Translations under genes and position numbers: made by a program
The notes under the pieces: model-generated
The model's input: the letters and a program-made list of their open reading frames with translations, nothing else
Databases searched by the model: none
What the model was told of the DNA's origin: nothing
Assembly: GCA_041663425.1 (NCBI GenBank)
Contig: JBAYMS010000003.1
Span: 1,959-65,958 of the forward strand
Direction of reading: 5' to 3'
Length of the DNA: 64,000 nucleotides
From: Candidatus Omnitrophota bacterium
GTDB lineage: Bacteria > Omnitrophota > Gorgyraeia > 2-01-FULL-45-10
In this document: positions 1 to 64,000 of the stretch, piece after piece
Layout of the letters: the number at the start of each line of letters is the position of its first letter
Numbering within the stretch: the stretch's first letter is position 1

Positions 1-3000
1 GAGTGGCGGATATCATATTCTTTCATTAACGCTGAACCGATATCGACGCCGGAACCTACAGGAAAATCGCCCGGCTTGTAAGGTGCCCTATAAAGCGTAA
101 GACCGCCCCTCTCCAGGATTAGCTCGATGCCCGTAGTATTCATGTCGGCTATGAGCGTTTCGGAAACAATGCTGAATACCGCTGTCCGCTCAATACCGGC
201 AGCGTTTTTATATGGCACTATCCAGATGGGGCGATTACTTACATATGCCACTCTTCCACCTGTCAGAGTTATATCTTCGCCGATCTTTCGGGCCATACGC
301 AACCGCATAGAGTCAGATATCATATTAAGCTGATCTGCCTGCGAAGATCCTAGAAGCCTAGTCTCAATATCATCTTTAGCGCCCTCATTATTTTGCCCAA
401 GAGTTAACGCTATAGGCCTGGTTTCGGTCCTTCTCAGGCTGCGATGCTGATAATAAACAAGGCTTATTTCTCTGACTGAGATCTCGCCAAGTTTGCCGTT
501 TCTGGCCGCTACTATGGCGTTAAGTTTCTGAGCCAGTAACTCTCTTTGTTCCGGGGTAAGCTTGTCGAGGTTCTTTATATATCCTATTGCCGTATGCACC
601 CCATTATGCCTGTCAAAAGACCTTATATCAAAATTGGCAGCGTCAAACAAACCTTCACGCAACTTTTGCAGCTCCAGGCTGCTATCCCCCTCACCAATGA
701 AAAGGATCTCTCCGGAATTATTTATCTTTATGGAATTAAAGCTCAGACCAAACGGCTTTCCGTTTGAAACCATATCTACAGCCTTAGTAAGATCGAGAGT
801 GGCCGGAGCTTTTCTCTCTGTAGAATCATAAGTCAAACTTGTTACAGGGCTTGCCTGGCTGCGAACCATAGTCCCTACCGTAGTATGCATATGATACGAA
901 TCGTAGAATGAGCCATTTTCCTGACCGATAACCTCAGTTATGGCTTGCTGCACTTCTTTGGCCGTCTCAAGAAAATCTTTAAACTTACCGGTATCCTGCT
1001 TAAGATAAGCTACTGAGGTAAGCCCATACTGAGTGGTCGAAGGATTATTATCTACAAGCCGCTTGGAATAACTATTCCCAGGCTGCGGAATAGTTATATT
1101 CGGTAAAGTTCCAATCTGAGGCTGTCCGGAAACCGGCTTTGCATTATTATCAGCCATCAACATAGCTTCAACTTCCGGCAGAGAATCTAATACATTCAGC
1201 TTCTGGCCTGGTCTGCCCAGCTCCAATGTCTCGGCTTTCAACACTTCATTGTTAGACACCGTCCTGTGAGAATAGACCACAACCCTGAGGCTGTCTATTG
1301 AAAAATCCGGCAGCTCATCCATTCCCTCTTTTTTGAAAAGGGTATTAAGCTCATCTATCTGCCGCTGATCGATAGGCCTCGTAACACGGCCAAGGGTAAT
1401 ATGCATCGGAGCTTCTCTTTTTTCTGTCGGCAGAGTGGCTAAAGCATCCATAACCTTTAAAGTCTTATGCCCGTCTTTGTCCACATTAAATTCGCTGACC
1501 GGCTCAACTGTAAAATACAATTCTCCATCAAGTGAAGAATATTCAAATCCGGTAATTTTCAGGCTGAATGGCCTGGAAGATGAAGCAGTTTGGGCAATAT
1601 ATTCAGACAGGTCGCCCATGCTATTATCCGTCATTCTTTCCTTAATATCAGAGACAGCGTTTGTCAGCTCGGTAAATGCAGCGCTCTTTGAAGTCGGAAT
1701 ATCGGTATCAAAATTTCTTGTCCTTACTACAGGGCGGATCGTTATGAACAGCCCGTCGCTGCCCTGGTCACGGTTAAATTGAACCCTGCCGTTCGTTATT
1801 TCCTCTATCTTCTTACGAATTTCTGTAATGCCCCGGCTTAAATCCTGATTACCTTTATCAAGATCAACATCCGCCAGAACAGTTATTCCCAGCCCTCTTT
1901 TCCCGTTCTTGTGGATATTGTCGGCGATATGAACCGTATCAACAACGCGCTTGAAACCATCCACACCAAGTTGATCAAGGTAGGCATGCGCTTCAACGGT
2001 CAGCTGCTTAGCCAGAAGATGTTTGTATTTCAGATATATCATATGGAAGAATCCTTTATCTTCAATGACTCTTCCCAATGAATCACGCCGAGGCTTCTCC
2101 AGATAGTCCTTCTTCTCTTTCTCACTATTCCAGTATCTGTATTTACCATTTGCGTCAGGAACATCGTTTATAATATCACTGTAAACCATGTCGTAAGCCT
2201 GGGCGATCTCCCTATTAAGTGACCTTAATCCAAATATCTCGCCCATAAGAAAAGAGATGTGATTTCTCAGGAAACCAACATGCGGAACCGGCTGCTCAGC
2301 TGCTGAGCGCGGTAGCGCAAACTCAATACCTGCCAGGAATATATCACGATATACACGAAGATGCCTGTACTCAGTTTTAATCGTGTTTATCTCATCCGCG
2401 GCATACAGCATTGGCCCGCGGCTCTTCTTGGCTTCTTTAGATGCCTGACCGGCGTCTGTTCTTATTTCAATTTTGGGTTTCCCATATAGCGTACCTATAT
2501 ATTCACGCATCTTTACTTCCAGATACTCCTTAAGCGTTATATATTTCTGTCCGTTAAATTCGATGGGCTTACCATTATCATTTTCTATGTAGAATCGGCG
2601 GTCGCGCGCACCAGAAAGAATATTACTGCTGCCTCCCGTAGCATCGGAAAATTTTTTGATCAGATACTGAAAATGAGACAACCCCAGCTCATCTATAAGC
2701 ACAGGATTATTCATTACGGCATCGACATACCATTCCGCATTCGCGGGCCTGGAATTTTCCGGCATACCGAAATACTCTTCCAGCTTTACTGTGTCGTCCT
2801 TGTTTATAATGAGATCCGTAAACATAGAGTCAAACGGAATTCTCCTGCCAACCCTCTTCGCAACCGCATCTTCTATCATCCGAAGCATGTCAGGTATGCT
2901 GAATTCTGTCGTCTCGTTATCGCGATTCGGATTAATTATCAGAACTATCGGGATGTCGCCTTTGGCCCGGCGCTTCTCTAAAGCTTCGGCTAAGCCTTCT

Positions 3001-6000
3001 ACCATAAAATGCGGCATGATGCTGGTCAAGAAACTGCCCGGCCCGAAAATTATTCCTTTTGTCTCAGCATTCTCAACAGCGGCTATCATATCCTTATTAG
3101 CCGGTGTGCTTCTATTGGTCCGTTTTCCATCCTGGTCCACCAACCCCAGATCTTCGATCTTGGAAAAATTGGCCGTTTCGCTAAAATGCGTCTGCATCTT
3201 TGTAAACCTGCTTCTTATATAAACATTCTTTCCGCCCATCACAAGAGCCTTAGTCTCTGCTTTATCAGACCTGGCAACCCCAGGCTTATAAACCATACCC
3301 GTTCCATCAGTTGCTATAAGACGCTGCTTATCTTCGTTCGCTAATTTTACCGCCGTCTCTTCAACAAGACCTTCAGGCTCTATCAATTCCGCAAATTCTG
3401 AATCGCCTACCTTAATAGCAAAGTTCCTGTCAACTTCTGACATGCGTAAAACAACCGGAAGCATGCCTACAAACACTTTTTTCTCCTCGCCGGCCTTTAT
3501 TGTATATTCTTTATATAAATTTGTGTCATCCTTGTCGAGTATTTTAACGGTGGTTTCGCCTCTGGCTTTGTCAACATGGACTACAAGCGCGCGCAGTTCC
3601 TCGACAGATTTAACAACGCCATTCTCGCTCACTTTCGGTTTCACCTCTATTATAACGACATTATCTCTGTAAACAGCATACATCGTTTCGGGATTATTAT
3701 GCGACAAAGAAACCCTGCCGTTCCTGACTCCCGCAAGCTCTGCCATGGAATCGAGTGCTACCTGAAATTTGCTATAATCAGCTTCCGTTGCAAGCATAAA
3801 ATCGCGGCTGCCCGGAGCATGGGTAGGTTTGGCAATGCCTAAATAGTCCAATGCGCTTATCAGCATCAGGTTTCGTATTGACGCTCCGCTTACAGGGATT
3901 ACGGATTTTTCGAAATAATTAGCATCGATACGGCGCGCTAAATTTAAAACACTCGCGGCAAAATACGCAAAATCTTCGCTCAACACATTTGTCTTCTGTA
4001 TTCCTCCTATTCCCTGCTTATTTATAACGGTCTGGAGAACGATACGGTTTAGGAGCTTTACGGATAATTCAAAGAAAGAATTAAGATATGTGACATTTCC
4101 GGCATCGTCACGATAAACGATCTGACCGACGTGTTCTCCCGCGTCCGCAGGAAGCTCTTTCTTTGCGATTGCCTCCGCTATTTTTTCTTCTTCAGAAGGC
4201 ACTACATCTATTCTGCCCTGGGCATCCAAAAGTTTATATAGCTTGTCCGCTTCGGCAAATCCTTCAAAGATAGAATTAACCATATCTCCGGGGGAAGGCA
4301 TCCAGCCATAACCTTTATTTATGAGCCCGGTAACACTTTTAAATGTAGATCCGCCGTCATCGGTAGAACATTGCATACTTCTGACATAAGCGCCCATCTT
4401 CACAAGAGGCTTAATAGAAGCTAAAAGGCCGGTGCCGCCTCCAAAAGCAAGGATAGTCTTTCTATCTTTCGTCCTGTCTCGCCCAGCCATAATATTTTCT
4501 ATGGTCTTTTCAAAGCTTCGGATCTTATCAGCATCTGTGGTTGGAGCAAACATACCGGCTATCACATCGTCAGGGCTCTCCAATCCCATCTCTTTATGTG
4601 TTTTCAGGGCTTTATCTATATACTCCATCATCAATTTTTCTTTACCGCCAAAAACCTCAAGAAGGGATTTGCGCTGCTCTGCTATAAGCCTTGCGCGCAA
4701 AATAAATTCTGTTAATTTATCGTTATCAGCCCTGCCAAAAACCTTATCCTGCAGGCCAAGCCCGTCCTGAAGGTTTCCCTCGTCGAGCGTCATCTCTTCC
4801 CTGACGCCCAGTCTTATGCCTTTACCTTTGCCTCTAAGATAGGTATGATTTCCAACATTTACCCCTGGAACAGCAGGGTTTGAAGAAAGAAATCCTTCGC
4901 CGCCTTCGTGAAATAAGGCGATATGCCCGACTTCGTTATTATTGATACACAGTTCTGAGATAGCTATTATTTGCCCATCCGAAAAACCAAATACATTTTT
5001 ATCGTTCTCTTTCAGGACAACTATGTTGCCTTCCCGCTGCTTGTCTTTTATAAACTGGATAATTTGTCCTGCGATCTTTTTATCTTTTCTGCTTAACCCG
5101 GCACTTTTAACTGCGCCCTCCATCGCTTTGATCTGGCGGTCTATAACACTGTCGTGCGCCTTACCTAAAACACTCAGGTCAAAGGAGTAGCCCTCTCCCT
5201 GAGAAGTCTTGGCAGTAAGCGTTAATTTTTTACCGTTCGCGGATAGGGTGCCTTTAAACCCTGTTGCCGCGCAGCCGTCAGGTCTTCCTATTAAACCGCC
5301 AGTAGGCGGGCCTGTCGAATCCACCGGAAGAATCGCAGCGCCCGAAGGCATCTTTGTAACCTCGGGAAGCTGGGAAGCAAAAGCCCTCTGGAACTCTTCG
5401 TTAAATTCATTTGTAGACGTTATAGCATCTATTATAACTTTTACGGTTTTTCCATCGGCGCTCTTACCCTGTTCTTTTAAATAATTAGTGAGGCTAAGCT
5501 TCATTCCGGATATATAAGCCTGTTTGATAAAATTCTCATCGCGTGTTAAAACCTGATTTGGATAAGCAGCCAATACTCTGCGCAGCCATCCACTCACAGC
5601 ATATGAAAACCAGGTTTTCCTGAAATTTACCGTTCTGTCCGTAATGCCTTCTACAAGACTCACTATTTCAGCGTCCATGGGCGAGCACTGAAGGAATGCT
5701 TTTAATTCCTTAGGGGACATCGTTGCAAGCTCAACAGCCGATATAGGCGCAAGCATACCCTTCTTCGAAGCCTCGGGGCTGGCCAGTATATCTTCTATCG
5801 GGGTGCGCTGATTGGTAAGGACCTGAATATATGGAGTGGGGACATCTTTTGTGATGGAAGGACATACTACCACATAAGACACGCCGCGTTTCTCGAGAAG
5901 TTTCGACATGCCTTCAGAGTGGAATCCGCCCGTGACAAGAACCGCCACCTGCAGTTTATCCTTCTCCATCGCTTTTATCGTATTGTCAACAAGCGCCTTA

Positions 6001-7355
6001 TCGCGCTTCATAGCTATAACGTAAAATTCCTCAAGCTTAGGTATGCTCTTGGCAACAGCTTCTGTGGGCGGCTCAACCTCATAGCTTAAGCCGTACTTTT
6101 CGCCCTGTTTCTTTATGAAATCGGTAAATGCCTCGTGTGTAAACCCTTCCCTGTGCGTCTCAAAATAATTAAAATCACCATTAAGCAATTTGATATTGGC
6201 CATGCCTATAAGAATATCTATGTGGCGCGATAATTTATCAAGAGTCCTCTGGTCGTCGCTCGTAAATAGCTTCTCTTTTATATCGGACTCAACCGTTTTT
6301 ATTTCATCGAACAATTTTTCATTATCGATCTTCGCGTAAACCGAATTATATATTATGTAGTTATAAAGGTTTGGATATTTTTTCGCTAGATCAATGTCAT
6401 TCTGGAGCGCAAGCTTCTTAAGATGATTATAGAATTCTACCGAGGAGATGGCGCCTGTTTTGAATGCTATAGACTTCGATACCATATCCGTAAGCTCATC
6501 CTTAGATACCGCTTTTGAGAGCTCATCTATGAGGATAGCCCTCTCCCTATCGGTAATACTGAAATTTATCTTCTTTTCATATGTAAGAACGCTTGTGATC
6601 CTGAATAGATTTTCATAGTTGCGCACGTTTATTTTTTGCTTCTCGGCCATATCCTGTAGGAATCTTATATAATCGTTAAATTGAAGCTTCTTTGATTCGT
6701 AATCCTGAGATTTGGCATCCATCGCCTTAAGGTCGGCGCTGTAGATTAAACCTTTAAGACGGCTTAATGAGTTTCTTATGGAATTATAATATTTCTCTGT
6801 CTCGGCTTTAAGAGGATAACTCGAGGTAAAAGCATTCAAGTTTTGAATGTAGGATTCGCGGTCTTCCGCACCGAATAATTTTATAGGATAGTTTTTGGTA
6901 ATAGAGAGAAATTCCGGCCCTGTGATCTCGCCCTTCTTCATGAAATAAGTAGCAACTTCTTTACGCACATCTTCATCCGGGAATGCCTTAAACCATGCCG
7001 TATCAATAATGCCATCCGCGCCTTCAACCGATATAAGGCTAAGGCCGTGATTATTTATAAGGCCTTCGAGGATATTAACAATGTTGGTTTGGGCCTCATA
7101 ATTGCAGTGTGCATCCTGAATATTTATTATGAGCTTGTTTGAATTACCTGAGAACTTTGATTTGATGATCCCATGGTCTTTTTCTATAACAATGTTGTTA
7201 ATATCGGCTGGCGACTGAGTCTTTTTAGGGGCGTGATTCTTTTTTTGAATGGATTCTGCAAAAGTTATGTTTGAAAAAACAAAGGAAAGAATTACAAGGA
7301 TCGATACTGACTTGCAAAATAAGCTCTTACGACAGAATTTTGGTAAAACTTCCAT
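1..7355 (-). CDS. Giant ORF, 5'-complete and 3'-truncated by the window edge (>2,450 aa visible). It has a signal-anchor, a Tiki/TraB-like N-terminal domain and a YvcK/CofD-like domain. It is a paralogue of the N-terminus of the 8,360-aa ORF.
   Basis: ATG at 7355-7353 (minus) with AAAAGGAGAG 6 nt upstream. Hand translation gives MEVLPKFCRKSLFCKSVSILVILSFVFSNITFA..IINIQDAHCNYEAQ... with no stops in the sampled segments (7355-6600, 5940-5820, 4460-4320, 3060-2920, 1740-1380, 120-60). The frame is confirmed by the conserved motif LVTGGFHSEGMSKLL at 5940-5820, matching ALITGGYHTRGISDLL of gene A. All plus-strand ORFs here are under 150 aa. The ORF is absent from the supplied track, presumably because it has no stop inside the window. 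Confidence 0.8.
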   Translation of the reverse strand, partial: MEVLPKFCRKSLFCKSVSILVILSFVFSNITFAESIQKKNHAPKKTQSPADINNIVIEKDHGIIKSKFSGNSNKLIINIQDAHCNYEAQTNIVNILEGLINNHGLSLISVEGADGIIDTAWFKAFPDEDVRKEVATYFMKKGEITGPEFLSITKNYPIKLFGAEDRESYIQNLNAFTSSYPLKAETEKYYNSIRNSLSRLKGLIYSADLKAMDAKSQDYESKKLQFNDYIRFLQDMAEKQKINVRNYENLFRITSVLTYEKKINFSITDRERAILIDELSKAVSKDELTDMVSKSIAFKTGAISSVEFYNHLKKLALQNDIDLAKKYPNLYNYIIYNSVYAKIDNEKLFDEIKTVESDIKEKLFTSDDQRTLDKLSRHIDILIGMANIKLLNGDFNYFETHREGFTHEAFTDFIKKQGEKYGLSYEVEPPTEAVAKSIPKLEEFYVIAMKRDKALVDNTIKAMEKDKLQVAVLVTGGFHSEGMSKLLEKRGVSYVVVCPSITKDVPTPYIQVLTNQRTPIEDILASPEASKKGMLAPISAVELATMSPKELKAFLQCSPMDAEIVSLVEGITDRTVNFRKTWFSYAVSGWLRRVLAAYPNQVLTRDENFIKQAYISGMKLSLTNYLKEQGKSADGKTVKVIIDAITSTNEFNEEFQRAFASQLPEVTKMPSGAAILPVDSTGPPTGGLIGRPDGCAATGFKGTLSANGKKLTLTAKTSQGEGYSFDLSVLGKAHDSVIDRQIKAMEGAVKSAGLSRKDKKIAGQIIQFIKDKQREGNIVVLKENDKNVFGFSDGQIIAISELCINNNEVGHIALFHEGGEGFLSSNPAVPGVNVGNHTYLRGKGKGIRLGVREEMTLDEGNLQDGLGLQDKVFGRADNDKLTEFILRARLIAEQRKSLLEVFGGKEKLMMEYIDKALKTHKEMGLESPDDVIAGMFAPTTDADKIRSFEKTIENIMAGRDRTKDRKTILAFGGGTGLLASIKPLVKMGAYVRSMQCSTDDGGSTFKSVTGLINKGYGWMPSPGDMVNSIFEGFAEADKLYKLLDAQGRIDVVPSEEEKIAEAIAKKELPADAGEHVGQIVYRDDAGNVTYLNSFFELSVKLLNRIVLQTVINKQGIGGIQKTNVLSEDFAYFAASVLNLARRIDANYFEKSVIPVSGASIRNLMLISALDYLGIAKPTHAPGSRDFMLATEADYSKFQVALDSMAELAGVRNGRVSLSHNNPETMYAVYRDNVVIIEVKPKVSENGVVKSVEELRALVVHVDKARGETTVKILDKDDTNLYKEYTIKAGEEKKVFVGMLPVVLRMSEVDRNFAIKVGDSEFAELIEPEGLVEETAVKLANEDKQRLIATDGTGMVYKPGVARSDKAETKALVMGGKNVYIRSRFTKMQTHFSETANFSKIEDLGLVDQDGKRTNRSTPANKDMIAAVENAETKGIIFGPGSFLTSIMPHFMVEGLAEALEKRRAKGDIPIVLIINPNRDNETTEFSIPDMLRMIEDAVAKRVGRRIPFDSMFTDLIINKDDTVKLEEYFGMPENSRPANAEWYVDAVMNNPVLIDELGLSHFQYLIKKFSDATGGSSNILSGARDRRFYIENDNGKPIEFNGQKYITLKEYLEVKMREYIGTLYGKPKIEIRTDAGQASKEAKKSRGPMLYAADEINTIKTEYRHLRVYRDIFLAGIEFALPRSAAEQPVPHVGFLRNHISFLMGEIFGLRSLNREIAQAYDMVYSDIINDVPDANGKYRYWNSEKEKKDYLEKPRRDSLGRVIEDKGFFHMIYLKYKHLLAKQLTVEAHAYLDQLGVDGFKRVVDTVHIADNIHKNGKRGLGITVLADVDLDKGNQDLSRGITEIRKKIEEITNGRVQFNRDQGSDGLFITIRPVVRTRNFDTDIPTSKSAAFTELTNAVSDIKERMTDNSMGDLSEYIAQTASSSRPFSLKITGFEYSSLDGELYFTVEPVSEFNVDKDGHKTLKVMDALATLPTEKREAPMHITLGRVTRPIDQRQIDELNTLFKKEGMDELPDFSIDSLRVVVYSHRTVSNNEVLKAETLELGRPGQKLNVLDSLPEVEAMLMADNNAKPVSGQPQIGTLPNITIPQPGNSYSKRLVDNNPSTTQYGLTSVAYLKQDTGKFKDFLETAKEVQQAITEVIGQENGSFYDSYHMHTTVGTMVRSQASPVTSLTYDSTERKAPATLDLTKAVDMVSNGKPFGLSFNSIKINNSGEILFIGEGDSSLELQKLREGLFDAANFDIRSFDRHNGVHTAIGYIKNLDKLTPEQRELLAQKLNAIVAARNGKLGEISVREISLVYYQHRSLRRTETRPIALTLGQNNEGAKDDIETRLLGSSQADQLNMISDSMRLRMARKIGEDITLTGGRVAYVSNRPIWIVPYKNAAGIERTAVFSIVSETLIADMNTTGIELILERGGLTLYRAPYKPGDFPVGSGVDIGSALMKEYDIRH
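2900..4470 (-). other. YvcK/CofD (UPF0052, PF01933)-like domain in gene 3
   Basis: Hand translation gives KTILAFGGGTGLLASIKPLVKMGAYVRSMQCSTDDGGSTFKSVTGLI (4460-4320) and KGIIFGPGSFLTSIMPHFMVEGLAEALEKRRAKGDIPIVLIINPNRG (3060-2920). This matches the family signatures vviGGGtGls..LrgL, vaDDGGSsG and iiGPGSlfTSilPnLlvpgiaeAi as recalled. The spacing is about 470 aa, longer than free YvcK, which implies an insertion. Confidence 0.6.
5830..7130 (-). other. Tiki/TraB/GumN-like domain of gene 3 (paralogous to the N-terminal domain of gene A)
   Basis: IINIQDAHCNYEAQTNIVNILEGLINNHGLSLISVEGADGIIDTAWFKAFPDE... and, C-terminally, LVTGGFHSEGMSKLLEKRGVSYVVVCP. The C-terminal GxxH..G motif is typical of the TraB/Tiki family. 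The first motif is the non-canonical QDAH. Confidence 0.4.
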
Positions 7356-7360
7356 AATAG

Positions 7361-7367
7361 CTCTCCT
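7361..7367 (-). promoter_or_regulatory. Shine-Dalgarno (AGGAG) for gene 3
   Basis: Minus-strand AAAAGGAGAGCUAUU-AUG, with the AGGAG core 6-7 nt upstream of the start codon. Confidence 0.5.
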
Positions 7368-7420
7368 TTTATATCATTGGGTAAAAAGGTGCCTTTTCTT
7401 TTATTTACAGAACGTGCATA

Positions 7421-7449
7421 AGTCTATCATATATAAGGAAGCAAGTCAA
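7421..7449 (-). promoter_or_regulatory. Candidate sigma-70-type promoter for gene 3 (TTGACT-17-TAGACT)
   Basis: Minus strand reads TTGACTTGCTTCCTTATATATGATAGACT in the AT-rich spacer about 70 nt upstream of the gene 3 ATG. The -10 element is imperfect (4/6). Confidence 0.3.
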
Positions 7450-7492
7450 TGCTTGGAAACTAACTATTTTATACTTTAATTGGCTGGCCTCA

Positions 7493-7564
7493 CTCTCGCG
7501 AGCCGCTTGGCGGAAGCTGCGAGAGCGAAGACCAACCTACTACCGGGGTGGCACCACGGTAGTA
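7493..7564. terminator. Two intergenic stem-loops between the gene A stop and the gene 3 promoter. They may be a terminator or other RNA structure.
   Basis: CTCTCGCGAGC..(12-nt loop)..GCTGCGAGAG at 7493-7525. TACTACCG-(11-nt loop)-CGGTAGTA at 7538-7564, followed by TTTT on the plus strand. On the minus-strand transcript no clean U-tract follows either stem. Confidence 0.3.
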
Positions 7565-7577
7565 TTTTAAGCCCATA

Positions 7578-10500
7578 TTATGCCGCGCTGCTGAGCAGCA
7601 GCACCGCGTTTCTATAACTCGATATCTCCTTTTCGATGCCTATTGGCAGTATCGGCCTAAATTTGAACCTACCGCTCATCTTCAGGTCGTCTATTACGCC
7701 AGGAGGTAGTTCTTTTTCGCCACTCACTACCAAGCTGACCAGTGTGGCATAAGAGTGTATAGCGGCAAGCACCTTAGTGCCGTTTATATCTATCTCGTCC
7801 AGTTCCAGGAATTTTTCTTCGCCTGGTTTTTCGTTTTCTTTGAGCAGCTCACCCCTGGCAGCACGGACACCTATATACTTACGCTCTGTATTCATCTGCT
7901 TCGCTATGCCGCCCATCATGTCATCGTATGAAGCATAGTCATGCTTATTGATGAACCTGACCCTGCCTACGTCCTTGATAGAGCCGCTTGAATTCAATAT
8001 AGCAAAAGCCTCTGTCTCTGTCTTGACTTCGTCTCCGCCGATAATATAGGTAGTAATGCCCTGTTCAGCGGCTTCGTTGATATTGTCTACTGTGTAAGGA
8101 TCTGACAAGTTGGATTTTTCACTTGTAACTATAACCACAGGGCGATCTTCAGACAGCATGTCCTTAACGCGCGGCACGCTCTTATAATATGCAGCCTGCA
8201 CCTTTTCATCAGATTTTCGTTCTGCTATAAGCCGGCGCAGCTTAGCAAGCCTCTCCTGTCTTTCAAGCATCTCGGTCCTATTCGGCCTGGCGCTAAGATA
8301 GTTGAGTATCGCCTGTTCGAGATCAACTTTTCCAAGGTCAGGGAGAAGGGCTTTAATAGTTGCGTCTATTTCATTTCGTATGGCATCATCTATAGAGGTC
8401 ATCCTGAGTATAATTCCGTAATCATTGGCCAGTTTCATCGTAGCGGCTTCCCTGACAATCCTTTCATTTTCCTCCGGACTAAAACCTATCGTCTCGTCAA
8501 TATATATGCCTGCCTGGTTATTTTTTAATTCCAATTCTTTAGGCAAATCAACCCTTCGGACTTCTATATTGAGCCCGGAGCGTCTGAAAGATTCTCTCAG
8601 CCCTTCTTCCTGCTCAGGCGTGACTGATTTCGGCACACCAATAACCAGCCCTGCGGCAGGCCTTTCTTTCAGAGCCTGGACTTCGCCTATCAATCCATTA
8701 ATAGCATACCTGTCATCTGATTCATTTATATACCGATTAAATATCTCCGCCAGGATCTTCACCCTATCGCCCTTTGAAGCAATAAGCGGCGTTTTCGCCG
8801 ATCGCTCTCTATTATGCGATGCTTCAATATCTAAGCGGAAATTAAGCATCTCTCCCAATATGATCGCTAATGCAACAACATCATCCTGAGGCATGGCGGC
8901 ACGCCCTTCTCTCTGCCTTTTTACACTTATATAGTTGTTACGCAGAATACTTTTACGATAACTGTCAGCGGCTACTTCGTCGGTTATCGGAGACACAGAA
9001 TCGTTATCGATGAAAACAACCCGGTCCGCACCATGCAAGCTTTCGCCCGGAGAAATCACTATACCCGCGGGATTTATGTCACCCGCTACACAGCCATTAT
9101 CAAAATAGGTCTTCTTATATGCATCTAATACCGCCAGAGCCAGATCAATGAATTTATCGTCGTTACCTTCCTCCTGATGTAAAACAAAATTTTTAGATAC
9201 GTAATTCCACAGACTTTCCCCTTTTACGTATTCAGTGATAAGAGCGTCTCCGTAAAACTCGCCCTCCAACGTCGTCCCCCTGACGTCAAGCAGCCCAACA
9301 AGGTTAGGTATAGATGAGTTTATATTATTGCGGTTTATCTTATTGGCAAGAATCTCCGCCTGCCGCCTTATAATAAAATCTGAATTCTTCGAATCCAGCG
9401 CGGCCTTTACTACATAATCATGCCCGTTTTCCAGGACAACACCGTTAGCAAGTTTTTGCTCAGGCCCTTCATATCTGAAACGCATCGCACCCCATTGTTT
9501 AACAAGCCTGTTTGCCATAGAAAGCTTTTCCTGGAATTTGAAATGCTCGTTAAAAAATCCATGGTCTAATTGAACTATCGGCGAAACCGCACCGGACGGC
9601 CTGCCGGAATATGCAGCGCCTAGCACAGCCACACCATAAAGTGAAATGAAATTTATCAGATGCGGCAAAATAACAATATCTTTTGGTATAGGTATTACAA
9701 AATAAGCCAGCAGAATGCCTATAACAGTTATGGATAATATAACCGGAAGAGCAGCGGATCCCGCTCTAGAGTATCCTCCATGATCGCCTTGTCTCAGACT
9801 ATCTTTTGCGCCCGATATTATCTTCCTTATGATCTCTGATATCTGACCGCTCGTTATATGAAACACAGAGACCATCTCTTTAGGCGTCTGACCCTGCGCA
9901 GCACGCTCAAATATCTCCCTGTTCCTGGGGCTTATTTTTAATTCGTCAAAAATTTGCTGCAATCTGACCTTTCGATTAACGAATTCTGCTTCGCGCACAG
10001 CTTCGTCGCCTGGCCTGTCCTCAAGGTGTTCCATGTCTATAATATTAGAACTGACTGATTCTCTGGCGATCCTTCTCCTCTCAGTCACATTATGATTTCT
10101 CATTTCGGTATGTATGATTTTTGCCGCCCATGTGGAACGCTGGAATCCCAGTTCGGGTTTAAATGTAATCGCAGCCTTCCAGAGCCCTCCGATAGAGTTG
10201 TTGCTGTTTCCATGAAGCCCGGCGGAGACCAATTTATCCTCACTAAGATATGGGTATTTCTTTTTATAGTATTGCGCTATTTGCCTGACCAGATATTCAT
10301 TATCCCTGATAAAGTCACTTATCCCTTCCTCGTTTCCTGACTGGAAAGAATGGTCTCGCGCAGCACGTATCATCATGAGCGCACCGAGGCCTATTGCACT
10401 ATTTGCAAAATATGGCGCCGCGGCGGTAAAATATCCCGAGGCGAAATAGATGTAATCACTTAAGAACTGCGCGAAACCAAATTGAGCGATAGCGGCAAGA

Positions 10501-13500
10501 TATGGCATGCTAACAAATACTAGTCCTGTGAGAAGAGCAAGCGCTATAACCATAGCCGTAGAGACAAACCCGGCACGGTTCGCTTCAGATAACGCAGTGA
10601 CGGCGAACTCGTAACCGCGGGAGGCGGAGTCACGTAATCCATTCATAGCAGAGTTTCTCAAGTCCTGATCGATGGCGCTGTTTTTAATAATAGATAATAA
10701 TGCGGTGACGGCGGGTGCGTGGCCGCGGGAGGCGGAGTCAGACAATATATCTATAGTAAATCTTCTTGAGTCCTGATCAATGACACTGTTTTCAACAATA
10801 GATAATAATGTAGGTGTAAGATCATTAAGTGCGGTGACGGCGGGTGCGTGGCCGCGGGAGGCGGAGTCAGACAATCCACCTATAGCGCCGATTCTTAAGC
10901 GCCAACCGATGGCACTGTTTTCAACAATAGATAATAATGTAGGTGTAAGATCATTAAGTGCGGTGACGGCGGGTGCGTGGCCGCGGGAGGCGGAATTCCA
11001 CAATATGCTTATAGCAAATTTTCTCAAGTCCTGATCGATGGCGCTGTTTTCAACAATAGACGACAACGCAGCGATGGCGGGCACGTAACCGCGGGAGGCG
11101 GAGTCATGCAATCCATTCATAGCAGAGTTTCTCAAGTCCTGATCGATGGCGCTGTTTTTAATAATAGATAATAACGTAGGTGTAAGATTATTAAGTGCTG
11201 TGACGGCGAGTTCTTGACCGCGGGAGGCGGAGTCATGTAATGCATTCATAGCAGAGATCCTTAAGCCCGGATCGATAGTATTATTTTCAACAATAGACAC
11301 ACCATCTATCGCAATATTCTTTAGTTCTTTCGCTGGCTTATCATCCAAACCAATCCTCATCTTATCTATAAACTCATCGTTCCATCCCTGTTTTTTAATA
11401 TGCTCATCGTACGACAATCCTAAACCTTGCCCACGATAAAATTTCTCTACTGCCTCATCCTGTTCGTCAGCCATATCCGCCGGAAGAGGAGGAGTATTTC
11501 CGGTGTCAGAAAAAAGCTGCAGGAACGCTATAATGCCTTCCGGGTTGTTCCCAAAAAGATGGTTTATATGTCTGCGCAGCAGCACAGAATGATCCGGCGT
11601 GTATATAGCATGTTGATATAAAGGAAGCCCCGTATGAATAATGTTGAACTCCTGCGGCCGCGTCAAGGCATTATGCACTATAGCCATAGCTACTGCTATA
11701 GTAAGCTGCATTCTCCCAAAATATTCATCTTGTCCCAATTTTATGGGGGCAGGCGCAAAAGTATTCAGGGCCACATTATGTGTTCTTCCATATTTAGTAT
11801 CAAAGTAGAACGGGGTTTCATTTTTTTCCGTATAGCTTGAACCTAAAAGCGCTATTTCATCAAAAGTAAGTATGCTATGGCTGTATGCAAATTTACTCCA
11901 GCAATACTCCATAGATTTACCTATAAAAGTCAGCGCCTTAAGTGAATCATCGCTAAATTTCTTTTTCGAACCGACGTGTATGTGCAAACCCTGCGATAGC
12001 ATCAATCCGTTACGATTACGATCGACATATTCCATTATTTTCCTGAGACCTGAATTTAACCTGTCGAACCCTTCTCTGTTGTTTGGTAACCCACCCTCAC
12101 CCGTAGTTACTTCTATATTAGCCCCGTCTCTTTTGATTACCCAGCCCTGATCTTTTAAACCTTCCTCGGTAGCAAATCGATCTAGCCCATCATAAAGAAC
12201 ATTCGTTGCCGCAATGTTCTTGTCATTTATATTATTACTGTTAAGAAGAGCCATTTCGATCTCTATGCCGAATGTCATATCTTTAGGCATGTTCGGCACG
12301 CCGTCTTTGTGATATCGATCAAGTCGTTTTACTATATTAAGGTAAACCACATACCACTCTTCCGAGAGAGAAGCAAGATCCAGTGCTACGATATTTATTA
12401 TGCGCCTCGAGAATTCATCATCCTGAGTCTTAAATGCATCTATAGAACCAAGGATCATCTCAAGCTCTTTTATGTCATATTTAAAAGAAACGTTAACTTT
12501 AATTAAAAGACGGTATGCCTTACTATGCGCTTCTTTATTCCCGGATTTAGTTAAAATAAGCAATGCTGCTTTTTTCAGAGCTTTCTCATCGTCCACACTT
12601 AAAACTATGCCCGTTTCATCTATAAAGAAAATATTATCAAGATGCGCTTTAAGCTCTCCCTTCTCCTCAAGGGCAATAACATCGGTTACGCTGGTTATAT
12701 TGCGAAGGGCTGATAAGGATACCTGACAATCTCTTTTTATTTCATCAAGCTTTTTCTGTTTCGTAGGAGTTAAAACGATAACCGTTTTATCCGGTAAGAG
12801 CAAATTATTTTTCATCACATATTCAGGTTTATAAATTTTATCTAGAGCGGGTGTTTTTGTAGCTACCATCGTGAGCACGCCGATGCCAATCCCGTTATTC
12901 GCAAGATACGGTAAGACGGAGAAAATATCATTCGAGGCAAAATAGATGTAATCGCTTAAGAACTGCGCGAAACCTAATTGAGCTATCGGTATTATGAAAT
13001 ATGCAATAAATAGGCCGGCAACAATAGAGGCCGTTAAAACAGGTATTAGCGTAAACCCTTTTTGATCAGATGGAGGAGTTTCGGGCGTTGCCTGGCCGGC
13101 AATATCTTCAACTTTCTTCAGGCGCTTGTCAAACGAATCAAACTGTTCCGTTAAAACTTTAAGCCTTTCGCCCATATCCGTAACAGCATTCTGCAAGGTA
13201 ACCAGCAAAGTAGGTTTTGCAGCATTTTCCGCATCCAGCATGGCACGTATACGCTTAAGGCTCGTGCCCAACATGCCCATTTCCCATCCTTTACCTGTTG
13301 CCGGAAATTCTAGTAATGGCTGCAGCAGTTTATAAAGCTCGTCGGAGACTGCAAGGCTCACCGGTGCCTTGACCCTATGGTCAGGATGAATAGAAAGCAT
13401 AATAGTCCGGTGCCATTTTTTATATTCTTCATTATCCAATACCTGCCCTGACACTATTTCCATTATCAGTTTTTTAGCGCCTTCGATATCGCCGTCAAGG

Positions 13501-16500
13501 ATAAGGACTGTATTTTTATCCAGGTTAAAACTGCGGAGCCGCTCGATAAAATCTTCAAATAATGGTGACGAAGAAACCTTTTTAATCGAAACGGCCGATG
13601 CATCTTTTGCCGCCACTACCTTCTGCCCTTCTACAGGTGCCCTCTCTACTGATTTGGGCTTTGGAGCTACTTCTTCCGCGGGCTTAAATACCACTTCCTC
13701 GCGAGGTGCTTCTTCAGAAATAACGCCCTCGTCCCTAGTCTCAGTTTCAGAAGCTGTGCCTGCCCTTCGCTGCGCATCCATTTCAGCGAACTCCCTCCGA
13801 GCTATTTCCTGCGCTGCAGCGTCTTTAGCCTTATCCTCGCTATCCTGCCTGATCCGCTCTCTTCTCTCAGCTGCTGCTCTGGCAGCACGCTCCGTCTTTG
13901 CCTGGTCCGATATATCCTCGCCCTGTGAAATTTCCTGCTCTACGCCCACCCAATACCTTCCGATAACTCCAAATAAAGCCAGGCCTCTTTCTTCCGCTAT
14001 GTTGTTAAGGTTGGACATTACTAAACGGCTTTCGGGCTTCGCAGAGTCCCCATAAAGCGCCTTAAGAATTACCGTAAATAATATGACGACCTTCAATTCT
14101 TCAGCTGCAAAAACATCAAGTCCAGCCTCTTTGGCCAATCTGCTTATATTTAATTTTTCGCGCGCGATCAATTTGTTGAATTCCTTGAGCACTTCGGGCA
14201 TTATTAAAATAGAATGCATAAATAAGAGCCACTCGGAAAGCTCACTCATACCGCTTTCAGTCTTTTTATCTCTTCGGGCATATGAAATCTTTGTATTCTT
14301 TTTTATACGTTCCGCATTATTGCGTATCTTGTCTTTAAGATCTTTAAGCGACTTTGATTTTTTTATGTTTTCGATAAGCTCTTCTTTGAGTAACGTCGCC
14401 CCTACAACATAACCCTGATCGGATGAAAGGCGCGTCATATATTCTTCCTGGATGGCACGATCGGATTGACCGGCAGCTTTTGCTCCTGCAGGGCCCTGTA
14501 ATAAAAGCGGCCTCTGCTTCATGCTTTCGGTAAGCAGAGCGGCAAAACCTCCGCCTCCTTCAGCTTGAGACGCAGGGCCTGTAAGCAACGCCGCCGTGGC
14601 CTGCCCAAGCGCGGATTGCGCATTGCTAGGACTTGCACTCCTCAACTCTGATGCTGTAATGGCCGATACGTCAAGCGTCTTAAGTGTTTCAATAAATGCG
14701 CGCCTGGCCACAGAGCCATCGATCCTATCAGTAACATTATCGGTGTCGATCCCTGCACTATTATAGATAAGCTGAACTTTCTTTGCCCCATATCCGCTAT
14801 CGCCTGGTCCGGAAGAATTCAGATAAGACGCCATGACTTCGGACAAAGTTCTGCCGGCATTTATCGAAAGGATATTTCTGGCAGTTTCCGCATCTATCCC
14901 TTTGTCTGCGTATTGGACCGACTGGCTATAGCACACAACTGCATAAGCACTCAGAAGCCTTTCAAGCAGCCTTGCTATGCTATTTCTGTCTACACCATCC
15001 AGAGTATTCGCAAGGTCATCTCTATATAAAGTCCACGAAGATGACATATCCCCACCGTGTTCAGTGCCGTATGTTAATAGCGCCTTTATAAGTTTATGAT
15101 CTTCTTTGGAGGGTTTTTTAATTTCAGGTTTATGGTCAGTAGCTGCAATGGCAGGTTTTTCAACGGGTCCGATAGCTTCGCCCGCGACCTCTTCTGCTTC
15201 TTCCGCCGTTATGGCAAGTGTCGTCCTGGCGATGATCTCTCCGGCTATTTTTTTGGCTTGCGGAATCAGCGCTTTAGCTTTCTGCGGATCAGTCTCACTC
15301 TTCTGAACCATCTGGAGCATTCCGGCCCTTATCAATAAACGCGTAATCTGCCTGGAATCTGCGCTGCGGGCAGAGGCAGGTAAAAGTATCCTTGAGCCTG
15401 AAGTATAAAAATTATTATCTTCGGCGAAACCGATAGAGGCCCCGGACACAGAATTTTTAATATCGGACACATATTTATAATAAGAACTTTTAGTATTAAA
15501 CCGCCTCATCGCTTCTTCGAATATCTTTTTCGCCGCAGCAATTTTTTCTTCATCGCTGCTACCACTACCCAAAATCACAGATGCAACCGCACCGAATCCG
15601 CCGATAAAAATCACTTTGGCCATAACAGGCGATATAAAATAAGCAGCTCCAGCAAGAACGGTTATAAGAATAAGCCCAATAACTCCCCTTCCTCTGAAAA
15701 GAGCCCTATGTTTTTTATTCAAGTCCTCGGCGGCTATACGGCAAGCTTTTATAATAGCACCGCACTCTTTCGCTTCCGCCATAACCAATGCCTTTTCATC
15801 GGGGTCGCCTATCCTGGAGATTAAAGCCTTCACCCTACCCCTGTCACCGAATAAAATCTCCATATCGGCCAGGCTGTCTAAAAGGCTTAATGTCTGCGGT
15901 ATGTGCTGGAAGGTGTCAAAAAACTTCAAATAATCGGAAGCAGAATCTTTAAAACTGCCTATAGCATCTTTTAGTAATTCTACATTTACGCTTTCACCTT
16001 CTTTTACGCTGCGCTCAACATTTTTAACGTCATCCATTCCTTCTCTATAGCAACCTATTGCCTTATCAAGAATTTCCATTTCTTTGAAAGACGGCCTTTC
16101 TGAGAAATATTTTTCCGATTTAGCCTCCGTGCCAGGGTAGGTCTTTCCGAATATCCAACCGCGAACAAGTTCTACTAATTTTGACAACATCCCGCTTCTT
16201 AAATAAGTCATACCTACGGCAGCCACACCGAAAGAAGCAAACAAACTGCTTCCGACAAGCCATGAAGGCAATGCACCGGAGGCAAAATAAAGATAGCTAT
16301 GCAGAAATTCCGAAGGGCCTATTATCGATATTCCAAAAAATACTGATATGGTAAGCGCTGTAATAAGACCAACCATCGCGAGAGCTGCTGACACTTCAAT
16401 CGTTGTAAAACCTGAGCGTTTATTATGGGTCTCGATCTTATTTACAAATTTTGCTTTAAGCATAATTTCATCGAATTCCTTCAATCTGGACAAGCACAAG

Positions 16501-19500
16501 TCTCTCCAGTCCTTATCCTTAAGATCAGCGATAAGCTCTTCTATTTCGGCATACTTATTACTCCTGAGAGGCAGCATCATATTGATAAAGTGAGACCCAA
16601 GAGAAATTCGTCCTTCTCTGAGTCTTTTTAAAATCCCAATAAATTTTGAAAAATCTACTATAGCCTCAGATAAAATTGCCGGATCCGGATGTTGCGCGTT
16701 TTTAAAGCCTTCCAGGCAAAGCACGCCTTCCTGATAATATTCATTAGCCTCGTCCTTAAGCTTTGCGGCCTCTTCATCAGATAAAGCCTTGCCGCGCCGC
16801 AGCACCATAGACACAACTTGAAAAATCAAAGCAACCCCTAAGATAGCGATAATAGCCACTGCTACTACCGGGACAAAATAACACGCAGCTAAAAATATTA
16901 TGCCAAATATACCTATGGTCTTAGCAGTCCTTAAATCCCCTCCTTCTTCACCATCATCCATATTGTCTTTGCCAAAATATATCAGACCGGCAACGCCCAT
17001 AATAGGAATGCCGGCCTTATCCGGAGAAGCAAAAAATTTCATCGCCTTATTTATAAGATCCTGAACCTGTGGCCAATTAAAGAATGCATAAACTGCACCC
17101 AGGCCGATGGCTGTAATGAGGACACTGCGCAGCATATGCGTCTTTGCTTTGTCGTGCCGGACCACCGGTGCCGAACGTGAGAATAAGGATAGGAAGGCTA
17201 TCGCATCGGTTAAAATGAACACTGCGAGCACCAATGCCAAGCTGGTACCAGGATTTTGTTTAAAAAACTCAATACCTGCATTTATAGCATCATTTACTCC
17301 TTTAGCAAATGGACTCCCGGCTGCGGCAAGTAACAACATCGGTGCGTGGAGCTGACGAGGCGCTGCGGCTTTGTCTGATAAAAATTTCTCACGCTGGACT
17401 AACGTGGATTCCCACATACTAACTGATTCGGCCTGCTTTACATTTTTCTCCGATTTCAGATAATCCATATTAGCTATATGATGAATATTTGTGGTAAGCA
17501 CAAATTCTAGAAGATTCAGTAAAATCGCGATAATACCAAAGGGCGTATTGATCAAGGCAGGATTGGCCAGGATTTCTGAAAAATCAAAAGGCGCTACGGC
17601 CAGCGAGGCCAGAACATTAAAAGCAAATATCTTGAATACTGATTTCGTCGGGGGCGCTCTTATGCCTCCGACTTCGATAGAATGCGCTGCGTAGAATATA
17701 GCCCAAGAAACAAATATCGCTCCTATAGCACCGCCGAAGTAATTCATCAATGTAAATGCCTGCGTAAGCGCAAAGAACCCGAGCTGTTCCCAGAAAGCCT
17801 GATAGTGCTCAGTAAGCCCCAGCCATTTAAGCGGCGTCTTCTCCGCAGACCTTAAGAATGCCCGCACCATAGGTATCATCCCCGCGGCAGGAGTTTTATT
17901 ATTTAAAATATTCGCAAGTCTTTCCGTTTCGGCCGTTACCTCTGATATCCTCTTTTCAGTGCCTTCCGGCAGGCCGGAATATTTCATAAAGAAACCCGAA
18001 ATATCTTTTTGCAGCTGCCCGGGCTCTTTTTCTCTTTCGATTTTACGATGTGATAAAATTTTCTCTACGGCCATCATAGCACCGCAGGCCAAACCGAAAG
18101 CAAAACAGAGGGCAACAGCTCCTCCGCCGAAGGCAAAAAGGCTTCCTAAAGCAATGGTGATATAATCATATTCCCAATGCATCGCTACTATCGCGACAAA
18201 TGTCCCCACACCTGCAATAGCCCCGGCTGTCCCGGCAATAGATATGAGGATCTTTTCTTTGAAATCGAAGAAAGGCTCGTTAATAAATGCAGGACCTGCG
18301 ACAGGCGCTTTTAAACTATCTATTTTTTCACTATTTTCGATAGCCGTATTATAAAGTTTAAGGCTTCTGTAAAGATGAGTGAGTATTTTTGCCCTGTCTT
18401 TATTTAAAGTGAATACCGGATCGCCTGTATTGCTGTCACGCCCCGACCTGTAGAAAGGCCAGTCCTGGTCCCTGAATGGCCTTCCGGCCGGATCAAATTC
18501 AGAGTTGAACAAACTTACTTCCGGAAGCAGCATCTTTCTGTCATGGCTGTATCCGACAAAAACCCTGACATTTATATCAACGTTATTTTTTCTGCCAAAA
18601 TACTCAAGGACTGATTTAACATATAAAATAGTTTTACCGGTAGCGGCCATATCCATCAAAAGAATATCCTTATGGTCAGTTATACCGCTGCGCCTCATCT
18701 GTTCAAATAGCAGCTCCGCCTCTTTTGCGAGAGCAGGATCGCTATTCCACTGTTTTATCATTTCATCTTTAAAATAAGCACTGATCTCATTAACTAATTC
18801 CGGGTGATAGCTGGCATAAAAAGCATCCGTCTTCTTTGAAGGCATCCTGCCGCCGCGGCCTATTACCGCATTGCTTAGCTTTTGTATAGAATGCGCTTTC
18901 GCTTTTTCGGTAGCACGCTGCACCATTTCAATACCGCTATCAGGCACATAATCACTGACAATAGCATTATTATTCATACCCGGCTGATACACCAAAGCGC
19001 CTGCGGCGGAATAACCGTTCGCCATACCGTAGTATTTCATAAATTCAGCGGCAGTTATAGCGTCACGGGCGAGGAAAACCGGAAATTCACCATGCTTAAT
19101 ATCAGCGGCATTGAAAAACGAAGGCAGATTTGATATAAGCCTGTCCAGGTGTGTCATATCCATATATAAAGACTGGCGGTGATATATAAGCTGGTAGCGG
19201 AAATATTCTATGGGATCCAGCATATTATATTTTCTGGATATATCACTTACCGGCACACCGCTTTCTATAAGTTTATTGTTGGCTTTTTCCAGGATAGCGA
19301 ATATCTCTTCGTCAGTGAAAGCCCTTGGCTTGTTATTATTATCACGCGGCATCTGGTCTTTAGGTAATGCCCATATGATATTATTGAGATCTTCCAATGT
19401 AAAAGTTTTATGTCTGGCGAATGCGGCTATCTTAGCGGCTATTTTTTCGTATAGGATAGATGCCACGGCAGACGGCTCAACACCATCAGATGCAGACGCA

Positions 19501-22500
19501 TAAGGATCTTTTATTTTCTTTGTCAACTCACGGTCTTCCGCACCAAACACGTGCCATTGCAGCGCCCTAAGAAGATAGTGTTCTTCCACGTGCTTATCCG
19601 GATTCGATCCGGCTTTTAACATCATTATCTCAAGTTCATCCGGGGCTGTTTCCTTAAGATAATTTTTTATAGCTAAAACAAGCCCGGGATTCAGCATAAT
19701 AGCTGAATGGGCTATCTCGTGGAATAGGGCTACAGGATTGTCAGATATTGTTTTTGAAATGACTATAAGATCTGGCGTAGCAAACGAAATGACCGGATCG
19801 CCGGGATGAGAAAGCAGTATAACGTTTCCTTTAAAAGATTTAAGATACGTATCTATAATGGCATTCGCGACAGGATTGTTGTGTTTTTTAATGTCATCTA
19901 AAATGGTTTTTATATTCCTTGGCGGAGCACGACCGACAAAATCTGCCTTACTCAGATCTATAACATTACCCGTCTCCCTATCCTTTAATAAACCTGTCAG
20001 CCTATTTTCGGGTGCATTGTATTGCGGGACAGCACCTTCCACTGGATCGTACTTTCCTATCATACCTACCTGTGAACCCTCAATTATCGTGCCTTTGCCA
20101 TCATGGAAAAACTGACATTGCGGATATGCCTCGGCCTTTTCAAAAATAGCCCGCTCATGCTTTGCCCAGGCGGATACTTCTCTATCGCGCGCATTAATAA
20201 AAGTATTTGCGCTCATTATGTCTATGGCCGCGCCCATAGCGAGTCCTTCTTTCCTGGCTTTAGCTCTGCCGATGAGGACATTTCTGCGCTTCCAACCTTC
20301 TTTACGTGCAAGAAAGCCCACGTCTCCCATATCATTAGACCTGACCCATGACCTTACAACGGCCTTCCACTGAGATCCGATAGATGAGTCAACTGTCTTG
20401 ACGCTGAAAAGACCGTTGTTCAATTCTTCTTCTTCGAGGAAATGATCACCCAGTCTTAGTATATTGCGCACTCTTCTGGCATTTGCCCCAATGGGCCTTC
20501 TGATGAATTCTATTATCGCGCTTCTGTTCTTTTCAAGATCCTGCCCCTTATATAGATCCGCAAGTCGTATACTAACCATATCTTTTCCACTGAATTCCTG
20601 CTTATCAAAATTTGGGGTTATGAGCGCTGCGCGCAGCAAACCCGCCATCTCCTCGCGCCGCTCGGTGGAAATCCCTTCATCCCTTCCTTCTTCCACAGCC
20701 ATCAAATAGGCATGAAGTTTTGAATATTCTAAAAGAGTGTCAGAGACTAAGTCTACCTGTTTTGAATATGGCGTTACAACAGCTATATCGTCAGGGGCAA
20801 GATTGCGCTCATTCAAAAGCCAATTGACCCATGTAACCACCCTGCTGACTTCACCTATATTAACTATTCCTCTGTCAGCAGTATCTTTTCTGGCCCTTTC
20901 CGAAGAGACAATTTTTTCCTGATATATCCTTTTGTCCGTCAAACCTTGCCCATCACTGATCGCATAATGATCCCTTACCAATGTCCCGGTCTCTTCACGA
21001 CCGGCTTTCAGCCTACCATTGTAAAAATAGTTCTCTTCGTCTACTACTAAAGTACCCGACCGGCGCTGTATGTCAAGGAAACGGAAGCTGGGCCTTGTCA
21101 CTTTGAATACCGTATTATCGTAAAGATCCAGGGATTTTTCGAGAAGTGAAATTTTAAACCTTTCCACCACATCCGTCTCAAACACTTCGGCTAACGGCCT
21201 GTTCTCCCCGACTTCACTCCATCCTACGATCTCGCTCTGTCCGCTTAAGTCACGCAGTGCGGCTGCAATATCTTCTTTGCTGATACCATATGCCGGCAGC
21301 TGATCCTGGTCGCCTACGAATATGGCTTTTTTAACATCGCTGAGATTGGTAAACATCCAAAGCGCCCATAAAGACTCCGGAACCGTCGCCCTGCTAGACT
21401 CATCCACTATAACATAGTCCGTCTTCATGAGCTCCTGTCTATCTCTTACATCACGATCTCCGAAAAATCCATTTACAGTTCCGCAGACAAGATTAGGTGC
21501 TTTTTTCTGTATAATATTATCCAGAGCGGCAGCCTTATTCTCCCAGTCACCTAATATCTGAGGATCTACGGCATCCTCATTATTACCCACTCTGGCAAAA
21601 GGGATCTGTTTCACTCCTGACCGCTCCTGTTCACTGAACAGCCCATCTATATCCTTTAGCACCTTTAAAATGTTATCCAATGCGTCATTCTGCTGGGACA
21701 ATAACCTTAGCCTTTTCTTCTGGTTTTCGACTATCAGTTTTGCAAGAAGCGTTATGACCATGGTCTTTCCTGTGCCGCCCGGGCCCTGTATGAGCGTGAT
21801 GGGAATTTCCTCGCATAAACCGTCTATCAAGGCCTCTTTCTGTTCGGAATCAAGAGGATACTTAAGCATTCTTTCCAGCGGTTCTATAAGATCGCGCTCT
21901 ATGGCATTTCTTTTTTCAGCTATGGAGGATGCTCTGGCTTTATCAGGCACATCGATCAAAATCCCGAGAGATCTGTCTGCAATAGGCCGGCCTGTTGTAG
22001 CTAAACCGAAGGATTCGCCTTCACCTATAGACTGCTTCGTTGAGACTTTCAATCTTCCTATAATAGCAGCGAGCATTTCGCACTGTCTCTGCCAGACATT
22101 ATCCTTTACCATGACCAGTTTGCCGCCTTCGTTCAGCGCGTAGGACCACTGCATAAGCAGCTGATCATAACCTGCCCTTACCTTAGGCTGCTCAAATTTA
22201 ATGGTATCCTCTCCTACATAACGCACTCTAAAAAACGGCTGCAGCTCTTTCTGGTTTGATTTAGCAGGGCGGACTTTAAATGAATCGCCGCGCCTTACAA
22301 AATTTGCAATATCTATTTTTTGACCTGTCGTAGGATGTTTAAAGCCGGATACGTAAAGGAAGCCATTTCTCACACTAACCTGTTCAAATACGAATTCCGC
22401 GGCAGCGTCCTGGGATATGTGCATACCCTGCCTCGTCTTCTTATCCCTCTCGGCCTCCGACAGCATCATTGCCTTAGCGATAAAATAATCGTCCATAAGT

Positions 22501-25500
22501 TCCGGCAGCCATATATTCGCCGCAGCCTGTGAAATTATTTTCTGAGCTTTTTCAAGATGCGCTTTTGCCGGAGAGAAATCTCCGAGTTCAAATATCGCGC
22601 GCGCCATATCAAGAGCTGCCTTATAAGCTTTTTCTCTGGCGGCCTTCTCCTTTTTGTCGATCTTACCGGCCTTATTAAATTCATCAATAGCTTTTTGGGT
22701 AAGCAATTCAAAAACGGCCGTCTTGTCCGCTTCTTCCGGATACTGCAGAAGGAGCCTTGATTCCTTCAGCACCGTTTCAACATCCTGTGCATCCCTGATA
22801 TTTTTTGTATGTTCAGCTATATTATCCCTACACTCCTCTATCCTCTGGATCAGCCTCGTAAGAGCGGGGCTATTTTCGTCTATCTGCACGCCAAGGACAG
22901 GCTTAACCCTGCATATATTAGCCACTATAGCAGAAGCTTCTCCATATCTGCGTTCGGCGATTTTCGACTGTGCTTCCGCCAGCAGTCCCTGAACCTTTAA
23001 AAGACGCTCTTCTGCAATTTTCTGCTTCCGCTCTTCCATTATGCTGCCCAAAGCGCTTAAGGCTTCGTCTATATTCCTTCCATCTATAGAAGGATCGCGA
23101 AGGGCTTCGCCCGCATAGATACACCAGCCGGCATCCTCTCCGGCAATTTTAGCTGCACGATCCCCTTGGTTCCTACCCAGAAGTGCCTGTGCGGTAACGG
23201 AAGCTCCTTCGAAATTACTGTCTTTATATTGTTTTTCAAATTTCTCCCATTGCGCAACAGCAGCCAGTATTTCATCTCTTAATGGACCGAGAATACTTGC
23301 AGCATCAGCTCTGGTATTCATAAGTTCCGCGGCATTTTTATACAACGCCGATTTATATAACGAGTCTACGGTAGACTTATACGCATCCGCGCTAAGTTCT
23401 TTTTTTATAGACGAAAGAAAAACACGCATCTTATCTTTTAATTCGCCTTTTACTTTTTCCGAATGGGATAGATCTGACAACGCTATATATACTTTATTCC
23501 CTTTTTCATTCAATCCTATTTCGGCAGCAAATTCGGCTATGCGCATCACCCTAGCGACATCTTCCTTATTATCTATTTTTATCTCTCCACTGGCTATTTT
23601 TTCTAAGTACCCTATTATTCTGGAGAAATCTAAAGAACCGGAAAGCACGGACAAAATATTGCATATGATATGCATTGAATCCTGCGACAAGGGCTCATCG
23701 GACTCATTCAGGAGAAGATCCGTCAGCATATCTACTATTTTCTGGGCCCACTCGTCTGGCAGTAATTTTATGAGCATCGGATAAGAAAATCTGCTCGAAC
23801 CATCCGCCCTTCTGCTGTTTACTACGTTCCTTCTATTGCCATATTCTTTCCCTTCAAAGGCTATCGCATCCTTCAAACATTTTTCTGCTGCCCGAACGTC
23901 CCCTTTCGCATTAAAAGCAATCGCGCCCACTACGTTCATCTGAAAAGCCGTTTCATATCCTTCGTTTTTAAGCGCCATATCCACAGATTCGTTAAGCACT
24001 TCTACGGCATCATCATTGCGGCCTGCAAAAACATCCATAAGCATATGCTGCAAAGTAATATTTTCGCGCCTTTTTTCGGAAACAACTTTATTTATAAACC
24101 CTCCGGATATTTTAGACATAGCCTCGGCCTCACTAAACCTGCCCTCACTTTTATACATATGTGCCAGATTCTGGAGTAAAAGCATATTAAGTAAATTTAC
24201 TTCGTCGTTTTCGGTAGGATAATATTGCTGATTGACGGCAATGACTTCTGCTAATTTTTTAAAGTTATCCCGGTCTTCCAGAATATAAGCCCAAAACGCC
24301 ATGGGGACGCTCTCTGACATCATATTATTTTCTACTATAGGGGGGGTGTAAACAGTTACTGCATTTCTGATAGCTGCATAAATATCAGGATTATGAATAG
24401 CCGCAACGAATGCCGCATTTATATCTATTCTGGATATAGCGTCAAGAACATCCCTTGCCGGCGACACAACCGTTCCGTCTTCCTCAGTCCAGCCATGGTT
24501 TTTTACCATTTTACTTATATTGTCCGACCACACACCCCAGATGTAATCAGCTTTCTCAATATCGGCTTTCTCTCCTAAATACTGGAGAGCCATAGCATAG
24601 CTAGTCAATACATAAAGATCGTCGGCTGAAATCCTTACAACCCCCTTACTTCTTGCAAAATCACGTAAAAAAGAAGTCCGCTCAAAGAACTTAACTGCCC
24701 GCCTATACATACCGGCATTAGAGGCGATTCTACCCAGCCTAGTATATAGTCTGTTAGCAATTCTAATAAGCTTTGAGTCGGTGGCCTTATCCAAAGTATC
24801 AAAGAAAGAACGAAATTCTGCGCGGCTCTTTTTATCTCTCTGTTTTGCAGTTTTTTGAACCTCATAGTTATTATTTATATATTCGAACATCGCTTCCAGC
24901 CTATTTTCAAACTCACGCTTTTTGGGCATATCCCATGAAATTATCTTGAAATGCTCCAGCACTACATCTAACAAATGGTCATGCTTTAGAGGCGTAAGAC
25001 CTATTATCCCGGAAGCTTTGACAATCCTTTGACCCGATTCATCCTGAAGGCATAACACTGAGACAGGGTCATCATTTTTTTCGGTAAAATACCTGCTGAA
25101 AATATCGGAGTATTCTTTCGCTATTAAAGCATAAGTCTCTTTTAAGCCGCGCCCACAGAAGTTGGATATTACAAAAACATTATCTAATTTCTTATCCGCA
25201 AGAGGATCAGCCGCAAGCTCTTTCCTTAAAAATTCATTTAAAGAGTTTGATAGCGGGATATTGCCGTAATGCTGTATGAGAGATTTTACCCAAAGCATTG
25301 CATCGCTACCGTCTCTCTCATTAAAAGCCGCTGCTATAACCTTAATCTTGGATAATATCTCCGGAGTAAGCTCCCTCTCTCTAAGTTTGTCATCCAGCAT
25401 TTTACGCATTCCTCTGGAAGGGTCGGATTTAAATTGCAGCCTGAAATTTATCATTGCAGCAAACGCATCGTCAGGGACAGCTCCCCAGCCATCTATGTCA

Positions 25501-28500
25501 CTTATTGTGTTATCAGCCTTATCCATAAGCAATTTACGCTGCTCGTTGGACAACCCCATGAAAATATCAAATGGTAATATAACACCTCCGGAAAGAAAAT
25601 AATTTTTATCATGTGTATGCATCCTTTTAAATAAATTTATAGCGGCAGCATCAGCTGCATCGGCCTTGCCAAGATGCGAAAGGATGTCTATATAGTATGG
25701 CAAAGCGCGTATGATCTGTTCGTCACTGCCTTTATCAAGAACAGCCGCACATCTTTTTTCCAGCGCTTCACTGAAATTACCTTTATTGCATTCCAGAGAA
25801 ATGCGGAACATCTCGCGTTCGGCATCCTGCTCTGCTGACGGCATCATCTTTGTATCGGACATTGCGATCTCCGCTTCCTCAAAAGTCTCCGACACCATCT
25901 TAAAAAGTTCGGCAGCGCGTGCATCATCTTTACCGCGTAATGAACAGGCTAATTTGATTGCGGCATTACAATACAAAGTGTCAATACGGCCATTGGCGGG
26001 ATAGTCAGCTCTCAATCTTTCCAGAAGGTCAAATGCCTTTGACACGTTTTTATCATCACCCATCATAAGGTCTGCCTCAGCGCATCTTTTAAGCATTTCC
26101 AGCTTGGTATAATTTCTCATACTATCATTTATCATATTTTTAGCGCACATCTCATCTGCGATCGCTACATATTTAGCGGCTATCTTTTTTATCTTGTCGG
26201 GGATGTCTTCTTCTGCGAATAAATATTGTCTGACGTAGATCTTCAGTAAAGCTTGGGCGGAATAAATACTTTCTACCGGGGGCGGCCCTTCCCTGTAGAC
26301 TATAAATTCCAGGATGATCCTGGAAGTCTCCCAGTCTCCCAACATATCTGACGCCATAGCCAATACTGCCAGCCATCCGGTCTTGGGAGATGGTTCCGAA
26401 ATTTTTAACAACAGATATTCATAGGCTAATTTAGCTAACTTCTCATAGTTCTTTTGTTCGACATACACATCTTTCATAGCCGCATAAATCTCCTCCAAAT
26501 CAGCCTTCATCTCACCGGTTCTTTTGCAAAATTCCAAAGCCTTAAGACCATACTCTTCTGCTTTCGCCAACAATATGCCAACTATTTCCGGCATCGTTCC
26601 TTTTTTAGCAATATTTAGAAGAATGCTCGGAAATAATACATAAAAAGCATCGCCTTTCCCCTGCTTACCCTCCAAGGCGTTGCCTTTTTTTGCCATTTGG
26701 CTAACTGCATAATCAAGCAATTCCTCAACCATTACCACTCTGCCTTCAGCCACAACACGGCGTAACATCACGGCAACTTCTTCTTCGAGTTCCGCCTGCC
26801 TCTGTGGTTTTATAGCATCATTGGCAATATCTGCAAAAAGTTTTGAAACAATCCGGTCCGCCTCCTGTTTGTCAGAGGCAGGCAATCCCCTACCACCACC
26901 TAAAGCAGCATATAGTAATATTTTTTTATTCTTAATGACATTTATCACGGCTACGATAACATTTACGCCTAGGTGCACAGCCATCGACACGAGGACTGCG
27001 AGATGATAATTTGACGAGAAGTAGCTTGCTGCAATTATTCCTGCAACACTTACTATGAATGGAGCGGTAAATACCCTGAAGATATAAGAACTGTAGTCTT
27101 TCGTTATTTCTGATATAGCTCTGCCTTTTATCGGAGGAGCGCGCTCATTAAATATGTGCAGTATGGTAAATATAGCCGCGGAGATTGAAAGCGCTGCAAA
27201 AGAATATCCTCCAGTAAACGCCATAGGCAGCCACACTTTAGCAGCTTCCTCAAATACAGGCGCATGAGCAAATGGTGAGTATCCCGAGCCGAATATGCCT
27301 GTAAGAGATCCGTATCTCGCTTTTACAGCATCCTTTGGAATAGTTAGTTCGGCTACAGGTACGAAACCAGCTTCCGGCGCCTTAGCCCTTGATGCAAAAC
27401 CGTTTTCAAACCCTTTTTGCCAATGAGCCATTAAATTTTCCACGGTAAGCCTTTTGCCAGCCTGCTCTATAAAATAGTTTTGAATATCTATGCTTGCATC
27501 CTGAATGTCCTCTTCTTCATTCCTCTCGATAAGTTTAGGAATGTAAGTCTTTGCAAGTTCTTCCGCCTCCTTCTGTGTATTCATAGTCACGAATCCGCCC
27601 AGATCAAAGAAGCAAACCTTTATGCGTTTATTTTTTTCCTGCGCCGATGGATCCAAACTAACCCCTGCATTAACAAGAAGCACGTCATGATTAAATATCC
27701 CGGCTTCCCACATGTCTTCAAGTGCTCTGAAATAATCATCAATAATAGTCTTTGCTGTTTCGACGTCTTCGCTACTGCCTTTAGAAAGAGTTTCCAGTAT
27801 ACCGTTTTCTACAAAACGTGACCCCACCTTCATATACTCCGCATCAAGCCCTACTATAGGCACTATTTCATCTTCTACATACACAGTACTCGGCGGCGAC
27901 CATATCATACGGTCACGGAAACGCGCGGGAACTTTCGGCCTTATATCGTCGATGACACGATTGGGTAAAGTCACTCCTTCAAGCTTGGTTGTAGGTACAA
28001 ACCTCGTCCCGAGATTATTAATAGCCGTCTGCGCACTAACCAGGCTCAGCTGTGCAACCGGGACATGAACTATAAATCCTCTGCAGTGATAAACATAACA
28101 AGGCGTTTCATCATTCGACCGTGGCCTGCTGATAAGCTCCCAGTCATTGTTTGCGAGTTCTTTATGTAAATCGGCTTTGACAGGTTGGCCTTCCCCAGTC
28201 ACACCTGCCATACCCACCGGGAAATGGGTGCTGGTTTTTTTCGAAAGCCACTGAGAGATTTTAACATTATAGAATGCATGGCCTAGAATGCCTGAAAATA
28301 CGGAGAGAGTCGTAGCAGGATAAACCGGCAGGAATAAAAATGGCACAATATTTATAACCCGCAAAGCTGCGCCTAGCAATGTTATTATATTTATCATATC
28401 CGGATGTGATGGTGAATACACAGGTCTGCCATCCTCTGTAATTATATAAACACCACGCCAATGCGCTGCCTGAAACAGAAAGATGCTTAGCAGGGCACCG

Positions 28501-31500
28501 AAAATAATACCCGTGGAGGTCCCAAAGCCTGTGCAGTCTGCCAGAAAAGCACCCGCGCCCACAAGAGCGCTGAAGAATAATTCTTCGAAACCGGCGAGGC
28601 CGGAGATCGCCCTGTATGACCATCCACGATCGTGCAGATAGTGAACAAGCCCGTCTCCTTCCACTGCGCCTCTCCATATAAAAGGCGTCATTCCTTCAGG
28701 AGCTATCGGCCCGCCCCCTTCCGGTTGCAGCTGTTCTGCTAATAACATTTTAGCCCATATTCTTCCGAGCAGTTCTACATATTCATCATCATTTATCGGG
28801 CCCACACTTTTCATGACGGAGGCAACTATATTGCTGACATCCCTTTGGATCCCTCTGGTATATTCATCTGCTATGCCCGGCCTTTTTTCTGCAGATATAA
28901 TATACGAAATGTCATCCGCGCCCATTTTATCTCCACGTATTCTATCAACTATTTTATCTATGACGGCTTCCTCTACGTTTACGGCAAGAACACTTAAAGG
29001 CTCACCAGGAAGAGCTGCTACGGATTTTTCTATCTGTCCAAGCAAACTTTCTATATCTTTTGACATCTGCACATCTTCCTGCGTAACTTTACCGCCCTGC
29101 GCTATGCAAAACTCTTTATTAAGGCCATCCAGCTTCACCCACAATTTCTTAGCATCTTTTTCGGAAATAGGAGAGTTTGCTATTATGAAATTTAAATCCT
29201 TAAAAAGCGATTTTATTACAGCCCGCGCTTCAGCACTCTTATCCACTCTGCGTCTTGAGATTAAAGAATCGCCCATAGCCACCTTAATATCAAAACCACT
29301 GACAAGCACTCCGGCGGTCTCAACAGCATTTTTTGGAGCCCCCCTTTCTCTCCTTTTAGCCCATGAGAATATACCTAAAATGCCGACGCTATACAGGAAA
29401 TTAAGCATAACTATTCTTATGCGCTCCGAGAATGTCCGCTTAACCGGCCTAACCTCTTTTTTTTGCTTTTCTGCAGGCGCGGGTACACCAGGCTTTTTTA
29501 TTTCCTCAGGCACTTTAATATCAGGAATATCCACGTCTACGGGCATCTGTGCTTTTTTCAGATCCGAAGGAGCTGTCACCGGCACTTGCCCCATACCTAT
29601 TTTTATCTTTCTAAGATACCAAGGCGTGCTGGTCGCCAGTGCCATACCAGCTTCTGCCGCAAGCATACCACCCATAAGAACGGCTATCATAAACCCTTTG
29701 ATTACGGGATTTATCCCGGCCGCAGGCGCGGCGGCTTTAGCAGTCTCTGGCACAACTTCTGCAGGCGCTAAATTTGAAGGAATAGTTGATGGTTGTTCTG
29801 ATACTACAGGAGCCTGAGGGATCACTGTCTCTGAAGTCTTTTCTACCGTTCCATGTATATTTGTTTTCGACCAGGATTCTGCCAGGAACGCTTCTACGCG
29901 CGCGCCGCCGCTACGGAATTTTGTTATCATTGCATCGCGCAAAGTTAAAAATTCATTCTTTCTGTTTTCAAAATCAGGCATTCTGTGAGCAGGGTTACTT
30001 TCGATCTGGGCAACCGGGTTATATTCACCCACTCGCAAGAAAGATTTTTGGAATGAAGTCGTCGGCATTGTGGAAATAATATGATAGCCGGCATATTCAG
30101 GACGGTTGAGCAAAAATTTCATAAGAGCCCTTCCTCTACCGCCTGCGTTTTCGAGATTGGGGAACGGGAAGAACTGGGTAAAAACGATGGTTTTATATTC
30201 CGTTATCGGATAGAAGTGAACCCGCACTTCATTTATCTGGATACCGTCTTTAAAAACTTTCAAATTCTTAAAAGATGCTCCGGCTTCGTTGTCAAACACA
30301 TCCTCGACAGTAAACTGATAACCCTCATTAATAAGATCATCTATGGTTAAGTCGCGCTTTTGCGGCAAAGGCTGGCTTGGCACCGGGACAATCTCTTCCG
30401 TCTTTTCCATCCCGGCCATTCTTCTGTTCACTTCTTCTCTTATGCTCTCTTTTAAATCACCTTCTATCCTTAAGATACGGCAGACAGTATCAAAGTCTTT
30501 ACCAGATGCTGCCATCCTGCTAGCAACGTCATCTACCAAGTCCTTAGTTTCTTTAAGCGATGATTGATACCGTGGTGCGGTGATTATTGATGCTTCAGCC
30601 CGGACAGCTTCCGCGAAGGCTTCAGGAGAAGGAGCGTCGCCCTGTGCAAAATTGGCAGTGGGAGCAATGTGCTGGTCGCCAATAGTGCCTTCATGTATCA
30701 CCGTGCTTTCATTTTGCGAGATCTGAATGGGTGATGTTTTTGTGGCCGGATGATGAGGTTTTATTATGCCTTTTTTAACAAGCTCATCATAGCTATCCTT
30801 ATAGCTTTCTATCCAGAGTTCCGCGATATTCCTTACGTTCTTACCCTGGCTTTTCGCCTGTTTTAAGTTTGTAACAATTATATCTTTTATAAAAGCTTCG
30901 ACCTTACCGGGATCCTGTATCGAATCCTTGAGATAGTCTTCTGTAAGCAGCTGATACTTGCCTGATTCCAGCTGTTCTTCGTAGTTCTCTTTCTTGTTGG
31001 TAAGTATGGCTACATATGGCCTCTCACCTTTGGATGCGTCAAACTTGGGGAGAATGACAAGGTATGAGGTGTCTTTGGCTTTGAGCAGATCGGATATGCC
31101 TCTTGTGTGATAACCGCCTGTGATAAGGGCGGCTACCGTCTGGCCTTCTTTGGTCATACGGCTTATAGTGTTGCTCAGTATAGTGTGATTACGTTTTTCA
31201 GCGGTGGTGTAGAAGCTTATGGCCGCAGGAATATTTGAGAAGATATTATTTAAATCGTAGCTGCCCTCTATGGGTATGTCATATTTTAAAGATTCTTCTT
31301 TGATGAAGCCTGATATGCATTCGGCATTACAGATAGCGATGTTCTTTTCCAGATACTCGAAGTCTGAATTGGTAAGCTTTAAGTCGAATATGTCGCGGAC
31401 GAAGCTTACGCACTTCAGTATGTCGTGCAGCTTCCTCTGGTCGGGGGAAGTGTAGAGTTTTTCTTTGATGGCGTCTTCTAAGTATTTGGCCTCTTCGAAT

Positions 31501-32660
31501 ATCTCGAGAAGGTCGATCGATTCGTAAAGTGTGATGTAATCTGTGTATGCTATGAGGCTTGAGTAGGGTTTGGGATCTATGGCGTAATCATTGGCAAGAC
31601 CCTGGAGGAATACGTAATACTCTCCCTGGCTTATCTTGCCCTGCTTGAACGATAAAGACTTTAAGACGAGCTTCTCAAGATCGGGTTTTGTGGCGGTCTT
31701 GCTTACTGTGTCTATGAGGGCATCTCGTTCCTTGTTGGCCTTATCGAATGATATGGATTTTTCTGAGGAGATGGATTCGACGAGCTTGGCAAGGTTGGGA
31801 TAATTCTCATAAGAGATGCCGAGCTTTTTGGCTAAAGAGTCTACGTAGTTCCATCTTGCCGTAAATGATACTGAGCCGTTCCTGCTAAGCACCGAGTTGG
31901 ACTCCAATGCCTTGAGATCTTTCGAATATACTTTGTCCTGTATAGCTTTTAATGTATTTAAAAGATTGTTGATATCGCCTGATACTTTTTGATTTATCTC
32001 GCAGATCTGCCTGAACTGCTCTACGTTCTCTTTGTAAAGCTCTTTGTTCTCAATGCCGTATAATGCTATGGGCTTATTGCTTGTGACGGAATAGAACTCT
32101 CCGGCAGACATCTTACCCTTTGCCATGAGGTATTTGGCGGTATTATTACGGATCTTTTCATCGGGGAATGTCTTCAATACGGATGTATCTATATAGCCTG
32201 AGGAACCTTCTATAGCTACTAACTTAAGATCATAGTTAGTGACTAATGAATCGAGAATGGATGATATTGATTCCTGGGCAGTTAATGATGAGTGGGCATC
32301 CTGGATGTTAATGATGGTTTTATTATCGCCGTTATTGCCATGATAGACTTCTTTTGTTACAGCGACATCTTTGGGAATAGCTATATTAGCATTTAAATTA
32401 TTATTATTAATAGGGGTCTTGACATTAAAAGACCCGTTTGATGGTTTTGACCAAACGGGTGTGCCTTCCTGCGCCCATACTATGTCCTGATTTATAAATG
32501 CGACTGTTAAGGTAATCGCCACCAGCCTGATCCACCACTTATTGTTAGGACTTTGCCAGTCCATGATAAGTGATTTCGAACCAAGCTCTTCGCGTATTGA
32601 GTCGCCGCCAGTTGAGACGACCTTTCCGCCTGTAAATGTCATGCTTTGCCAAGCCAACAT
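7578..32660 (-). CDS. Giant polytopic multidomain protein (8,360 aa), gene A
   Basis: A single uninterrupted 25-kb reading frame, which cannot arise by chance at this AT content. Recognisable domain motifs run along its whole length (see domain features). The stop TAA is at 7580-7578. The start is ambiguous: the first ATG is at 32660 with a weak AAAGGAAAA upstream, and alternative in-frame ATGs lie at 32642 and 32561 (MDWQSPNNKWWIRLVAITLTVAF signal-anchor). Confidence 0.9.
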   Translation of the reverse strand: MLAWQSMTFTGGKVVSTGGDSIREELGSKSLIMDWQSPNNKWWIRLVAITLTVAFINQDIVWAQEGTPVWSKPSNGSFNVKTPINNNNLNANIAIPKDVAVTKEVYHGNNGDNKTIINIQDAHSSLTAQESISSILDSLVTNYDLKLVAIEGSSGYIDTSVLKTFPDEKIRNNTAKYLMAKGKMSAGEFYSVTSNKPIALYGIENKELYKENVEQFRQICEINQKVSGDINNLLNTLKAIQDKVYSKDLKALESNSVLSRNGSVSFTARWNYVDSLAKKLGISYENYPNLAKLVESISSEKSISFDKANKERDALIDTVSKTATKPDLEKLVLKSLSFKQGKISQGEYYVFLQGLANDYAIDPKPYSSLIAYTDYITLYESIDLLEIFEEAKYLEDAIKEKLYTSPDQRKLHDILKCVSFVRDIFDLKLTNSDFEYLEKNIAICNAECISGFIKEESLKYDIPIEGSYDLNNIFSNIPAAISFYTTAEKRNHTILSNTISRMTKEGQTVAALITGGYHTRGISDLLKAKDTSYLVILPKFDASKGERPYVAILTNKKENYEEQLESGKYQLLTEDYLKDSIQDPGKVEAFIKDIIVTNLKQAKSQGKNVRNIAELWIESYKDSYDELVKKGIIKPHHPATKTSPIQISQNESTVIHEGTIGDQHIAPTANFAQGDAPSPEAFAEAVRAEASIITAPRYQSSLKETKDLVDDVASRMAASGKDFDTVCRILRIEGDLKESIREEVNRRMAGMEKTEEIVPVPSQPLPQKRDLTIDDLINEGYQFTVEDVFDNEAGASFKNLKVFKDGIQINEVRVHFYPITEYKTIVFTQFFPFPNLENAGGRGRALMKFLLNRPEYAGYHIISTMPTTSFQKSFLRVGEYNPVAQIESNPAHRMPDFENRKNEFLTLRDAMITKFRSGGARVEAFLAESWSKTNIHGTVEKTSETVIPQAPVVSEQPSTIPSNLAPAEVVPETAKAAAPAAGINPVIKGFMIAVLMGGMLAAEAGMALATSTPWYLRKIKIGMGQVPVTAPSDLKKAQMPVDVDIPDIKVPEEIKKPGVPAPAEKQKKEVRPVKRTFSERIRIVMLNFLYSVGILGIFSWAKRRERGAPKNAVETAGVLVSGFDIKVAMGDSLISRRRVDKSAEARAVIKSLFKDLNFIIANSPISEKDAKKLWVKLDGLNKEFCIAQGGKVTQEDVQMSKDIESLLGQIEKSVAALPGEPLSVLAVNVEEAVIDKIVDRIRGDKMGADDISYIISAEKRPGIADEYTRGIQRDVSNIVASVMKSVGPINDDEYVELLGRIWAKMLLAEQLQPEGGGPIAPEGMTPFIWRGAVEGDGLVHYLHDRGWSYRAISGLAGFEELFFSALVGAGAFLADCTGFGTSTGIIFGALLSIFLFQAAHWRGVYIITEDGRPVYSPSHPDMINIITLLGAALRVINIVPFLFLPVYPATTLSVFSGILGHAFYNVKISQWLSKKTSTHFPVGMAGVTGEGQPVKADLHKELANNDWELISRPRSNDETPCYVYHCRGFIVHVPVAQLSLVSAQTAINNLGTRFVPTTKLEGVTLPNRVIDDIRPKVPARFRDRMIWSPPSTVYVEDEIVPIVGLDAEYMKVGSRFVENGILETLSKGSSEDVETAKTIIDDYFRALEDMWEAGIFNHDVLLVNAGVSLDPSAQEKNKRIKVCFFDLGGFVTMNTQKEAEELAKTYIPKLIERNEEEDIQDASIDIQNYFIEQAGKRLTVENLMAHWQKGFENGFASRAKAPEAGFVPVAELTIPKDAVKARYGSLTGIFGSGYSPFAHAPVFEEAAKVWLPMAFTGGYSFAALSISAAIFTILHIFNERAPPIKGRAISEITKDYSSYIFRVFTAPFIVSVAGIIAASYFSSNYHLAVLVSMAVHLGVNVIVAVINVIKNKKILLYAALGGGRGLPASDKQEADRIVSKLFADIANDAIKPQRQAELEEEVAVMLRRVVAEGRVVMVEELLDYAVSQMAKKGNALEGKQGKGDAFYVLFPSILLNIAKKGTMPEIVGILLAKAEEYGLKALEFCKRTGEMKADLEEIYAAMKDVYVEQKNYEKLAKLAYEYLLLKISEPSPKTGWLAVLAMASDMLGDWETSRIILEFIVYREGPPPVESIYSAQALLKIYVRQYLFAEEDIPDKIKKIAAKYVAIADEMCAKNMINDSMRNYTKLEMLKRCAEADLMMGDDKNVSKAFDLLERLRADYPANGRIDTLYCNAAIKLACSLRGKDDARAAELFKMVSETFEEAEIAMSDTKMMPSAEQDAEREMFRISLECNKGNFSEALEKRCAAVLDKGSDEQIIRALPYYIDILSHLGKADAADAAAINLFKRMHTHDKNYFLSGGVILPFDIFMGLSNEQRKLLMDKADNTISDIDGWGAVPDDAFAAMINFRLQFKSDPSRGMRKMLDDKLRERELTPEILSKIKVIAAAFNERDGSDAMLWVKSLIQHYGNIPLSNSLNEFLRKELAADPLADKKLDNVFVISNFCGRGLKETYALIAKEYSDIFSRYFTEKNDDPVSVLCLQDESGQRIVKASGIIGLTPLKHDHLLDVVLEHFKIISWDMPKKREFENRLEAMFEYINNNYEVQKTAKQRDKKSRAEFRSFFDTLDKATDSKLIRIANRLYTRLGRIASNAGMYRRAVKFFERTSFLRDFARSKGVVRISADDLYVLTSYAMALQYLGEKADIEKADYIWGVWSDNISKMVKNHGWTEEDGTVVSPARDVLDAISRIDINAAFVAAIHNPDIYAAIRNAVTVYTPPIVENNMMSESVPMAFWAYILEDRDNFKKLAEVIAVNQQYYPTENDEVNLLNMLLLQNLAHMYKSEGRFSEAEAMSKISGGFINKVVSEKRRENITLQHMLMDVFAGRNDDAVEVLNESVDMALKNEGYETAFQMNVVGAIAFNAKGDVRAAEKCLKDAIAFEGKEYGNRRNVVNSRRADGSSRFSYPMLIKLLPDEWAQKIVDMLTDLLLNESDEPLSQDSMHIICNILSVLSGSLDFSRIIGYLEKIASGEIKIDNKEDVARVMRIAEFAAEIGLNEKGNKVYIALSDLSHSEKVKGELKDKMRVFLSSIKKELSADAYKSTVDSLYKSALYKNAAELMNTRADAASILGPLRDEILAAVAQWEKFEKQYKDSNFEGASVTAQALLGRNQGDRAAKIAGEDAGWCIYAGEALRDPSIDGRNIDEALSALGSIMEERKQKIAEERLLKVQGLLAEAQSKIAERRYGEASAIVANICRVKPVLGVQIDENSPALTRLIQRIEECRDNIAEHTKNIRDAQDVETVLKESRLLLQYPEEADKTAVFELLTQKAIDEFNKAGKIDKKEKAAREKAYKAALDMARAIFELGDFSPAKAHLEKAQKIISQAAANIWLPELMDDYFIAKAMMLSEAERDKKTRQGMHISQDAAAEFVFEQVSVRNGFLYVSGFKHPTTGQKIDIANFVRRGDSFKVRPAKSNQKELQPFFRVRYVGEDTIKFEQPKVRAGYDQLLMQWSYALNEGGKLVMVKDNVWQRQCEMLAAIIGRLKVSTKQSIGEGESFGLATTGRPIADRSLGILIDVPDKARASSIAEKRNAIERDLIEPLERMLKYPLDSEQKEALIDGLCEEIPITLIQGPGGTGKTMVITLLAKLIVENQKKRLRLLSQQNDALDNILKVLKDIDGLFSEQERSGVKQIPFARVGNNEDAVDPQILGDWENKAAALDNIIQKKAPNLVCGTVNGFFGDRDVRDRQELMKTDYVIVDESSRATVPESLWALWMFTNLSDVKKAIFVGDQDQLPAYGISKEDIAAALRDLSGQSEIVGWSEVGENRPLAEVFETDVVERFKISLLEKSLDLYDNTVFKVTRPSFRFLDIQRRSGTLVVDEENYFYNGRLKAGREETGTLVRDHYAISDGQGLTDKRIYQEKIVSSERARKDTADRGIVNIGEVSRVVTWVNWLLNERNLAPDDIAVVTPYSKQVDLVSDTLLEYSKLHAYLMAVEEGRDEGISTERREEMAGLLRAALITPNFDKQEFSGKDMVSIRLADLYKGQDLEKNRSAIIEFIRRPIGANARRVRNILRLGDHFLEEEELNNGLFSVKTVDSSIGSQWKAVVRSWVRSNDMGDVGFLARKEGWKRRNVLIGRAKARKEGLAMGAAIDIMSANTFINARDREVSAWAKHERAIFEKAEAYPQCQFFHDGKGTIIEGSQVGMIGKYDPVEGAVPQYNAPENRLTGLLKDRETGNVIDLSKADFVGRAPPRNIKTILDDIKKHNNPVANAIIDTYLKSFKGNVILLSHPGDPVISFATPDLIVISKTISDNPVALFHEIAHSAIMLNPGLVLAIKNYLKETAPDELEIMMLKAGSNPDKHVEEHYLLRALQWHVFGAEDRELTKKIKDPYASASDGVEPSAVASILYEKIAAKIAAFARHKTFTLEDLNNIIWALPKDQMPRDNNNKPRAFTDEEIFAILEKANNKLIESGVPVSDISRKYNMLDPIEYFRYQLIYHRQSLYMDMTHLDRLISNLPSFFNAADIKHGEFPVFLARDAITAAEFMKYYGMANGYSAAGALVYQPGMNNNAIVSDYVPDSGIEMVQRATEKAKAHSIQKLSNAVIGRGGRMPSKKTDAFYASYHPELVNEISAYFKDEMIKQWNSDPALAKEAELLFEQMRRSGITDHKDILLMDMAATGKTILYVKSVLEYFGRKNNVDINVRVFVGYSHDRKMLLPEVSLFNSEFDPAGRPFRDQDWPFYRSGRDSNTGDPVFTLNKDRAKILTHLYRSLKLYNTAIENSEKIDSLKAPVAGPAFINEPFFDFKEKILISIAGTAGAIAGVGTFVAIVAMHWEYDYITIALGSLFAFGGGAVALCFAFGLACGAMMAVEKILSHRKIEREKEPGQLQKDISGFFMKYSGLPEGTEKRISEVTAETERLANILNNKTPAAGMIPMVRAFLRSAEKTPLKWLGLTEHYQAFWEQLGFFALTQAFTLMNYFGGAIGAIFVSWAIFYAAHSIEVGGIRAPPTKSVFKIFAFNVLASLAVAPFDFSEILANPALINTPFGIIAILLNLLEFVLTTNIHHIANMDYLKSEKNVKQAESVSMWESTLVQREKFLSDKAAAPRQLHAPMLLLAAAGSPFAKGVNDAINAGIEFFKQNPGTSLALVLAVFILTDAIAFLSLFSRSAPVVRHDKAKTHMLRSVLITAIGLGAVYAFFNWPQVQDLINKAMKFFASPDKAGIPIMGVAGLIYFGKDNMDDGEEGGDLRTAKTIGIFGIIFLAACYFVPVVAVAIIAILGVALIFQVVSMVLRRGKALSDEEAAKLKDEANEYYQEGVLCLEGFKNAQHPDPAILSEAIVDFSKFIGILKRLREGRISLGSHFINMMLPLRSNKYAEIEELIADLKDKDWRDLCLSRLKEFDEIMLKAKFVNKIETHNKRSGFTTIEVSAALAMVGLITALTISVFFGISIIGPSEFLHSYLYFASGALPSWLVGSSLFASFGVAAVGMTYLRSGMLSKLVELVRGWIFGKTYPGTEAKSEKYFSERPSFKEMEILDKAIGCYREGMDDVKNVERSVKEGESVNVELLKDAIGSFKDSASDYLKFFDTFQHIPQTLSLLDSLADMEILFGDRGRVKALISRIGDPDEKALVMAEAKECGAIIKACRIAAEDLNKKHRALFRGRGVIGLILITVLAGAAYFISPVMAKVIFIGGFGAVASVILGSGSSDEEKIAAAKKIFEEAMRRFNTKSSYYKYVSDIKNSVSGASIGFAEDNNFYTSGSRILLPASARSADSRQITRLLIRAGMLQMVQKSETDPQKAKALIPQAKKIAGEIIARTTLAITAEEAEEVAGEAIGPVEKPAIAATDHKPEIKKPSKEDHKLIKALLTYGTEHGGDMSSSWTLYRDDLANTLDGVDRNSIARLLERLLSAYAVVCYSQSVQYADKGIDAETARNILSINAGRTLSEVMASYLNSSGPGDSGYGAKKVQLIYNSAGIDTDNVTDRIDGSVARRAFIETLKTLDVSAITASELRSASPSNAQSALGQATAALLTGPASQAEGGGGFAALLTESMKQRPLLLQGPAGAKAAGQSDRAIQEEYMTRLSSDQGYVVGATLLKEELIENIKKSKSLKDLKDKIRNNAERIKKNTKISYARRDKKTESGMSELSEWLLFMHSILIMPEVLKEFNKLIAREKLNISRLAKEAGLDVFAAEELKVVILFTVILKALYGDSAKPESRLVMSNLNNIAEERGLALFGVIGRYWVGVEQEISQGEDISDQAKTERAARAAAERRERIRQDSEDKAKDAAAQEIARREFAEMDAQRRAGTASETETRDEGVISEEAPREEVVFKPAEEVAPKPKSVERAPVEGQKVVAAKDASAVSIKKVSSSPLFEDFIERLRSFNLDKNTVLILDGDIEGAKKLIMEIVSGQVLDNEEYKKWHRTIMLSIHPDHRVKAPVSLAVSDELYKLLQPLLEFPATGKGWEMGMLGTSLKRIRAMLDAENAAKPTLLVTLQNAVTDMGERLKVLTEQFDSFDKRLKKVEDIAGQATPETPPSDQKGFTLIPVLTASIVAGLFIAYFIIPIAQLGFAQFLSDYIYFASNDIFSVLPYLANNGIGIGVLTMVATKTPALDKIYKPEYVMKNNLLLPDKTVIVLTPTKQKKLDEIKRDCQVSLSALRNITSVTDVIALEEKGELKAHLDNIFFIDETGIVLSVDDEKALKKAALLILTKSGNKEAHSKAYRLLIKVNVSFKYDIKELEMILGSIDAFKTQDDEFSRRIINIVALDLASLSEEWYVVYLNIVKRLDRYHKDGVPNMPKDMTFGIEIEMALLNSNNINDKNIAATNVLYDGLDRFATEEGLKDQGWVIKRDGANIEVTTGEGGLPNNREGFDRLNSGLRKIMEYVDRNRNGLMLSQGLHIHVGSKKKFSDDSLKALTFIGKSMEYCWSKFAYSHSILTFDEIALLGSSYTEKNETPFYFDTKYGRTHNVALNTFAPAPIKLGQDEYFGRMQLTIAVAMAIVHNALTRPQEFNIIHTGLPLYQHAIYTPDHSVLLRRHINHLFGNNPEGIIAFLQLFSDTGNTPPLPADMADEQDEAVEKFYRGQGLGLSYDEHIKKQGWNDEFIDKMRIGLDDKPAKELKNIAIDGVSIVENNTIDPGLRISAMNALHDSASRGQELAVTALNNLTPTLLSIIKNSAIDQDLRNSAMNGLHDSASRGYVPAIAALSSIVENSAIDQDLRKFAISILWNSASRGHAPAVTALNDLTPTLLSIVENSAIGWRLRIGAIGGLSDSASRGHAPAVTALNDLTPTLLSIVENSVIDQDSRRFTIDILSDSASRGHAPAVTALLSIIKNSAIDQDLRNSAMNGLRDSASRGYEFAVTALSEANRAGFVSTAMVIALALLTGLVFVSMPYLAAIAQFGFAQFLSDYIYFASGYFTAAAPYFANSAIGLGALMMIRAARDHSFQSGNEEGISDFIRDNEYLVRQIAQYYKKKYPYLSEDKLVSAGLHGNSNNSIGGLWKAAITFKPELGFQRSTWAAKIIHTEMRNHNVTERRRIARESVSSNIIDMEHLEDRPGDEAVREAEFVNRKVRLQQIFDELKISPRNREIFERAAQGQTPKEMVSVFHITSGQISEIIRKIISGAKDSLRQGDHGGYSRAGSAALPVILSITVIGILLAYFVIPIPKDIVILPHLINFISLYGVAVLGAAYSGRPSGAVSPIVQLDHGFFNEHFKFQEKLSMANRLVKQWGAMRFRYEGPEQKLANGVVLENGHDYVVKAALDSKNSDFIIRRQAEILANKINRNNINSSIPNLVGLLDVRGTTLEGEFYGDALITEYVKGESLWNYVSKNFVLHQEEGNDDKFIDLALAVLDAYKKTYFDNGCVAGDINPAGIVISPGESLHGADRVVFIDNDSVSPITDEVAADSYRKSILRNNYISVKRQREGRAAMPQDDVVALAIILGEMLNFRLDIEASHNRERSAKTPLIASKGDRVKILAEIFNRYINESDDRYAINGLIGEVQALKERPAAGLVIGVPKSVTPEQEEGLRESFRRSGLNIEVRRVDLPKELELKNNQAGIYIDETIGFSPEENERIVREAATMKLANDYGIILRMTSIDDAIRNEIDATIKALLPDLGKVDLEQAILNYLSARPNRTEMLERQERLAKLRRLIAERKSDEKVQAAYYKSVPRVKDMLSEDRPVVIVTSEKSNLSDPYTVDNINEAAEQGITTYIIGGDEVKTETEAFAILNSSGSIKDVGRVRFINKHDYASYDDMMGGIAKQMNTERKYIGVRAARGELLKENEKPGEEKFLELDEIDINGTKVLAAIHSYATLVSLVVSGEKELPPGVIDDLKMSGRFKFRPILPIGIEKEISSYRNAVLLLSSAA
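8900..9500 (-). other. Protein-kinase-like fold domain 2 (APH/Kdo-like)
   Basis: N-lobe YVVKAALDS (beta3 Lys) and RRQAEILANKI (alphaC Glu). Hinge LITEYVKGESL. Catalytic loop GCVAGDINPAGIVISPG (9061-9120; HRD replaced by AGD, with Asp and Asn retained). VVFIDNDS (DFG-like). Confidence 0.45.
9790..10290 (-). other. Sigma-70 family domain (region 2 + short linker + region 4; ECF/group-3-like) embedded between TM hairpins
   Basis: LVSAGLHGNSNNSIGGLWKAAITFKPELGFQRSTWAAKIIHTEMRNHN matches region 2.2-2.3 (G-L-x-K-A-x-x-x-F-x-x-x-x-G-x-x-F-S-T-[YW]-A-x-x-x-I). LKISPRNREIFERAAQGQTPKEMVSVFHITSGQISEIIRKIISGAKDSLRQ matches region 4 (L-x-x-R-E-x-x-[IV]-x-x-x-R-[FA]..T..EI[AG]..x.[IV][TS]..x[IV]..I...[AG]...LR). 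Coordinates 10100-10260 and 9835-9950. Confidence 0.65.
10590..11290 (-). repeat. In-frame tandem repeats (6 units of about 102-135 bp) encoding PBS-lyase HEAT-like repeats. Two adjacent units are nearly identical.
   Basis: The DNA unit ...CCGCGGGAGGCGGAGTCA..TCCTGATCGATGGCGCTGTTTTCAACAATAGATAATAATGTAGGTGTAAGATCATTAAGTGCGGTGACGGCGGGTGCGTGG recurs. Units 10780-10908 and 10909-11037 are about 95% identical. They encode DQDLRNSAMNGLHDSASRGHAPAVTALNDLTPTLLSIVENSAI repeated. Confidence 0.75.
11300..12300 (-). other. Glutamine-synthetase-like / GCS2-family (YbdK-type) carboxylate-amine ligase (amidoligase) module
   Basis: PKDMTFGIEIEMALLN (12251-12278) and LSQGLHIHVGSKKKF (11971-11994) match the GCS2/amidoligase G-[IV]-E-x-E and G-x-H-[IV]-H-V-G signatures. 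Spacing is about 95 aa. Confidence 0.4.
15590..18260 (-). other. Polytopic membrane region of gene A (about 10 predicted TM helices)
   Basis: Successive hydrophobic 20-25 aa segments, for example AGTAGAIAGVGTFVAIVAM, ITIALGSLFAFGGGAVALCFAFGLACGAMMAV, GFFALTQAFTLMNYFGGAIGAIFVSWAIFYAAH, IGIFGIIFLAACYFVPVVAVAIIAILGVALIFQVV, GVIGLILITVLAGAAYFISPVMAKVIFIGGFGAVASVILG. Confidence 0.6.
18633..18675 (-). other. PRPP-binding (type I phosphoribosyltransferase)-like motif
   Basis: DILLMDMAATGKTILYV resembles the PRTase loop VLLVDDVLATGGTL. Single motif. Confidence 0.2.
19707..19721 (-). other. HExxH (HEIAH) putative zincin metalloprotease active-site motif in gene A
   Basis: Context LIVISKTISDNPVALFHEIAHSAIMLNPG. 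A hydrophobic stretch followed by HE[IL]xH[AS] mirrors the HELIH site in gene B. Confidence 0.35.
20260..22430 (-). other. SF1B Upf1/Sen1/DNA2-like helicase domain (AAA_11/AAA_12)
   Basis: Motif I ITLIQGPGGTGKT (21762-21785). Motif II YVIVDESSRAT. Motif III AIFVGDQDQLPAY. Motif V IAVVTPYSKQVDLV. Motif VI VDSSIGSQWKAVVRSWVRSNDMGDVGFLARKEGWKRRNVLIGRAKA (20262-20325), compare Upf1 FQGREKDFIILSCVR...GFL.DPRRLNVALTRAK. There is an insertion of about 100 aa between motifs V and VI. Confidence 0.7.
22500..26900 (-). other. TPR-like / all-alpha repeat region of gene A
   Basis: About 1,400 aa of amphipathic helices with recurring A/L/Y/G/K patterns (for example AYEYLLLKISEPS, LYCNAAIKLACSLRGKDDARAAELF, AEFAAEIGLNEKGNKVYIALSDL). 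There are no TM helices. Confidence 0.5.
27540..28100 (-). other. Protein-kinase-like fold domain 1 (atypical; Kdo/RIO/APH-like)
   Basis: GIFNHDVLLVNAGVSLDPS (catalytic-loop-like, with H-D....N) at 27661-27695, then RIKVCFFDLGGFVTMN (DFG-like DLG) at 27597-27640. Confidence 0.4.
28260..28600 (-). other. CPBP/Abi (CAAX-protease-like) intramembrane metalloprotease motif triad within a TM cluster
   Basis: FEELFFSALVGAGAFLA (motif 1, EExxx[R to S]) at 28569-28589. SIFLFQAAHWRG (motif 2, FxxxH). FSGILGHAFYNV (motif 3, HxxxN) at 28266-28280. All three lie in predicted TM helices in the canonical order. Confidence 0.45.
29950..30330 (-). other. Possible GNAT-like acetyltransferase motif region
   Basis: TQFFPFPNLENAGGRGRALMKFLLNRPEYAGYHII (30121-30180) resembles GNAT motif A (R/Q-x-x-G-x-G/A). 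This is a single motif only. Confidence 0.25.
31000..32330 (-). other. N-terminal signal-anchor plus Tiki/TraB/GumN-like domain of gene A
   Basis: WWIRLVAITLTVAFI TM helix. Then IINIQDAHSSLTAQESISSILDSLVTNYDLKLVAIEGSSGYIDTSVLKTFPDEKIR ... ALITGGYHTRGISDLLKAKDTSYLVILPKF (GxxH..G at 31105-31125). About 40% identical to the gene 3 N-terminus by eye. Confidence 0.4.
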
Positions 32661-32745
32661 TTGGGAGATTTTCCTTTTTTTAAAGCTTTTCTACTTCTCT
32701 ACTGCAAACCTGTTAAAACTAACTTTTGTCATGTCTTACGTATAT

Positions 32746-32773
32746 ATTATATCATATAATACTAACTTGTCAA
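32746..32773 (-). promoter_or_regulatory. Consensus sigma-70 promoter for gene A (TTGACA-16 nt-TATAAT)
   Basis: Minus strand reads TTGACAAGTTAGTATTATATGATATAAT. The -35 element is at 32773-32768 and the -10 at 32751-32746. It lies in the 198-bp AT-rich spacer about 85 nt upstream of the gene A ATG. A weak AAAGGAAAA lies about 12 nt upstream of the ATG. Confidence 0.55.
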
Positions 32774-32858
32774 TATGCTAACTCTAACTTTTTGAAATAC
32801 TAATGCACTCATAAACTATTGATTTCCAAAATGTTATATAAACAAAATTTGGTTTTAT

Positions 32859-35800
32859 TTACACGCTTATTGCCGTAGCTTTGATTGCCGTAAATATCTC
32901 GGATATCGCCCTTCCCACGTTGGTTATGAAGCCGAACCAGCCACCTATCCCACCGAGAATTTTTTCGATAGGCGCAAATTTTCCTTTAAGGTTTTTGTCA
33001 AATCCCAACGCTATAAAGCACGGGGATCTCTTCACTGCAGCCGCCGCAACTATTGCACCTATAGGCGCATCCTTCTTCTCGTTGATCAGGATATATGATG
33101 GTATGCGCTTAGCATTTTCACCGCGGTAATAACTCAGGTCGCTGACGATATCGTCTATGCGGTCACCCTCCGCTTTCACATCCGCGATATACACTCTGTT
33201 GGCATCCGGGATCCTTGCCCCTATCTGCGCAGAAAGAGATGTTCCGTCACCAATAATAGGAAGCTTGATCATTCCCGGCATAATGCTCTGCATCTGCGCG
33301 ATCAATTCTGCATATTTTTTCTCATCACCAGGTTTTACAAACATAACCGTTCTTATAAATTTCTTGTCCCGGACCGCTTCTAAAAGTTTTGCTATATCAC
33401 TGCGTGCAGTTTCCTTGCCAAGCATAGATCCGTTAAATGCAAGGACAGTAATTCCATCATTTCTGGATATATTAAACGCTGCGGAATAGAATGCTGATTC
33501 CATACCGTTATTAATATTGCCGTTTGCATTAGTCCAATACTGCGAGGCGGCGATCGCTTCATGGTTTGCAAGTATTTTGCGAATCTCCGTCGGAGATTTG
33601 CCGGCAAGGTAATTCACCAGCTCGCCGTTCATACTCTTAATATCTGCCTTTTTACCGGCACTAAGCGCGGCGACATATTCTTTTACCCATTCATTTAATT
33701 TTTCTGGTTCCGTAAATTTATCGGGAACGGATGCGCTGGCCGGTAACGCAGTTATTGAATCCACAATAAGAGATTCCACATTGAGCGACCGTGCCTCTGG
33801 CAGGCTGGCTTTGATAATATCGAATATCTCAACTAAAGTATTGCGTGTAAGATTAGACATGTTGTCCGGACTCAATCCGGCCATATAAGTATTGGCAAAC
33901 AGGAACGCCTGGGCGCTCTCTTTATCCGCTATACTTGTTATGTCTCTTATGGCCTGCCCGTCTATATTCGACAGGTCTATCAGGACGCGCTTTGCAGCCT
34001 GCGGATAATTGGCTTCGAGATACTTAATGCCATCGCTGCCACCCTGCGCAACGGATACAAACTTCACATTTTGCGGGGCAGGCCCTATCTTTTTAAAGTT
34101 TTCCGCACCGGCCACTACACCTATTACCGCATAATTACTTTCCGCGGCCTTCCCGTCGATAAATCGACGCAGTTCTTCCGTTAACAGTCCGGTCAATTCC
34201 CGATGTTCTCCCACATTCACCTGAGTAACTCCTTCATAATTTTCGGGGAACAATATCATCTGTATCTTCCTTGCTATCTGATGGCCTTCTTTAGGATTTA
34301 TCTGGCTAAACCTATAGCAGATAGCTTCATGTAAAAGATATTCAGCCCTCAAACCCAACGGCAGCGCAGAGAGAAGCTCGAGACTATACCCCAGAGTATC
34401 TTTTGTCGCGAAACCAAGCGCGTATTCTTCGCCGCTATTCACTATAGCTTTAAATCCGATGATGGTTTTCCCTTTTTCTGAGACCAGGTCATCCGCGGCA
34501 GCACGGATTTGATCAAGCATAACTTTTCGCTCTACACCGAGAGAATCCGCAAGCTCAGCTATCGCCGTCTGTTGAGAAGCGCTTAATTTCATTTTGGAAA
34601 TAATATTAATTATTGTCTCCGGTTGTTCCCGTATATTTATAGGATTCTTGCTTATATGTGCCAGAACATTATCGAGAGACATCCCTCTCATTATAGCGCC
34701 ATGGTCCTCGGTTACACCTGCATAAGCAGCTGGCGTTTCAACAGCCGTAAGATAATTAAGATCCCAATCAGATTCTCCGCCTTCGACAAGACGTTCGTCT
34801 ATGTCTTTTCTTAAGATCTCCAGCTTAGATATTCCGTCGGCAAATTTGTCGTAATTGGCCTTGTTGGGTGAATGCATATATTCAGTGTTATAATAACCTC
34901 TCGCCTTGGTAAGGTCTCCCGCCTCATCTAAAAGCTCCATGATAACGATAATCCTGTATAGCGACTCTTCGTATTCCCCTGCCTTGTCCAGGTCATTTTT
35001 AAATTTCTTATGCGAATTAACATCTTTTGAATTATAGTTTAATGCGCGCAAATACTTTCCGGCTATCTTAAGCGCTTCCGCCCTGTCACGCCCAGCTATT
35101 GCCCTGTCAGTGGATGAGAGCTTGCGCGTGATCCAATTCCATCCGCCTACGATCCATTTGCCCTGCGCCAATGCTATCTTAACGTAAGCCAAAGCTATTG
35201 CAGATGTTTCAAATCTTTCAAGCCTGCCCGCTTCTGTTAAATTCTTAACGGCCTGAGCGTAATCTCCCTTACCTATATTAAGATAGGCACGCGAGATAAG
35301 TGTTTTTGCCGTAATAATTTTTGTCTCAAATCCATTATCCGGGAATTTCCCGGCTATCCGGGATAGCGCAGATTCAAAGTCGGGGACATTCTTCAATTCA
35401 TTAAATTTCACCCTAGCAAGAGATTCGCTTATCGCTTCCACTAAAGCTACAGCTTCTCCGACGGAGGCAATGCGTTCGGGTATAAGATATGGAATTACGC
35501 TGAACACCTGGGACTTAAAAGCAGACTGTATTAATTTTATAACTGCCGGAGGCGAAATATCACCGAAATAATCAGCTATATTCTTATATATAGTCAACCG
35601 ATCACCAAATGTTTCCCAGTAGCGGCTCATCACAGAAAGGACTTCTTCTTTATATCTCTGATCCATATTAGGCAGGTTTCCATCTTCCAGAATATCCCTT
35701 ATACGCCAGCTCAAATCCATCTGTGATGACTTTAAATTAATAAGGCTATTTACGGCTATTATAGACATCGGCCACGCATCAAGTGCGTCGGTGAAAGCGG

Positions 35801-38800
35801 TTATAGCTTCAGATCTGGCACCTTTTTTGCTTTCATAGTATCTACCCAATGCTATCAATGCCTCGCTTTTTATCTTCCGATCCTCAATAAGCTCTATCTG
35901 CTGGCGAATCACTGATTCAAGATCTGCCGTTTCAGCCTGCCAGCCTTTTGCCTTTATTCTGAGCGCTGAAGAGGCTCTATTTATAAGCCTTTTTACCTGA
36001 AGCAGGCCCAGTCCCTCATCCTGGATGCCGTAGTTATCTGCTTTATATATCAACTCCTCCAGATCCTGGTCTTTAGAAGAAGTTAGCATGCCGTTGCCTA
36101 TGGCAACTACCCTTTCCGGGAAATCCTTCATCCTTTTTACCTCATCAGGAGAAGACGGCTGTGCCGCGATACCACTCTCTATAGCTTCCTGGATGCCCGA
36201 AGCTTCTTCTTTTGACACATCCGGCTCCTTACGAGTGCTCTTTCTGTAAAATTCTTTAAGACGGACCTGTAATCCCAATCGCGATTTTACCTCATCCGAC
36301 AATCTATTGCGCAGCGCGGAAAGCTTAGAGTCCCTCTCGTCTTTATCTGCTATGGCTTTCGCCTGCTCTATCTCTTTTGCAATGTCCCGGTCCGCTCCGC
36401 CGGTTATGACGGCGTCGATAGCGTCAAGGCCTTCTATCGTATTAATAAACTCAGACCTTGCTTTGGCATCTTCAACGGATGCGGCAGCTTTTTTCAGCAC
36501 CTTTTTAGCCTCATCATAATTACCATCGTTTATATAAATATCTGCCAGCTGCTTATACGCTCCGGCCATCTTGGGATCGGCGGCTATCGCTTTATCAAGA
36601 TAAGTCTTTTTCTCGACGGTATCCGCAGCTTTACCTGCCTTATCTATATATATACCGGCGAGATATTTATCTTTGTTCTCCGCTGTCAAAGCTTCACCGG
36701 CGCGGCCTGCCGATAGCGCTGCTTCTTCCAGTAAAAGCGTCTCTTCCAGGCCCATTATTGCATCTTCATTATCAGCTTTTATTGCCAGAGCTTTTCTATA
36801 ATATTCTTCCGCACGCTTCATATCTTTGCCGTCAAAACTATCCGCAAAGGACATGGCCATAGCAATAAGCACCTCTATCCTTGCGCGGTTAAAAGCATCT
36901 AGTGTTTTATAATTCTTCCGCACGCTTCGCCCGTCCTTTTCGTAATATTCCAGCAAAGTATTCGCGGCTTTTAAGAATTCGTCTCTCACCTCAGGCCATG
37001 CGGCTTTATCACGTAAAGACATAGCCAGCGTCTTGAGCGCATCCACTCTCTTCTTCATGCGGGATTCGAAATCATATAACATGTCAGATAAAGATTTTTT
37101 GTTTATCTCTTTTATCCGTTCTTTAAAGCCCTTCTCTTGTTTTACCGCACGCCTGCCCGCATTCCACGTTGCCCGCAGCATAGCCGCACCAAATCGCCAT
37201 CTGTCCTGCGCCCGGTAAATATATACCAACAGATCCCATGGCCGCACAGACTTATCTGTCTTCATATAATCTTTTATGTCTTTTTCAATATTCTGGGCGG
37301 TAATTTTATCTAAAACCGCAGGCATCGCTTTTAAATTTTCTTTCAAACCGCTTATTATGCCTGCCTTATCCTCCCTGGAAATTTCACTATCAGCCAGAAG
37401 CGCTGATACAGCCGTTATTTTCTGCGGCGCCTGAGTCAACACAAGCTTTATTAAGCTGCCCGCCAGTCCGAAATTACGCAGGCTCTTCATCGACTTTATT
37501 AATTCATCTATATAGGAGGGGTTTACCTTAATTTCACCGTCTAATGATGCCCTTATAGCGTTTTCAATTGCCCCGACCATAGGATCTGACATAGCGTCAT
37601 CTCTGTATCTGCCCCACGCCTCGTCATTGTAGATCTGTAAAGCCTTAATAGCTTTATCCATGGCCATGACCGCATCTTTATCCCGCAACGATATTCCGGA
37701 CGAGAGTAGATTGGCCTCTATTATTACATCGTAGCTGATATTCATCCCCGGACCGAGGAGGCGATCCAGTATATCTGCCGCCTTCTTCTGCATCTCGCTA
37801 TCAGTGCCCGCACTGCTGTAATAATATCTTGCAAGGCTAATGGCCATATACTCAGCGCCGGGGATACTGCCTGCCTCGGCCAGGCTCAGGCACTCTTCAA
37901 GCACAGTCATCGCCTCTTTTTTATCCGATCTCTCCAGGCGGGAAACTATAAGACGGATCGCATCTTCTTTTCCAGCGGGGAAATTCACAATACTGCTTAT
38001 CAGCATATCCAATATCTTTTTACGATCTTCTTCCAGCTGTGCCGCTTCTTTAAGATCTGCTGATAAAAATTCTACCGCTGCGGCGATCTGACTGTCCCCG
38101 CCGACAGCTTTTTTCAGAATATCGGCACCAGTATTATCCATTATTAATTTTTCTATAAGCAGGCGCCCGTCTTTTATAAAAATATCCGTCTTCTTTGAAT
38201 CGGCCAGCGCCTTCATCACCTTTTCACGGATATCTCTGTTAGTATTTATAGCGTTCAGCAATTTTTCCGACTGCTGCTGCAGAGCATTTCTCATAGCTCC
38301 GGCAACAATAGCTTTATCTACGAGAGCGTAGAGAGCGTTTTGCAAAGCTTTGGAGGCATCTATCCGGTCTTTCTCCGTCGGCGCAACGATGCTCATCGTC
38401 CGCAATTCAGCATCCATCTTCTGAGCTTTCGCGTAATCGCCTGCCGCTTCATATAGTTCTGCCAGTTTTTTAACAGCGCTCATCCGGAGACTTTCATCGA
38501 ACCCTTCCGCTTTAGAAGCGGGCATAAATTTCTCCAGATGGGTTATGGCAAGTTCATTTCTGCCCGCTGAAGCATACGCTAACGCTATACCATAATGGGC
38601 CATGTAATTACCGTCATCCAGCAGTATGGCTTCCTTATAATCTTCTATCTGCCCCGTCCTCTCACCCCTGGCTCTGTATGCAGCGCTTAAAGACTTGTCA
38701 ATATCAGATCTCACTTTTTCAGGCGTATTGCTATTTGCCCTCAGCTCTTTAAAGACATTTATAACGCCGTCGATCTCCGTAGTTTTTTCTCCGCCCTTGG

Positions 38801-41800
38801 CATCCAGATAAGCGCTGATCATTTTATAAAGTTCTGCGCGGACACTATTTATCTTCGCATAGCGTGAAGCCTTGTATAGCCGGGGTTTCAGGGTTATCAA
38901 TTCTGCGTCAAGCTGCTGTGCCCTTGCGTATATTGCGGTTAATACATCGGCCTTATCTTTCACGTCGAGCGTTAATGCAATATCATATGCTTTCTTAAGA
39001 TCTTCTGCCTGACGGCTTACCCGGTCTATAACTCGCTCCATAAATTTGCCTGGCAAAGCGCTCTTCTCCACATATAGGAGAGCCGCTTTTTTGTCCCAGC
39101 TCTTTTTCATCTTTATTTCAGACGCTGAAATGCCTTCGGCTAATTCTATAGCCTTAGCAATACCATCAAGCTGACCCTCTTCGCTATAGTGTTCAAAAAG
39201 CTTCTTCTTCATCTCAATATCGTCTTTGGACAAACTCATCGCTTTCTTAAAGGCCGAGCGCGCCATTAAAATATTGCCGGATATCTTATAGGCTTTGCCT
39301 TCTATAAAGGCTGCGGCGGCAGAATTTTTAACAAATGACTGATAATCCTTAATAATATTTATCGCAGCACGGGCCCCCGCGGCATCACCTGCAGCTATCG
39401 CGATGCCGGCCATGGTTTCAATAAGACTCGCGGCGTCTTCTGATGTGATCGTAAGGCCGTAATCCGTCTGCTCCTTTTTCGACTTACCAAAGAACCACAC
39501 GCCCCGCAGAAGCAATAGATCGTCCGTAGCCCATATAACAGCGGAGGCGATATTCTGCGCCTCGCCGAAAACACCTTTTTTATACAGAACACCTGCCAGC
39601 TTCGTCCATGCAGTGCCCAAACGCGGCGATATCAGCGCTGCGGCACGAGCATGCTTTTCCGCGTTATCATAATTCGCCTTCGGGTCGATCCCGGCCTTTT
39701 CATCTTCTCCGGCTTTTTTCATATATACATCGCATATCTTTAATTCCGTCGCAGCGCACCCGACGTTATCATGCAGCTGTTTCTGGATATTACTAAGCAG
39801 CTCCAGCATTTCTATATTATCCGCCGCTTTCGCGAGAGCTTTATTTACAAATTTACGGGCATCATAAAGCCTGCCTAAGAGCATGAATACATTTGCCTTA
39901 TAAAAATTGGCCATTGGCTGGTCCGGAGAAATCGCAAGGGCTTTATCGAGCAGCATTAAGGACTCGTAAAAATTACCTTTATCCATTTCATCTTTACCGA
40001 GCTCTGCAAATGCCGCGGCATTAAATTTAGCCGCTTCCTCCCGGAGAATTCTTTCTCTGGCCGCTGCATTATCCGCGGCAAATATAAGCTGGCGTTCAAA
40101 AAGTGCCAGCTCATCCCACTTCTTATCCATGCCTTTCATCTTACCCAAAGCTTCATTCAATAAAGGCGATATCGCCTCAAGCATGGCTCTGTCTGCCTCA
40201 TACTTCTTATCGCCTTTTGAAAACTTTTCCAGGAACATTTTATAAAGGATACCGGAGATATCTTCATCGCTCTTGTCTTTTAAAACATCAGGGTTGTCTT
40301 TTAATCCGATAAGCTCAAATATCGCGCTGCACATCTTTTCACGGGCCGATATTTTTATTACTTCATCCGCGGCGGTATTCATAATATCTGCCAGCATTTC
40401 TATGAGATCTTTTTTATCCGCCATCTTCCCGGCGGTATAATCCAGAAGGGCCGTGGCAGATAATGTCCTGCCTTCCAGCACAGCTTCATTATTATTGGCC
40501 GCCTTTATAGCATTAACCGTATTTTCCCTGCCTGCAATTTTATAAATGATATCAAACTCCAGTTCCTGCAAAATATCAAGCTGACGCATCCTTTCCTTAC
40601 GGGCTGCCTCAGATCTGATCTCCCCGCGTTTCCTGTCTATCGCAGTAAACAGCACCCCGCGCGCATTCTGGCCTACAATATTCAGAAGCGCCTGTCTCGC
40701 ATCCTTCACAGAGGCGTCATCTTTGTCGCCATCTACAATAACAGCGATGGCATCACGGACAAAATTACGCAGTCTTGCCACGATCATACTTGCGCGCTGG
40801 TCAGCTTGGTCGGATTTATCCTGCAGATCCATGACGTCGTATTCGGAGTCCGTAACCTTTTTGTTTGCACGATCGAGCTTTTCGGTTTCAGATTTAATAT
40901 TCCCTTTAACTTTATCTATGCCGGACGATGCCTCATACGCATCCATATCCGCGAGCGCTTTTTCTTTGGCATCCGTCCCGTCAGCGGCCAGCCGGACTTT
41001 TTCGCCGCGCCTGCTGGCAATATCCGCTATTTCCAGTTCTCTCAGATCAGTCTTAAGTTTCTTTATCTTTTCAGATATCTCATCTCTCTCCTTGACCGCC
41101 TTATCCCTCTTTTCTTTGGCCTCTGCCAGCTTCTTAAGCATTCCAGGATAATTAATGCCCAGCTCATAATTCAGCTGTATCCGCGAAGCCTCAAGCCGTG
41201 CCAATTCAAATGTTATTTTCAGTTTGGCATTGCCCGGGTCGATACGCTGAGCTTGTGCGAGATTTTTGAAAACCTTGGCCATCTGCGCCATGGCTGACGC
41301 AATGTCCCCTTTCAGCGCATAGAACCTGGCGAGCTCCATCTCGCCCTTGGCCAGGTTCATATACCACTGAGAGTCAACCTTATCCTGCTTTTTCAGGATA
41401 CTTTCCATCCTGGCAGTTATTTTATCGGCTTCAAGCACAAGACTATCCGGGCTACCACCATATTCGGACAGCTTATCACTATCCTGAAGAGCTATTACTT
41501 TTTTACACTCATCATTTATAAGCTTATTGGCTTCCTCTAATATACTAATAGCCTCGTCGTGCCTGCCCTCTACCTCATTAAGATTAGCTAGCGCGATCAT
41601 ATTATAAGTACTAGCCATGATCGCATCATACGCGGCCTTGCTCGCCGCAACCGAGGCAGACTCACGCTTGCTGATTATAGCTTTGCGGGCAGCCTCAAGC
41701 CCATTCGTTATGCGTTTATTGATCGCATCGTCTTTTATGCCTGCGGCCTTCATCGCCAATAACGCATTGAATGTTTTTACAAGCAAAGCATCGGTTGCTT

Positions 41801-44800
41801 TATCTGGATCTCTCAGGCAAGGCTCAATAAGATCCAGCAAAATACCTGCATCGACATTATCTTCCGGCTTTATTTTTCCAACCTGCGATGAAAGAAGCGA
41901 GACAACCTGTTCCCTCTCCTTAACATCTTTCGCCTGATCCATAAGGTATCTGCATAATCTCATCCTGGATTCCGTAGAAAGGCTTCCGCTCTCTGCAAGC
42001 TTTATAACAAGCGGCCGTTTAATATCTCTTCCGTCTGTATCATCGACGCCGTTCATATAATTTGCCATTATATTTATAAGGCCGGCGAGTTTATCTTTAT
42101 CGCTGACGCCGGTTATTAAACTCAAGAGCTCTCCGGTCAATGCACTCTTCTTAGATTCATCGGTTTCAGCCACTATGGCCTGGATCTTGAGCCGCAGAAA
42201 CCTTTCGGTTTCTTTGAAGTCCGGCGACACAGATCCTATGGCACGGGTGAATACCGTCATAAACAATTCTCTCATCTGCGCATCCGGACTTGCGCCTCTC
42301 AACCCGCCTTCATTTATTATGCGCTCTATAAATAGATCGGCCAAATACACTTCACGCGCACCCGCCGCCTCTGATCTCAAGATAAGTTTTGGAATAATTA
42401 TTTCTAACGCGATAGGTCTGAAACTGTCCTTAAGTTCCCTCAAACCTGCCGACAGCTCTTCGTTTATCCACTGCAGAGTAAAAGATGAGCCTCTCTGGCC
42501 TTTTTCCAGCATCAACATAGAATCTACATACCGCGACAGCATCTTAAGGCGCAGCACCGTGTTCCAGTTAGAATCTTCTGTAGACATATCTCTATCTATT
42601 AAAACGATCTCATCGTCGCTTATACTAAGACTGCCTTGCTTACTTATCCTGTCTTGGGGGCTGACAGCTTTTAGTTCTTTCATCCTATCTAAAATCACAT
42701 CAAAATTATGCCAGTTCTTTTCTCCGCCACCACGTGCGATATCCACCTCCGCCTTGAAATAAGCGTCCACAAAATTATCCAGCAGGGCCAGAATGGCCTT
42801 CTGCATGTTGTCATCACCATTAAAATTATCAAATAGCTGTTTGAGGTCACTTATCGCATACATTGACTTACTGCTCTTCTGCGCAAGGTCTTTACCGGCA
42901 GATTCAACGTCATTTTCCATTAAAGCAGCCAATATCTTTATAGCCTCTTCGATCTTCGGGGAAACCGCTTTTCCAAAAACAGCGCTTTCTTTAAATTTCG
43001 ACCGCAATTCCATCAGGCCTTTCAGGATCTCCCTCTGCCGCTCCAGCAATACTTTATTGTCATCCGTCAGATTTGTATCGCGATAAGCCTTTTGTAATTC
43101 TGCAAGCCCAATGAGTAATTGCGCTGCTATGACAGGATCGCTTTCAGCAAGCACTTCACTGAAAGCCTGCTTGTATGCCTGTTCCGGAAGCTTCAATTTA
43201 TTGGCTATACGGACATTGGCATCGGCAATCTCTTTATTAACACCGCGGATCCGCCGCATAGAAACGTTGTTTCTGCGGTATTCGTTAAGTCGAGAGCTCA
43301 GTTTCCTTACACGATCCTTTAAACTTTTTACAGCGGTTATAAGCTCATTCATATTTTTGGCAGATCTTGTCACCTTATTCATAGCCCCTGAATGATCTGC
43401 GGCGGCGGCCGCCAGCTTTCCTATGTTCTCATCCTTAAGCGCGTCTTCCACCTTTAACCCTAATTCCTTAGACGAAAATTTCTTATCTTTAAGCAGCTCT
43501 TTTAATTGCTGCAATGCGTTCACCGCGCCAAGTCTCATTGCGTTAAATCCGCTGCCATATGCAGGATCTATATTTTTAGTAACCGCCGATGCGAACGCCA
43601 ATAAGACCACAGCTTCTCTGTCATTTATATTGTCGGATGCGGGAATAACCTGCTTGATAAAGCCGAACAACTTTTCCATATCCGCTGCGTTTTCGTTATT
43701 TACCCTGGATAAAGCACGCATAATATCTCTTTCCGGTCCCGGCGCTATCTTACGCAAAGTCTTCCTCGACGGCACTTTGCCCTGCACTATGTCTATAGCT
43801 GCTAAAATAGTTGCAGCTTCTGATATGTCGTGCTTATTTTTGGAGTTCTTAACGGTGTAATTCATGAGCTCTTCGGCTTCGGCATAATGCCCTTCTCTTA
43901 TATGGATATGCGCAAGCATAGACCTGGCCGCAAAATTGTCCGGGTCCAAATCAAGCTCTGTAGTAAAACGCTGGGATTCTGACGGCTTCGGCAGATCAGT
44001 CTTCTCTTCTTTTATTTCCGCAACCTTCTCATCCGGCGCACCGTCTTTCGCGGCTTTAAGATTTGCGTCCGTTTCATCTTTTCTTTTATTTTCCAGAGAT
44101 AAAAGGGTTCTCTTTATTTCTGCATACGTTTTACTTAACGCAAGCTTTTCTTCCGGAGTGAATTGCTCCATAGGCCCCGACAAAACACCTGCTATGCTTT
44201 TTATTTTAGATATGAGATCATCAACTACCGCCTTATTTATCGCGGATTCCCCTGCGGCTTTATCCAGTAGTTCCTTAAGGACATCCATCTTAAGCTGCCG
44301 TATAGCCCTGTTGGCTTCATTGTTCAGATCCAGATTTATGACATCTATTTTGTCAAGGTAAACAAGCGCCTGCTCTGCATAGCCTCTAGACATTGCCAAT
44401 TCCGCAAGCATAGCGTTAATATATATGCTGCCCACCGGCATACTAAGCGTTTTAGCTATAAGACCGCCCCTTATAATACCGACCAGCTCTTTTTTAATAA
44501 TTTCATTTTTAATTCTCGATCTTAAAAGTTTAAATATGAAAACTACCAGCGTGGGATGATGCTTCGAGAATAAATTTGCGGCGGAGAGAATCTCTCTATA
44601 CGCATCTCTTTCCTTACCCATAGCGATATAGTGGTTAATGAGTGCAAGACGCGCATCCATATTTTCAGGCTGTCTTTTAGCCGCGCGCTTTTCGATATTC
44701 AGAATAGTCCGTTCCGATTTTTTTGCAGAATAAGCAACCTCTTTTTTCACAAATCGTTTATACCCCTGCGGTATCCATTGCCCAAAAATTATCCTGCCCA

Positions 44801-47800
44801 GGGCCACTATAAGCACAGCGCTGGGCGTATTAAGCAACGATGCTGTAGAGACCGCTCCCGCAAGGACAATAGGCGCACCGAAAATAAACGGTATGCCTAC
44901 CATAAGGCATAAACTTACTACTGAGACCGCCATCATCATTTTCTTGCCGGTCATTCCCGCGAAAATCTGCTTCACTGTATCTTTTACAGCCGCCCGGAAA
45001 CCAGGTCCAGCTTCTTCTTTTCCTTTTTTAGCCGCTTCTGCTTTGTCATTTCTTTCTTTAAGGATGGTTTCGCGCAGAGATATCATCTCGTCCATGCCTT
45101 CGCGATCCAGCGCCTGACGCCATAATCCGCCCGCAAATGTCCACCACTGCACCTTTACGGCAGACTCTATCTCTTTCAGGGCTTCATCATTTTTACCTTC
45201 ATCCCGAAGTAATTTTGCGGACGCGGCATGATATACTGTGCCATTTCTATAATTTTTATTAAAGTATAAGGCCGCATAATAATATTTGCCGGCGAGAAAC
45301 CGTAACTCTGCTCCTTTTTTAGCGCTTTCGTTTTTCACAGCATTTTGAGCCCGCTTCACAAGCGCTTCGGCAAGATCAAAGTAAGCCCCGGCATCCCTGC
45401 CATTCTGCGCCAAAGCACCCAGAAGACCCACTATCTCGCTATCATTCACGCCCAGCCAGTCTTCACAAAGCTTTTCCCTTGCGTCTAAATCTGCAGGGAT
45501 CGCGTAAGAGCCCAATATCTTGCTCTCCTCCGGCAGTTTCGCACCGGCAAAATAGCTGCGCAGCGACAGGAACTTATTATCAATCCATGGTATAACCTTA
45601 CCGTTCAATATCGAATTTCCGGACATAAAGACCGCCGATAGCGCCTGGGTAAACAGGTTTCCGCTGAATATCTGGCTTGGTGCGGTTACAAAAACAGCTC
45701 TGACAGCTTTAAGAATTTTAGGATGACCTCCCAGGTTTCTTTCCAGGAAAATGAAACTGCGCCTGTTCCTGAAGAAATCTTCCAGCCGGGAGAGTAAAGA
45801 ACGTGTCCTGCGTGTAAGCCAATATGCAAATTTCATGGCCCAGCTTACACGCGGAAGTATAATGCGCTCCTGCATTCCGGCATCTTCTGTTTCTATAACT
45901 TTTTCAAGACGCGCTTTTCCGTCTTTAAAAGATACTATAGCCTCTTTTACACCGTCGGGATTTGTTACAAATACCCCGTCCGGTGTTATGGATATATCCG
46001 AAGCCTTCATTGGAGTATTTTGCGCCTTATCCCTGAGGATAGGATTTCTCGCGGCCATCTCTTTATCGTCTTCGCCATGCATCCTGCTTATCATTGCCGC
46101 TGCCGCCCCAAACCTGCGGCGCGACTCTTCCCTGGCACGGACATTGGCAGGAGAACCATATTCGGCAATATCTTTAACACCGTGTTTCTTGGCCACGCTG
46201 AAAGCAGCGGCAGTTTCTATAGCGTCCATCGTTTCCCGGCTGGGATTGGCCCCAAGCGGAAGCACCATCACCTGTCCGTTATCGCATCGCATGATCGCGA
46301 CAATATTACCGTCATGATTACGGAAATCTACGGCTTTGCCGTCAGAGAGAGTGAAGTCCACCGTCTCCCCGGACTCTTCGGAAAGTTTAGCGAGTTCCGC
46401 GGCAGTTGAATAGCTCATAGGTGTGGCATCTGTCAACCTGCGCCCCTCGCCTTCAGGGCAGGGCGCCATACCTCTGGCAAATAAACAGACCGGCTGCGCA
46501 ATAGGCTGGCCCGATCCATCGCGGGGCCTGTATTGGTCCAGGATATCCTCGATCGCCCGATCCTTATCTTCGCCGTCTTCCGTCTGAAGATTTATCGAAC
46601 CGGCGGGCACGCATATAAAGTGCGGCATAGCCTGGACGCCAGCTGCGGGAGGAGCCGCTCCTCCGCCTGCGGGAGCCCCTGCGGCCGCTGCTGCAACAAA
46701 AGCGGGCATACCTGCCTTATCCCATGCTTCTTTATAATCCTCCGGCGTTATAACGGCTGTGCCGGCTTCAGAGTCTTCATCCGCCTTTACCTCAGCCACT
46801 ATTACCTTCTCACCAGCTGCCGTAGTAGTTTCGCGTATATCTATATTTTTCCTGCGGTCTTCTTTGCTTTTCTCTTTCTCGACAGCGGGCGTTTCACTTT
46901 TTAATACTTCCTCCAGAATAGGTGAAATCTTTCCATCCTTATCACGCCCCATCATGAGGTCAGACAATTTTCTTTCTTTGCCATTGGGGATAGCCTTAAT
47001 ATAATCCCGTCTCTGTGCCAGCGGCGCCGCCTCTTCCGACTCTACATTTATTCTTCCGGCTTTAGTCAACCCTTCACTTGCATTACGCAAAACAGACACA
47101 GTGCGAGGAGATACCACCCTTCTGACTGAAGAGATGAAATCACCGACAAATACCGTTCCGCCCACTATGGCAGCCGCCGCACCGCCCACTATGGCAGCCC
47201 CTGCAGCATAAGTTAATACAGCAGCTGTTATCGCCGCGAACGTTACATACCCTAACGCTGCCAAAGTCAAAGCACCGATTATCACAGGCGCAGCCACGAC
47301 CGTTGCTATTAACGCAACGGCGCCAAAAGTCAGTAACGCACCCATAGCCCCTTCGCCGAGGCCGCGCACTGTATCTTTGACTATGGTTCCCAGGGCAAGC
47401 AGAGAGGCTTTCATTATGCCGTTCTCTTTTCTCAGCTTCGCAAATCCGATATTCGTATCTACAAAGCGCTCAATAAGCCCTCCGGCTGCCGCTCCTAAAA
47501 GTCCGCCTAAAATAGTACCGAGGACAGGAACAGCGCTTCCCAGATACGCCCCCACTCCTGCGCCGACCACAGCACCAGCGCCTGCACTCACAACAACCCG
47601 TCCTGCGATCGTCCTTGGCTTAACCTCTGCCCTCTTAAGAAACGACTTAAATACCGATCCGAAAAATTCACTCATCCGGGTCTTTTTCTTCTCCGCCGTA
47701 TCCTGTCTGCGGCGATCTCCGGTGATCTCACGCTTGCACTTTTCAATGATCTTTCCAGACAAAACACCGGCCAAATCGCGTTTTACCGCACCAAGCCAGC

Positions 47801-50800
47801 TCTGCAGTTTACCTTTAAAATCTTTGGGATAACCTTTATCCAGCGACGTCGCTTTTTCGAAATAGTCATACTGAATGGCCTGCAGAGCGCTTTCAAAGAA
47901 CAATTTAAAGCGCTGGCCCAGCATTTTATCAGGAGAGTGCGATTCGCTAAGCCTATTGAACTCGTCCTGCGATATATGATCTCTCAAATCTTTATCCAGC
48001 CCTTTATATAAGACTCCTGAATCAAGGAAGCTCTGCCTTGCAAAAGCCATCATCGCTGCAAACATATCGGATAAAGCATCTTTGTTACTGTTAAATATGG
48101 CATCATGCAGCTGCTTTGCCCCTCCAGCACTAAGACTGGAACCTGTGGCGCTTTTTATACGTTTTTTTATCCTCTCTACGGCCTTTTCCGCGGCAGCGTC
48201 TATCTCTTTTTCCTTTTTGCGGAGCTCGGCTATTACAGATATATTTGCAGCAATTGCCTGCACAACAGGAGAATCGGATTTAAGTTTCAATATTTTTGCT
48301 ACACTTTCCGCATCTGACAACGTTGTTAATGCCCGGGAATCTATGGCCGCTATGATATTGTCCATATGAGGCGCTATTTCAGGCGCAGCCGCCTCAGCTG
48401 TGCCTATCTTTGAAACCGCCTTACTGCGTAAACCGGTTTTTGATTCCAGTAAAGCCATGACTTCATGCGCTTCCTGTCTGGCTTTCAGAAATTCGTTCCG
48501 GCTCTTTTCTATGCGCGCATTATTAACAAGCCCTTTCAGCACTCCGCATATTAACCTGGCATTGTCTTTATTCAGATCCCTTATTGATACTTCATAAACT
48601 GTACGCTCATTCTTAGTACCTTTATTCAGGACGACCGGTAACTTAAGATGTATTACAAAGTTTTCTTTATCCATAAATGCGGCGTCTTCGCCGAACACCA
48701 TTAATAGCGTTGCCCGCAGACGCTGGAGAGTTTTTTCATCGGCACTTTCAGCACCTTTTGCAATATCGTCAAGCAATTGTTCGGCAATATCCTCATATCC
48801 TGCCCCTGCGATTTCCTGGCCCGCGACTTTAGTGCTATACGGCGCAAACTCGTCACGGAAAACGTCAAACTCCGCAAGTTCCGCTTTGGAATTTTTAACC
48901 CTCTCCTTCTGCCCTTCAAGGTCTATCTTCAGCAAGGCGTCAAAAATATGATTATATATTTTAGCCTTCAGTGCTTTGCGCCTATCAGCATCCTGCTCCG
49001 TAAGGGAAGTGCCGCTCTTTAAAATATTTGTAAGCCTCCTGTATTCGGCAATATCTTCTTCTATCTCTGCCATACGGCTCGTATTCTTAAAAGCAGACTG
49101 AAGTATATCCATATCACTGCTTCCGGCGCTGAGATTGAAATAGAGCTGGTAGCTCATAGGATCCGCCTGCCTTCCGGCGCGTCCTACACCCTGGACGAGA
49201 TCTGCTACCGCCTCTTTAGTTAATGTGCTGAGCAGGCGATAACCTTCTATATACCTGGCATTGACGCCGGTCCTGAATTTCGTCAGCACCTGCAGCATGG
49301 CTCCGACACGCTGCTGTCCTGCCAGAGGTTCAAGCGCAATCAGCCTGTCCTCCAGCCCGTTAAAGAGCATGTTCGATTCGTTTTGTATGTTTTCAAACCG
49401 GACCTCTTCGCTTCCGCGATTTTCGTTAGCATCCGCCGCAAGTAATATCTTTCTAAGATTCTTAGCTTCGGGAGAAACCAAAAGCTGGACCGTCGCCAAA
49501 GCTTTGTATATATCGTCCAGGCATCCCTTTATCAGCGCCGCTTTTATCTTTATATCTTTCGTTTCTACCGATCCGGCAAAAATACCTTCAATGTATTTTA
49601 TATTCGCCAATACACTTTCCTGAAGCGCCATCATCTCTTTTTTGACTGCCGCGTCGACATTGTTGTTCGCAATAACCTCATCAAAAACTGCATTAATATT
49701 TTTCTTAAGGCTTTCTATTGCTACACTGATCCTGGTCCTTGCATTTTCTATGGCATTCCCTATGGCAACTTCGTCATCCCTGGCCGCACTTATTTCTTTC
49801 TTCAATACGGCCAGCGCATCCTTTATGTCTTTTTTTAAGGCCGGTATCTGCCCGAACATGCTGCCGCCCGTATCCAGCGCTTCAAGAACCTCGAACAGGC
49901 GGTCAAATTGAAATGCCGTTCCGCCATTATCCAATGTGCGTATATTGCGGAAAAACAGTTTATAGTCTGTGCCGCGCGCGCCGGCCTCTGTAAATATCGT
50001 AAGGCAATTACCGCCTGCACGGCTTATAGCGGCGTCAAGATCCTCCCCTTCAAGTTTACCGTCTATTATCTGCACATCAAGATCCGGGAAACACTGTTTG
50101 AGGAAATTAAGCGCTTCCTGCGCATCGTTTGTTGTCCGGACGAAATGCATACTCGGCCTGAACACCCTCAGCGAATCTTCACCCATCGGACATATGCTGT
50201 ATCCGTTCTCTACGTATGTCCTCAGCATCTCCATCTCATCGCCGGAGCCGTCTATAAGAAGCGGCTCTTTTTCCCGGATTATCTTAAGACAGTGGGGCGG
50301 CACCTGCACCACGCCAAATTTATTATCATAAACGTTCATGACTTCCCATTCGCTTGTCAAAGCTGTAGCGCTGGCTCCACCCCTTGTCAGGAAAAATTGT
50401 GTTCTCGCCACACCGCCGCCCACCTGGGATGATGTCCCGGTGTCGCGGAAAACCTCGGCATTGGGATCGACAAACAAGCGGACATACATTTCAAGGACTG
50501 TCTGCATACCGTCGCTTAATCGCCTGTTGCCGAGTATGCCCTGGCTGTATAATTTGATCATACCGTGTATAACTTCGCAGTCTTCACCTATACGGTTTGT
50601 AAGGAAAGAGCGGATGAACTTTCTCACCCATCCGGCCACATCTTCGGCTGAATAAGGATTGCCGTCCTCGTCGCGCAAATTTGAGGAGCGCAATGTCTCG
50701 GCCAATTTTTCACATTCCGTCCTCAGGAGCTCTTCGTTAAAATCTACCGCTCCGGTGTAGCTATTGAACGAAAAATATTTTCCGGATGGCACTCCGCTCT

Positions 50801-53800
50801 CTTCACGCTCTCTTCCGGTCTCAGTCTCTTCAGTCGCCATATCCCAAAGCCCGGATTTTCTGATCTCCTCGCCCAGCCTTACAGCCGCTTCGATCAGTTT
50901 AAATTCAGGTTCATTTTTATCGATGGTTTCGGCCTGGTCGGAAAGTTTATACTGAGTGCGCGCATCCCTTAAAGATGCGTCTATTTCATCCGTAATAACA
51001 AACAGCGCCCTTCTCTTATTTCTGAATAGTTTCGTTGTATCATTGACATCATCTTTAGGATAATCTTCGGCTATAAGGAAGTTCATTGAGGCAGTGTCAA
51101 AAGTAACGATGGCGCATCCGCCTTCTCTGAACAGCTTGTTCAGCTCATTCTGCCGCTCATCACTGGTCAAAGTATTAAGTTTGGCGGGGTCATACACATC
51201 CGATTCTATTCCGATAAAATCGAAGACGCCTTTTCTTGTAAGATGATTAGCGCGCGCTAAGTTTATATTGGAAGTTTCGGCGAAGACTGTAAGCCCGGTG
51301 AGCGACTGTGCCGACAATGCAATTATGGAAAGTTCCGTCTTACCTTCACCTGTGAGCAGATTTACGATGTAGCCCTCCGCGGCCATAAGTCCCGCCATCA
51401 GCTGTTCACCATAAAAACCTTCAGCGTATCCTCCGACGTATTTTATGCTCAGGTCCGCACAAGCCGCCGCACGGAATTTATCATGTGCCGTCACGCACTC
51501 GGTCGAGATTATCCGCATCTCCTCTTCGGTAAAGTTACCCTCTTTATCGGGATTTATACCCTTCTGCTTCATAAGCCCGGCTCTCGAGTCTGTCAGCCTC
51601 TTTCTCTCCTTGAGAACACGCTTCTTCACAAATATAGGCATAAGGCTATCTCCCAGACGCCCCAGGCCATCTTTGTCCAGCTTTCCCAGCTTTCCCTCAT
51701 TTATAAGCCCAATAACTGTGTCGAGAGATTTCACCAGTTTCATCTGCCCGACAATTGCATCCCTAAGCTGGTTCATCGCCTCGCTTATATCTTTTTCCTG
51801 GTCTTTTAACGCGAGGATCTTTTCAGCCTTTGTTATGGGCACACCATCTTCATCCACGCGGCCTTCTATCATCTTTCTCGTCTTATCCAGACGCTTTCTC
51901 ATTGCGTCCAAGGCAGTGTTCATTTTGTCAATATTCTCGCCTGTCAGTTTTTTTATCTCTCCGACATCCGAAATAAGACTGCCCCCTTTATTCTCCAGAT
52001 CGGACAGATAGCCTTCTATATCCTTACGAGCAAGAGCCTCTTCAGCCTTATCCCATGATTTAATAAGCGCATTCACCCATTGGCAGGCGTATGTTATATC
52101 CGTATCTTTCAGGTAACGCATCTGCGGCATAAGGACGTTATAGAAGAAATCGACCATCGTGTTTTCCAGCTCCAGGGCTTTTTCATCATTTCCGGCCAGA
52201 CGCAGGCTTAAAATGATCTCCGGAACTACCATCTCAAGATCGGAGGCAAGATCCAGCTCTTCCTTCCCCGACTTCACACGCTCCTCATTTATAGACGCAA
52301 TGGCATTTTCGACATCACCATCACCTTTAAGTTTGCCGGCTATTTTGTCCCTCGCCTTGCTTACTATCCTGTCGGCACGGCCTCTTCTGCTCTCAATACT
52401 ACCGAAACCAAACAATGCCAGAAGCCTGTCTTTTATCGACCACGGATGGTTGTCGCGCGCCTTATCGGTCAATCTTTTTATAAGCCCGCCTTCCGGATCC
52501 TTCGGAGTAAATTTATCAGTATCCTGACCTACAATATTCACCGTCGCTCCGGAAGCGATCATTCCTCTGAGTGCCGCAATAAGCTTGTCGGCATCTTCTT
52601 TCTTTAAACCTGCTGAAACTAAAGTCTCTTCGATCATGGCAAGATATTGCCCAGCGGCACCGAGATTACCGGCTTCTACCATATCTGTCATATCTTCAAT
52701 ATACCGGTTTATAGTATTTTTATATTTGGATGAAATATTAAGGCCTGATATATTTTCCGTAAAGGAAAGTAAGGCGGATTTGATCATATTTCTGAAACCA
52801 GTGAACGAAGGGTTGGAAGAGCGCCCTAATAGTTCCTCAAGCCTGTCAAGACGGACAGATATCCTTCGCTGATAACGATTATTGATATTTGCGCCAAGCC
52901 CTGACACTTCAGCCCTTACCTTAGCCAGTATCTCTTTCGCTATGTTAAAGTCTCTGTTCTGAAATGCCCTGTAAAGCTCCAGCAGCATCCGGGAAATGGC
53001 CATCATGTTCTGGGCATAGGCTCTTCCGACACCGGATCCGGAAACGGCCGTTTCAAGCTCTGTCAATACTTTTGCCGCCTCATCCTTTATCTTTACCGTC
53101 TCCTCACACACCAGAGCCATTATCTCTACGGCATCACATCTCGATCCCATAGCCGGCGCAGCTTTCTTTAATTGCTGAGCAGCGCTCCTTATCCTATCAA
53201 GCCGCCTGCTCCCCACAGCATCGCGCATAGCCTGAATAGCAGAGACGGCATCTTTTGCTATAACGCCTCCGGGACTGGCAGCTTTAAGCTCCGCCTCAAG
53301 AACATCGATAGTATCTGTTATTGTCTGCCATACAGCCAAGGGCATACCCTTGGTCAATTCCAGGTATTCATTAGCCTTGTTCCTGTAATCAATGATTTTG
53401 TTATTTGCAGTTAAGACCGCGTCTTTTACGCTCGACTCCAACGCAACAAGCTTTGCGCGCAGCTCTGTTATCGCTGACGGCACAACAGACGGATCGCCGA
53501 AGGAGCTTATCAGATCGTCTATATCTTTAATAAGGCCTTTGATATCTTTTACAAGCCTATCTTCATGCACCTTATCTGTGGCGATGCCAAGCTCTCCTGC
53601 GAGCTTAAGCAATTTCATGTAATCATCATCTGTTTTTTGTTTTTTGGCAAACAGGGCGTCAGCTTCATTTGTTAACAAAACAATACCTTTATGACGGCCG
53701 GAAACATCACTATTGCCCTCTTCAACCTCGATCATCTTTTTAATAGTCGCAGCCAACCAGGTAAGCTTTTGTCCCACTTCTATATCCACGCCCGGATCAT

Positions 53801-56800
53801 TTTCAAGAGAGCGGGTAAGAGCATTTATGATACGAAGCTTTTCAAGGTCTTTATTTTTTTCAGCCGCGATATACAGCTCTGCCGCCTTACCTTTAAATGC
53901 GGAGTCTATCGCACCTTCCATATCGCTTGTAGTAAAACCTGCAAGCATAGCAAGAACGGTCCTGGCTTTTTGACGAACGATAGAGGAGGCTTCTTTGTCT
54001 GTGGCTATAAATATTAAGGCGGTTACGCGGTCGGAACTTTCCTGGGAACCTTTATTAGCATCAATATATTCGATAATAGGCTTGGCTTGGGCTGCAACAT
54101 CTGCGGCTGGCTGATCGGATTCGGTTAAGAGGGATTCAATGACACTTCTTTCTCTGCGCGTTGAGGGAGTTTCCGCTAACACTGCAGCGGGCGGAGCAAG
54201 GCCATGAGTAGCAACACCGGGATGTGTAGTCAGCGCGGCTGCTTTAGCAGCCTCCAACCTGCCTATTATCCCATCAATATCTACTATGTCTGCATCGGCT
54301 ACGGGCGTTACATCCCCTAATGGTATCCATCCCAAACCGCCTTCGGTCTGATGCCATACAGCAACACCCTGCATCCCTGCTTCAAATGCCGACGCACCGG
54401 CCATTGTGCCTCCTTCGGCGGCAAGCACAAAATCCGGCTCTGCGGAAGTGGCATGTATAAGTTCGTGACCTATTAAAAACAGATCTTTCTTAGCTACTAA
54501 GATAATTATGCGTCCATCCTCCAGCCTGATCGTAATACCATTCTTCGCATCACCTTTATATCCCATGAGCGCGGCTATTTTATCGATCTTTTCCTGTTCT
54601 GTAAAATACACAGGATGGCCGTATCCGGCAAGCATCACCGGAGAACCCTCCCATATTTTTTCCAGTATATCCACAGCCCTCGGGGCTATTTCTTCGGGAG
54701 AATTTGTATTATTAAGCACTATCTTAAATAATTGTTCCCACTTTTTAACATCAAATTCCACTCCCGCTTCAGCAAAAGCTTCTTCGAGGGCCAGATACGC
54801 TTTATCCCTTTTTTCACTCGACCACTTCCGGAGCGCAGCTCTCATGTGCTCAATTTTCACAGTCTCTGATTTTCTCGACTTTGCGACATCCTGCGCCATA
54901 TTAAATATCTGCGCCAGTTCCGCGCCGGTCAATTTTCTTTCAAGGAAACCCTTCAAATAAGCATTTGCCCTGTAGCTAAAAGCCATCCAGTATTTAAGCG
55001 CCTGTTTAAAATCATCCTGCGCTAATACCCTGACTTTGTCTTCCTTTTTCGCTTCTTCGTAAATTGAATAAGCAATTTCATACATACGCACCATTTCGGC
55101 ACCTGCGAGAGAGCGGCCGATAGCAGCTTTCCATTGCTGCGCATTCGCAACCCAATCGGCAATTACAGAGTCAACATCCGTTCCTGCTCTTTGGGCAAGG
55201 CCATAAATATACAATGCTTCTTCAGCGGTCGGCTCTCTTTTAAGCGATTCAAACCCTTCTTTAATGCGCTTAACGGTTTTTGCCCAATCTTCTGCCGCGG
55301 CCTTAATATGAGCCAGAGCAACAGGATTGTCTTTACCGGCAAGCTGTGCGGCAATACCTTCTATCTGAACCGATTCTTCTTTATCAGCTTCTCTTCCCAA
55401 CGCCTGCTCCGCTAATATTTTCTTTGCCGCCTTTAAAATATTTTCTTTTGTTAAATTTTCGCCCCGCACAGTCGCCATCTTTATTATCTTCTGCAGCAGC
55501 CCGGAATCTTCTAATAATTTTATAGCCCCTGCGTCAAGGCCGTTTTCAGCTAAGATATTTTTTGCAGCTTCTGACATCTTAGCTTTTTTGCCGCTTATCA
55601 TCCTTATGGCAGCTGCCCTGACAGCATCATCATAATCTTCGTCTTCTTTATAATCTTCTCTTCTGACTTCTTCTTTTATGATGTCAGCCAGGGCTTTCTC
55701 TTCACCTGGAGTAACTTTAAATCCTTCTTTCTCAAAAACCTCACCAACAAGAATAAGTATAAGATAGTCGCCTAAATGCGCCTTAACCATTTCGTCCGCT
55801 GCGGCTTCTATGTCTTTTTTAGTCAGCTGTGCTGTTTTTGCTTTTTCGGCCAAACTGGTTTTTATAGCATTAAGGATATCAGACCTCCTGGCCGCGGATG
55901 CTTTAAGCCCGTTATTCCAGAAAATACCGGCAATTATGCTGAGTATTTTCATGTCCGCCTGTTCCTGCGCAGCGCGGTCTAAGTCCGCCAGGGTCGGCTT
56001 GCCTTTGCCTGCCTCTTTAGCCGCACGGGCTCTTATCTCGGTTATATCACGTCCTGTAACATCCACCATAGTTCCGCCCGCAGCATCTACAGAAGCAAGG
56101 CCGTAGGAAGCAAATACTCCCGAAGCCCTCTGCCGCACCATATCATTAACAACTTCTTCTATAGCTTTACGCGCCGACATCGCTGCATTGGCTTGTCTTT
56201 TTTGGCTGGCTGCTTCCATAACCTGAATAAACAGACCGTAATCATGCCCTCGGATACCGCCAGCATCTTCTAGCACATATTTCATTACCAACTCAATAAT
56301 ATTTAAAGCGGTTATATCTTTACCAAAAAATCCTGAGCGCATCATTTCGCCAACTATATCATTTATGAAGCTGTCGGATAGGGCAAGCGTCCCGCCAAGA
56401 GCCGCTGCCGACATTTGCCCTTTAAGTTCGCTCACAATCAGTGATCGGATACTCGCTTCGGCCGCTGCCCGGATAGTATCTATTGTAGGTTTTTCCGCTA
56501 ACTTTTTTGCATCTGCTTTTATAGCATCTATCTCGCTCCGGGTAGCAGCTCTGTTAAACATCTTCATAAATATAGCATCTATATGCGCATCGACAGTCCG
56601 TTCCGCCGCTGCCCTGGCAAAAGCCTTTATTTGTTCAAAATCATACGTCCTGCCGTCCTTTAGATTTTTACGGACGGTATTCATATCTCCAGTCGATGGC
56701 GAAATACCGGCCTCTGCCATGCCTTCAGTTATAGCGTCCCGGATCAAACCGTTAACCAGATTTTCAGCCGCCATCTCTATCTCATGCGCCCTCTCGTCAG

Positions 56801-59800
56801 ATAACGCAGGAGCCATGGTTAAATAATCTGCTACCATTTTGCCGAATATCGCATCTCTCTCGACCTTGGCAAGCACTACTCCGCACACACGCAACACACC
56901 TTTAAGTATCCTGTCTATTTCGGCTTTCCTGGCATTTATAATTTCTCTGGCGGCTTCCCTGGCAATATCCTCAAGCTTGCTGCCTGCCTTGGCAGACGCC
57001 ATCCTCTCTTCTACCACACTCATCAAGTAATCTACTTCTGCTTCAGTTGCCGTCCTTTCAGCAGAACTTAATATTTCATTCAGAACCCGCCTGGCCGTAT
57101 TTCGCTCAATAATTTTCATTGCGGATTTTTCCGCGCTTTTCGCGGAAAGCGTCCCATCTGTTATTTGTTCAATATCCTTATCATTTATAAGTCCTTCTGA
57201 TATCTCCCTGGCAAATTTTCCTTTTAGCTCTCCCTGCATATTGGCTTTAATGCGATCCCTGTCCCAATCGGCTTTATTCCTTGCGGCATTTCTTATATCT
57301 TCAAGTGTAGGTTTTTTATTCTCGCCTGCGGCTAATTGCGCATCACCCATCATCGATTTAATAAAATCAGGATTTGCGGCCGCGTCGGCACTGAAGCCTT
57401 TTTCTCCAAGAACTTCCTCTATGACTTTTCGCATCTCTCTCTCAGCTTGCGCCTGAGCCTTGTGCCACAATGCTTCGGCAGGCTTTGTCTCCCTGGAAGC
57501 TGAATAGTCAAATAATAGCTCATCTTTAAACTCAGACAGCATGCCTTCCATTTCCTCTGGCGAAACAGACATTCCCGCCTTGGCAAATCCTTCTGTAAGA
57601 GCACTACGCAATAAATTCTCCACCGCCTGGCTTGCCGCACGCCTCGCAGCCGAGTTGCTAAGCTTAAGGTCTTTTGTAGCAACTCCTTTAACGCCGTCGG
57701 CCTGCTCCATAGCAGTAAACAATTCAGACCACATCTCTGTCGTTACGCTATCCGGGTATATTCCAAGTTCTGCCAACTCACCATATATAAAATCTTTAAG
57801 CGTATCTTCCCTTATTTTCGCCGCATCCAATCTGGCGGCAAGCAGTTTTGGACCTCTCTCAAGAACGGCAGCTTTAACATCCTCCGCCGTTACCGTCTTT
57901 GCTTTGCCTTTTACCGCACCTGCCGCTCTCCTCATATAATCAAGCACCTGCACCACTTCTGCCTCAGTAGCTTTCTGGCTATGAAAAAAGTCTTTAAGAA
58001 CATCTGCTATTTCATTTTTAAGCCGTTTTTCAGCCGCATCCCTTTGCGCCTTCAGCGCAGCGAGCCTCTCCTCCTCCTTGCGGCTTCGTTCAATATCTCT
58101 CAGCTTCGATGCAAGTTTTTCGCTTATCCTCTCCAGCGAGAGCCTTTCTCCGGCCTTGGCGCTGACAGATGTACCCGCCATTACCTCTCTGAGACCTTCA
58201 CCCTTTACGAGATTATCGATAAAAATTTCCTTACCATATTCAGTAACACCTATACCATTTGCCAAGGCAACTGCGTCTATTGCTTTACTTATCGCATCTC
58301 GTATAAGCTCATCACAAAATTCAGGCGTTATAGTCTGGGCTGTAATACCGGATTTTTTCGCTGCGGCTAAAAGTTCTTTTTCTTCGTTTTCGCTCAAATT
58401 AATACCATGCATGCCTGCCGACTCAGTAATAGTACCCAGCATTTCGGCTGTTTTCTGTTTGGCAAATTCACTGGCGGCCTCTTCCATCACCGCTTCGTTG
58501 CACCTACCCACACCTGTTGTTTTAGTAAGTTCGCCTTCATCTTTAGGGGCGAGGGCGGCCTTTTCTGTGGCCATTTTAATTATTTCTTTTTTTATGGCTT
58601 CCATTTCCGCGGGCGAGAAACTACTCATATCGATCCCGCTGCTTTTAAGCCCTTTATCGATAGCTTCGGTTAAAATAGCATTAAGGCGGGTCCTGATTTC
58701 CTTTTTCATCTGAGATGTCGAGACTCCGTCTTTCTGAATACCATCCCGCACCGCCCTCACTATGGATTCACTTGGCAGCCATCCAAACCCCATAGCTTTA
58801 AATTCATCATCAATAGCCTTCTCCATTGTTTTTTCAGCTCTTGCGGTCAGTTCTTTTTTAAATTTATCCGCAGTCTGGGCTTCGCCAAATGCCGCTTCAT
58901 TCTCTATGCCTGCTCCAACCTTTCTGGCAAAAGCTTTGTCATTCCATTCTGCCATTATCGAATCTACGACTTCCTCAGAAGGAGTAAGGCCTACAGACGC
59001 AAAAGCCTCAGTTACCATAGAAGTTATAAGAATTTTTAATAACGCTTTCGCTACTTTCAATATATCTGCATCCGCAAGGCCTTGGCCATCCAATAAACTC
59101 TTAAGGTCCTTAGGGCTTATCTTTACGTCTTTTCCATCAAGGGATATGTCGTATAAAGCAAGCGCCATCTCCTGCATATTTTCCGCCAATGCCCGCAGCC
59201 TCTGAGAAACTACTTTCTTAGCTTCCTTAACCGCAGCATCAGCTGGTGCTGTCCGTTCGGCTATTTCCATTAATTCAGCCTTGGACAAAACCTCACTGCC
59301 CGTCACCCCACCTCTCACAGCCTGCTCCCTCACAAGAGCAGCTCTGAGTTTCGCACTTTTATACTCAGCGACTCTTTCTTCGGCCGCTTTTTTAAGTCTC
59401 TCTGCCTCAGCTTCCTGCGCAGCCCTCTTCTCGGCAGCGGCTTCAGCAGCAGTTTTCTCGGCGGCGGATTTCTCGGAAACGGCTTTATAAGCAGCGGCTC
59501 TATCGGCGGCGGCTTTCTGAGCGTCAGCACGCGCAGCAGTAATTTTCTCAGCAGCAGTTTTTGCGGCGGCTTCTTTTTCCGAAACAGCTTTCGCAGCGGA
59601 GGCTTCTTTTTCGGCGGCAATTTTTGCGGCGGCCTCATAGACGGCAACTTTCGCGGCGGCGGCCTGCTCTGCGGCAGCTTTCGCTTTAGTGGCTCTCGCG
59701 GCGGCGGCACGTGCGATGGCAGCTTGCGCAACGGCGGCTTTCTCAGCGGCGGATTTCTCGGAAACGGCTTCCTCTGCGGCAGAAGATTCCTCGGCGGTTA

Positions 59801-62800
59801 TTTTAGCGGCGGCGGCTTTCCGAGCGGCGAGTGCTGCGGCGGCCTCATAGACGGCTTTTGCTTCCTTCGCTGCTTCGGATCCGGCTTTCGCAGCAACGGC
59901 CTCTGCCTCCATCCGCGCTTCAACTTCGGATTTCGCAGAGACTTCCTCGGCAGAAGCTTCCTCGGCGGCTATTTTAGCGGCAGCGGCTTTCCGAGCGGCT
60001 ACATCAGCGGCAACACCTGCCACAGCAGCTTTCACGGAGGCAGCTTCTGCTTTTGCCAATGCTTCGATTTCGGCCTCTTGCCTGGCCCCCTCAGCGGCAA
60101 TCTTCTCAGGAGTAAGAGAAGGTGCTCCAGCGGAAAGTTTTGCATTTATTTCCTGCGCTAATACATCATAAACTGCTTTGGCAAATTCATAATTATCTTT
60201 AGCGAGCTTTTCGCCATAATTCATACGCTCCATTATCCTTTTAATTATATAGTTTTTAATATAATCATCGTGCTCTTTCAGGGATGCGCCCAGATTAATA
60301 GAAGATGCGATCATGCTTTCGGCAATTTGATAAGCCTCATCCTGCACATAGCCTACTGTAGCCCCCTGCTCAACTCGCCTCGCTATGATCATTTCAGCTA
60401 AAAGTTCGGTAAGTAAATTCATATTTTCGTCGAATAGATCCCCCGCCTCTTCACCTTCCATGCTTAATGTCGGCACCAATCTTATTATTTCGGCTATTCT
60501 TGCCACTTTATCAGCATGGCTTTTAAGTGCTGACCGGGCAGCTGTCTTCCTTAGCGCCGCAGCTTCGGTGTTAGCGGCGACTTTCTGGGCGTTTGCCTCT
60601 TCAGCAGCCTTTGCCGCTGCGGCGGATTCCTGGGCGGCTATTTTGGCAGCGGCGGCCTTCTCCGCGGCTTTTGCGGCGGCGGCTTCATAAACAGCTTTCG
60701 CTTTTTTCAGTGCTTCGGATTCTGTTTTCTCTGCAGCAACAACTTCTGTTTTTTTCAATGCTTCAGATTCGGCCTTTTGCCTGGCTTCCTCAGCGGCAGC
60801 GCTCTCCGCGGCAGCTTTATCAGCGGCGGCTCTCGCGGATGCAGCTTTCTCCTTAGCAGCAACGCTCTCAGCCGTAGCTTTCTCAACGGCAGCCTCCGCA
60901 GCAGCTATGTTTTCGTTTGCGGTTTTTTCTTCCGCGGCTTTATCAGCGGCAGTCCTCTCAGCGGCGGCTCTCGCGGATGCAGCTTTTTTGGCGGCAGTTT
61001 TCGCAGCAGCGGCCTCTTTGGCATCGGCTTCCGCAATAACATCTTTCTCAGCAGTAGCCTTCTCTTCAACAGCTTTCACATCGGCGGCTTCTTTATCCGC
61101 AATTCTTTTTTCCTCGGCAGCTTTCTTTGCGGCGGCTTTTTCCTCGGCAATTTTTGCTTCAGCCTTCTGCCGCGCTTCTGCTGCAGCCTTTTCGGCTGCA
61201 AGCTTATCCGCGACGGCTTTTGCTTCAGCGGCCTCTTCAGCAGTTTTCGCAGCAGCGGCCTCACTTTGCGCTTTTGCAGCGACATCTTCTTTTCCAGCGG
61301 CTTCCTTAGCGGCTTCAAGATGCTCCACGAAATTATTTTTTAAGTCTTCTGCCTTGTTTTTAAAGGCTATCCCATGAACATCAGAAAAATCTATAGGCTC
61401 TATCCTTTGGTCACCTTGTTCTAAAACACCTTTGTCGTGAAGAACCATCAAAGAGTTGTTTTCAAAAATTCCTTTGATTTGATCCAATACCTCTGTCTGC
61501 CCAATCCTTCCAAGCCTTGCCTTTATCGCTTCGTGGACAAGTTTCGGATTCTTTGCAAGAGCGCCATTAATGCTTTCAAATTCTGCTTTTGTCATTGTAA
61601 AATAGAAATTTGCATGAAATCGCCTTCTTGTAAATTCTACATAAGGCACCCTAACATATATAAATACCTTCCCCTTTACCATACTGACCAGCATAGTAAT
61701 CGGCTTAGTGTCAAACGAATCCGTAGAGCGTTCATACAGCGCTTTCCTAAGTAATTCGGGAATACTAAAAACAACGTCACCGTATAATCTATCAGCAGCG
61801 TTTTTATCTATCCCTTCCCAATAGTTACCTTCTCCGCCATCAGACCTGAAAGAAGCATTTACCTTAAAACCTACTCCCGGCGTATTATTCCCGAGAACAG
61901 CTATTGTTTCCTCCTCTGTTTTCGCCGGTATAGTAGATGCCTTGCTCTTCTTTCCAGCCACATCACGCGCTGTTTCCAGTCTAGATGCCTCAATGCGTTT
62001 TTCTACGAGCTTCTTCATAACACCTTTAGCTTCTGAGACATCCACGCCTCTTGTTTCGGCTTCCGATATCGCTTTTCTGAGATTTTCTGCTTCTTTGTCA
62101 ATTTCCTCAGATTTAAATACTCTTGTCAAAGGCTGGGATAAAATATTGCTATTTGCTTTGCCCATAGCGGCATCAAGCTCACCTTTGGCTTTGGCCTGGG
62201 CCTGTTTTGCAGCAGCTTCTTCAGCGGCTTTATTTACAATAGCCTTCTTAAGCATACCGGCCATATCGATAGCGTTATCTATTTGCATAGAAAGAAGATC
62301 CGCCATTTCTTTTTCATTCGAAGTCTCACGCGCCTTAAGCATTTCTATCTTCAACGCTTTAAGTCTGTCTACTTTCCTATCAACTTCCTCTTGCGTAGCC
62401 GCATTTTGTATTTCACTATCAACATCTCTGGCTTCTTTTATGATGCCATAGATATCACGTCCAGCCGTCACGGACTTAGCGGCCTTCTTTTGCGCTTCAG
62501 CTTTTTCTGCTGCCCTTAAACTCCTGATCTTATCTGTCATAGCCCTGCGCACCGCGACCTGCTGAGCATCATCCATTCCCGCACCGCTTATTTTTAAGTT
62601 TCGCACTTCTTCTTCAGACTTCGCGTCTCTGATTTGCGTAATAGCCGCTTCTACCCTTGCCTTCACCTCTGCCGCAGCGACTTCCTTGGCTTTGGCTTTG
62701 GCTTTGGCTTTTTCTACAACAGCAACCTTTGCGGCCTCAATACCATTCTCAAGTATAGACCTCAATTCTTCCTTCGCATCATCTATTTCATTGATTTCGT

Positions 62801-64000
62801 ATGAACCTTTATTTCTATAGCTAGCTTTTATCTTTTCCTGATACCTTAAACTCTCATCGAGACCTTCTAAAGCTCTTTCAAAATTGCCATCTTTCAGATT
62901 ACGAATAATACCAGCGAAACCCATAGAGAATTGATCCTCAACACAACCATTAGGCGCGCCTCTTGCTTCTTTTCTCCGTTTAAGACTTTCTCTTACGCCT
63001 TCAGCCAATTTAATACCTTGATTTTTTAGATTATCGGCTCTTTTACTGCCTGTGTCAGTTTTGGCTTTCACAGCTTTTTCGGATGCCATAGTGGCAGCTT
63101 TCTCCGCAACAGCTTTCGCAGACTCGGAGGCATCTGAAAGCTCCACAGAAAGATCCGTATTAAAATCAGCTAATGCTTTGCTAAATGCGGCAAGCCTATC
63201 ACCAGTCGTCATCTTTAACCAGGCATCCCGGCCGACTTCTTTCAACAACTTAGCCACAACATCTTCAAATGGCCCGGGATTGTCATCGCGCCACTGTTTT
63301 CCATTTTTGGTATTATTATCCAGTAATTGCTCGGCATCTTTTTCTACGGCGAGTTTCTTTTCTGCTATCATTTTTTCCGCCATCGCTATAACTTTGGCCT
63401 CATACGCTTCACCATCAATACCAAGTGCTTTATAAATATCGGAGTGAAGTCCTCTTCTCTCTGCCATTAAAGCTTCGAGTTCTGAAATACTCATATTATT
63501 AAGCTCTGAGTAATGGTAAGGCGTAAGACCACCCAGTTCTTTTCTGCCAAATCTCTGCGCCTGCTCAGCGCTTGCGCGTATATGTACTTCCCTTGCACTA
63601 TATCCTTGCTTGATCCAGTAAGCTTCCTGGCCTTCATGAAACAGCATTTCTTCAAAAACATCTTCGTAAGTAAAATTAGTTCCGGACAATCCCGCTTCTA
63701 CCCTTTTCCTGAAAGCCACGTTGTCATTAACAACGATTATTAACCTACCATCAGCAGTCCTGACATCAGTCCTGAATTGATACATCACTGCGGCATCGCC
63801 AAGATCAGCCGATACCATAAGTGCCTCTTCGCCGTTTACAGTTCTTGTTTGCCCCGAAGATTTAGCCGCAGCAAGAAATTCACCCTGGCGCGCCTGTAAA
63901 GCCCTTGCCTTTTCACCGGTATCCTCATCCGTGCCGACTCTCTTGCCAGCACCTGCTGCAGCTTCCGGCTGAGCCAGCTTAGCTAGCTTTACAACTGTAG
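32859..64000 (-). CDS. Giant polytopic multidomain protein, gene B (>10,379 aa; the 5' end lies outside the window)
   Basis: Uninterrupted frame from the stop TAA (32861-32859) to the window edge. Hand translation of 63819-64000 in frame gives ...[67 protein letters not shown] with no stop, so the ATG at 63818 is only the first in-window Met. Confidence 0.9.
   Translation of the reverse strand, partial: [10379 protein letters not shown]
33500..44700 (-). other. TPR / TPR-like superhelical region, about 3,700 aa, forming the C-terminal half of gene B
   Basis: Dozens of 34-aa-like helical hairpins with W-LG-Y / A-F-A-P signatures. Examples: [109 protein letters not shown]. Confidence 0.6.
44790..44950 (-). 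other. TM hairpin preceding the TPR half of gene B
   Basis: [55 protein letters not shown]. Confidence 0.5.
47110..47630 (-). other. Gly/Ala-rich multi-TM bundle (glycine-zipper-like)
   Basis: [47 protein letters not shown] ... [69 protein letters not shown]. Confidence 0.55.
49100..51520 (-). other. SecA-like DEAD motor ATPase domain (SecA_DEAD plus helicase-C-like), with a large insertion between the two RecA lobes
   Basis: [33 protein letters not shown] (motif I, 51353-51336), compare SecA QLIGG..L..GkIAEMk[31 protein letters not shown] (motif II, 51010-50977), compare [41 protein letters not shown] (motif V, 49983-49966), compare [47 protein letters not shown] (motif VI, 49185-49159), compare [29 protein letters not shown]. 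Confidence 0.7.
54050..54700 (-). other. Putative zincin-like metalloprotease module with a HELIH site
   Basis: [66 protein letters not shown]. HELIH is encoded at 54467-54453. Confidence 0.35.
56400..59050 (-). repeat. At least 7 copies of a divergent helical protein module with a TEG[FM]A[KE]AG[IM]S[PV]S-like signature
   Basis: [29 protein letters not shown] (58981-59030). [89 protein letters not shown] (about 57570-57625). [56 protein letters not shown] (about 56685-56770). [20 protein letters not shown] (56403-56452). Confidence 0.5.
59360..61300 (-). repeat. Two duplicated Ala/Glu/Lys-rich low-complexity helical blocks (GCN-codon repeats) separated by a short helical domain
   Basis: Block 1 is about 60540-61300 (..[37 protein letters not shown]..). 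Block 2 is about 59360-60110 (..[37 protein letters not shown]..). The DNA is GC[GAT]-rich and repetitive. Out-of-frame readings produce the K/R/P-rich shadow ORFs 59330-59731 and 61076-61318. Confidence 0.7.

Follow-up and report, generated by a model that had tools for sequence, protein, structure and literature searches.

A chromosomal array of Omnitrophota giant-protein genes whose products appear to share an N-terminal hydrolase-like head domain

Introduction

Giant proteins rich in transmembrane (TM) segments, in which a divergent SecA_DEAD motor is combined with modules for sugar metabolism and regulation, have been described in Omnitrophota (West-Roberts et al., 2023, 10.1101/2023.11.21.568195), and the same class is found in Nielsen and Lui (2026, 10.64898/2026.06.07.730766), where 5,761 proteins of >=10 kAA are counted. 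The type sequence of Archaeovorin is a giant protein of V. archaeovorus that has been reported to be expressed (West-Roberts et al., 2023). The locus described here fills a window of 64,000 nt (the whole stretch of DNA that was analysed, from a contig of an uncultivated Candidatus Omnitrophota bacterium) and is almost certainly a chromosomal array of genes from this described class. The three products appear to be built alike, with a Sec-type signal sequence, a conserved head of ~500 aa and a long body, and the bodies differ among lineages in their enzyme, ATPase, regulator and repeat modules. Taken as a whole (identity, head and mechanism together), the explanation favoured here is given a probability of about 0.5, as one compromise figure.

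The array resembles Archaeovorin in its phylum, its many TM segments and TPR/HEAT scaffolding, its divergent SecA_DEAD motor that lacks scaffold and wing and adjoins TM segments, its modules of glycolytic and sugar-phosphate enzymes, which are predicted to lie outside the membrane, its N-terminal regions without identifiable domains near the signal peptide, and, in relatives of the locus, the solute-binding proteins and glycosyl hydrolases encoded downstream. Archaeovorin giants, however, exceed 30,000 aa, as opposed to a tandem of about 3.5k, 8.4k and 11k aa in this locus; the glycosyltransferases, methyltransferases, glycosyl hydrolases, NUDIX, SAM enzymes and GGDEF that define Archaeovorin were not found in the window; and the N-terminal peptidase-like unit is TIKI-like here, but C39 or S8 in Archaeovorin. 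This locus encodes an SF1 helicase and an ECF sigma-like domain, whereas a text search of West-Roberts et al. (2023) found "helicase" used only for SecA DEAD domains and no mention of "sigma".

With the Class 1 "multi-enzyme metabolic cluster" and the SecA_DEAD architecture cluster of Nielsen and Lui (2026), the array shares its Omnitrophota origin, the SP+TM and SP-only topology classes, a set of sugar-metabolism modules (PGM/PMM, ROK and others, in relatives of ORF1), and the pattern of sequence-unique proteins with recurring architectures. ORF3 passes their >=10 kAA limit while ORF1 and ORF2 fall below it, and a text search of that paper turned up neither an N-terminal head common to several proteins nor tandem arrays of paralogues that bear one.

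Three adjoining giant genes

A six-frame scan of the window found three stop-free stretches in a single minus-strand frame (3..7373, 7581..32690 and 32862..63998; 2,457, 8,370 and 10,379 codons). All 11 stops among the 21,332 codons of this frame lie inside two spacers, and the three ORFs contain none in 21,190 codons, as opposed to 24-87 stops per 1,000 codons in the other five frames. Chance cannot account for open frames of such size (log10 P about -49 for ORF1, -167 for ORF2 and -208 for ORF3), and the window is made up of three real, co-oriented, adjoining giant genes, as a preliminary description of this DNA had claimed.

ORF1 (3..7355, minus strand) begins at an ATG at 7355 with the RBS AAAGGAGAG upstream and leaves the window at its left edge after 2,451 aa. 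Its identity to NCBI protein MFA6320397.1, which comes from a MAG of Candidatus Omnitrophota (72,883-bp contig), is 100%. This partial record of 3,104 aa extends ORF1 by at least 653 aa, and the true size of ORF1, estimated from P0002/L009, is probably about 3,500 aa. ORF2 (7578..32660, minus strand) is complete at 8,360 aa. ORF3 (32859..63998, minus strand; stop codon 32859-32861) has 10,379 codons inside the window and is open to the right edge. Since the earliest in-frame ATG of ORF3 in the window, at 63818, has no RBS, its N-terminus was placed outside the window; orthologues put the start ~800-850 aa upstream of the window edge, which would give a full size of about 11,200 aa. Both ends of the locus thus leave the window, as had been proposed.

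The two spacers had been called AT-rich and about 200 bp long. The sizes agree (222 nt, 7356-7577, between ORF1 and ORF2; 198 nt, 32661-32858, between ORF2 and ORF3), but only the second is markedly AT-rich (GC 0.25, as opposed to 0.43 in the first and 0.45 in the window). This AT-rich spacer carries a sigma-70 consensus promoter upstream of ORF2 (32746..32773, minus strand; TTGACA-16-TATAAT, 12/12, extended -10 TG) and the ORF2 RBS AAAAGGAAAA (32669-32678, minus strand), and a promoter-like site is found upstream of ORF1 (7421..7449, minus strand; TTGACT-17-TAGACT, 9/12 matches, TG extension). With these promoters and an RBS for each of the two genes, the genes of the array appear to be independently promoted. 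A GC-rich hairpin, CTACCGTGGTGCCACCCCGGTAG, lies 16 nt past the ORF2 stop (7540..7562, minus strand); it has no T-tract and was not called as an intrinsic terminator. Neither tRNA genes nor Rfam families nor any gene beyond the three ORFs could be detected in the window.

A shared N-terminal head domain

The products of all three ORFs apparently share a hydrolase-like head of ~500 aa that was previously unannotated. Both ORF1 and ORF2 start with a signal sequence followed by this head (ORF1 aa 13-526 versus ORF2 aa 43-566; 35% identity, 1e-82, blastp). The signal peptide of ORF1 (aa 1-34; 7254..7355, minus strand) combines an n-region rich in K/R with a hydrophobic core and a putative cleavage site between SNITFA and ES, with the c-region SNxAFA kept across the ORF1-type family, and the head behind it (aa ~50-530; 5766..7208, minus strand) has an alpha/beta core of the TIKI/erythromycin-esterase/ChaN fold. 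In ORF2, a hydrophobic signal (aa 41-57) and the head (to aa 566) occupy 30963..32540 on the minus strand. By inference from orthologues, ORF3 is also headed by a signal sequence and this domain: its aa 2-224 (63327..63995, minus strand) are 35-41% identical to aa ~809-1032 of giant ORFs from three other Omnitrophota MAGs, two of which (L002 and L003) open with the same head, and in L003 the head and SecA_DEAD are joined in one unbroken ORF of >3,779 aa.

The TIKI/TraB/PrgY - erythromycin esterase - ChaN superfamily, which includes Bcr135/136, EreC, HopBA1 and RRSP, is marked by two His and two acidic residues, and in the head the corresponding motif D-x-H...E...H is intact, where D81, H83, E111 and H479 (ORF1 numbering) are invariant in 67 sequences. 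The His-to-Glu spacing of 28 residues is also that of Bcr135 (H85/E113) and RRSP (H3902/E3930) (PMC6254334). Foldseek matched the head to Bcr135 with a probability of 0.6-0.69, the host-acting effectors HopBA1 and RRSP are among its best fold matches, and the ChaN Pfam model gave a sub-threshold score in two of six heads. Frequent fusion to extra domains and membrane-localising elements is a further likeness. The resemblance is confined to fold and motif, which speaks against the proposal made below: no Foldseek match with the head reached E<=0.001, TIKI-superfamily proteins were absent from its profile search of PDB sequences, and it has no Pfam, NCBIfam or PDB profile match above threshold. 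The head also differs from the superfamily in that its first acidic residue is Asp instead of Glu, its core is split by a helical insertion of ~300 aa, and it always stands ahead of a very long body, with an N-terminal position in 150 of 150 best matches (the best 150 of 6,516 clusters at E<=1e-10; proteins up to 7,834 aa). From fold and motif likeness, it is probable that the head is a TIKI-superfamily hydrolase, and it is the only candidate for the protease motifs that had been reported. Protein clusters of the head family number 7,941 at E<=1e-3, 6,516 at 1e-10 and 2,405 at 1e-30.

Body modules of the three proteins

In ORF1, the signal peptide and head lead into a soluble body. The signal peptide looks cleavable and no other TM segment follows, as is also the case in 61 of 67 ORF1-type family members, so that the earlier term "membrane-anchored" is unsuited to ORF1. 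The body contains a YvcK/CofD-like domain (aa ~970-1530; 2766..4448, minus strand) that starts at ILAFGGGTGL and has a large insertion within it (PF01933 6.5e-17; TIGR01826 4e-18, under cutoff). It matches PDB 2o2z/2hzb by sequence, and Foldseek found 2o2z with a probability of 1.00, the query being a low-confidence model. A possible 2H phosphoesterase (2'-5' RNA ligase-like) region (aa 1910-2029; 1269..1628, minus strand) is sub-threshold in Pfam (PF13563 E=2e-5, 25 bits versus a cutoff of 27) and has a weak 1fsi fold match.

ORF2 has about 22 hydrophobic TM segments and ORF3 about 6; these calls are crude Kyte-Doolittle peaks, from which membrane topology was predicted. Behind the ORF2 head, a first TM cluster of about 7 hydrophobic segments (aa 990-1906; 26943..29693, minus strand) is followed by a TPR tract in which single TPR models fall just under gathering thresholds (aa ~2637-2934; 23859..24752, minus strand) and by an Upf1-like SF1 helicase (aa ~3600-4136; 20253..21863, minus strand) with the motifs GPGGTGKT, VIVDES and FVGDQDQLP (AAA_11 6.8e-21, AAA_12 1.7e-19, IGHMBP2 family 1e-24; PDB matches SMUBP-2 and DNA2). 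At KD thresholds of 1.6-2.0, head and helicase are separated by an odd number of TM segments, and the two are therefore predicted to lie across the membrane from each other. A second TM cluster of about 10 segments (aa 4808-5699; 15564..18239, minus strand), of which aa 4925-5078 share 40% identity with the giant gene found upstream of the L004 orthologue of ORF1, precedes tandem repeats of 43 aa (129 nt) with copies 78-83% identical in nucleotides (aa ~7121-7348; 10615..11298, minus strand). Next comes an ECF sigma-70-like domain with regions 2 and 4 (aa 7447-7616; 9813..10322, minus strand), flanked on either side by hydrophobic segments (TIGR02937 1.3e-11, 44.4 bits versus a cutoff of 42.9, profile positions 3-159/165; Sigma70_r2 0.009). 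A possible protein-kinase-like region (aa ~7781-7952; 8805..9320, minus strand) shows weak, sub-threshold matches (Pkinase E=0.006, LanKC kinase part 0.004, PD-T4-6 1e-4), and the conserved C-terminal tail (aa 8037-8360; 7581..8552, minus strand) is 53% identical to the C-terminus of a 7,316-aa gene that comes before the GCA_041650935.1 orthologue of ORF1.

In ORF3, an Ala/Glu/Lys-rich low-complexity tract with up to 40% Ala, an HC2 match and short nucleotide repeats (aa ~750-1750; 58749..61751, minus strand) lies ahead of a SecA-like ATPase motor (aa 4197-4956; 49131..51410, minus strand; PF07517 1.5e-13). The motor aligns collinearly to B. subtilis SecA and has the motifs LLTGEGKT (with Walker A, GEGKT), FAETSNxNLAR, ITDEIDA (with the DEAD-type box DEID), the PPXD-like GNRRLSDG, TIFTEAGARGT (with motif V, AGARGT) and GRAGRQADP (motif VI). 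Walker A, the DEAD-type box, the PPXD-like element and motifs V and VI stand in SecA order, and the ATPase motifs are all present and conserved in L003. It differs from SecA in its large insertions, in scores far under the cutoffs of SecA models (4e-11; 42 bits versus an 814-bit equivalog cutoff), in its position at about residue 5,000 of a protein of ~11,000 aa, and in that no scaffold (HSD), wing (HWD) or C-terminal linker was detected in it. A Gly/Ala-rich TM cluster of 4-5 segments (aa 5468-5618; 47145..47597, minus strand; Gly-zipper match 0.003), an isolated TM segment (aa 6355-6373; 44880..44936, minus strand) and a TPR-rich helical region (aa ~6674-9178; 36465..43979, minus strand; TPR_19 3e-11 and 2e-10, TPR_11, TPR_8 and others), which is matched by designed TPR proteins in PDB, follow.

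HMM searches thus bore out most of the motif-based domain calls of the preliminary description, namely the TPR tracts (ORF2 and ORF3), SecA-like motor, SF1 helicase, YvcK/CofD fold and sigma-70-like domain, and its TM clusters in ORF2 and ORF3 agree with the hydrophobicity peaks. Its kinase-like folds come down to the single weak site in ORF2, and the amidoligase-like fold found no match in Pfam, NCBIfam or PDB sequence scans. Most of the length of the three ORFs has no match in Pfam, NCBIfam or PDB.

Gene neighbourhood and a proposed role

Named relatives are Omnitrophota in every case, in line with the likeness noted earlier, and ORF1 orthologues always have co-oriented large genes upstream. 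In L007 and L008 the immediate upstream neighbour bears a head of the ORF2 type (49% and 45% identity, respectively), and in L004 this neighbour carries an ORF2-like C-terminal tail (53%). In L004, L005 and L008, to which the downstream comparison extends (the contigs of L007 and L009 stop earlier), the downstream genes encode HAMP, PF10091 (GH144-like) and SBP_bac_1, together with GH94 in L004 and CBM_11 in L005 and L008. Judged from these sequences, the pair of an ORF2-type and an ORF1-type gene is conserved in relatives, beside glucan-utilisation genes. Body modules in head-bearing relatives vary and include PGM, UGPase, PGI, PFK, transaldolase, ROK and CofD.

It is tentatively proposed that the signal sequence would carry the head across the cytoplasmic membrane to its outer face, where this hydrolase may cut its own protein, or an envelope or host substrate. 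Because ORF1 has no further TM segment, its product would be released to the periplasm and possibly secreted, while TM clusters would keep the ORF2 and ORF3 products stitched into the membrane, with their nucleotide-dependent modules held in cytoplasmic loops (the SF1 helicase and a sigma-70/ECF-like and kinase-like unit in ORF2, the SecA-like motor in ORF3). This motor, having lost scaffold and wing and tethered by adjoining TM hairpins, might give ATP-driven aid in threading the extracytoplasmic segments of its own protein. Since the array in relatives stands directly upstream of genes for glucan uptake and degradation, its most likely role would be to make contact with a host or prey cell and to acquire and process the carbohydrates of that cell. 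The whole chain, from export of the head through carbohydrate acquisition, remains doubtful. Standard topology rules put the YvcK-like body of ORF1 outside the cytoplasm, and the PGM, UGPase and PFK modules of relatives are also predicted to be extracytoplasmic, where substrates and ATP are absent. No TM segment was found between the window start and the ORF3 motor (Kyte-Doolittle), and the head-to-motor interval of L003 has a single marginal hydrophobic stretch; the motor is therefore predicted on the side of the head, which conflicts with a cytoplasmic loop unless a TM segment sits in the unseen N-terminal ~830 aa.

Alternative explanations

The placement of such enzymes outside the producer would make sense only inside another cell, and the proteins could accordingly be exported effectors, in which signal peptide and head form a trafficking or autoprocessing unit and the enzyme, helicase and regulator modules are cargo, freed perhaps via flanking T2SS-like systems and acting inside a host or prey cell. 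This reading, which is unlikely overall, draws on the textbook signal peptide with its conserved AFA cleavage motif, the scarcity of other TM segments in ORF1-type proteins, the conserved head with extremely variable cargo behind it, the fold matches to HopBA1 and RRSP, and, from the literature, T2SS/T4P genes beside giant genes and a predatory or episymbiotic lifestyle. The effectors would be like the modular, autoprocessed MARTX toxins, which are likewise multi-thousand-residue strings of unrelated enzymatic modules and one of whose effector domains, RRSP, has the TIKI fold suggested by the best matches of the head. Unlike MARTX, however, the window proteins have a Sec-type N-terminal signal and (ORF2 and ORF3) many internal TM segments, which look integral to a membrane rather than cargo, and profile scans of the ORFs found no RTX repeats, CPD, T1SS signal, Rhs or known toxin-delivery module. 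Secretion genes and an immunity-like small ORF are absent from the window, and export would require proteins of 3,000-11,000 aa to pass through two or three membranes.

Also improbable is an arrangement in which the N-terminal helix is a mere anchor, and head and body stay on the cytoplasmic face as membrane-tethered metabolons, scaffolding sugar-phosphate metabolism and its regulation beside sugar importers. The domains are typical of the cytoplasm (YvcK/CofD, helicase, sigma factor, SecA motor; PGM, PFK and UGPase in relatives), the lack of clear TM segments between head and motor in ORF3 and L003 fits, stand-alone PGM and PGI genes after the ORF1 orthologue of L008 suggest gene fission, sugar-binding proteins and GH94-type phosphorylases are encoded downstream, and 46% of long proteins are read as TM-only with a cytoplasmic bulk (Nielsen and Lui, 2026). 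The charge bias in L002 and L003 (+3 ahead of the helix versus 0 past it) and the conserved SNxAFA c-region, however, favour N-in/C-out export and cleavage, and the odd TM count of ORF2 sets head and helicase on opposite sides.

Far less likely is that the locus represents a system without described counterpart, as the preliminary description had it. Although the bulk of its length is unmatched, and the union of a TIKI-like head with an SF1 helicase and an ECF sigma-like domain within a single protein of 8,360 aa was not found in West-Roberts et al. (2023) or Nielsen and Lui (2026), the class of TM-rich Omnitrophota giants with divergent SecA_DEAD and multi-enzyme modules is published in both, and ORF1 already has an NCBI record. 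The claim is refuted at class level and would stand only for the head domain and the particular combination of modules.

An anti-phage defence locus (Mokosh-like helicase, PD-T4-6-like kinase) is highly improbable: the matches (MkoA 3e-42 and PLuB helicase-like 3e-11 on the helicase, PD-T4-6 on the kinase-like region) are limited to an Upf1-like helicase core and a kinase fold, both of them generic and both buried in an 8,360-aa membrane protein, while partner genes and nuclease domains are absent and the head, SecA and CofD regions have no PADLOC matches. Equally improbable is an artefact of assembly or annotation, in which the giant ORFs come from a chimeric contig or from pseudogenes that have decayed or fused, for which the metagenome-assembled source and the single frame of the three ORFs, with gaps (7374-7580 and 32691-32861) that are both multiples of 3, could be cited, as opposed to the stop-free ORFs, the homologous segments in equal order in independent MAGs and metagenomes, the separate promoter, RBS and head for each gene (the ORF3 head by inference), and the uniform GC and codon-position GC.

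Origin and organisation of the locus

It is nearly certain that the window is an Omnitrophota giant-protein locus. The preliminary description, made from sequence alone, had guessed at this phylum and was right: the in-window part of ORF1 is 100% identical over its full length to P0001 (the NCBI record MFA6320397.1, Candidatus Omnitrophota bacterium), and all named ORF1 relatives belong to Omnitrophota or Omnitrophica. P0001 has 3,104 aa and is encoded on a 72,883-bp contig; ORF1 therefore runs at least 653 aa past the window to the contig end, and about 6.9 kb of contig lies to the right of the window. The loci related to the N-terminal segment of ORF3 (L001-L003) are on three Omnitrophota MAG contigs.

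The three co-oriented giant genes that had been described are borne out by a six-frame scan, in which one frame of the minus strand is free of stops across 3..7373, 7581..32690 and 32862..63998, that is, for 2,457, 8,370 and 10,379 codons. This frame has 11 stops in 21,332 codons, every one inside the two spacers, as opposed to 24-87 stops per 1,000 codons in the remaining five frames, which excludes chance open frames. On the minus strand, ORF1 (7355..3) starts at an ATG with AAAGGAGAG before it and has 2,451 aa in the window, its C-terminus lying past the left edge; ORF2 (32660..7578) is complete at 8,360 aa; and ORF3 (stop at 32859-32861) stays open up to the right window edge, encoding at least 10,379 aa. 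All three share one frame, for which the chance expectation is about 1 in 9, and the gaps in the stop-free frame, 7374-7580 (207 nt) and 32691-32861 (171 nt), are multiples of three. In the spacers there are 11 stops of mixed type as well as promoters and ribosome-binding sites, and both ORF1 and ORF2 start with a signal and an N-terminal domain of their own. Read-through by an alternative genetic code, uniting ORF1-ORF3, was therefore rejected, and the shared frame is taken as coincidence, a recent split being discounted too.

Both spacers had been called AT-rich, which holds markedly for the second (198 nt, GC 0.25) and not for the first (222 nt, GC 0.43). The second contains a predicted minus-strand sigma-70 promoter at 32746-32773 (TTGACA-16-TATAAT, 12/12 consensus, extended -10 TG, in 25% GC spacer sequence), and the first a promoter-like site with 9/12 matches. 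The 12/12 promoter is unusually strong for the gene of an 8,360-aa protein. No intrinsic terminator was called in the spacers, a GC-rich hairpin being present 3' of the ORF2 stop, and neither tRNA nor Rfam RNA was found within the 64-kb window.

A conserved N-terminal head

The sole similarity among the three in-window ORFs is that of ORF1 aa 13-526 to ORF2 aa 43-566 (35% identity, 1e-82), an N-terminal domain of about 500 aa after the signal sequence, here called the head. With ORF1 as query, 291 proteins of 1.4-4 kAA were found that have only the N-terminal ~600 aa in common (40-78% identity), while the bodies behind the head differ and include PGM/PMM, UGPase, PGI, PFK, transaldolase, ROK, nucleotidyl transferase and CofD domains. 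When ORF2 aa 1-700 was run with phmmer against 1.84 billion cluster representatives, 7,941 proteins matched at E<=1e-3, 6,516 at 1e-10 and 2,405 at 1e-30, counts that are underestimates, as the libraries appear to be without proteins longer than about 8,000 aa (ORF2 and ORF3 gave no self-match). In the best 150 of the 6,516 proteins at E<=1e-10 the match is N-terminal, and lengths reach 7,834 aa. Head relatives were absent from 72,556 plasmids and 50,697 phage genomes, which makes it less likely that the head came from a mobile element or phage.

For ORF3 the evidence for a head comes from its orthologues. Giant ORFs from other Omnitrophota MAGs match, at their aa ~809-1032, the first 190-224 residues that ORF3 has in the window. 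In the orthologue locus L003, aa 47-662 match the head of ORF2 (aa 43-656) with 36% identity (1e-113), and the second orthologue, L002, matches at 42% identity. In L003 the head and SecA_DEAD belong to a single unbroken ORF that exceeds 3,779 aa and is 32% identical over 1,041 aa to ORF3 aa 4113-5079. As these matching ORFs open with the head, we infer that ORF3 also starts with one, about 800-850 aa past the window edge, a start that fits within the contig remaining to the right.

No Pfam or NCBIfam model represents the head, and no Pfam match was obtained at E<=0.01. AF2 modelling with 37 sequences (pLDDT 82) gave a signal helix and linker followed by an alpha/beta core (aa ~60-165 and ~470-500) with a parallel beta-sheet, split by a helical insertion of about 300 aa. 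In an alignment of 67 sequences, and across ORF2- and ORF3-type heads, the putative catalytic residues D81-x-H83, E111 and H479 (the last in GGFH) are invariant. A 2His/2Glu catalytic motif has been described in RRSP (E3900, H3902, E3930, H4030) and Bcr135 (H85, E113) (PMC6254334), and the head has the same His-to-Glu spacing of 28 as both. The head thus likely belongs, as a distant relative that is probably capable of catalysis, to the TIKI/erythromycin-esterase/ChaN hydrolase superfamily; either protease or esterase activity is conceivable. It differs from the TIKI/TraB/erythromycin-esterase/ChaN superfamily in that the first acidic residue is Asp, not Glu. Support from other lines is weak: the resemblance of the head to Bcr135 has a Foldseek probability of 0.6-0.69, with no fold match at E<=0.001; the ChaN model PF04187 reached E=0.087 at best, in two of six heads; the head does not belong to PF01963, PF05139 or PF04187 by profile; and no member of the TIKI family came up when PDB sequences were searched with a head profile.

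In published accounts, the N-terminal regions of Omnitrophota giants are described as "lacking identifiable domains"; here they appear as one very conserved domain with a predicted hydrolase fold and an intact putative catalytic motif, in proteins whose lengths run from 1.4k to over 11k aa. A profile HMM of the head would provide a sequence handle by which long proteins can be collected and classified, and the head offers four residues for mutation.

The helical insertion (ORF1 aa 166-465, ~5961-6860) gave non-significant Foldseek matches (probability <=0.21) to the ClyA-family alpha-pore-forming toxins AhlB, SmhB and YaxA, which would be of interest if the head touches membranes.

Domains behind the head

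Domains were sought with Pfam, NCBIfam, PDB sequences and PADLOC on overlapping 1,000-aa chunks, and most of the 21,190 residues in the window had no match in these scans. Most of the domains listed in the preliminary description were recovered. For the amidoligase-like fold the domain scans of the three ORFs gave no match.

In ORF1, the proposed YvcK/CofD fold was confirmed at aa ~970-1530 (PF01933, 6.5e-17, 62.1 bits, the cutoff being 30) and is interrupted by a large insertion. PDB entries 2o2z and 2hzb were matched by sequence, and 2o2z was also the top fold match of a low-confidence AF2 model of the body (aa 870-2069, 7-sequence alignment, pLDDT 54), which was used for this match alone. 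The domain is no equivalog, because TIGR01826 scores 65.9 against a cutoff of 196. A sub-threshold 2H-phosphoesterase-like stretch follows at aa 1910-2029 (minus strand). Past the left window edge, aa 2452-3104 of P0001 (~650 aa) are 68% identical to P0002, an ORF1 relative; a PGI/SIS domain suspected here from an SRSGGTWE motif was dropped, with neither a Pfam nor a PDB sequence match.

In ORF2, the SF1 helicase that had been claimed is Upf1-like and lies at aa ~3600-4136, with AAA_11 (6.8e-21) and AAA_12 (1.7e-19) above the gathering score, matches to the IGHMBP2 family (1e-24) and MkoA (3e-42), and the motifs GPGGTGKT (Walker A), DE (Walker B) and GDQDQLP (of GDxxQLP type). The expected TPR tracts are present at ORF2 aa ~2637-2934 and, as TPR-rich minus-strand sequence, at ORF3 aa ~6674-9178. 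About five tandem 43-aa repeats in ORF2 (DSASRGHAPAVTALNDLTPTLLSIVENSAIDQDLR; minus strand, 10615-11298, aa ~7121-7348) have a HEAT or PBS-lyase-like look, yet matched no model; their nucleotide identity of 78-83% suggests recent internal duplication.

The sigma-70-like domain was likewise found and is ECF-like (ORF2 aa 7447-7616): the TIGR02937 match, at 44.4 bits, exceeds the curated cutoff of 42.9 and extends over profile positions 3-159 of 165, with regions 2 and 4. Two TM segments (aa 7640-7680, minus strand) come after it. The kinase-like fold stood less firmly: PF00069 reached 16.4 bits (E=0.006) against a cutoff of 31.7, although weak matches from three libraries, including LanKC (0.004) and PD-T4-6 (1e-4), agree on one site at aa ~7781-7952. 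ECF sigma-70 factors are free-standing, soluble proteins of about 20 kDa that bind core RNA polymerase, whereas the ORF2 domain is an internal segment of about 170 aa between hydrophobic segments. Certain ECF sigma groups are under the control of Ser/Thr kinases. The stretch aa 7447-7952 (9621-10322 and 8805-9320, minus strand), with its sigma-like domain amid hydrophobic segments, two TM segments and a weak kinase-like region, looks like a fused sigma/TM/Ser-Thr-kinase signalling unit near the end of a giant membrane protein.

In ORF3, the claimed SecA-like motor was supported at aa 4197-4956 by a collinear alignment with B. subtilis SecA, the common elements being Walker A LLTGEGKT, DEID…ARTQ, GASATA and motif VI GRAGRQADP. 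An ORF3 orthologue keeps, in addition, FAETSNxNLAR, the PPXD-like GNRRLSDG and, as motif V, TIFTxAGARGT. The DEAD-motor motifs thus occur in SecA order, as opposed to the HSD, HWD, CTL and full-length score of SecA itself: NF009538 gives 41.8 bits where the cutoff is 814, alignment above threshold is confined to the NBD1 part, and profile scans detected no scaffold, wing or C-terminal domains. Searches of metagenomes with the motor gave only three weak matches (24-30% identity). Before the motor lies an Ala/Glu/Lys-rich low-complexity tract of about 1,000 aa (minus strand, 58749-61751, aa ~750-1750; up to 40% Ala, with a histone-H1-like HC2 match), which may be a lineage-specific expansion because the SecA domain of L003 comes about 2,200 aa earlier.

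Comparison with described giant proteins

The claim that this combination of domains has no described counterpart did not stand, as the class has been published (West-Roberts 2023; Nielsen & Lui 2026). In the first study, Omnitrophota giants have numerous TM regions and a divergent SecA_DEAD without scaffold and wing, and their PGI and PGM modules are predicted to be extracellular, with solute-binding proteins and glycosyl hydrolases encoded downstream (West-Roberts 2023, 10.1101/2023.11.21.568195). The second describes 916 proteins of at least 10 kAA, 94% with TM helices or a signal peptide, reports a sugar-metabolism module and also a SecA_DEAD architecture cluster, and finds proteins of this kind in 93.8% of complete Omnitrophota genomes (Nielsen & Lui 2026, 10.64898/2026.06.07.730766).

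The window shares with these giants the Omnitrophota genome, the TM helices or signal peptide and the SecA_DEAD without scaffold and wing. ORF3, at 10,379+ aa, passes the length of at least 10,000 aa used in 2026, while ORF2 (8,360 aa) and ORF1 (~3,500 aa) fall below it, and none reaches the >30,000 aa of 2023. The Archaeovorin and Dockerin subtypes have a T2SS/T4P cluster upstream and PilZ, solute-binding proteins and glycosyl hydrolases downstream. Pfam and NCBIfam scans of the 21,190 aa found no Archaeovorin domains (glycosyltransferases, methyltransferases, glycosyl hydrolases, peptidases, SAM enzymes, NUDIX), and since the defining GT, MT, GH and NUDIX domains are absent the locus is no Archaeovorin in the strict sense. 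Nor did Pfam or NCBIfam match marks of MARTX, RTX, Rhs or NRPS-PKS proteins (RTX repeats, CPD, Rhs/YD repeats, condensation/KS).

The window as a whole is thus one more case of a phenomenon catalogued in thousands of proteins, leaving knowledge of Omnitrophota giants unchanged. Three elements were not found in the portions of West-Roberts 2023 and Nielsen & Lui 2026 that were consulted, namely a TIKI-like hydrolase reading of a shared N-terminal head in thousands of long proteins, a conserved tandem pairing of head-bearing paralogues, and an embedded SF1 helicase together with a sigma-like/kinase-like unit; other publications may describe them. The locus is ordinary for the phylum, yet provides a useful and testable handle on the export and processing of giants.

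Membrane topology and possible modes of action

TM segments were called as Kyte-Doolittle peaks, a crude method, and the clusters that had been noted were seen again, with about 22 peaks in ORF2 and 5-8 peaks in ORF3, whereas ORF1 shows no more than a signal peptide. ORF1-type signal peptides are of textbook form (K/R residues, a hydrophobic core and a conserved SNxAFA), and 61 of 67 ORF1-type proteins have no further hydrophobic segment. The N-termini of ORF2, L002 and L003 are signal-like, and their charge bias is positive on the N-side. On the minus strand, the ORF2 clusters lie at aa 990-1906 and 4808-5699, with isolated segments besides, and ORF3 has a Gly/Ala-rich cluster at aa 5468-5618 and a single segment at aa 6355. 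From head to helicase, the number of ORF2 peaks is odd at thresholds of 1.6-2.0 (7, 7, 5, 3, 3), which fits a head on the outer and a helicase on the inner side.

The favoured explanation, held tentatively at a probability of about 0.3, is a Sec-targeted, envelope-associated megaprotein array. The heads of the three products would face outward; the ORF1 product would be released, and those of ORF2 and ORF3 would be stitched into the membrane, their nucleotide-dependent modules lying in loops on the cytoplasmic side. In line with the proposal of West-Roberts et al., the SecA-like motor may help to thread the polypeptide of which it is part, and the function might be linked to carbohydrate acquisition from host or prey.

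An exported effector system, in which a head carries cargo, is possible if unlikely; the ORF1-type proteins, with their signal peptides and varied bodies, are the part of the data closest to it, and the TM clusters of ORF2 and ORF3 count against it. A fully cytoplasmic, tethered metabolon is unlikely. The signal-like N-termini speak against it and the topology of the ORF3 motor for it, since no TM segment was called in ORF3 from the window start to the motor and L003 has only one marginal hydrophobic stretch from head to motor. The motor is thereby predicted on the side of the head, in conflict with the favoured explanation, and this conflict, along with the predicted export of sugar-phosphate enzymes, amounts to the paradox noted in both published studies.

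Also quite unlikely is the broader proposal that the Sec signal and TIKI-like head form an undescribed, Omnitrophota-wide system in which an export/autoprocessing module is reused on thousands of proteins (1.4 to >11 kAA), delivering cytoplasm-type enzymes, ATPases and a sigma-factor/kinase unit to the envelope or to host cells; if it were true, tandem arrays such as ORF1-ORF3 would be paralogous cargo variants. An undescribed system is very improbable beside the published class. An anti-phage defence locus, for which PADLOC was among the scans, was considered and rejected, and an assembly artefact is scarcely credible beside a frame whose stops all lie in two spacers and a layout that recurs in relatives.

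Head-bearing members of 1.4-4 kAA are small enough to express, and so could show whether proteins of this kind undergo export and processing and at which site their "cytoplasmic" enzymes work, which is the central paradox of the giants.

Gene neighbourhood of the relatives

Five loci around ORF1 relatives have the same layout, in which co-oriented large genes (1,285-7,316 aa) always precede the ORF1-type gene. In two of them (L007 and L008), an ORF2-type head, 49% and 45% identical, opens the gene directly upstream (3,278 and 1,842 aa), and in a third (L004, GCA_041650935.1) the upstream gene of 7,316 aa matches the last 324 aa of ORF2 at 53% and part of its TM cluster at 40%. The domains of these upstream genes are wholly unlike those of ORF2 (radical SAM, PEP-utilisers, methyltransferases, DegT, HAD), which indicates that the head, and sometimes the tail, is kept while the middle is exchanged. 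The positional counterparts of ORF2 (L007 34-9870; L008 4344-9872; L004 1-9725; and ORF2 itself) range from 1,842 to 8,360 aa, with unrelated middle domains.

Downstream of the ORF1 orthologue, in L004 (19577-26645), L005 (20374-29951) and L008 (17054-26918), are genes for a HAMP protein, a PF10091 "glycoamylase", a protein of no assigned family and SBP_bac_1, followed by GH94 in L004 and CBM_11 in L005 and L008. PF10091 is the counterpart of GH144-type beta-1,2-glucanases, and beta-1,2-oligoglucan phosphorylases are among the members of GH94. Judged from these family assignments, the downstream genes look like a cluster for the utilisation of beta-glucan, possibly beta-1,2-glucan. L008 also encodes PGM and PGI as stand-alone genes, whereas in relatives such enzymes are fused to the head-bearing protein, a pattern that would reflect gene fusion and fission.

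What the first reader, a model, noticed from the sequence alone, without database searches (positions are those of the whole stretch)
7578..13060. Possible polyprotein-like organisation: TM hairpins carrying a conserved junction motif delimit soluble modules in gene A
In the C-terminal third of gene A, three TM hairpins precede three unrelated soluble modules. The modules are the GS-like amidoligase plus HEAT repeats (about 12960), the sigma-70 module (about 10500) and kinase-like domain 2 (about 9700). Two hairpins end in the identical peptide AQ[LF]GFAQFLSDYIYFAS. Together with the embedded HExxH and CPBP-like protease motifs, this suggests regulated intramembrane or juxtamembrane proteolysis. 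Cleavage could release functional modules such as the sigma domain. This is speculative.
Basis: inference. Interest (0 to 1): 0.7.

Follow-up and report, generated by a model that had tools for sequence, protein, structure and literature searches.

The report
Membrane hairpins stapling a giant protein
An 8,360-residue protein of an uncultivated Omnitrophota bacterium carries complete enzyme and sigma-factor modules separated by repeated two-helix membrane anchors; the layout is real and partly new, but nothing shows that the protein is cut into pieces.

Summary
Gene A (7578-32660, minus strand, 8,360 aa) carries AQ[LF]GFAQFLSDYIYFAS twice. Three membrane hairpins bracket three unrelated soluble modules:
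- a complete ECF-type sigma-70 domain (TIGR02937, above its curated cut-off);
- a weakly kinase-like domain.

Corrections:
- The peptide lies between the two hydrophobic segments of each hairpin, not at a module junction.
- A third, diverged hairpin copy lies upstream, outside the finding.
- The peptide's identity is mostly recent DNA copying: 48/51 bases identical, and 14/16 codons the same against 6.6 expected (P = 6e-5).

The exact motif turned up nowhere else. One diverged copy sits in a related Omnitrophota contig. The closest homologue of the ligase module has no hairpin at either boundary but carries its own repeated hairpin (GLSGWWLAAGIG, four copies).

Best reading: an Omnitrophota giant protein whose cytoplasmic modules are stapled to the inner membrane by paralogous hairpins. 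Cleavage is untested and has already been proposed for such proteins. Two hairpins start with a prepilin-like G|FT[LT]I, which gives a testable cut site. A sigma factor tethered at both ends most plausibly needs proteolytic release.

The parts
7578..32660 (-). Gene A: giant ORF, 8,360 aa. About nine two-helix hairpins plus three CPBP-like multi-pass blocks are interspersed with soluble modules.
   Evidence: the N-terminal domain places it in Candidatus Omnitrophota
16182..16421 (-). hp0 (aa 5414-5493): the oldest copy of the hairpin module. It starts KRSG|FTTIEV and carries the motif GPSEFLHSYLYFAS.
   Evidence: HMM 103 bits; exact match to PROSITE PS00409; TIGR02532 14.3 bits, below the 16.3 cut-off
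12846..13073 (-). hp1 (aa 6530-6605): hairpin module preceding the ligase module. It starts DQKG|FTLIPV.
   Evidence: TIGR02532 11.9 bits
12933..12983 (-). Motif copy 1, AQLGFAQFLSDYIYFAS (aa 6560-6576), located between hydrophobic segments 1 and 2.
11361..12845 (-). Carboxylate-amine ligase module (aa 6606-7100) with a GS / GCL / PafA-Dop type fold, preceded by a helical subdomain.
10587..11360 (-). 43-aa (129-nt) alpha-solenoid-like repeats (aa 7101-7358); copies are up to 78% identical in DNA.
   Evidence: family D2; weak HEAT/importin matches; repeat-protein hits P0017 and P0023
10353..10586 (-). hp2 (aa 7359-7436): hairpin module preceding the sigma module. It starts NRAG|FVSTAM.
   Evidence: 123-nt direct repeat with hp1 at 76% identity (family D6)
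10437..10487 (-). Motif copy 2, AQFGFAQFLSDYIYFAS (aa 7392-7408); 48 of 51 bases identical to copy 1.
9768..10352 (-). Complete ECF-type sigma-70 domain (aa 7437-7631) with regions 2 and 4.
   Evidence: TIGR02937 47.9 bits, above the 42.9 cut-off; end-to-end alignment with stand-alone sigma factors; region 4 pLDDT 81-85
9609..9767 (-). hp3 (aa 7632-7684): tight hairpin with a PKD turn and no motif. Its helix 1 resembles hp1 helix 1.
8661..9608 (-). Kinase-like module (aa 7685-8000); the assignment is weak.
   Evidence: Pkinase E 0.005, 16.6 bits, below cut-off; LanKC kinase region E 2e-4; no PDB sequence match
7581..8660 (-). Family-conserved C-terminal domain (aa 8001-8360) ending in YRNAVLLLSSAA.
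   Evidence: tblastn to L001, L002 and L005 at 23-27% identity; the tail is conserved in four proteins
28251..28598 (-). CPBP-like block 1 (aa ~1355-1470): FEELFFS / FQAAH / HAFYN.
   Evidence: no HMM hit
26931..27269 (-). CPBP-like block 2 (aa ~1798-1910): FEEAAK / FTILH / HLGVN.
   Evidence: Pfam Rce1-like E 0.0019, 18.9 bits, below the 22.4 cut-off
17466..17828 (-). CPBP-like block 3 (aa ~4945-5065): WEQLGF / FYAAH / HHIAN. It is 54% identical to a block in L001.
19707..19721 (-). The single HExxH (HEIAH, aa 4314-4318).
   Evidence: no family match for aa 4180-4420

Best explanation
Gene A is a giant, inner-membrane-anchored mosaic protein of a Candidatus Omnitrophota bacterium. Its C-terminal third is a chain of complete cytoplasmic modules:
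- a GS-fold carboxylate-amine ligase with solenoid repeats;
- a whole ECF-type sigma factor;
- a kinase-like domain;
- a family-conserved C-terminal domain.

Short two-helix hairpins staple these modules to the membrane. Three hairpins (hp0, hp1, hp2) are paralogous copies of one roughly 77-residue cassette. The cassette has three parts:
- a strongly hydrophobic helix entered from the cytoplasm after a basic residue and G|F;
- an aromatic amphipathic connector, G-x3-FL-x2-[YW]-[IL]-Y-[FY]-AS;
- a weaker return helix.

The 17-residue identity between hp1 and hp2 comes from recent copying of a roughly 50-nt tract (gene conversion), laid over an older protein-level constraint on the connector.

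Shown: the ORF, the repeats, the module identities and boundaries, and the taxon.

Inferred:
- the in-out-in topology, from charge distribution and from the cytoplasmic nature of the flanking modules;
- the function of the hairpins as tethers that keep each module on the inner face of the membrane;
- the sequestered state of the sigma domain, held at both ends by linkers of about 15 residues, so that it would need proteolytic release to act with RNA polymerase.

Obligatory processing of the whole protein into separate products is not required by any of the data.
For: **ORF and taxon**
- One stop-free ORF of 25 kb.
- The N-terminal domain hits seven Omnitrophota MAG contigs.
- Neighbouring gene B has a SecA_DEAD domain, as described for Omnitrophota giant genes.

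**Hairpin pattern**
- Hydrophobic peaks come in pairs 20-48 residues apart all along gene A.
- Basic residues flank the hairpins and acidic residues sit in the connector (sequence).

**Modules**
- Identities.
- Boundaries coincide with the hairpins.
- Modules are lineage-specific insertions. Positional orthologues L002 and L005, and the paralogue in L001, go from the shared middle region through a hairpin straight to the shared C-terminal domain.

**Hairpin family**
- HMM hits of 103-124 bits for the three window copies and 34 bits for L001.
- Codon test: 14 of 16 codons the same against 6.6 expected, P 6e-5. Flanks: 4 of 9 against 3.25 expected.
- No RNA structure in the tract.
- The neighbouring 129-nt repeats show that this region undergoes recent intragenic copying.
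- A related giant protein, P0001, has a different hairpin repeated four times. In both proteins compared, hairpins repeat within a protein and differ between proteins.

**Literature**
Against: - Topology is not established. The second segment of hp0, hp1 and hp2 is only marginally hydrophobic (KD 1.4-1.5), no dedicated topology predictor was available, and the AF2 model of hp2-sigma-hp3 is poor (pLDDT 55).
- A pure tether role does not explain why the connector core is kept in the old copies (hp0, L001).
- It also does not explain why hp0 keeps a perfect prepilin-type cleavage pattern.
- A sigma factor permanently fixed in an 8,360-aa membrane protein has no obvious function unless it is released.
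- No expression or protein data exist for this gene.
Confidence: 0.6

Rival explanations
1. True polyprotein. The giant precursor is cut at the cytoplasmic entry of each hairpin, at the prepilin-like G|F (class III signal type), by a prepilin peptidase. The products would be separate enzymes, each anchored by an N-terminal hairpin.
For: - hp0 matches PROSITE PS00409 exactly (KRSG|FTTIEV plus 14 hydrophobic residues). hp1 matches except for E+5.
- TIGR02532 aligns over its full length to both, at 14.3 and 11.9 bits.
- There were no such matches in about 72,000 residues of homologous giant proteins.
- The orientation (basic leader side cytoplasmic) is the one prepilin peptidases use (established knowledge).
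- Omnitrophota giant genes are reported to lie near type II/IV secretion and pilus genes and near small class III signal-peptide genes.
- L002 has RGGFTTLAV at a helix start.
Against: - HMM scores are below the curated cut-off.
- G-1 and F+1 are not kept in all copies: hp2 has AG|FVST, hp3 has AG|SAAL, and L001 has SA|FASV.
- All hairpin copies descend from one ancestor, so this is essentially one independent occurrence.
- Known prepilin peptidase substrates have leaders of a few to about 30 residues, not thousands (established knowledge).
- This cut alone would leave the sigma domain tethered by hp2.
- No prepilin peptidase gene is visible in the window.
Confidence: 0.12
2. Regulated intramembrane proteolysis releases only the sigma module. 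A site-1 cut in the extracytoplasmic connector of hp2 and/or the hp3 loop is followed by intramembrane cleavage, by the in-cis CPBP-like domains or by a separate site-2 protease. This frees an ECF sigma factor, as with IutY or pro-sigma-K.
For: - The sigma domain is complete and bounded by membrane segments on both sides, with linkers of about 15 residues.
- Precedents exist for membrane-fused ECF sigma factors activated by proteolysis: IutY/ECF243 via Prc and RseP, ECF52 SCO4117, and ECF36 with N-terminal TM helices (PMC8999054).
- Three CPBP-like motif triplets are present in the same protein.
- The connector core is conserved at the protein level in old copies.
Against: - No anti-sigma domain was detected.
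- CPBP assignments are sub-threshold.
- No site-2 protease context is available.
- Release would need cuts on both sides of the sigma domain.
- hp3 lacks the motif.
- The sigma module is absent from all related giant proteins found, so it may be a recent, possibly non-functional capture.
Confidence: 0.2
3. The conserved 51-nt tract is a nucleotide-level signal (an RNA structure, a recoding site or an internal start) rather than a protein feature.
For: Synonymous sites in the tract are far more conserved than expected (P 6e-5).
Against: - There is no stable structure: z-scores are +1.5 and +0.6 against shuffles.
- I saw no slippery heptamer and no Shine-Dalgarno sequence with a start codon in the tract (by eye).
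- The older copy hp0 keeps the peptide core but not the nucleotides.
- Only two copies exist, in one gene.
Confidence: 0.03
4. Artefact: separate genes were joined by assembly or sequencing error, so the hairpins are really N-terminal anchors of independent proteins.
For: - Each module looks like a complete gene product, with the sigma module aligning end to end.
- The hairpins resemble N-terminal signal anchors.
Against: - There are 25,083 bases without a stop in one frame at 44% GC.
- No start-codon or ribosome-binding signals are apparent at the junctions.
- Related contigs and representative proteins show the same giant, hairpin-punctuated layout.
- Giant ORFs are documented in complete Omnitrophota genomes.
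Confidence: 0.02

Closest known systems
Omnitrophota giant genes (West-Roberts et al. 2023, bioRxiv 10.1101/2023.11.21.568195; 2026 preprint 10.64898/2026.06.07.730766)
   Same: - The phylum.
- Tandem giant ORFs of more than 8,000 aa with many transmembrane helices.
- A SecA DEAD-like domain in neighbouring gene B.
- Mosaic enzyme and regulatory content, read as inner-membrane-anchored cytoplasmic domains.
- Post-translational cleavage is already hypothesised, with cleavage points stated to be unknown.
   Different: - Those papers base the cleavage idea on C39 and S8 peptidase domains, which are not found here.
- Term searches of the two papers found no mention of a sigma factor in either, and none of 'hairpin', 'interspersed' or 'punctuat' in the 2026 preprint. 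Prepilin-like motifs inside a giant protein were not specifically searched for; the 2023 paper mentions class III signal peptides only for small neighbouring genes.
Membrane-tethered ECF sigma factors activated by proteolysis (IutY/ECF243; ECF48/52/53 such as SCO4117; ECF36) and pro-sigma-K/SpoIVFB
   Same: A sigma-70 region 2 plus region 4 domain is covalently joined to transmembrane segments, so activity plausibly depends on proteolytic release from the membrane.
   Different: - Here the sigma domain is tethered on both sides.
- It has no recognisable anti-sigma domain.
- It sits about 7,400 residues into an 8,360-residue protein.
- Group membership and processing were not tested.
Type IV prepilin / pseudopilin class III signal peptide (PROSITE PS00409, TIGR02532, PF07963)
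   Same: hp0 and hp1 begin with [KR]-x-G|F-T-[TL]-I-[EP] followed by a hydrophobic helix with the leader side cytoplasmic. hp0 matches the PROSITE pattern exactly.
   Different: - The motif is internal, 5,400-6,500 residues from the N-terminus.
- It is followed by a return helix rather than a periplasmic pilin domain.
- HMM scores are below cut-off.
- It is not conserved in hp2, hp3 or the L001 copy.
Viral and organellar polyproteins
   Same: Unrelated, complete functional modules are encoded in one ORF, and candidate proteases lie in the same chain.
   Different: - No conserved cleavage site at the junctions across homologues.
- No demonstrated protease.
- No evidence of products.
- Homologues carry the same module without hairpins.
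Amidoligase_2 / GS-like carboxylate-amine ligases (PF12224; Dop, PafA, YbdK, GCL)
   Different: - The window's own sequence does not reach any Pfam threshold.
- The substrate is unknown.
- The domain is embedded in giant proteins together with an N-terminal helical subdomain.

Membership tests
Sigma-70 family, ECF-like (TIGR02937) | Profile score above the curated cut-off over the full model | tested here: met
   47.9 bits against 42.9; E 1.1e-12; model positions 3-159 of 165. Pfam Sigma70_r2 alone is below its cut-off (17.1 against 24).
Sigma-70 family, ECF-like (TIGR02937) | Both region 2 (core binding, -10 recognition) and region 4 (HTH, -35 recognition) present, with no region 1.1 or 3 | tested here: met
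   End-to-end alignment with 164-179 aa sigma factors. GLWKAAITFKPELGFQRSTWAAKII corresponds to region 2.2-2.3 and SPRNREIF...TPKEM...ITSGQISEIIRKI to region 4.2. Region 4 has pLDDT 81-85.
Sigma-70 family, ECF-like (TIGR02937) | Cognate anti-sigma factor or target promoters | not testable with these tools
   The window holds only three giant genes, and no anti-sigma domain was detected in the flanks.
Type IV prepilin class III signal (PS00409 / TIGR02532 / PF07963) | G(-1), F/M(+1), E(+5) and a hydrophobic stretch of about 14-20 residues | tested here: inconclusive
   hp0 matches PS00409 exactly. hp1 lacks E+5. hp2, hp3 and the L001 copy are degenerate.
Type IV prepilin class III signal (PS00409 / TIGR02532 / PF07963) | Profile score above the curated cut-off | tested here: not met
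   TIGR02532: 14.3 bits (hp0) and 11.9 bits (hp1) against a cut-off of 16.3. PF07963: 13.1 bits against 21.2.
Type IV prepilin class III signal (PS00409 / TIGR02532 / PF07963) | Located at the N-terminus behind a short basic leader | tested here: not met
   The motifs start at aa 5416 and 6534 of an 8,360-aa ORF.
GS-like carboxylate-amine ligase / Amidoligase_2 | Glutamine-synthetase-type catalytic fold | tested here: met
GS-like carboxylate-amine ligase / Amidoligase_2 | Pfam PF12224 profile match | tested here: inconclusive
   No hit for the window sequence. Two of 14 homologues hit, best E 2.8e-4. No PDB sequence match with the profile.
CPBP (Rce1-like, PF02517) intramembrane proteases | Motifs EExxxR, FxxxH and HxxxN/D on successive TM helices, and a profile score above cut-off | tested here: inconclusive
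   Three motif triplets, with R replaced in motif 1. Best HMM score 18.9 bits against 22.4 for block 2; none for blocks 1 and 3.
Protein kinase-like fold | Pkinase or related profile above cut-off | tested here: not met
   Pkinase 16.6 bits against 31.7. LanKC kinase region E 2e-4, far below cut-off. No PDB match.
HEAT/ARM repeats | Profile match to HEAT-type repeats | tested here: inconclusive
   HEAT_EZ E 0.28; IBN_N E 0.003. There are tandem repeats on a 129-nt (43-aa) period (family D2), and hits to solenoid repeat proteins P0017 and P0023.
Polyprotein | Conserved cleavage sites at module junctions in homologues | tested here: not met
   P0001 has the homologous ligase and repeat module with no hairpin or motif at either end. 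None of 36 homologue representatives carries the hairpin. Orthologous positions in L002 and L005 lack it.
Polyprotein | Separate mature products demonstrated | not testable with these tools
   This needs proteomics.
Omnitrophota giant genes | Omnitrophota origin, ORF of many thousands of aa, numerous TM helices, SecA DEAD-like domain in most | tested here: met
   Taxon. ORFs of 8,360 aa, 10,319 aa and at least 2,457 aa. TM pairs. SecA_DEAD in gene B, E 1.9e-12; gene A instead has an SF1 helicase, AAA_11/AAA_12.

The most novel reading that the evidence does not exclude
The hairpins are processing punctuation. A prepilin-type peptidase, or the in-cis CPBP-like domains, cuts the 8,360-residue precursor at the G|F entry of each hairpin. 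The products would be hairpin-anchored enzymes and a membrane-tethered ECF sigma factor that a second cut releases. This would be the first cellular bacterial polyprotein with defined cleavage sites, and an answer to how Omnitrophota giant proteins are used.
Probability: 0.12. Interest if true: 0.85.

Novelty: new variant of a known kind. Interest (0 to 1): 0.45.

Why it matters
Whether the giant proteins of Omnitrophota act as single chains or as precursors is an open question. The 2023 paper says that cleavage points are unknown.

This locus offers concrete, testable candidates:
- a repeated hairpin cassette lying exactly at module boundaries;
- two copies that start with a prepilin-type G|F site;
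- a complete sigma factor held between two hairpins, which gives a functional read-out because release should lead to transcription.

It also shows a general pattern worth checking in the new complete genomes: hairpins repeat within a protein but differ between proteins. That points to intragenic copying as the way these proteins grow.

If the protein is not cut, the locus is simply one more membrane-anchored mosaic giant.

Tried and rejected
1. **Word-index search, long query.** The search with the 1,841-aa C-terminal region gave no hits. This was a sensitivity limit of the tool: the exhaustive search later found 36 homologues.
2. **Hairpin alignments.**
   - The 3-sequence and 4-sequence alignments (A1, A3) found nothing in the word-index protein search.
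   - They also found nothing in pattern scans of genome contigs, metagenome contigs or viral contigs.
   - Copies about 45% identical over 60 residues would be below detection in libraries of this size, so absence only excludes close copies.
3. **RNA structure in the 51-nt tract.** Rejected.
4. **AF2 model of hp2-sigma-hp3.** pLDDT 55, unusable except for region 4, so no fold search was run on it.
5. **PDB sequence searches.** The kinase-like, sigma and C-terminal modules, and the ligase profile, gave nothing useful.
6. **Genes between the B-like and A-like genes in L004.** These were checked for secretion or prepilin-peptidase genes and none were found; the matches were HD-GAF, MBOAT, DUF1574, PAPS reductase-like, AMP-binding and TPM domains.
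7. **A sigma-like module at the start of the L001 fragment.** Not supported.
8. **HExxH as a metalloprotease.** One motif and no family match, compatible with chance.

Full report
**What is in the window**

The window holds three tandem giant ORFs on the minus strand:
- gene B, 32859-63818, 10,319 aa;
- gene A, 7578-32660, 8,360 aa;
- gene C, from 7373 off the left end, at least 2,457 aa.

No tRNA genes were found. Genes A and C share an N-terminal domain of about 520 aa at 35% identity. An alignment of that domain recovered seven contigs, all from Candidatus Omnitrophota MAGs. Gene B carries a SecA DEAD-like domain. That domain is reported for most full-length giant genes, which are commonest in Omnitrophota (10.1101/2023.11.21.568195, abstract from memory; SecA helicase domains confirmed). 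Gene A carries an SF1 helicase (AAA_11/AAA_12) and TPR repeats in its first 5,000 residues.

**Checking the observation**

The two peptides exist. AQLGFAQFLSDYIYFAS is at aa 6560-6576 and AQFGFAQFLSDYIYFAS at aa 7392-7408. A 42-nt core occurs exactly twice in the window and never in 100 shuffles.

Each peptide lies between a strongly hydrophobic segment (Kyte-Doolittle 2.35-2.46) and a weaker one (about 1.4). So it is the connector of the hairpin, not its end.

A profile of the roughly 77-residue unit finds three copies in gene A. These are hp1, hp2 and a diverged hp0 at aa 5414-5493, outside the finding. It finds none in genes B or C. Hairpin 3 (aa 7632-7684) lacks the motif. Its first helix resembles that of hp1 at 11 of 28 residues, somewhat above other helices of the protein.

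Hydrophobic peaks along gene A come in pairs 20-48 residues apart. That gives about nine hairpins plus three multi-pass blocks.

**The modules**

*Sigma module.*
- It reaches the curated cut-off of TIGR02937 (47.9 against 42.9 bits, E 1e-12, nearly full model).
- It aligns from first to last residue with stand-alone sigma factors of 164-179 aa.
- It is therefore a whole sigma gene's worth of sequence sitting exactly between hp2 and hp3.

*Ligase module.*
- It had no Pfam or NCBIfam match of its own.
- An exhaustive search found homologues, mostly inside other very long proteins.
- With their alignment, AlphaFold2 gave a confident model (pLDDT 86).
- Two of 14 homologues touch Pfam Amidoligase_2.

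*Other elements.*
- The repeats after the ligase are 43-aa units with only weak HEAT-type matches.
- The kinase-like call rests on sub-threshold matches.
- Three CPBP-like motif triplets are present, the best at 18.9 bits against a cut-off of 22.4.
- The single HExxH has no family support.

**Is the motif conserved?**

- The hairpin alignments found no relatives in the 5.8-billion-cluster protein library, in one genome per GTDB species, in JGI metagenome contigs or in viral contigs.
- The exhaustive search with aa 6520-7700 gave 36 representatives, and none contains the hairpin.
- The best hit, P0001, is a 7,683-aa protein with the same N-terminal family domain. It is 41% identical over the ligase and repeat module, which has ordinary soluble sequence on both sides.
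- P0001 has instead four copies of a different hairpin built around GLSGWWLAAGIG.
- The genes upstream of gene-C orthologues in L002 and L005 are positional orthologues of gene A. They lack the ligase, sigma and kinase modules.
- L002, where that stretch is on the contig, goes from a shared middle region through a hairpin to the shared C-terminal domain. The giant ORF in L001 has the same layout.
- One diverged hairpin copy does exist in L001 (ITQLGPATFLRDWLYYASGSLP, 34 bits).
- Together with hp0, this shows a protein-level core G-x3-FL-x2-[YW]-[IL]-Y-[FY]-AS.

**Why hp1 and hp2 are identical**
- Across the 17 residues, 48 of 51 bases are identical.
- Of the 16 identical residues, 14 use the same codon. 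Gene A's own codon usage predicts 6.6 (P = 6e-5).
- In the flanks, 4 of 9 identical residues share a codon against 3.25 expected, and nucleotide identity is 56%.
- hp0 keeps the peptide core with different codons.
- The tract has no unusual RNA structure.
- The adjoining 129-nt repeats are up to 78% identical, so recent intragenic copying occurs in this region.
- The simplest reading is a short gene-conversion tract laid over an older, moderately constrained connector.

hp0 starts KRSG|FTTIEV followed by 14 hydrophobic residues, an exact match to the PROSITE prepilin cleavage/methylation pattern. hp1 starts QKG|FTLIPV.

TIGR02532 aligns over its full length but below cut-off, at 14.3 and 11.9 bits against 16.3.

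The predicted orientation has the basic side in the cytoplasm, which is the orientation prepilin peptidases use (established knowledge). The literature reports pilus and type II secretion genes, and small genes with class III signal peptides, next to Omnitrophota giant genes.

Against this:
- the signal is degenerate in hp2, hp3 and L001;
- all copies share one ancestor;
- no known substrate has a leader thousands of residues long.

I treat it as a candidate cut site, not as family membership.

**Mechanism**

The flanking modules are an ATP-dependent ligase, a sigma factor, a kinase-like domain and, further upstream, a helicase. All are expected to be cytoplasmic.

Charges around the hairpins fit an in-out-in path. 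The best-supported model is therefore a chain of cytoplasmic modules stapled to the inner membrane. This matches one of the readings in the 2026 preprint.

The sigma domain would be held at both ends by linkers of about 15 residues. By analogy with IutY, the ECF52 and ECF36 groups and pro-sigma-K (and established knowledge), it would need proteolysis to act. That step is inference.

Whole-protein processing is possible. It has been proposed before on other grounds. It is neither required nor supported by the conservation data.

**Verdict**

The architecture is real. It is a clear example of a known kind, Omnitrophota giant membrane-anchored mosaics, with new details:
- a paralogous hairpin cassette;
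- a prepilin-like entry to that cassette;
- a sigma factor tethered at both ends.

The 'conserved junction motif' is mainly a product of recent copying. The polyprotein idea remains speculative, at roughly 0.1-0.3 depending on how much processing is meant.

Noticed in passing
window 7581-7616 (gene A C-terminus); L001 ~5850-5887; L002 ~6135-6172; L005 ~1070-1106: The extreme C-terminal tail [FY]R[NS]A[VM]LLLSSAA-stop is conserved in four giant proteins from different Omnitrophota MAGs. Their C-terminal domains are otherwise only 23-27% identical. A C-terminal di-alanine is a known ClpXP-type degron (AntA, ssrA), so this could be a degradation or extraction signal.
   Followed up: partly
P0001 aa 1668, 3079, 3473, 3878 (representative protein): A related 7,683-aa protein has four copies of a different hairpin with the conserved core GLSGWWLAAGIG, each between soluble regions. 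In the two proteins compared, hairpins repeat within a protein and differ between proteins. This suggests growth by intragenic copying or a need for like-with-like helix packing.
   Followed up: partly
window 5664-7196 and 30861-32393: Genes A and C share an N-terminal domain of about 520 aa (IINIQDAH...EG..G.ID...TGGFH; 35% identity). The domain also opens P0001 and P0015 and marks seven Omnitrophota contigs. It has no family assignment.
   Followed up: partly
window 59406-61150 (gene B): A long run of degenerate 15-nt periodic repeats (31 or more copies) encodes an Ala/Lys/Glu-rich, probably coiled or disordered, region near the N-terminus of gene B.
   Followed up: no
window 10594-11259: The solenoid repeats before hp2 are built on a 129-nt period, with copies up to 78% identical in DNA. 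This indicates recent tandem duplication immediately next to the converted hairpin tract.
   Followed up: partly
L002 ~3250-3330 (aa ~1085 of the fragment): A second, independent-looking prepilin-like helix start (SRGG|FTTLAVPAVLTVLAMG) occurs in the positional orthologue of gene A from another MAG. It lies just before the region homologous to the middle part of gene A.
   Followed up: no
window 29640-29700 (gene A aa ~985-1008): Another helix begins with K-G-F (VIKGFMIAVLMGGMLAAEAG). It is a further G|F-type entry that does not belong to the hairpin family.
   Followed up: no
window ~2790-3170 (gene C aa ~1400-1530): Gene C contains a CofD/YvcK-like domain (TIGR01826, E 3e-17, below the family cut-off). 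This is another captured cytoplasmic module.
   Followed up: no
window 46001-48000: A local GC rise to 52%, against a background of about 45%, inside gene B.
   Followed up: no
L004 2236-9580: In one relative, six ordinary genes separate the B-like and A-like giant genes. They match HD-GAF, MBOAT, DUF1574, PAPS-reductase-like, AMP-binding enzyme and TPM phosphatase families. In the window, B and A are only 198 bases apart, so the tandem arrangement is not fixed.
   Followed up: partly
tool behaviour: The word-index protein search returned nothing for the 1,841-aa query, yet the exhaustive search found 36 homologues (8 below 1e-30). Negative results from the word-index tool with long queries should not be read as absence.
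   Followed up: yes

What the first reader, a model, noticed from the sequence alone, without database searches (positions are those of the whole stretch)
9790..10290. Sigma-70 family (region 2 + region 4) domain embedded inside a giant polytopic membrane protein
The match to sigma-70 region 2.2/2.3 and region 4 is striking (motifs and coordinates in the feature entry). A sigma domain tethered between TM hairpins would be a built-in membrane-sequestered sigma factor. That is analogous to anti-sigma/RIP-controlled ECF systems, but fused into one chain.
Basis: partly seen in the sequence, partly recalled or inferred. Interest (0 to 1): 0.85.

Follow-up and report, generated by a model that had tools for sequence, protein, structure and literature searches.

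The report
Sigma-factor module inside giant membrane protein
A real but divergent RNA-polymerase sigma-factor domain sits in the middle of an 8,360-residue membrane protein of an uncultured Omnitrophota bacterium, anchored by membrane helices on both sides; this layout is not reported for any sigma factor in the literature I could search, and its function is untested.

Summary

The module is membrane-tethered, but its sigma2 resembles phage and group 1-3 sigmas more than ECF sigmas, no anti-sigma domain was found, and the gene's own promoter is a perfect housekeeping consensus. The module is single-copy, has native codon usage, and is absent from related Omnitrophota giant genes, so it is variable cargo. 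Release by proteolysis is inferred, not shown. One-chain sigma/transmembrane fusions (IutY, ECF52, ECF36) and pro-sigmaK are precedents. Double tethering inside a giant mosaic protein is a new variant. Interest is moderate to high.

The parts
7578..32660 (-). Giant ORF A, 8,360 aa, which carries the module. It is a mosaic membrane protein with more than 20 hydrophobic segments, an SF1 helicase domain, TPRs, HEAT-like repeats and many unannotated stretches.
   Evidence: ORF list and translation; hydropathy scan; Pfam and NCBIfam.
9813..10322 (-). Sigma-70-family module as delimited by the HMM (aa 7447-7616): sigma2, linker, sigma4.
   Evidence: TIGR02937 47.4 bits above the 42.9 cutoff, E 1.6e-12, model 3-159/165. 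PHROG_351 E 6.9e-9. Leave-one-out profile score 103 bits, within the relatives' range of 81-161.
10056..10331 (-). sigma2 domain (aa ~7444-7535; regions 2.1-2.4), including 'GLWKAAITFKPELGFQRSTWA'.
10188..10211 (-). Eight-residue Ser/Asn/Gly insertion 'GNSNNSIG' (aa 7484-7491) interrupting the region 2.2 core-binding helix.
   Evidence: Alignments A1 and A5. Shared only with the stand-alone sigma P0002 ('GNSKNTTG'). Modelled as a loop between H39-47 and H57-64.
10005..10055 (-). Acidic, low-confidence linker between sigma2 and sigma4 (aa ~7536-7552). There is no sigma3 domain.
   Evidence: pLDDT <50 at model residues 103-115. A gap of ~50 columns against sigma3-bearing sigmas in A5.
9783..10004 (-). 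sigma4 domain with helix-turn-helix (aa ~7553-7626): 'ISPRNREIFERAAQGQTPKEMVSVFHITSGQISEIIRKI'.
10506..10568 (-). Strong transmembrane helix upstream of the module (aa 7365-7385), starting with 'RAG|FVSTAM'.
   Evidence: KD 2.46, Wimley-White -8.4.
10368..10433 (-). Weakly hydrophobic, Gly/Ala-rich putative second helix of the upstream hairpin (aa 7410-7431), ending 15 residues before sigma2. It is uncertain whether it crosses the membrane.
   Evidence: KD 1.37, Wimley-White -1.8, against a soluble-region minimum of -4.0. It is part of a hairpin module repeated three times in the protein and is a 76% nt repeat of 12864-12986.
9615..9749 (-). Tight transmembrane hairpin downstream (aa 7638-7658 and 7662-7682, with a 'PKD' turn), starting 14 residues after sigma4 with 'RAG|SAALPV'.
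   Evidence: KD 2.67 and 2.08, Wimley-White -11.9 and -7.9.
8805..9320 (-). Possible protein-kinase-like domain just after the downstream hairpin (aa ~7781-7952). Sub-threshold only.
   Evidence: Pfam Pkinase 16.7 bits (GA 31.7), E 0.005. NCBIfam LanKC kinase part E 2e-4, PknB E 0.13. PDB phmmer found nothing. The single-sequence AF2 model failed at pLDDT 32.
32746..32773 (-). Promoter of giant gene A: TTGACA-16-(TG)TATAAT, 12/12 match to the housekeeping consensus.
   Evidence: Consensus scan; sequence read.

Best explanation
The stretch encodes a genuine, compact two-domain sigma factor (sigma2, an acidic linker, sigma4; no sigma1.1 or sigma3). It belongs to a phage-type / group-3-like branch of the sigma-70 family. 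It has been incorporated as one variable cargo module into a mosaic giant membrane protein of a Candidatus Omnitrophota bacterium.

Its N-terminus lies about 15 residues after a hydrophobic hairpin-like element. Its C-terminus lies 14 residues before a tight transmembrane hairpin. The module is therefore made as part of the giant chain and held at the cytoplasmic face of the membrane.

I infer that in this doubly tethered state it is a pro-sigma: it cannot spread its two domains over RNA polymerase and promoter DNA productively. I also infer that proteolytic cuts next to or within the flanking membrane segments release a sigma of about 190-270 residues that redirects RNA polymerase. Candidate proteases are a site-2-type intramembrane protease, the Rce1/CPBP-like block in the same chain, or a prepilin-peptidase-type cut at the [K/R]xG|[F/S] motifs that start both flanking hairpins.

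Shown: sigma identity, fold, lack of sigma3, the membrane helices on both sides, single ORF, native codon usage. Inferred: cytoplasmic orientation, inactivity while tethered, cleavage, protease identity, and the existence of target promoters.

For: Integrity: 10 of 11 near-invariant family positions are kept. The leave-one-out profile score of 103 bits lies inside the relatives' range of 81-161. 'LVSAG' at the canonical Q-E core-binding positions is shared with the bona fide phage sigma P0007, so it is a subfamily trait and not decay.

Tethering: strong TM helices at 7365-83, 7638-56 and 7662-80. The hairpin loops carry 0-1 K/R while the flanks carry 2-3, which fits a cytoplasmic module.

One chain: there is no in-frame start codon between the upstream hydrophobic element and sigma2. 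The only ATGs (aa 7429/7430) lie inside that element and have no Shine-Dalgarno sequence. Codon usage, GC and GC3 are within about 1.2 SD of the gene.

Precedents for release: IutY is freed by Prc and RseP, and ECF48/52/53 and ECF36 are TM fusions (PMC8999054). SpoIVFB cleaves pro-sigmaK directly (PMC10202637). Cleavage of Omnitrophota giant proteins has been proposed but is unresolved (bioRxiv 10.1101/2023.11.21.568195).

Candidate in-chain protease: PF02517 Rce1-like, 19.0 bits against GA 22.4, E 0.0017, at aa 1798-1902.
Against: - No ortholog or paralog carrying the module was found, so conservation and purifying selection cannot be shown. A related gene in L003 skips the whole region.
- The second upstream helix is weak, so the module could lie on the opposite side of the membrane from its neighbours, or even outside the cell.
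- No protease is established. The Rce1-like, prepilin-motif and kinase-like hits are all sub-threshold.
- Release would need two cuts, unlike any characterised system.
- The near-invariant F of 'FSTYA' is R, and region 2.2 carries an 8-residue insertion. Either could impair core binding or DNA melting.
- No target promoter is known. The two promoters visible in the window are housekeeping-type.
Confidence: 0.4

Rival explanations
1. The module works in place and is never released. As a membrane-anchored sigma (or simply an RNA-polymerase- or DNA-binding module) it recruits RNA polymerase or specific DNA to the membrane, like membrane-bound one-component transcription factors (ToxR, CadC). This could couple transcription, translation and membrane insertion of the giant genes.
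For: The tethers of about 14-15 residues at each end are flexible and the flanking hairpins could diffuse apart. The fold and family residues are intact. Giant genes encode polytopic membrane proteins, so their loci are probably membrane-proximal during expression (inference). No protease is established.
Against: In holoenzyme structures sigma2 and sigma4 sit far apart and promoter DNA lies across them. Short tethers to a membrane plane at both ends would crowd that face (inference from the known holoenzyme architecture represented by the structures matched). No sigma is known to act while membrane-inserted. The promoters of giant genes A and C look housekeeping-type, so nothing points to a special sigma driving them.
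Confidence: 0.2
2. The module is a passenger or mimic. It began as a formerly free-standing, probably phage-derived sigma gene that was swallowed by the growing mosaic ORF. It now either decays or serves as a protein-interaction module (a sigma mimic as in PhyR) and has no transcription function.
For: Its nearest motif-sharing relative, P0007, is phage-encoded, next to portal, capsid and terminase genes. The module is not conserved in related Omnitrophota giant genes, whose middles are highly variable. This part of the gene grows by repeats and cassettes: a 76% nt hairpin repeat and HEAT-like tandem repeats. Deviations include the F-to-R change in 'FSTYA' and the insertion in region 2.2. Omnitrophota giant proteins are reported to carry dozens of unrelated cytoplasmic-type domains (bioRxiv 10.64898/2026.06.07.730766).
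Confidence: 0.25
3. The module is not really embedded. Either it is a separate gene translated from an internal start, or the long ORF is an assembly or frameshift artefact that fuses neighbouring genes.
For: In the related locus L002 the A-like gene is only about 1,900 aa and is followed by further ORFs, so gene boundaries differ between relatives. MAG assemblies can carry errors (general knowledge).
Against: There is a 25-kb frame without a single stop. No start codon with a ribosome-binding site precedes sigma2, and the next Met (aa 7520) would truncate sigma2. Composition is uniform. ORFs of 20 kb or more in Omnitrophota are reported to be transcribed as single mRNAs and detected by proteomics (cited in bioRxiv 10.1101/2023.11.21.568195).
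Confidence: 0.05

Closest known systems
One-chain sigma/transmembrane fusions: IutY (ECF243, Pseudomonas putida), ECF48/52/53 (e.g. SCO4117), ECF36 with an N-terminal 3-4-TM extension (PMC8999054; PMC5411451)
   Same: A sigma2-sigma4 sigma is covalently joined to membrane-spanning segments in one polypeptide. Activity is thought, and for IutY shown, to require proteolytic release (Prc and RseP).
   Different: Those proteins are a few hundred residues long and carry the sigma at one terminus. They have an anti-sigma or zinc-finger domain and an extracytoplasmic sensor, are tethered on one side only, and belong to ECF groups. Here the sigma is internal to an 8,360-aa chain and has TM helices on both sides. 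No anti-sigma domain was detected and sigma2 is not ECF-like.
pro-sigmaK / SpoIVFB of Bacillus subtilis (PMC10202637; PDB 8vjl)
   Different: Pro-sigmaK has only a short N-terminal pro-sequence, has a sigma3 domain, needs one cut and is a stand-alone protein. No SpoIVFB-like protease is identified here.
Compact free-standing phage-type sigma factors (PHROG_351; e.g. P0007 in a prophage, P0004, P0008, P0011-P0017)
   Same: These are the best sequence relatives, at 23-29% identity over the full length. They share the same sigma2+sigma4 layout without sigma3, and the motifs 'L[VI]SAG', 'GLWKA' and 'FKPELGFQ.ST.A'.
   Different: They are independent 164-187-aa proteins with no membrane segments. 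Only P0002, a 416-aa stand-alone chromosomal sigma, shares the region 2.2 insertion.
Omnitrophota giant genes (Archaeovorin and other classes; bioRxiv 10.1101/2023.11.21.568195 and 10.64898/2026.06.07.730766)
   Same: The phylum matches. The ORFs are 8-10 kaa or more, arranged in tandem, with many TM helices, TPR/HEAT scaffolding and divergent cytoplasmic-type domains. Neighbouring giant B has the hallmark SecA_DEAD domain. Whether the chains are cleaved is an open question.
   Different: Neither paper's main text mentions a sigma domain. Only one short supplementary file of the 2026 preprint was searchable, and none for the 2023 preprint. Giant A lacks SecA_DEAD and is below the 30-kaa class analysed there.
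Kinase-activated ECF43 sigmas (EcfP/PknT, EcfK/PknS; PMC13147305)
   Same: The canonical acidic Q-E of region 2.2 is replaced by uncharged residues with Ser nearby, and a possibly kinase-like, membrane-anchored domain is the immediate neighbour.
   Different: The kinase assignment is sub-threshold and could not be confirmed structurally. The same S-A substitution occurs in the phage sigma P0007, which has no kinase nearby. This resemblance is weak.

Membership tests
Sigma-70 family | sigma2 domain (regions 2.1-2.4) homologous in sequence and fold | tested here: met
Sigma-70 family | sigma4 domain with a helix-turn-helix (regions 4.1-4.2) | tested here: met
Sigma-70 family | Binds RNA polymerase core and directs promoter-specific initiation | not testable with these tools
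   This needs biochemistry. There is only indirect support, from conserved family positions.
ECF (group 4) sigma factors | Only sigma2 and sigma4, without sigma1.1 or sigma3 | tested here: met
   A5 shows a gap of about 50 columns where sigma3 lies in group 1/3 sigmas. The model has two domains and a short linker.
ECF (group 4) sigma factors | Sequence and structure closer to ECF sigmas than to groups 1-3 | tested here: not met
ECF (group 4) sigma factors | Cognate anti-sigma factor or equivalent regulator encoded alongside | tested here: not met
   Pfam and NCBIfam found no anti-sigma domain in giant A. Divergent anti-sigma domains could escape detection. The window holds only giant genes.
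ECF (group 4) sigma factors | Autoregulated from an ECF-type promoter | tested here: not met
   The gene's promoter is a 12/12 housekeeping consensus with an extended TG.
Sigma/anti-sigma hybrid proteins (IutY, ECF52 type) | N-terminal sigma followed by an anti-sigma domain, 1-2 TM helices and an extracytoplasmic sensor | tested here: not met
   The sigma is internal at aa 7447-7616 of 8,360, TM helices lie on both sides, and no anti-sigma domain was found.
Omnitrophota giant membrane proteins | ORF of at least ~7,000 aa with numerous TM helices in an Omnitrophota genome | tested here: met
   The ORF is 8,360 aa with more than 20 hydrophobic segments. The N-terminal domain is 62-64% identical to Omnitrophota MAG loci.
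Omnitrophota giant membrane proteins | Divergent SecA_DEAD domain (present in most giants of at least 30 kaa) | tested here: not met
   Absent from giant A. Present in neighbouring giant B at aa 4135-4301, E 1.9e-12.
Prepilin-type N-terminal cleavage/methylation motif (at the hairpin starts) | G|FxxxE motif followed by a hydrophobic helix, scoring above the TIGR02532 / PF07963 cutoffs | tested here: inconclusive
   TIGR02532 scores 14.6 and 11.9 bits (cutoff 16.3) at aa 5416 and 6534. N_methyl scores 13.2 (GA 21.2). The two hairpins flanking sigma give no hit. The relaxed motif occurs 10 times forward and once reversed in 56.8 kaa.

The most novel reading that the evidence does not exclude
Giant A is a membrane-anchored polyprotein. 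Its cargo modules are bounded by pilin-like hairpins that begin with prepilin-peptidase-type sites ([K/R]xG|[F/S], at aa 5416, 5658, 6534, 7362 and 7632). Cutting there, by the prepilin peptidase of the type-II-secretion-like loci that accompany Omnitrophota giant genes, would give defined products. One would be a ~270-residue sigma anchored by an N-terminal hairpin (F7365-G7634); another would be a membrane-anchored kinase-like protein. The sigma would then act at or from the membrane to switch on a programme, for example predation genes, once the giant protein has been inserted and processed. That would answer, for this protein, the open question of whether and where giant proteins are cleaved, and would add a new way of controlling a sigma factor.
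Probability: 0.12. Interest if true: 0.9.

Novelty: new variant of a known kind. Interest (0 to 1): 0.6.

Why it matters
Sigma factors are normally small soluble proteins. The known membrane-linked ones are terminal fusions to an anti-sigma domain, or short pro-sequences. A well-preserved sigma module in the middle of an 8,360-residue polytopic protein, tethered on both sides, would extend the known ways of controlling a sigma factor.

It also bears on whether Omnitrophota giant proteins act as single chains or as polyproteins, which the literature states is an open question. A sigma has a clear biochemical readout: core binding and promoter-specific initiation, either as a free fragment or in the tethered form. 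This module is therefore a practical handle for testing whether, where and when a giant protein is cut. If the module is active, its regulon would point to what these giant genes are coordinated with in a phylum of uncultured, probably predatory or episymbiotic ultra-small bacteria.

Tried and rejected
1. It would have wrongly refuted the finding; NCBIfam, PHROGs and structure were needed.
2. PDB phmmer with the single sequence found nothing relevant.
3. The word-indexed 5.8-billion-protein search found no relative, either with the module or with the 1,021-aa C-terminal part.
4. Both metagenome scans found no close relative, one with the module's own 8-mers and one with the module+P0002 alignment. 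It gave the phylum, but its loci reach only 10 kb downstream and contain no sigma module.
5. Recent foreign insertion is rejected. GC, GC3 and codon usage lie within about 1.2 SD of the gene. The local GC-skew anomaly belongs to the HEAT-like repeat block.
6. ECF43-like phospho-control of region 2.2 by the neighbouring kinase-like domain is weakened. The same S-A substitution occurs in the phage sigma P0007, the kinase hit is sub-threshold, PDB phmmer was empty and the single-sequence AlphaFold model failed at pLDDT 32.
8. An internal translation start is rejected: there is no start codon with a ribosome-binding site before sigma2.
9. Of three CPBP/Rce1-like blocks seen by eye, only one reaches E 0.0017 (below GA), and the three are not significantly similar to each other.
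10. The supplementary tables of the two giant-gene papers could not be searched usefully.
Full report
**1. What is at the coordinates**

The window contains three tandem minus-strand giant ORFs:
- giant B, 32859..63818, 10,319 aa;
- giant A, 7578..32660, 8,360 aa;
- giant C, which starts at about 7355 and runs off the window start with at least 2,457 aa.

The finding's 9790-10290 lies in frame in giant A and equals aa 7457-7624. The translated stretch reads like a sigma factor: '...NEYLVRQIAQYYKKKYPYLSEDKLVSAGLHGNSNNSIGGLWKAAITFKPELGFQRSTWAAKIIHTEM...LKISPRNREIFERAAQGQTPKEMVSVFHITSGQISEIIRKI...'.

**2. Is it more than chance?**

Taken alone that would have looked like a refutation. Other evidence is decisive:

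- NCBIfam's sigma-70-family model TIGR02937 matches end to end (model positions 3-159 of 165, aa 7447-7616) at 47.4 bits, above its curated cutoff of 42.9, E 1.6e-12. It is the only NCBIfam hit in the C-terminal 4,160 residues.
- PHROG_351 'RNA polymerase sigma factor' gives E 6.9e-9 over the whole module.
- An exhaustive phmmer search of 1.84 billion representatives gave 17 hits at E<=1e-3. The full-length ones are 164-187-aa proteins that pass Pfam's Sigma70_r2/r4 cutoffs themselves.
- A profile of the module plus ten of these hits SigF (1l0o_C, E 1.4e-28), SigA, RpoS and RpoD in the PDB. That profile is dominated by the bona fide sigmas, so it mainly shows what the relatives are.
- With an alignment of 22 database relatives, AlphaFold2 gives mean pLDDT 80.5. 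The model has two confident helical domains and a disordered linker.
- All 50 best Foldseek PDB matches are sigma factors.

**3. What kind of sigma**

The closest motif-sharing relative, P0007 ('LISAG...FKPELGFQFSTYA'), is encoded between portal/capsid and terminase genes of a prophage. P0002, a 416-aa chromosomal stand-alone sigma, is the only relative with the same 8-residue Ser/Asn/Gly insertion in the region 2.2 helix.

The module keeps 10 of 11 near-invariant family positions; the exception is R for the F of 'FSTYA'. It scores 103 bits against a profile built from the ten free-standing relatives alone, inside their own leave-one-out range of 81-161 bits. One caveat applies: those relatives were selected by similarity to the module. 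The uncharged 'S-A' at the canonical Q-E core-binding positions is shared with the phage sigma, so it is a subfamily trait and not decay.

**4. Membrane context**

A hydropathy scan finds more than 20 hydrophobic segments in giant A. Around the module:
- aa 7365-7383, Wimley-White octanol sum -8.4;
- aa 7638-7656, -11.9;
- aa 7662-7680, -7.9.

These three are clearly transmembrane. The putative second helix of the upstream element (7410-7431) scores only -1.8, within the range seen in soluble parts of the protein, whose minimum is -4.0.

The stretch 7365-7431 holds a single charged residue. The hairpin loops hold 0-1 K/R and the flanks 2-3. This weakly favours a cytoplasmic module. The ends of the sigma domains lie about 15 and 14 residues from the hydrophobic segments.

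So tethering on both sides is real. The statement that the module sits between two hairpins, and with it the module's orientation, remains uncertain.

**5. One chain, native, but not conserved**

No in-frame start codon with a ribosome-binding site lies between the upstream hydrophobic element and sigma2. GC, GC3 and synonymous codon usage of the module are within about 1.2 SD of the gene. The local GC-skew anomaly belongs to the adjacent HEAT-like tandem repeats.

The organism is a Candidatus Omnitrophota. The ~580-aa N-terminal domain shared by giants A and C (35% identity to each other) has 62-64% identical counterparts in Omnitrophota MAGs. In these relatives only the N-terminal domain and a ~350-aa C-terminal domain are conserved. 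The middles differ, and one relative (L003) jumps from A's aa ~5993 to ~8004, skipping the sigma region.

The module is single-copy in the window and absent from the 11 fetched loci. No close relative was found in two metagenome scans or in the word-indexed protein searches. The hairpin preceding the module is a 76% nucleotide repeat of the hairpin 2.5 kb upstream in the gene.

Together these results say that the sigma module is lineage-specific cargo in a cassette-like, fast-evolving part of the gene.

**6. How it most likely works**

Shown: a well-preserved sigma2-linker-sigma4 module, covalently flanked by membrane helices, in one ORF that is driven by a perfect housekeeping promoter (TTGACA-16-TG-TATAAT, 12/12).

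Inferred: the module faces the cytoplasm, it is unproductive while both ends are pinned to the membrane, and it is released by proteolysis.

Precedents:
- IutY, a one-chain sigma/anti-sigma hybrid freed by Prc and RseP (PMC8999054);
- ECF48/52/53 and ECF36 TM fusions (PMC8999054);
- pro-sigmaK, cut directly by the intramembrane protease SpoIVFB (PMC10202637).

Cleavage of Omnitrophota giant proteins has been proposed, but the cleavage points are unknown (bioRxiv 10.1101/2023.11.21.568195).

Candidate proteolytic elements seen here are all weak:
- an Rce1/CPBP-like block at aa 1798-1902 (PF02517, 19.0 bits against GA 22.4, E 0.0017);
- prepilin-peptidase-like [K/R]xG|[F/S] motifs that begin five hydrophobic helices between aa 5416 and 7632, including both elements flanking the sigma module. 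TIGR02532 scores 14.6 and 11.9 bits against a cutoff of 16.3. Whole-sequence shuffles expect about 0.25 such sites. The motif occurs 10 times forward and once reversed in 56.8 kaa, but several sites are paralogous copies.

I give the pro-sigma/release model 0.40, action in place at the membrane 0.20, passenger or mimic 0.25, and internal gene or artefact 0.05.

**7. Comparison with the known**

The module is a member of the sigma-70 family: sigma2 and sigma4 were tested and met, while the activity is untestable here. It should not be filed as an ECF sigma. Three of four defining features tested were not met: affinity to ECF sigmas, a cognate anti-sigma factor, and an ECF-type autoregulated promoter. 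Nor is it an IutY/ECF52-type hybrid, because there is no anti-sigma domain, the position is internal, and it is tethered twice.

It belongs to the Omnitrophota giant-gene phenomenon. Neighbouring giant B carries the hallmark SecA_DEAD domain. Neither giant-gene paper mentions a sigma domain in its main text, and no paper in the searchable library links Omnitrophota giants to sigma factors. The supplements could not be checked properly.

**8. Verdict**

This is a new variant of a known kind (a membrane-tethered or pro-sigma factor) in a new context, a giant mosaic protein.

It is of real interest to specialists in sigma factors and giant proteins, and it offers a concrete assay for whether giant proteins are processed. 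Three limitations temper that: it is a single instance, no conservation could be shown, and no step of the proposed mechanism has been demonstrated. Interest 0.6.

Noticed in passing
window 1-7373, 7578-32660, 32859-63818 (all minus strand): The whole 64-kb window is three tandem giant genes: C (at least 2,457 aa, running off the window start), A (8,360 aa) and B (10,319 aa). A and C share a ~520-aa N-terminal domain at 35% identity, beginning with a signal/anchor-like helix and 'IINIQDAH'. B is unrelated to both.
   Followed up: partly
L001-L011 (Omnitrophota MAG loci), against giant A aa 1-580 and 8000-8360: The gene family has a conserved N-terminal domain (62-64% identity in L001-L003) and a conserved C-terminal domain (23-29% identity). 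In L003, L006, L008, L010 and L011 the C-terminal domain sits directly upstream of the next gene's N-terminal domain, so these genes form tandem arrays. The middles are unrelated. In L002 the A-like gene is only about 1,900 aa.
   Followed up: partly
window 9767-16415 (giant A aa 5416, 5658, 6534, 7362, 7632): Five hydrophobic helices begin with a prepilin-peptidase-like site: 'KRSG|FTTIEV', 'RG|VIGLIL', 'KG|FTLIPV', 'RAG|FVSTAM', 'RAG|SAALPV'. The first fits the full prepilin N-methylation pattern as I recall it. TIGR02532 scores 14.6 and 11.9 bits against a cutoff of 16.3. Giants B and C have none. These could mark polyprotein cleavage points.
   Followed up: partly
window 26955-27269 (aa 1798-1902); also 28266-28616 and 17475-17795: Hydrophobic blocks carry the motif order of CPBP/Rce1-type intramembrane proteases: FEE..., FxxxH, HxxxN. 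Only the first-listed block hits PF02517 (E 0.0017, 19.0 bits against GA 22.4). The block at 26955-27269 and the block at 17475-17795 share 'RAPPxK'. Pairwise similarity among the three is not significant.
   Followed up: partly
window 8805-9320 (aa ~7781-7952): A possible Ser/Thr-kinase-like domain lies directly after the hairpin that follows the sigma module. Hits are Pkinase E 0.005, LanKC kinase part E 2e-4 and PknB E 0.13, all below cutoffs. The single-sequence AlphaFold model was unusable at pLDDT 32.
   Followed up: partly
window 10594-11259 (aa ~7135-7355): HEAT-like repeats ('...SIVENSAIDQDLR...SASRGHAPAVTAL...') are visible as 65-78% identical DNA tandem repeats with strongly negative GC3 skew. 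They explain the GC-skew anomaly at 10001-12000.
   Followed up: yes
window 10368-10490 and 12864-12986: The second halves of two TM-hairpin modules are 76% identical at the DNA level ('FAQFLSDYIYFAS' loop). The hairpin module recurs at aa ~5414, ~6535 and ~7356, which suggests cassette-like duplication of linker hairpins.
   Followed up: partly
window 50916-51416 (giant B aa 4135-4301): A divergent SecA_DEAD domain (E 1.9e-12), the hallmark reported for Omnitrophota giant genes, plus TPR arrays at giant B aa ~8400-9120.
   Followed up: no
window 20721-21854 (giant A aa 3603-3980): An SF1 (Upf1/IGHMBP2-like) helicase core, AAA_11 + AAA_12 (E 1e-19 and 5e-18), is embedded in giant A, preceded by TPR-like repeats at aa ~2600-2930.
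   Followed up: no
window 19707-19721 (aa 4314-4318) and 13380-13388 (aa 6425-6427): Two isolated catalytic-looking motifs were seen by eye: HExxH ('ALFHEIAHSAIML') and a J-domain-like 'HPD' ('KKWHRTIMLSIHPDH'). Pfam found no supporting family hit for either segment.
   Followed up: partly
window 32746-32773 and 7421-7449 (minus strand): There are near-perfect housekeeping promoters upstream of giant A (TTGACA-16-TATAAT, 12/12, with TG) and giant C (TTGACT-17-TAGACT, with TG). A GC-rich inverted repeat without a T-run follows giant A's stop codon at ~7480-7560. Each giant gene therefore looks like its own transcription unit.
   Followed up: partly
P0001, P0005, P0006, P0009, P0010, P0016 (database hits): Several weak hits to the module's sigma4 part are proteins made of 4-6 tandem copies of a sigma4-like helix-turn-helix unit. 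For example, P0001 carries about four ~45-aa repeats of 'NAQIIARYRDGA.Y.EIA.EFH'. Their function is unknown.
   Followed up: no

What the first reader, a model, noticed from the sequence alone, without database searches (positions are those of the whole stretch)
10439..10507. About 68-bp dispersed intragenic DNA repeat (about 90% identical) at 10439-10507 and 12921-12989, encoding the TM-exit motif FAQFLSDYIYFAS
Nucleotide-level conservation between the two copies is much higher than in the surrounding sequence. This implies recent duplication, gene conversion or strong constraint, for example a processing or docking site. It also offers substrates for intragenic recombination that would delete or duplicate the 2.5-kb amidoligase-HEAT cassette.
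Basis: seen in the sequence. Interest (0 to 1): 0.55.

Follow-up and report, generated by a model that had tools for sequence, protein, structure and literature searches.

The report
Repeated membrane-hairpin motif in giant gene
The two near-identical 56-base stretches are two copies of a conserved turn motif in a small membrane-anchoring hairpin that recurs inside an 8,360-residue bacterial protein. Their extra DNA similarity most likely comes from a short patch copied from one hairpin to the other, so this is a modest curiosity and not a new kind of genetic element.

Summary
The copies lie 2,496 nt apart (832 codons, in frame): 10437-10492 and 12933-12988, 51/56 nt identical.

Both copies lie in one 8,360-aa ORF on the minus strand (7578-32660). 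They encode IAQ[F/L]GFAQFLSDYIYFAS, the turn between the two helices of a ~70-aa transmembrane hairpin. The gene carries four such hairpins, one of them without the motif.

Amino-acid constraint alone predicts about 75% nt identity. The observed 93% (14 of 17 identical codons, 7 expected, P about 5e-5) points to recent shared DNA ancestry. No RNA structure is predicted, and copy 3 uses different codons.

Copy 2 is a mosaic. Its first helix resembles hairpin 4, while its core and second helix resemble copy 1. This favours a gene-conversion or partial-duplication patch of about 41 codons.

The hairpin family is very rare: two other proteins among 1.84 billion. One of them also has two hairpins with near-identical cores and unrelated flanks.

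The 832-codon interval is not itself duplicated. The longest perfect identity is 20 nt. No structural variants could be examined.

The context is three consecutive giant genes that resemble published Omnitrophota giant genes.

The parts
7578..32660 (-). Gene A, an uninterrupted 8,360-aa ORF that contains all the hairpin copies
   Evidence: ORF list. About 22 hydrophobic segments, many in pairs. An SF1 helicase domain (AAA_11/AAA_12) at aa ~3603-4135 and weak TPR hits.
10437..10492 (-). Repeat copy 1 (core). Codons 10437-10490 encode IAQFGFAQFLSDYIYFAS, aa 7391-7408.
   Evidence: 51/56 nt identical to 12933-12988. Codon alignment.
12933..12988 (-). Repeat copy 2 (core). Codons 12933-12986 encode IAQLGFAQFLSDYIYFAS, aa 6559-6576.
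10365..10589 (-). Hairpin A1 (aa 7358-7432): basic residue-GF, helix 1, core motif, helix 2, basic residues
   Evidence: Hairpin HMM domain E 4e-29. AlphaFold2 model with pLDDT 72: helix 2-37, a short helix 39-50 (FAQFLSDYIYFA), then helices 54-63 and 68-74.
12858..13073 (-). Hairpin A2 (aa 6530-6601). A mosaic: helix 1 resembles hairpin A4, while the core and helix 2 resemble A1.
   Evidence: HMM E 4e-29. Segment-wise alignment scores with shuffle tests.
10368..10490 (-). Extended DNA similarity covering the core plus helix 2 (~41 codons), paired with 12864-12986. This is the inferred conversion or partial-duplication patch.
   Evidence: 93/123 nt identical. dS is 0.36 in the core and 0.84 in helix 2, and is saturated in helix 1.
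16215..16427 (-). Hairpin A3 (aa 5412-5482), core GPSEFLHSYLYFASGALP. An older paralogue that resembles the hairpin of protein P0004.
   Evidence: HMM E 1e-30. 49% identity to P0004 aa 655-732. It uses different codons for the shared residues.
9576..9773 (-). Hairpin A4 (aa 7630-7695), a two-helix hairpin without the core motif. Its first helix is the closest relative of A2's first helix.
   Evidence: A2-A4 helix-1 score 52, null 3.5 +/- 6.3.
11322..12575 (-). Domain inside the interval between the copies (aa 6696-7113). It is homologous to the stand-alone protein P0001 and may have a glutamine-synthetase-like carboxylate-amine ligase fold.
   Evidence: 38% identity to P0001, E 4e-89. No Pfam hit. 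Low-confidence model whose top Foldseek hit is YbdK 1r8g, with glutamine synthetases lower in the list.
10615..11298 (-). Tandem 108/129/237-nt repeats (36-43-aa units, helical-repeat-like) immediately upstream of hairpin A1 in the protein
   Evidence: Tandem Repeats Finder, 78-83% matches. Protein-level 61% identity between aa 7121-7237 and 7243-7359. dS 0.41.

Best explanation
The repeat is not a DNA element. It is the coding footprint of a conserved motif in a ~70-aa two-helix membrane hairpin that occurs four times in one 8,360-aa protein.

Each hairpin has a basic residue, a long hydrophobic helix, a Gly break, a 12-residue aromatic helix (FAQFLSDYIYFA), a Ser-Gly break, a second weaker hydrophobic helix, and then basic residues. 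It most likely tethers the mostly soluble giant protein to the inner membrane with both ends on the same side, probably the cytoplasm, and places the conserved aromatic turn at the far face.

Strong purifying selection on the turn (dN about 0.02) accounts for roughly 75% nucleotide identity. The rest, up to 91-94%, comes from shared codons. This means the core and second helix of copies A1 and A2 (~41 codons) share a more recent DNA ancestor than their first helices do. The likeliest cause is a short non-reciprocal transfer (gene conversion or partial duplication) between the paralogous hairpins, probably from A2 into A1.

Shown here: the repeat, its frame, the motif family, the codon excess and the mosaic pattern. 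Inferred: the conversion mechanism and its direction, the topology, and the anchoring function.
For: Existence and frame of the repeat.

A family of hairpins in gene A.

The motif is conserved in other proteins. A full HMMER scan of 1.84e9 representatives found only P0002 (two copies) and P0004 (one copy) as real hits. A3 and P4 share 20/29 core residues across proteins.

Codon test. 14 of 17 identical residues use the identical codon, against 6.97 expected (P = 2.7e-4). With the protein held fixed and codons drawn at random, 40.7/54 nt are expected to match and 50/54 are observed (P = 5e-5). Three different Ala codons (GCT, GCG, GCC) are each matched between the copies.

Core versus the rest of the alignment: 14/17 against 21/50 identical codons, Fisher P = 0.004.

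Gradient of divergence: dS is 0.36 in the core, 0.84 in helix 2, and saturated in helix 1.

Mosaic. A2 helix 1 matches A4 (score 52, null 3.5 +/- 6.3, 0 of 2000 shuffles reached the score) but not A1 (P = 0.12). A2 helix 2 matches A1 (score 42, null -1.3 +/- 5.7, 0 of 2000 shuffles reached the score).

Independent replicate at protein level. The two hairpins of P0002 share 24/29 core residues, including positions that vary between proteins, but only 3/20 and 0/15 in the flanks.

No nucleotide-level function is apparent. The RNA folds are no more stable than shuffled sequence (z = +2.25, +1.14, +0.68). Copy 3 uses other codons. There are no Rfam hits.

Topology. K/R residues flank both ends of all six hairpins and the turns carry few.
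Against: The sample is small. The core has 17 informative codons and about 10.5 synonymous sites, so the confidence interval on dS is wide. The difference in dS between the core and helix 2 is not significant on its own.

Identical residues in the weakly aligned flanks may be chance alignments. That would bias the flank codon identity towards the random level.

A simple duplication followed by very fast divergence of the hydrophobic helices is not excluded.

No DNA was available for P0002 or P0004, so the replicate is at protein level only. No orthologous genome was found, so concerted evolution cannot be shown by a tree.

Topology was not computed with a dedicated predictor. Gene A also has an N-terminal signal-anchor-like segment, so sidedness is uncertain.
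Confidence: 0.6

Rival explanations
1. Plain, fairly recent duplication of the whole hairpin with no later conversion. The turn is held by purifying selection, while the two hydrophobic helices, constrained only to stay hydrophobic, diverged very fast.
For: Core dS of 0.36 is similar to the dS of 0.41 for the neighbouring tandem repeats, which are clearly duplications. The A3-P4 comparison shows the same pattern of a conserved core and poorly conserved helices.
Against: Helix 1 of A1 and A2 is at random level (dN 1.3-1.9, indels needed, P = 0.12). Under neutrality dN should not exceed the core dS of 0.36. A2 helix 1 is significantly closer to A4 than to A1, which a single duplication of A1/A2 does not predict.
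Confidence: 0.2
2. The repeat acts as an in-frame recombination joint. Exchange between the two cores would delete or duplicate the 832-codon ligase-repeat cassette, giving population variants and modular evolution of the giant gene.
For: The offset is exactly 832 codons. A crossover in the core gives an intact chimeric hairpin and a 7,528-aa ORF. The ligase-like domain also exists as a stand-alone protein, so the cassette is modular.
Against: The longest perfect identity is 20 nt, followed by 14 nt. By my recollection this is at or below the ~23-27 bp minimal segment for efficient RecA recombination in E. coli; I did not check this here. No variant or related DNA was found in three collections. 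The interval itself shows no sign of having been duplicated.
Confidence: 0.1
3. The nucleotide sequence itself is under selection, for example as an mRNA structure, a translational pause that aids membrane insertion, or a binding site. The copies would then be old and held identical at synonymous sites.
For: There is an excess of identical codons in the core.
Against: No stable or shared RNA structure is predicted (z-scores positive). Hairpin A3 encodes the same F-L-x-x-Y-x-Y-F-A-S residues mostly with different codons. There are no Rfam matches.
Confidence: 0.05
4. Protein-level co-evolution only. The hairpin turns of one protein contact each other or a shared partner, so they are kept identical by selection without any DNA transfer.
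For: Cores are identical within each protein but differ between proteins, in both gene A and P0002.
Against: Selection on the protein would leave codons random, yet 14/17 codons are identical (P about 5e-5). It could act together with conversion, but it cannot be the sole cause.
Confidence: 0.05

Closest known systems
Giant multi-transmembrane proteins of Candidatus Omnitrophota (West-Roberts et al. 2023, bioRxiv 10.1101/2023.11.21.568195; 2026 preprint 10.64898/2026.06.07.730766)
   Same: The window holds consecutive ORFs of 8,360 aa, 10,319 aa and at least 2,457 aa. They have many transmembrane segments, TPR and helical repeats, and mostly unannotated sequence. Gene B has a divergent SecA_DEAD domain. 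Both papers describe internal repeats, and the 2026 preprint reports that repeat copies have usually diverged at nucleotide level.
   Different: The taxon of this window could not be determined. The proteins are smaller than the >30,000-aa examples. Searches of the two papers' main text for the word 'hairpin' and for repeat and transmembrane terms turned up nothing that describes this hairpin motif or its C-terminal tag. The motif itself was not used as a search term.
Intragenic gene conversion (concerted evolution) between paralogous repeats in bacterial genes
   Same: There is a short patch of excess synonymous identity between dispersed paralogous segments. Its flanks are diverged and give conflicting relationships for different parts of the segment.
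   Different: The tract is very short (56-123 nt) and lies between copies that are otherwise almost unalignable. Only two copies are involved. No donor or recipient orthologues are available to prove the event.
Helical-hairpin (two-helix) membrane anchors in large bacterial proteins
   Same: Two hydrophobic helices are joined by a short turn, with basic residues on both outer ends.
   Different: The turn is a strongly conserved aromatic 12-residue helix (F-[LM]-x-x-[YW]-[LI]-Y-[FY]-A-S-G). It has no Pfam family and only two other carriers among 1.84e9 protein representatives.

Membership tests
Intragenic gene conversion / concerted evolution | Synonymous-site identity between paralogous copies above what amino-acid constraint gives | tested here: met
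   14/17 identical codons against 6.97 expected (P = 2.7e-4). 50/54 nt identical against 40.7 expected (P = 5e-5).
Intragenic gene conversion / concerted evolution | Mosaic structure: different parts of a copy have different closest relatives | tested here: met
   A2 helix 1 is closest to A4 (score 52, 0 of 2000 shuffles reached it). A2 core and helix 2 are closest to A1 (score 42, 0 of 2000 shuffles reached it). A1-A2 helix 1 is not significant (P = 0.12). The segments are short.
Intragenic gene conversion / concerted evolution | Paralogues within a genome cluster together while orthologues in other genomes do not | tested here: inconclusive
   At protein level the cores pair as A1-A2 (20/29), P2a-P2b (24/29) and A3-P4 (20/29). 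No DNA or clear orthologues were available.
Dispersed non-coding or mobile DNA repeat (REP, MITE-like) | Intergenic or frame-independent location, terminal or internal inverted repeats, many copies | tested here: not met
   Both copies are in frame in one ORF at a 832-codon offset. There are only two copies in 64 kb at up to 3 mismatches. No stable fold is predicted and there are no Rfam hits.
Omnitrophota-type giant genes | Very long ORFs with numerous transmembrane helices | tested here: met
   ORFs of 8,360 aa, 10,319 aa and at least 2,457 aa. About 22 and 8 hydrophobic segments by Kyte-Doolittle scan, which is a crude method.
Omnitrophota-type giant genes | Divergent SecA DEAD-like helicase domain in the giant protein | tested here: met
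   Gene B aa 4135-4301 matches PF07517, E 1.9e-12 and 47.5 bits against a cutoff of 24.6. Gene A instead has an SF1 helicase, AAA_11/AAA_12.
Omnitrophota-type giant genes | Taxonomic origin in phylum Omnitrophota | not testable with these tools
   The window has no marker genes. Neither scan of the reference genomes (hairpin motif, C-terminal domain) found a relative.
Amidoligase / glutamine-synthetase-like carboxylate-amine ligase (cassette domain) | Significant match to the family profile or fold | tested here: inconclusive
   No Pfam match at E <= 1. The AlphaFold2 model has pLDDT 57. The top Foldseek hit is YbdK 1r8g (E 3e-4, TM 0.32), and glutamine synthetases 2d3a and 9nlr are also listed.
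HEAT repeats (cassette) | Match to HEAT or HEAT_PBS profiles | tested here: not met
   No HEAT-family Pfam hit in aa 6500-7450 at E <= 1, although 36-43-aa tandem repeats exist. P0002 does carry true HEAT_2 and HEAT_PBS repeats.
Proteolytic processing site | Cleavage at the motif, or a recognisable peptidase site conserved in all copies | not testable with these tools
   An AxA-like 'AIA' precedes the core only in copy A1 and is not conserved in A2 or A3 (read by eye). Proteomics would be needed.

The most novel reading that the evidence does not exclude
The conserved aromatic turn could be a self-recognition element. The hairpins of one giant protein would pack against each other, or against a dedicated partner or insertase, in the membrane. 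Their cores would be kept identical within each protein by repeated short-tract conversion. The same cores would serve as in-frame joints at which enzyme cassettes are swapped, deleted or duplicated, giving a mechanism for the modular growth of bacterial giant genes.
Probability: 0.1. Interest if true: 0.65.

Novelty: new member of a known kind. Interest (0 to 1): 0.3.

Why it matters
Giant bacterial genes are largely unannotated, and how they grow and stay organised is an open question.

This case gives a small, defined module: a two-helix anchor with an invariant aromatic turn. The module recurs within one protein and shows signs of DNA-level homogenisation both here and, at protein level, in an unrelated metagenomic protein.

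If the pattern is general, such hairpins would be useful landmarks for cutting giant proteins into domains and for predicting their topology. They could also explain how cassettes are shuffled in frame.

As it stands, this is an ordinary consequence of paralogy plus constraint, with a modest hint of gene conversion.

Tried and rejected
1. It gives 11/69 identities and was rejected in favour of offset 2496.

2. Duplication of the whole 832-aa unit. Chunked self-BLASTP finds similarity only in the ~70-aa hairpin. The apparent 200-aa upstream extension adds only about 5 bits to the score and is not significant.

3. RNA structure or a known RNA family. Folding z-scores are positive and there are no Rfam hits.

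4. Relatives for a comparative test.
- The search for homologous proteins with the 951-aa region returned only P0001, which matches the cassette domain.
- The same tool with a six-hairpin alignment returned nothing.
- Two genome-contig scans found no relatives.
- Of the two metagenome-contig scans, the first found no relative. The second, a pattern for the C-terminal tag, found one locus, L002, which shares only the C-terminal ~360 aa and has no hairpin.
- The viral-contig scan found nothing.

5. DNA for P0002 and P0004. Their ENA samples have no file available, so the codon test could not be repeated.

6. The L001 contig. The ORF upstream of P0001 has no hairpin.

7. A profile search of the PDB with the cassette alignment. 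It was swamped by P0001's WD40 repeat and was uninformative.

8. P0003 from the representative search. It is a low-complexity repeat protein and a spurious hit.

9. Signal-peptidase-type cleavage motif. An AxA motif occurs only in copy A1 and is not conserved.
Full report
**Observation**

The window holds three consecutive giant ORFs on the minus strand.
- Gene C runs from about 7355 to beyond the left end (at least 2,457 aa).
- Gene A is 7578-32660 (8,360 aa).
- Gene B is 32859-63818 (10,319 aa).

The reported repeat lies inside gene A and is real. A gapless comparison shows the copies are 2,496 nt apart, not 2,482. In that register, 10437-10492 matches 12933-12988 at 51/56 nt, and the best segment is 48/51. 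Weaker similarity continues to 123 nt at 76%. A 42-nt pattern with two degenerate positions occurs exactly twice in the window and never in 100 shuffles. The offset is 832 codons, so the copies are in the same frame. They encode IAQFGFAQFLSDYIYFAS (aa 7391-7408) and IAQLGFAQFLSDYIYFAS (aa 6559-6576).

**What the repeat belongs to**

Each copy sits between two hydrophobic segments. Chunked self-BLASTP, a four-way alignment and an HMM show a ~70-aa two-helix hairpin module present four times in gene A:
- A3, aa 5412-5482, core GPSEFLHSYLYFASGALP
- A2, aa 6530-6601
- A1, aa 7358-7432
- A4, aa 7630-7695, which has the two helices but lacks the core

An AlphaFold2 model built from six hairpin sequences has pLDDT 72. 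It predicts a long helix, a break at Gly, a 12-residue helix that is exactly FAQFLSDYIYFA, a break at Ser-Gly, and then further helices. All hairpins have K/R residues just outside both helices and few in the turn. By the positive-inside rule this suggests that both ends are cytoplasmic and the turn faces outward. That is an inference, because no dedicated topology predictor was available.

The 832 codons between A2 and A1 are not a duplicated unit, since only the hairpins are similar. The interval contains two features.
- A domain at aa 6696-7113 is 38% identical to a stand-alone 688-aa metagenomic protein, P0001. It has no Pfam match. A low-confidence model (pLDDT 57) has YbdK, a carboxylate-amine ligase, as its best Foldseek hit (E 3e-4), with glutamine synthetases lower in the list.
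- Tandem 36-43-aa repeats lie at 10615-11298. Pfam does not recognise them as HEAT repeats.

**How rare the module is**

A full HMMER scan of 1.84 billion protein representatives with the three-copy profile found three hits. One, P0003, is a spurious low-complexity protein. P0002 (1,745 aa) has two hairpins, and P0004 (2,317 aa) has one. P0004 also shares gene A's C-terminal ~300 aa, ending in YRNAV[IL]LLSSAA. A degenerate DNA pattern for that tag found one further giant ORF in a JGI metagenome, L002. It shares only the C-terminal domain and has no hairpin. No relatives were found in the reference genomes or the viral contigs.

**Why the DNA is so similar**

I considered four causes.

(a) Amino-acid constraint. 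The motif F-[LM]-x-x-[YW]-[LI]-Y-[FY]-A-S-G is conserved across all six hairpins that carry it. A3 and P0004 share 20/29 core residues across different proteins. dN between A1 and A2 in the core is 0.02. With the protein held fixed and codons drawn at random from the gene's own usage, the expected identity is 40.7/54 nt (75%). Constraint therefore explains most of the similarity, but not all of it.

(b) Recent shared DNA ancestry. 14 of the 17 identical residues use the identical codon, against 6.97 expected (P = 2.7e-4). 50/54 nt are identical (P = 5e-5). Three different Ala codons are each matched between the copies. Core dS is 0.36.

(c) Selection on the nucleotide sequence. This is not supported. 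The RNA folds are less stable than shuffled sequence. Hairpin A3 encodes the shared residues mostly with other codons. There are no Rfam hits.

(d) Protein-level co-evolution alone. The codon excess rejects this as the sole cause.

**Duplication or conversion**

Divergence is uneven along the hairpin. dS is 0.36 in the core and 0.84 in helix 2, and helix 1 is saturated and needs indels to align. Codon identity is 14/17 in the core against 21/50 in the rest of the alignable region (Fisher P = 0.004). One caveat applies: some identical residues in the flanks may be chance alignments.

Segment-wise comparison shows that A2 is a mosaic.
- Its helix 1 is significantly similar to A4 (score 52, null 3.5 +/- 6.3) and not to A1 (P = 0.12).
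- Its helix 2 is most similar to A1 (score 42, null -1.3 +/- 5.7) and only weakly similar to A4 (P = 0.02).

The simplest reading is that A2 and A4 are related along their whole length, and that a patch of about 41 codons (core plus helix 2) was copied between A2 and A1, probably into A1.

P0002 gives an independent replicate at protein level. Its two hairpins share 24/29 core residues, including positions that vary between proteins (QIAKMLT). Their flanks share only 3/20 and 0/15 residues. DNA for that contig was unavailable.

I put about 0.6 on conversion or partial duplication of a short patch, 0.2 on simple duplication with fast helix divergence, and little on the other explanations.

**The recombination-substrate idea**

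A crossover in the core would be in frame and would leave a chimeric but complete hairpin in a 7,528-aa protein, so the idea is structurally plausible. However, the longest perfect identities are 20 and 14 nt. By my recollection this is at or below the minimal length for efficient RecA-dependent exchange in E. coli; I did not check that figure here. No reads or related genomes were available to look for variants. The idea remains untested.

**Context and comparison**

Gene B carries a SecA_DEAD domain and TPR repeats. Gene A carries an SF1 helicase, and gene C a CofD-like domain. Very long ORFs with many transmembrane helices, divergent SecA_DEAD domains and helical repeats are the published description of Omnitrophota giant genes. 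A 2026 preprint reports that internal repeats are the rule in such proteins and have usually diverged at nucleotide level. The window fits that kind of gene, but its taxon could not be established.

The hairpin motif has no Pfam family and did not surface in the term searches I ran on those two papers. It is therefore a new small module within a known kind of gene, with a modest and incompletely proven signature of gene conversion.

**Verdict**

Constraint and recent DNA-level copying are both supported. The cassette-recombination and processing-site ideas are untested. Interest is low to moderate.

Noticed in passing
window 1-7373 (-), 7578-32660 (-), 32859-63818 (-): Three consecutive giant ORFs lie on one strand, separated by spacers of only about 200 nt. 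They are at least 2,457 aa (runs off the left end), 8,360 aa and 10,319 aa. The N-terminal ~525 aa of genes A and C are 35% identical (INIQDAH...EG motif) after a signal-anchor-like segment.
   Followed up: partly
window 50916-51416 (-), gene B aa 4135-4301: A divergent SecA_DEAD domain (PF07517, E 1.9e-12) lies inside the 10,319-aa protein, with TPR arrays further downstream. This is the hallmark reported for Omnitrophota giant proteins.
   Followed up: partly
window 7578-7616 (-); also P0004 C-terminus and L002 540-578: An identical C-terminal tag, YRNAV[L/I]LLSSAA followed by a stop codon, ends three otherwise very divergent giant or large proteins. It sits on a shared C-terminal domain of about 300-360 aa at 26-29% identity. 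It may be a sorting or recognition signal.
   Followed up: partly
window 20256-21854 (-), gene A aa ~3603-4135: An SF1 (Upf1/Dna2-like) helicase domain (AAA_11 E 1e-19, AAA_12 E 5e-18) is embedded in gene A. Gene A therefore carries a different helicase type from gene B's SecA_DEAD.
   Followed up: no
window 2778-3116 (-), gene C aa 1420-1532: A CofD-like (2-phospho-L-lactate transferase family) segment, E 1.5e-16, lies inside the partial giant ORF C.
   Followed up: no
window 32746-32773 (-): A perfect sigma-70 consensus, TTGACA-N16-TATAAT, lies about 85 nt upstream of the gene A start codon in the AT-rich spacer between genes B and A. Gene A may therefore have its own promoter.
   Followed up: no
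window 10615-11298 (-), gene A aa ~7121-7359: A tandem array with 108/129/237-nt periods (78-83% nt identity, dS about 0.41) encodes 36-43-aa helical-repeat-like units (…SASRGHAPAVTAL…). It lies directly upstream of hairpin A1 in the protein and is not recognised by the Pfam HEAT models.
   Followed up: partly
window 9576-9773 (-), gene A aa 7630-7695: A fourth hairpin aligns to A2 with a clean 16-residue gap that removes exactly the conserved core (AQLGFAQFLSDYIYFASN). It is a natural 'core-less' version of the module.
   Followed up: partly
window 8900-9400 approx (-), gene A aa ~7780-7950: There is a weak protein-kinase-like match (Pkinase, E 0.03, below threshold) downstream of the hairpins, and a weak Sigma70_r2-like match (E 0.028) at aa ~7490-7530.
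   Followed up: no
window 7480-7577: A GC-rich inverted repeat (…CTCACTCTCGCGAGCCGC…GCTGCGAGAGCGAAG…) lies just downstream of the gene A stop codon. The simple terminator scan did not call it, because it has no T-run.
   Followed up: partly
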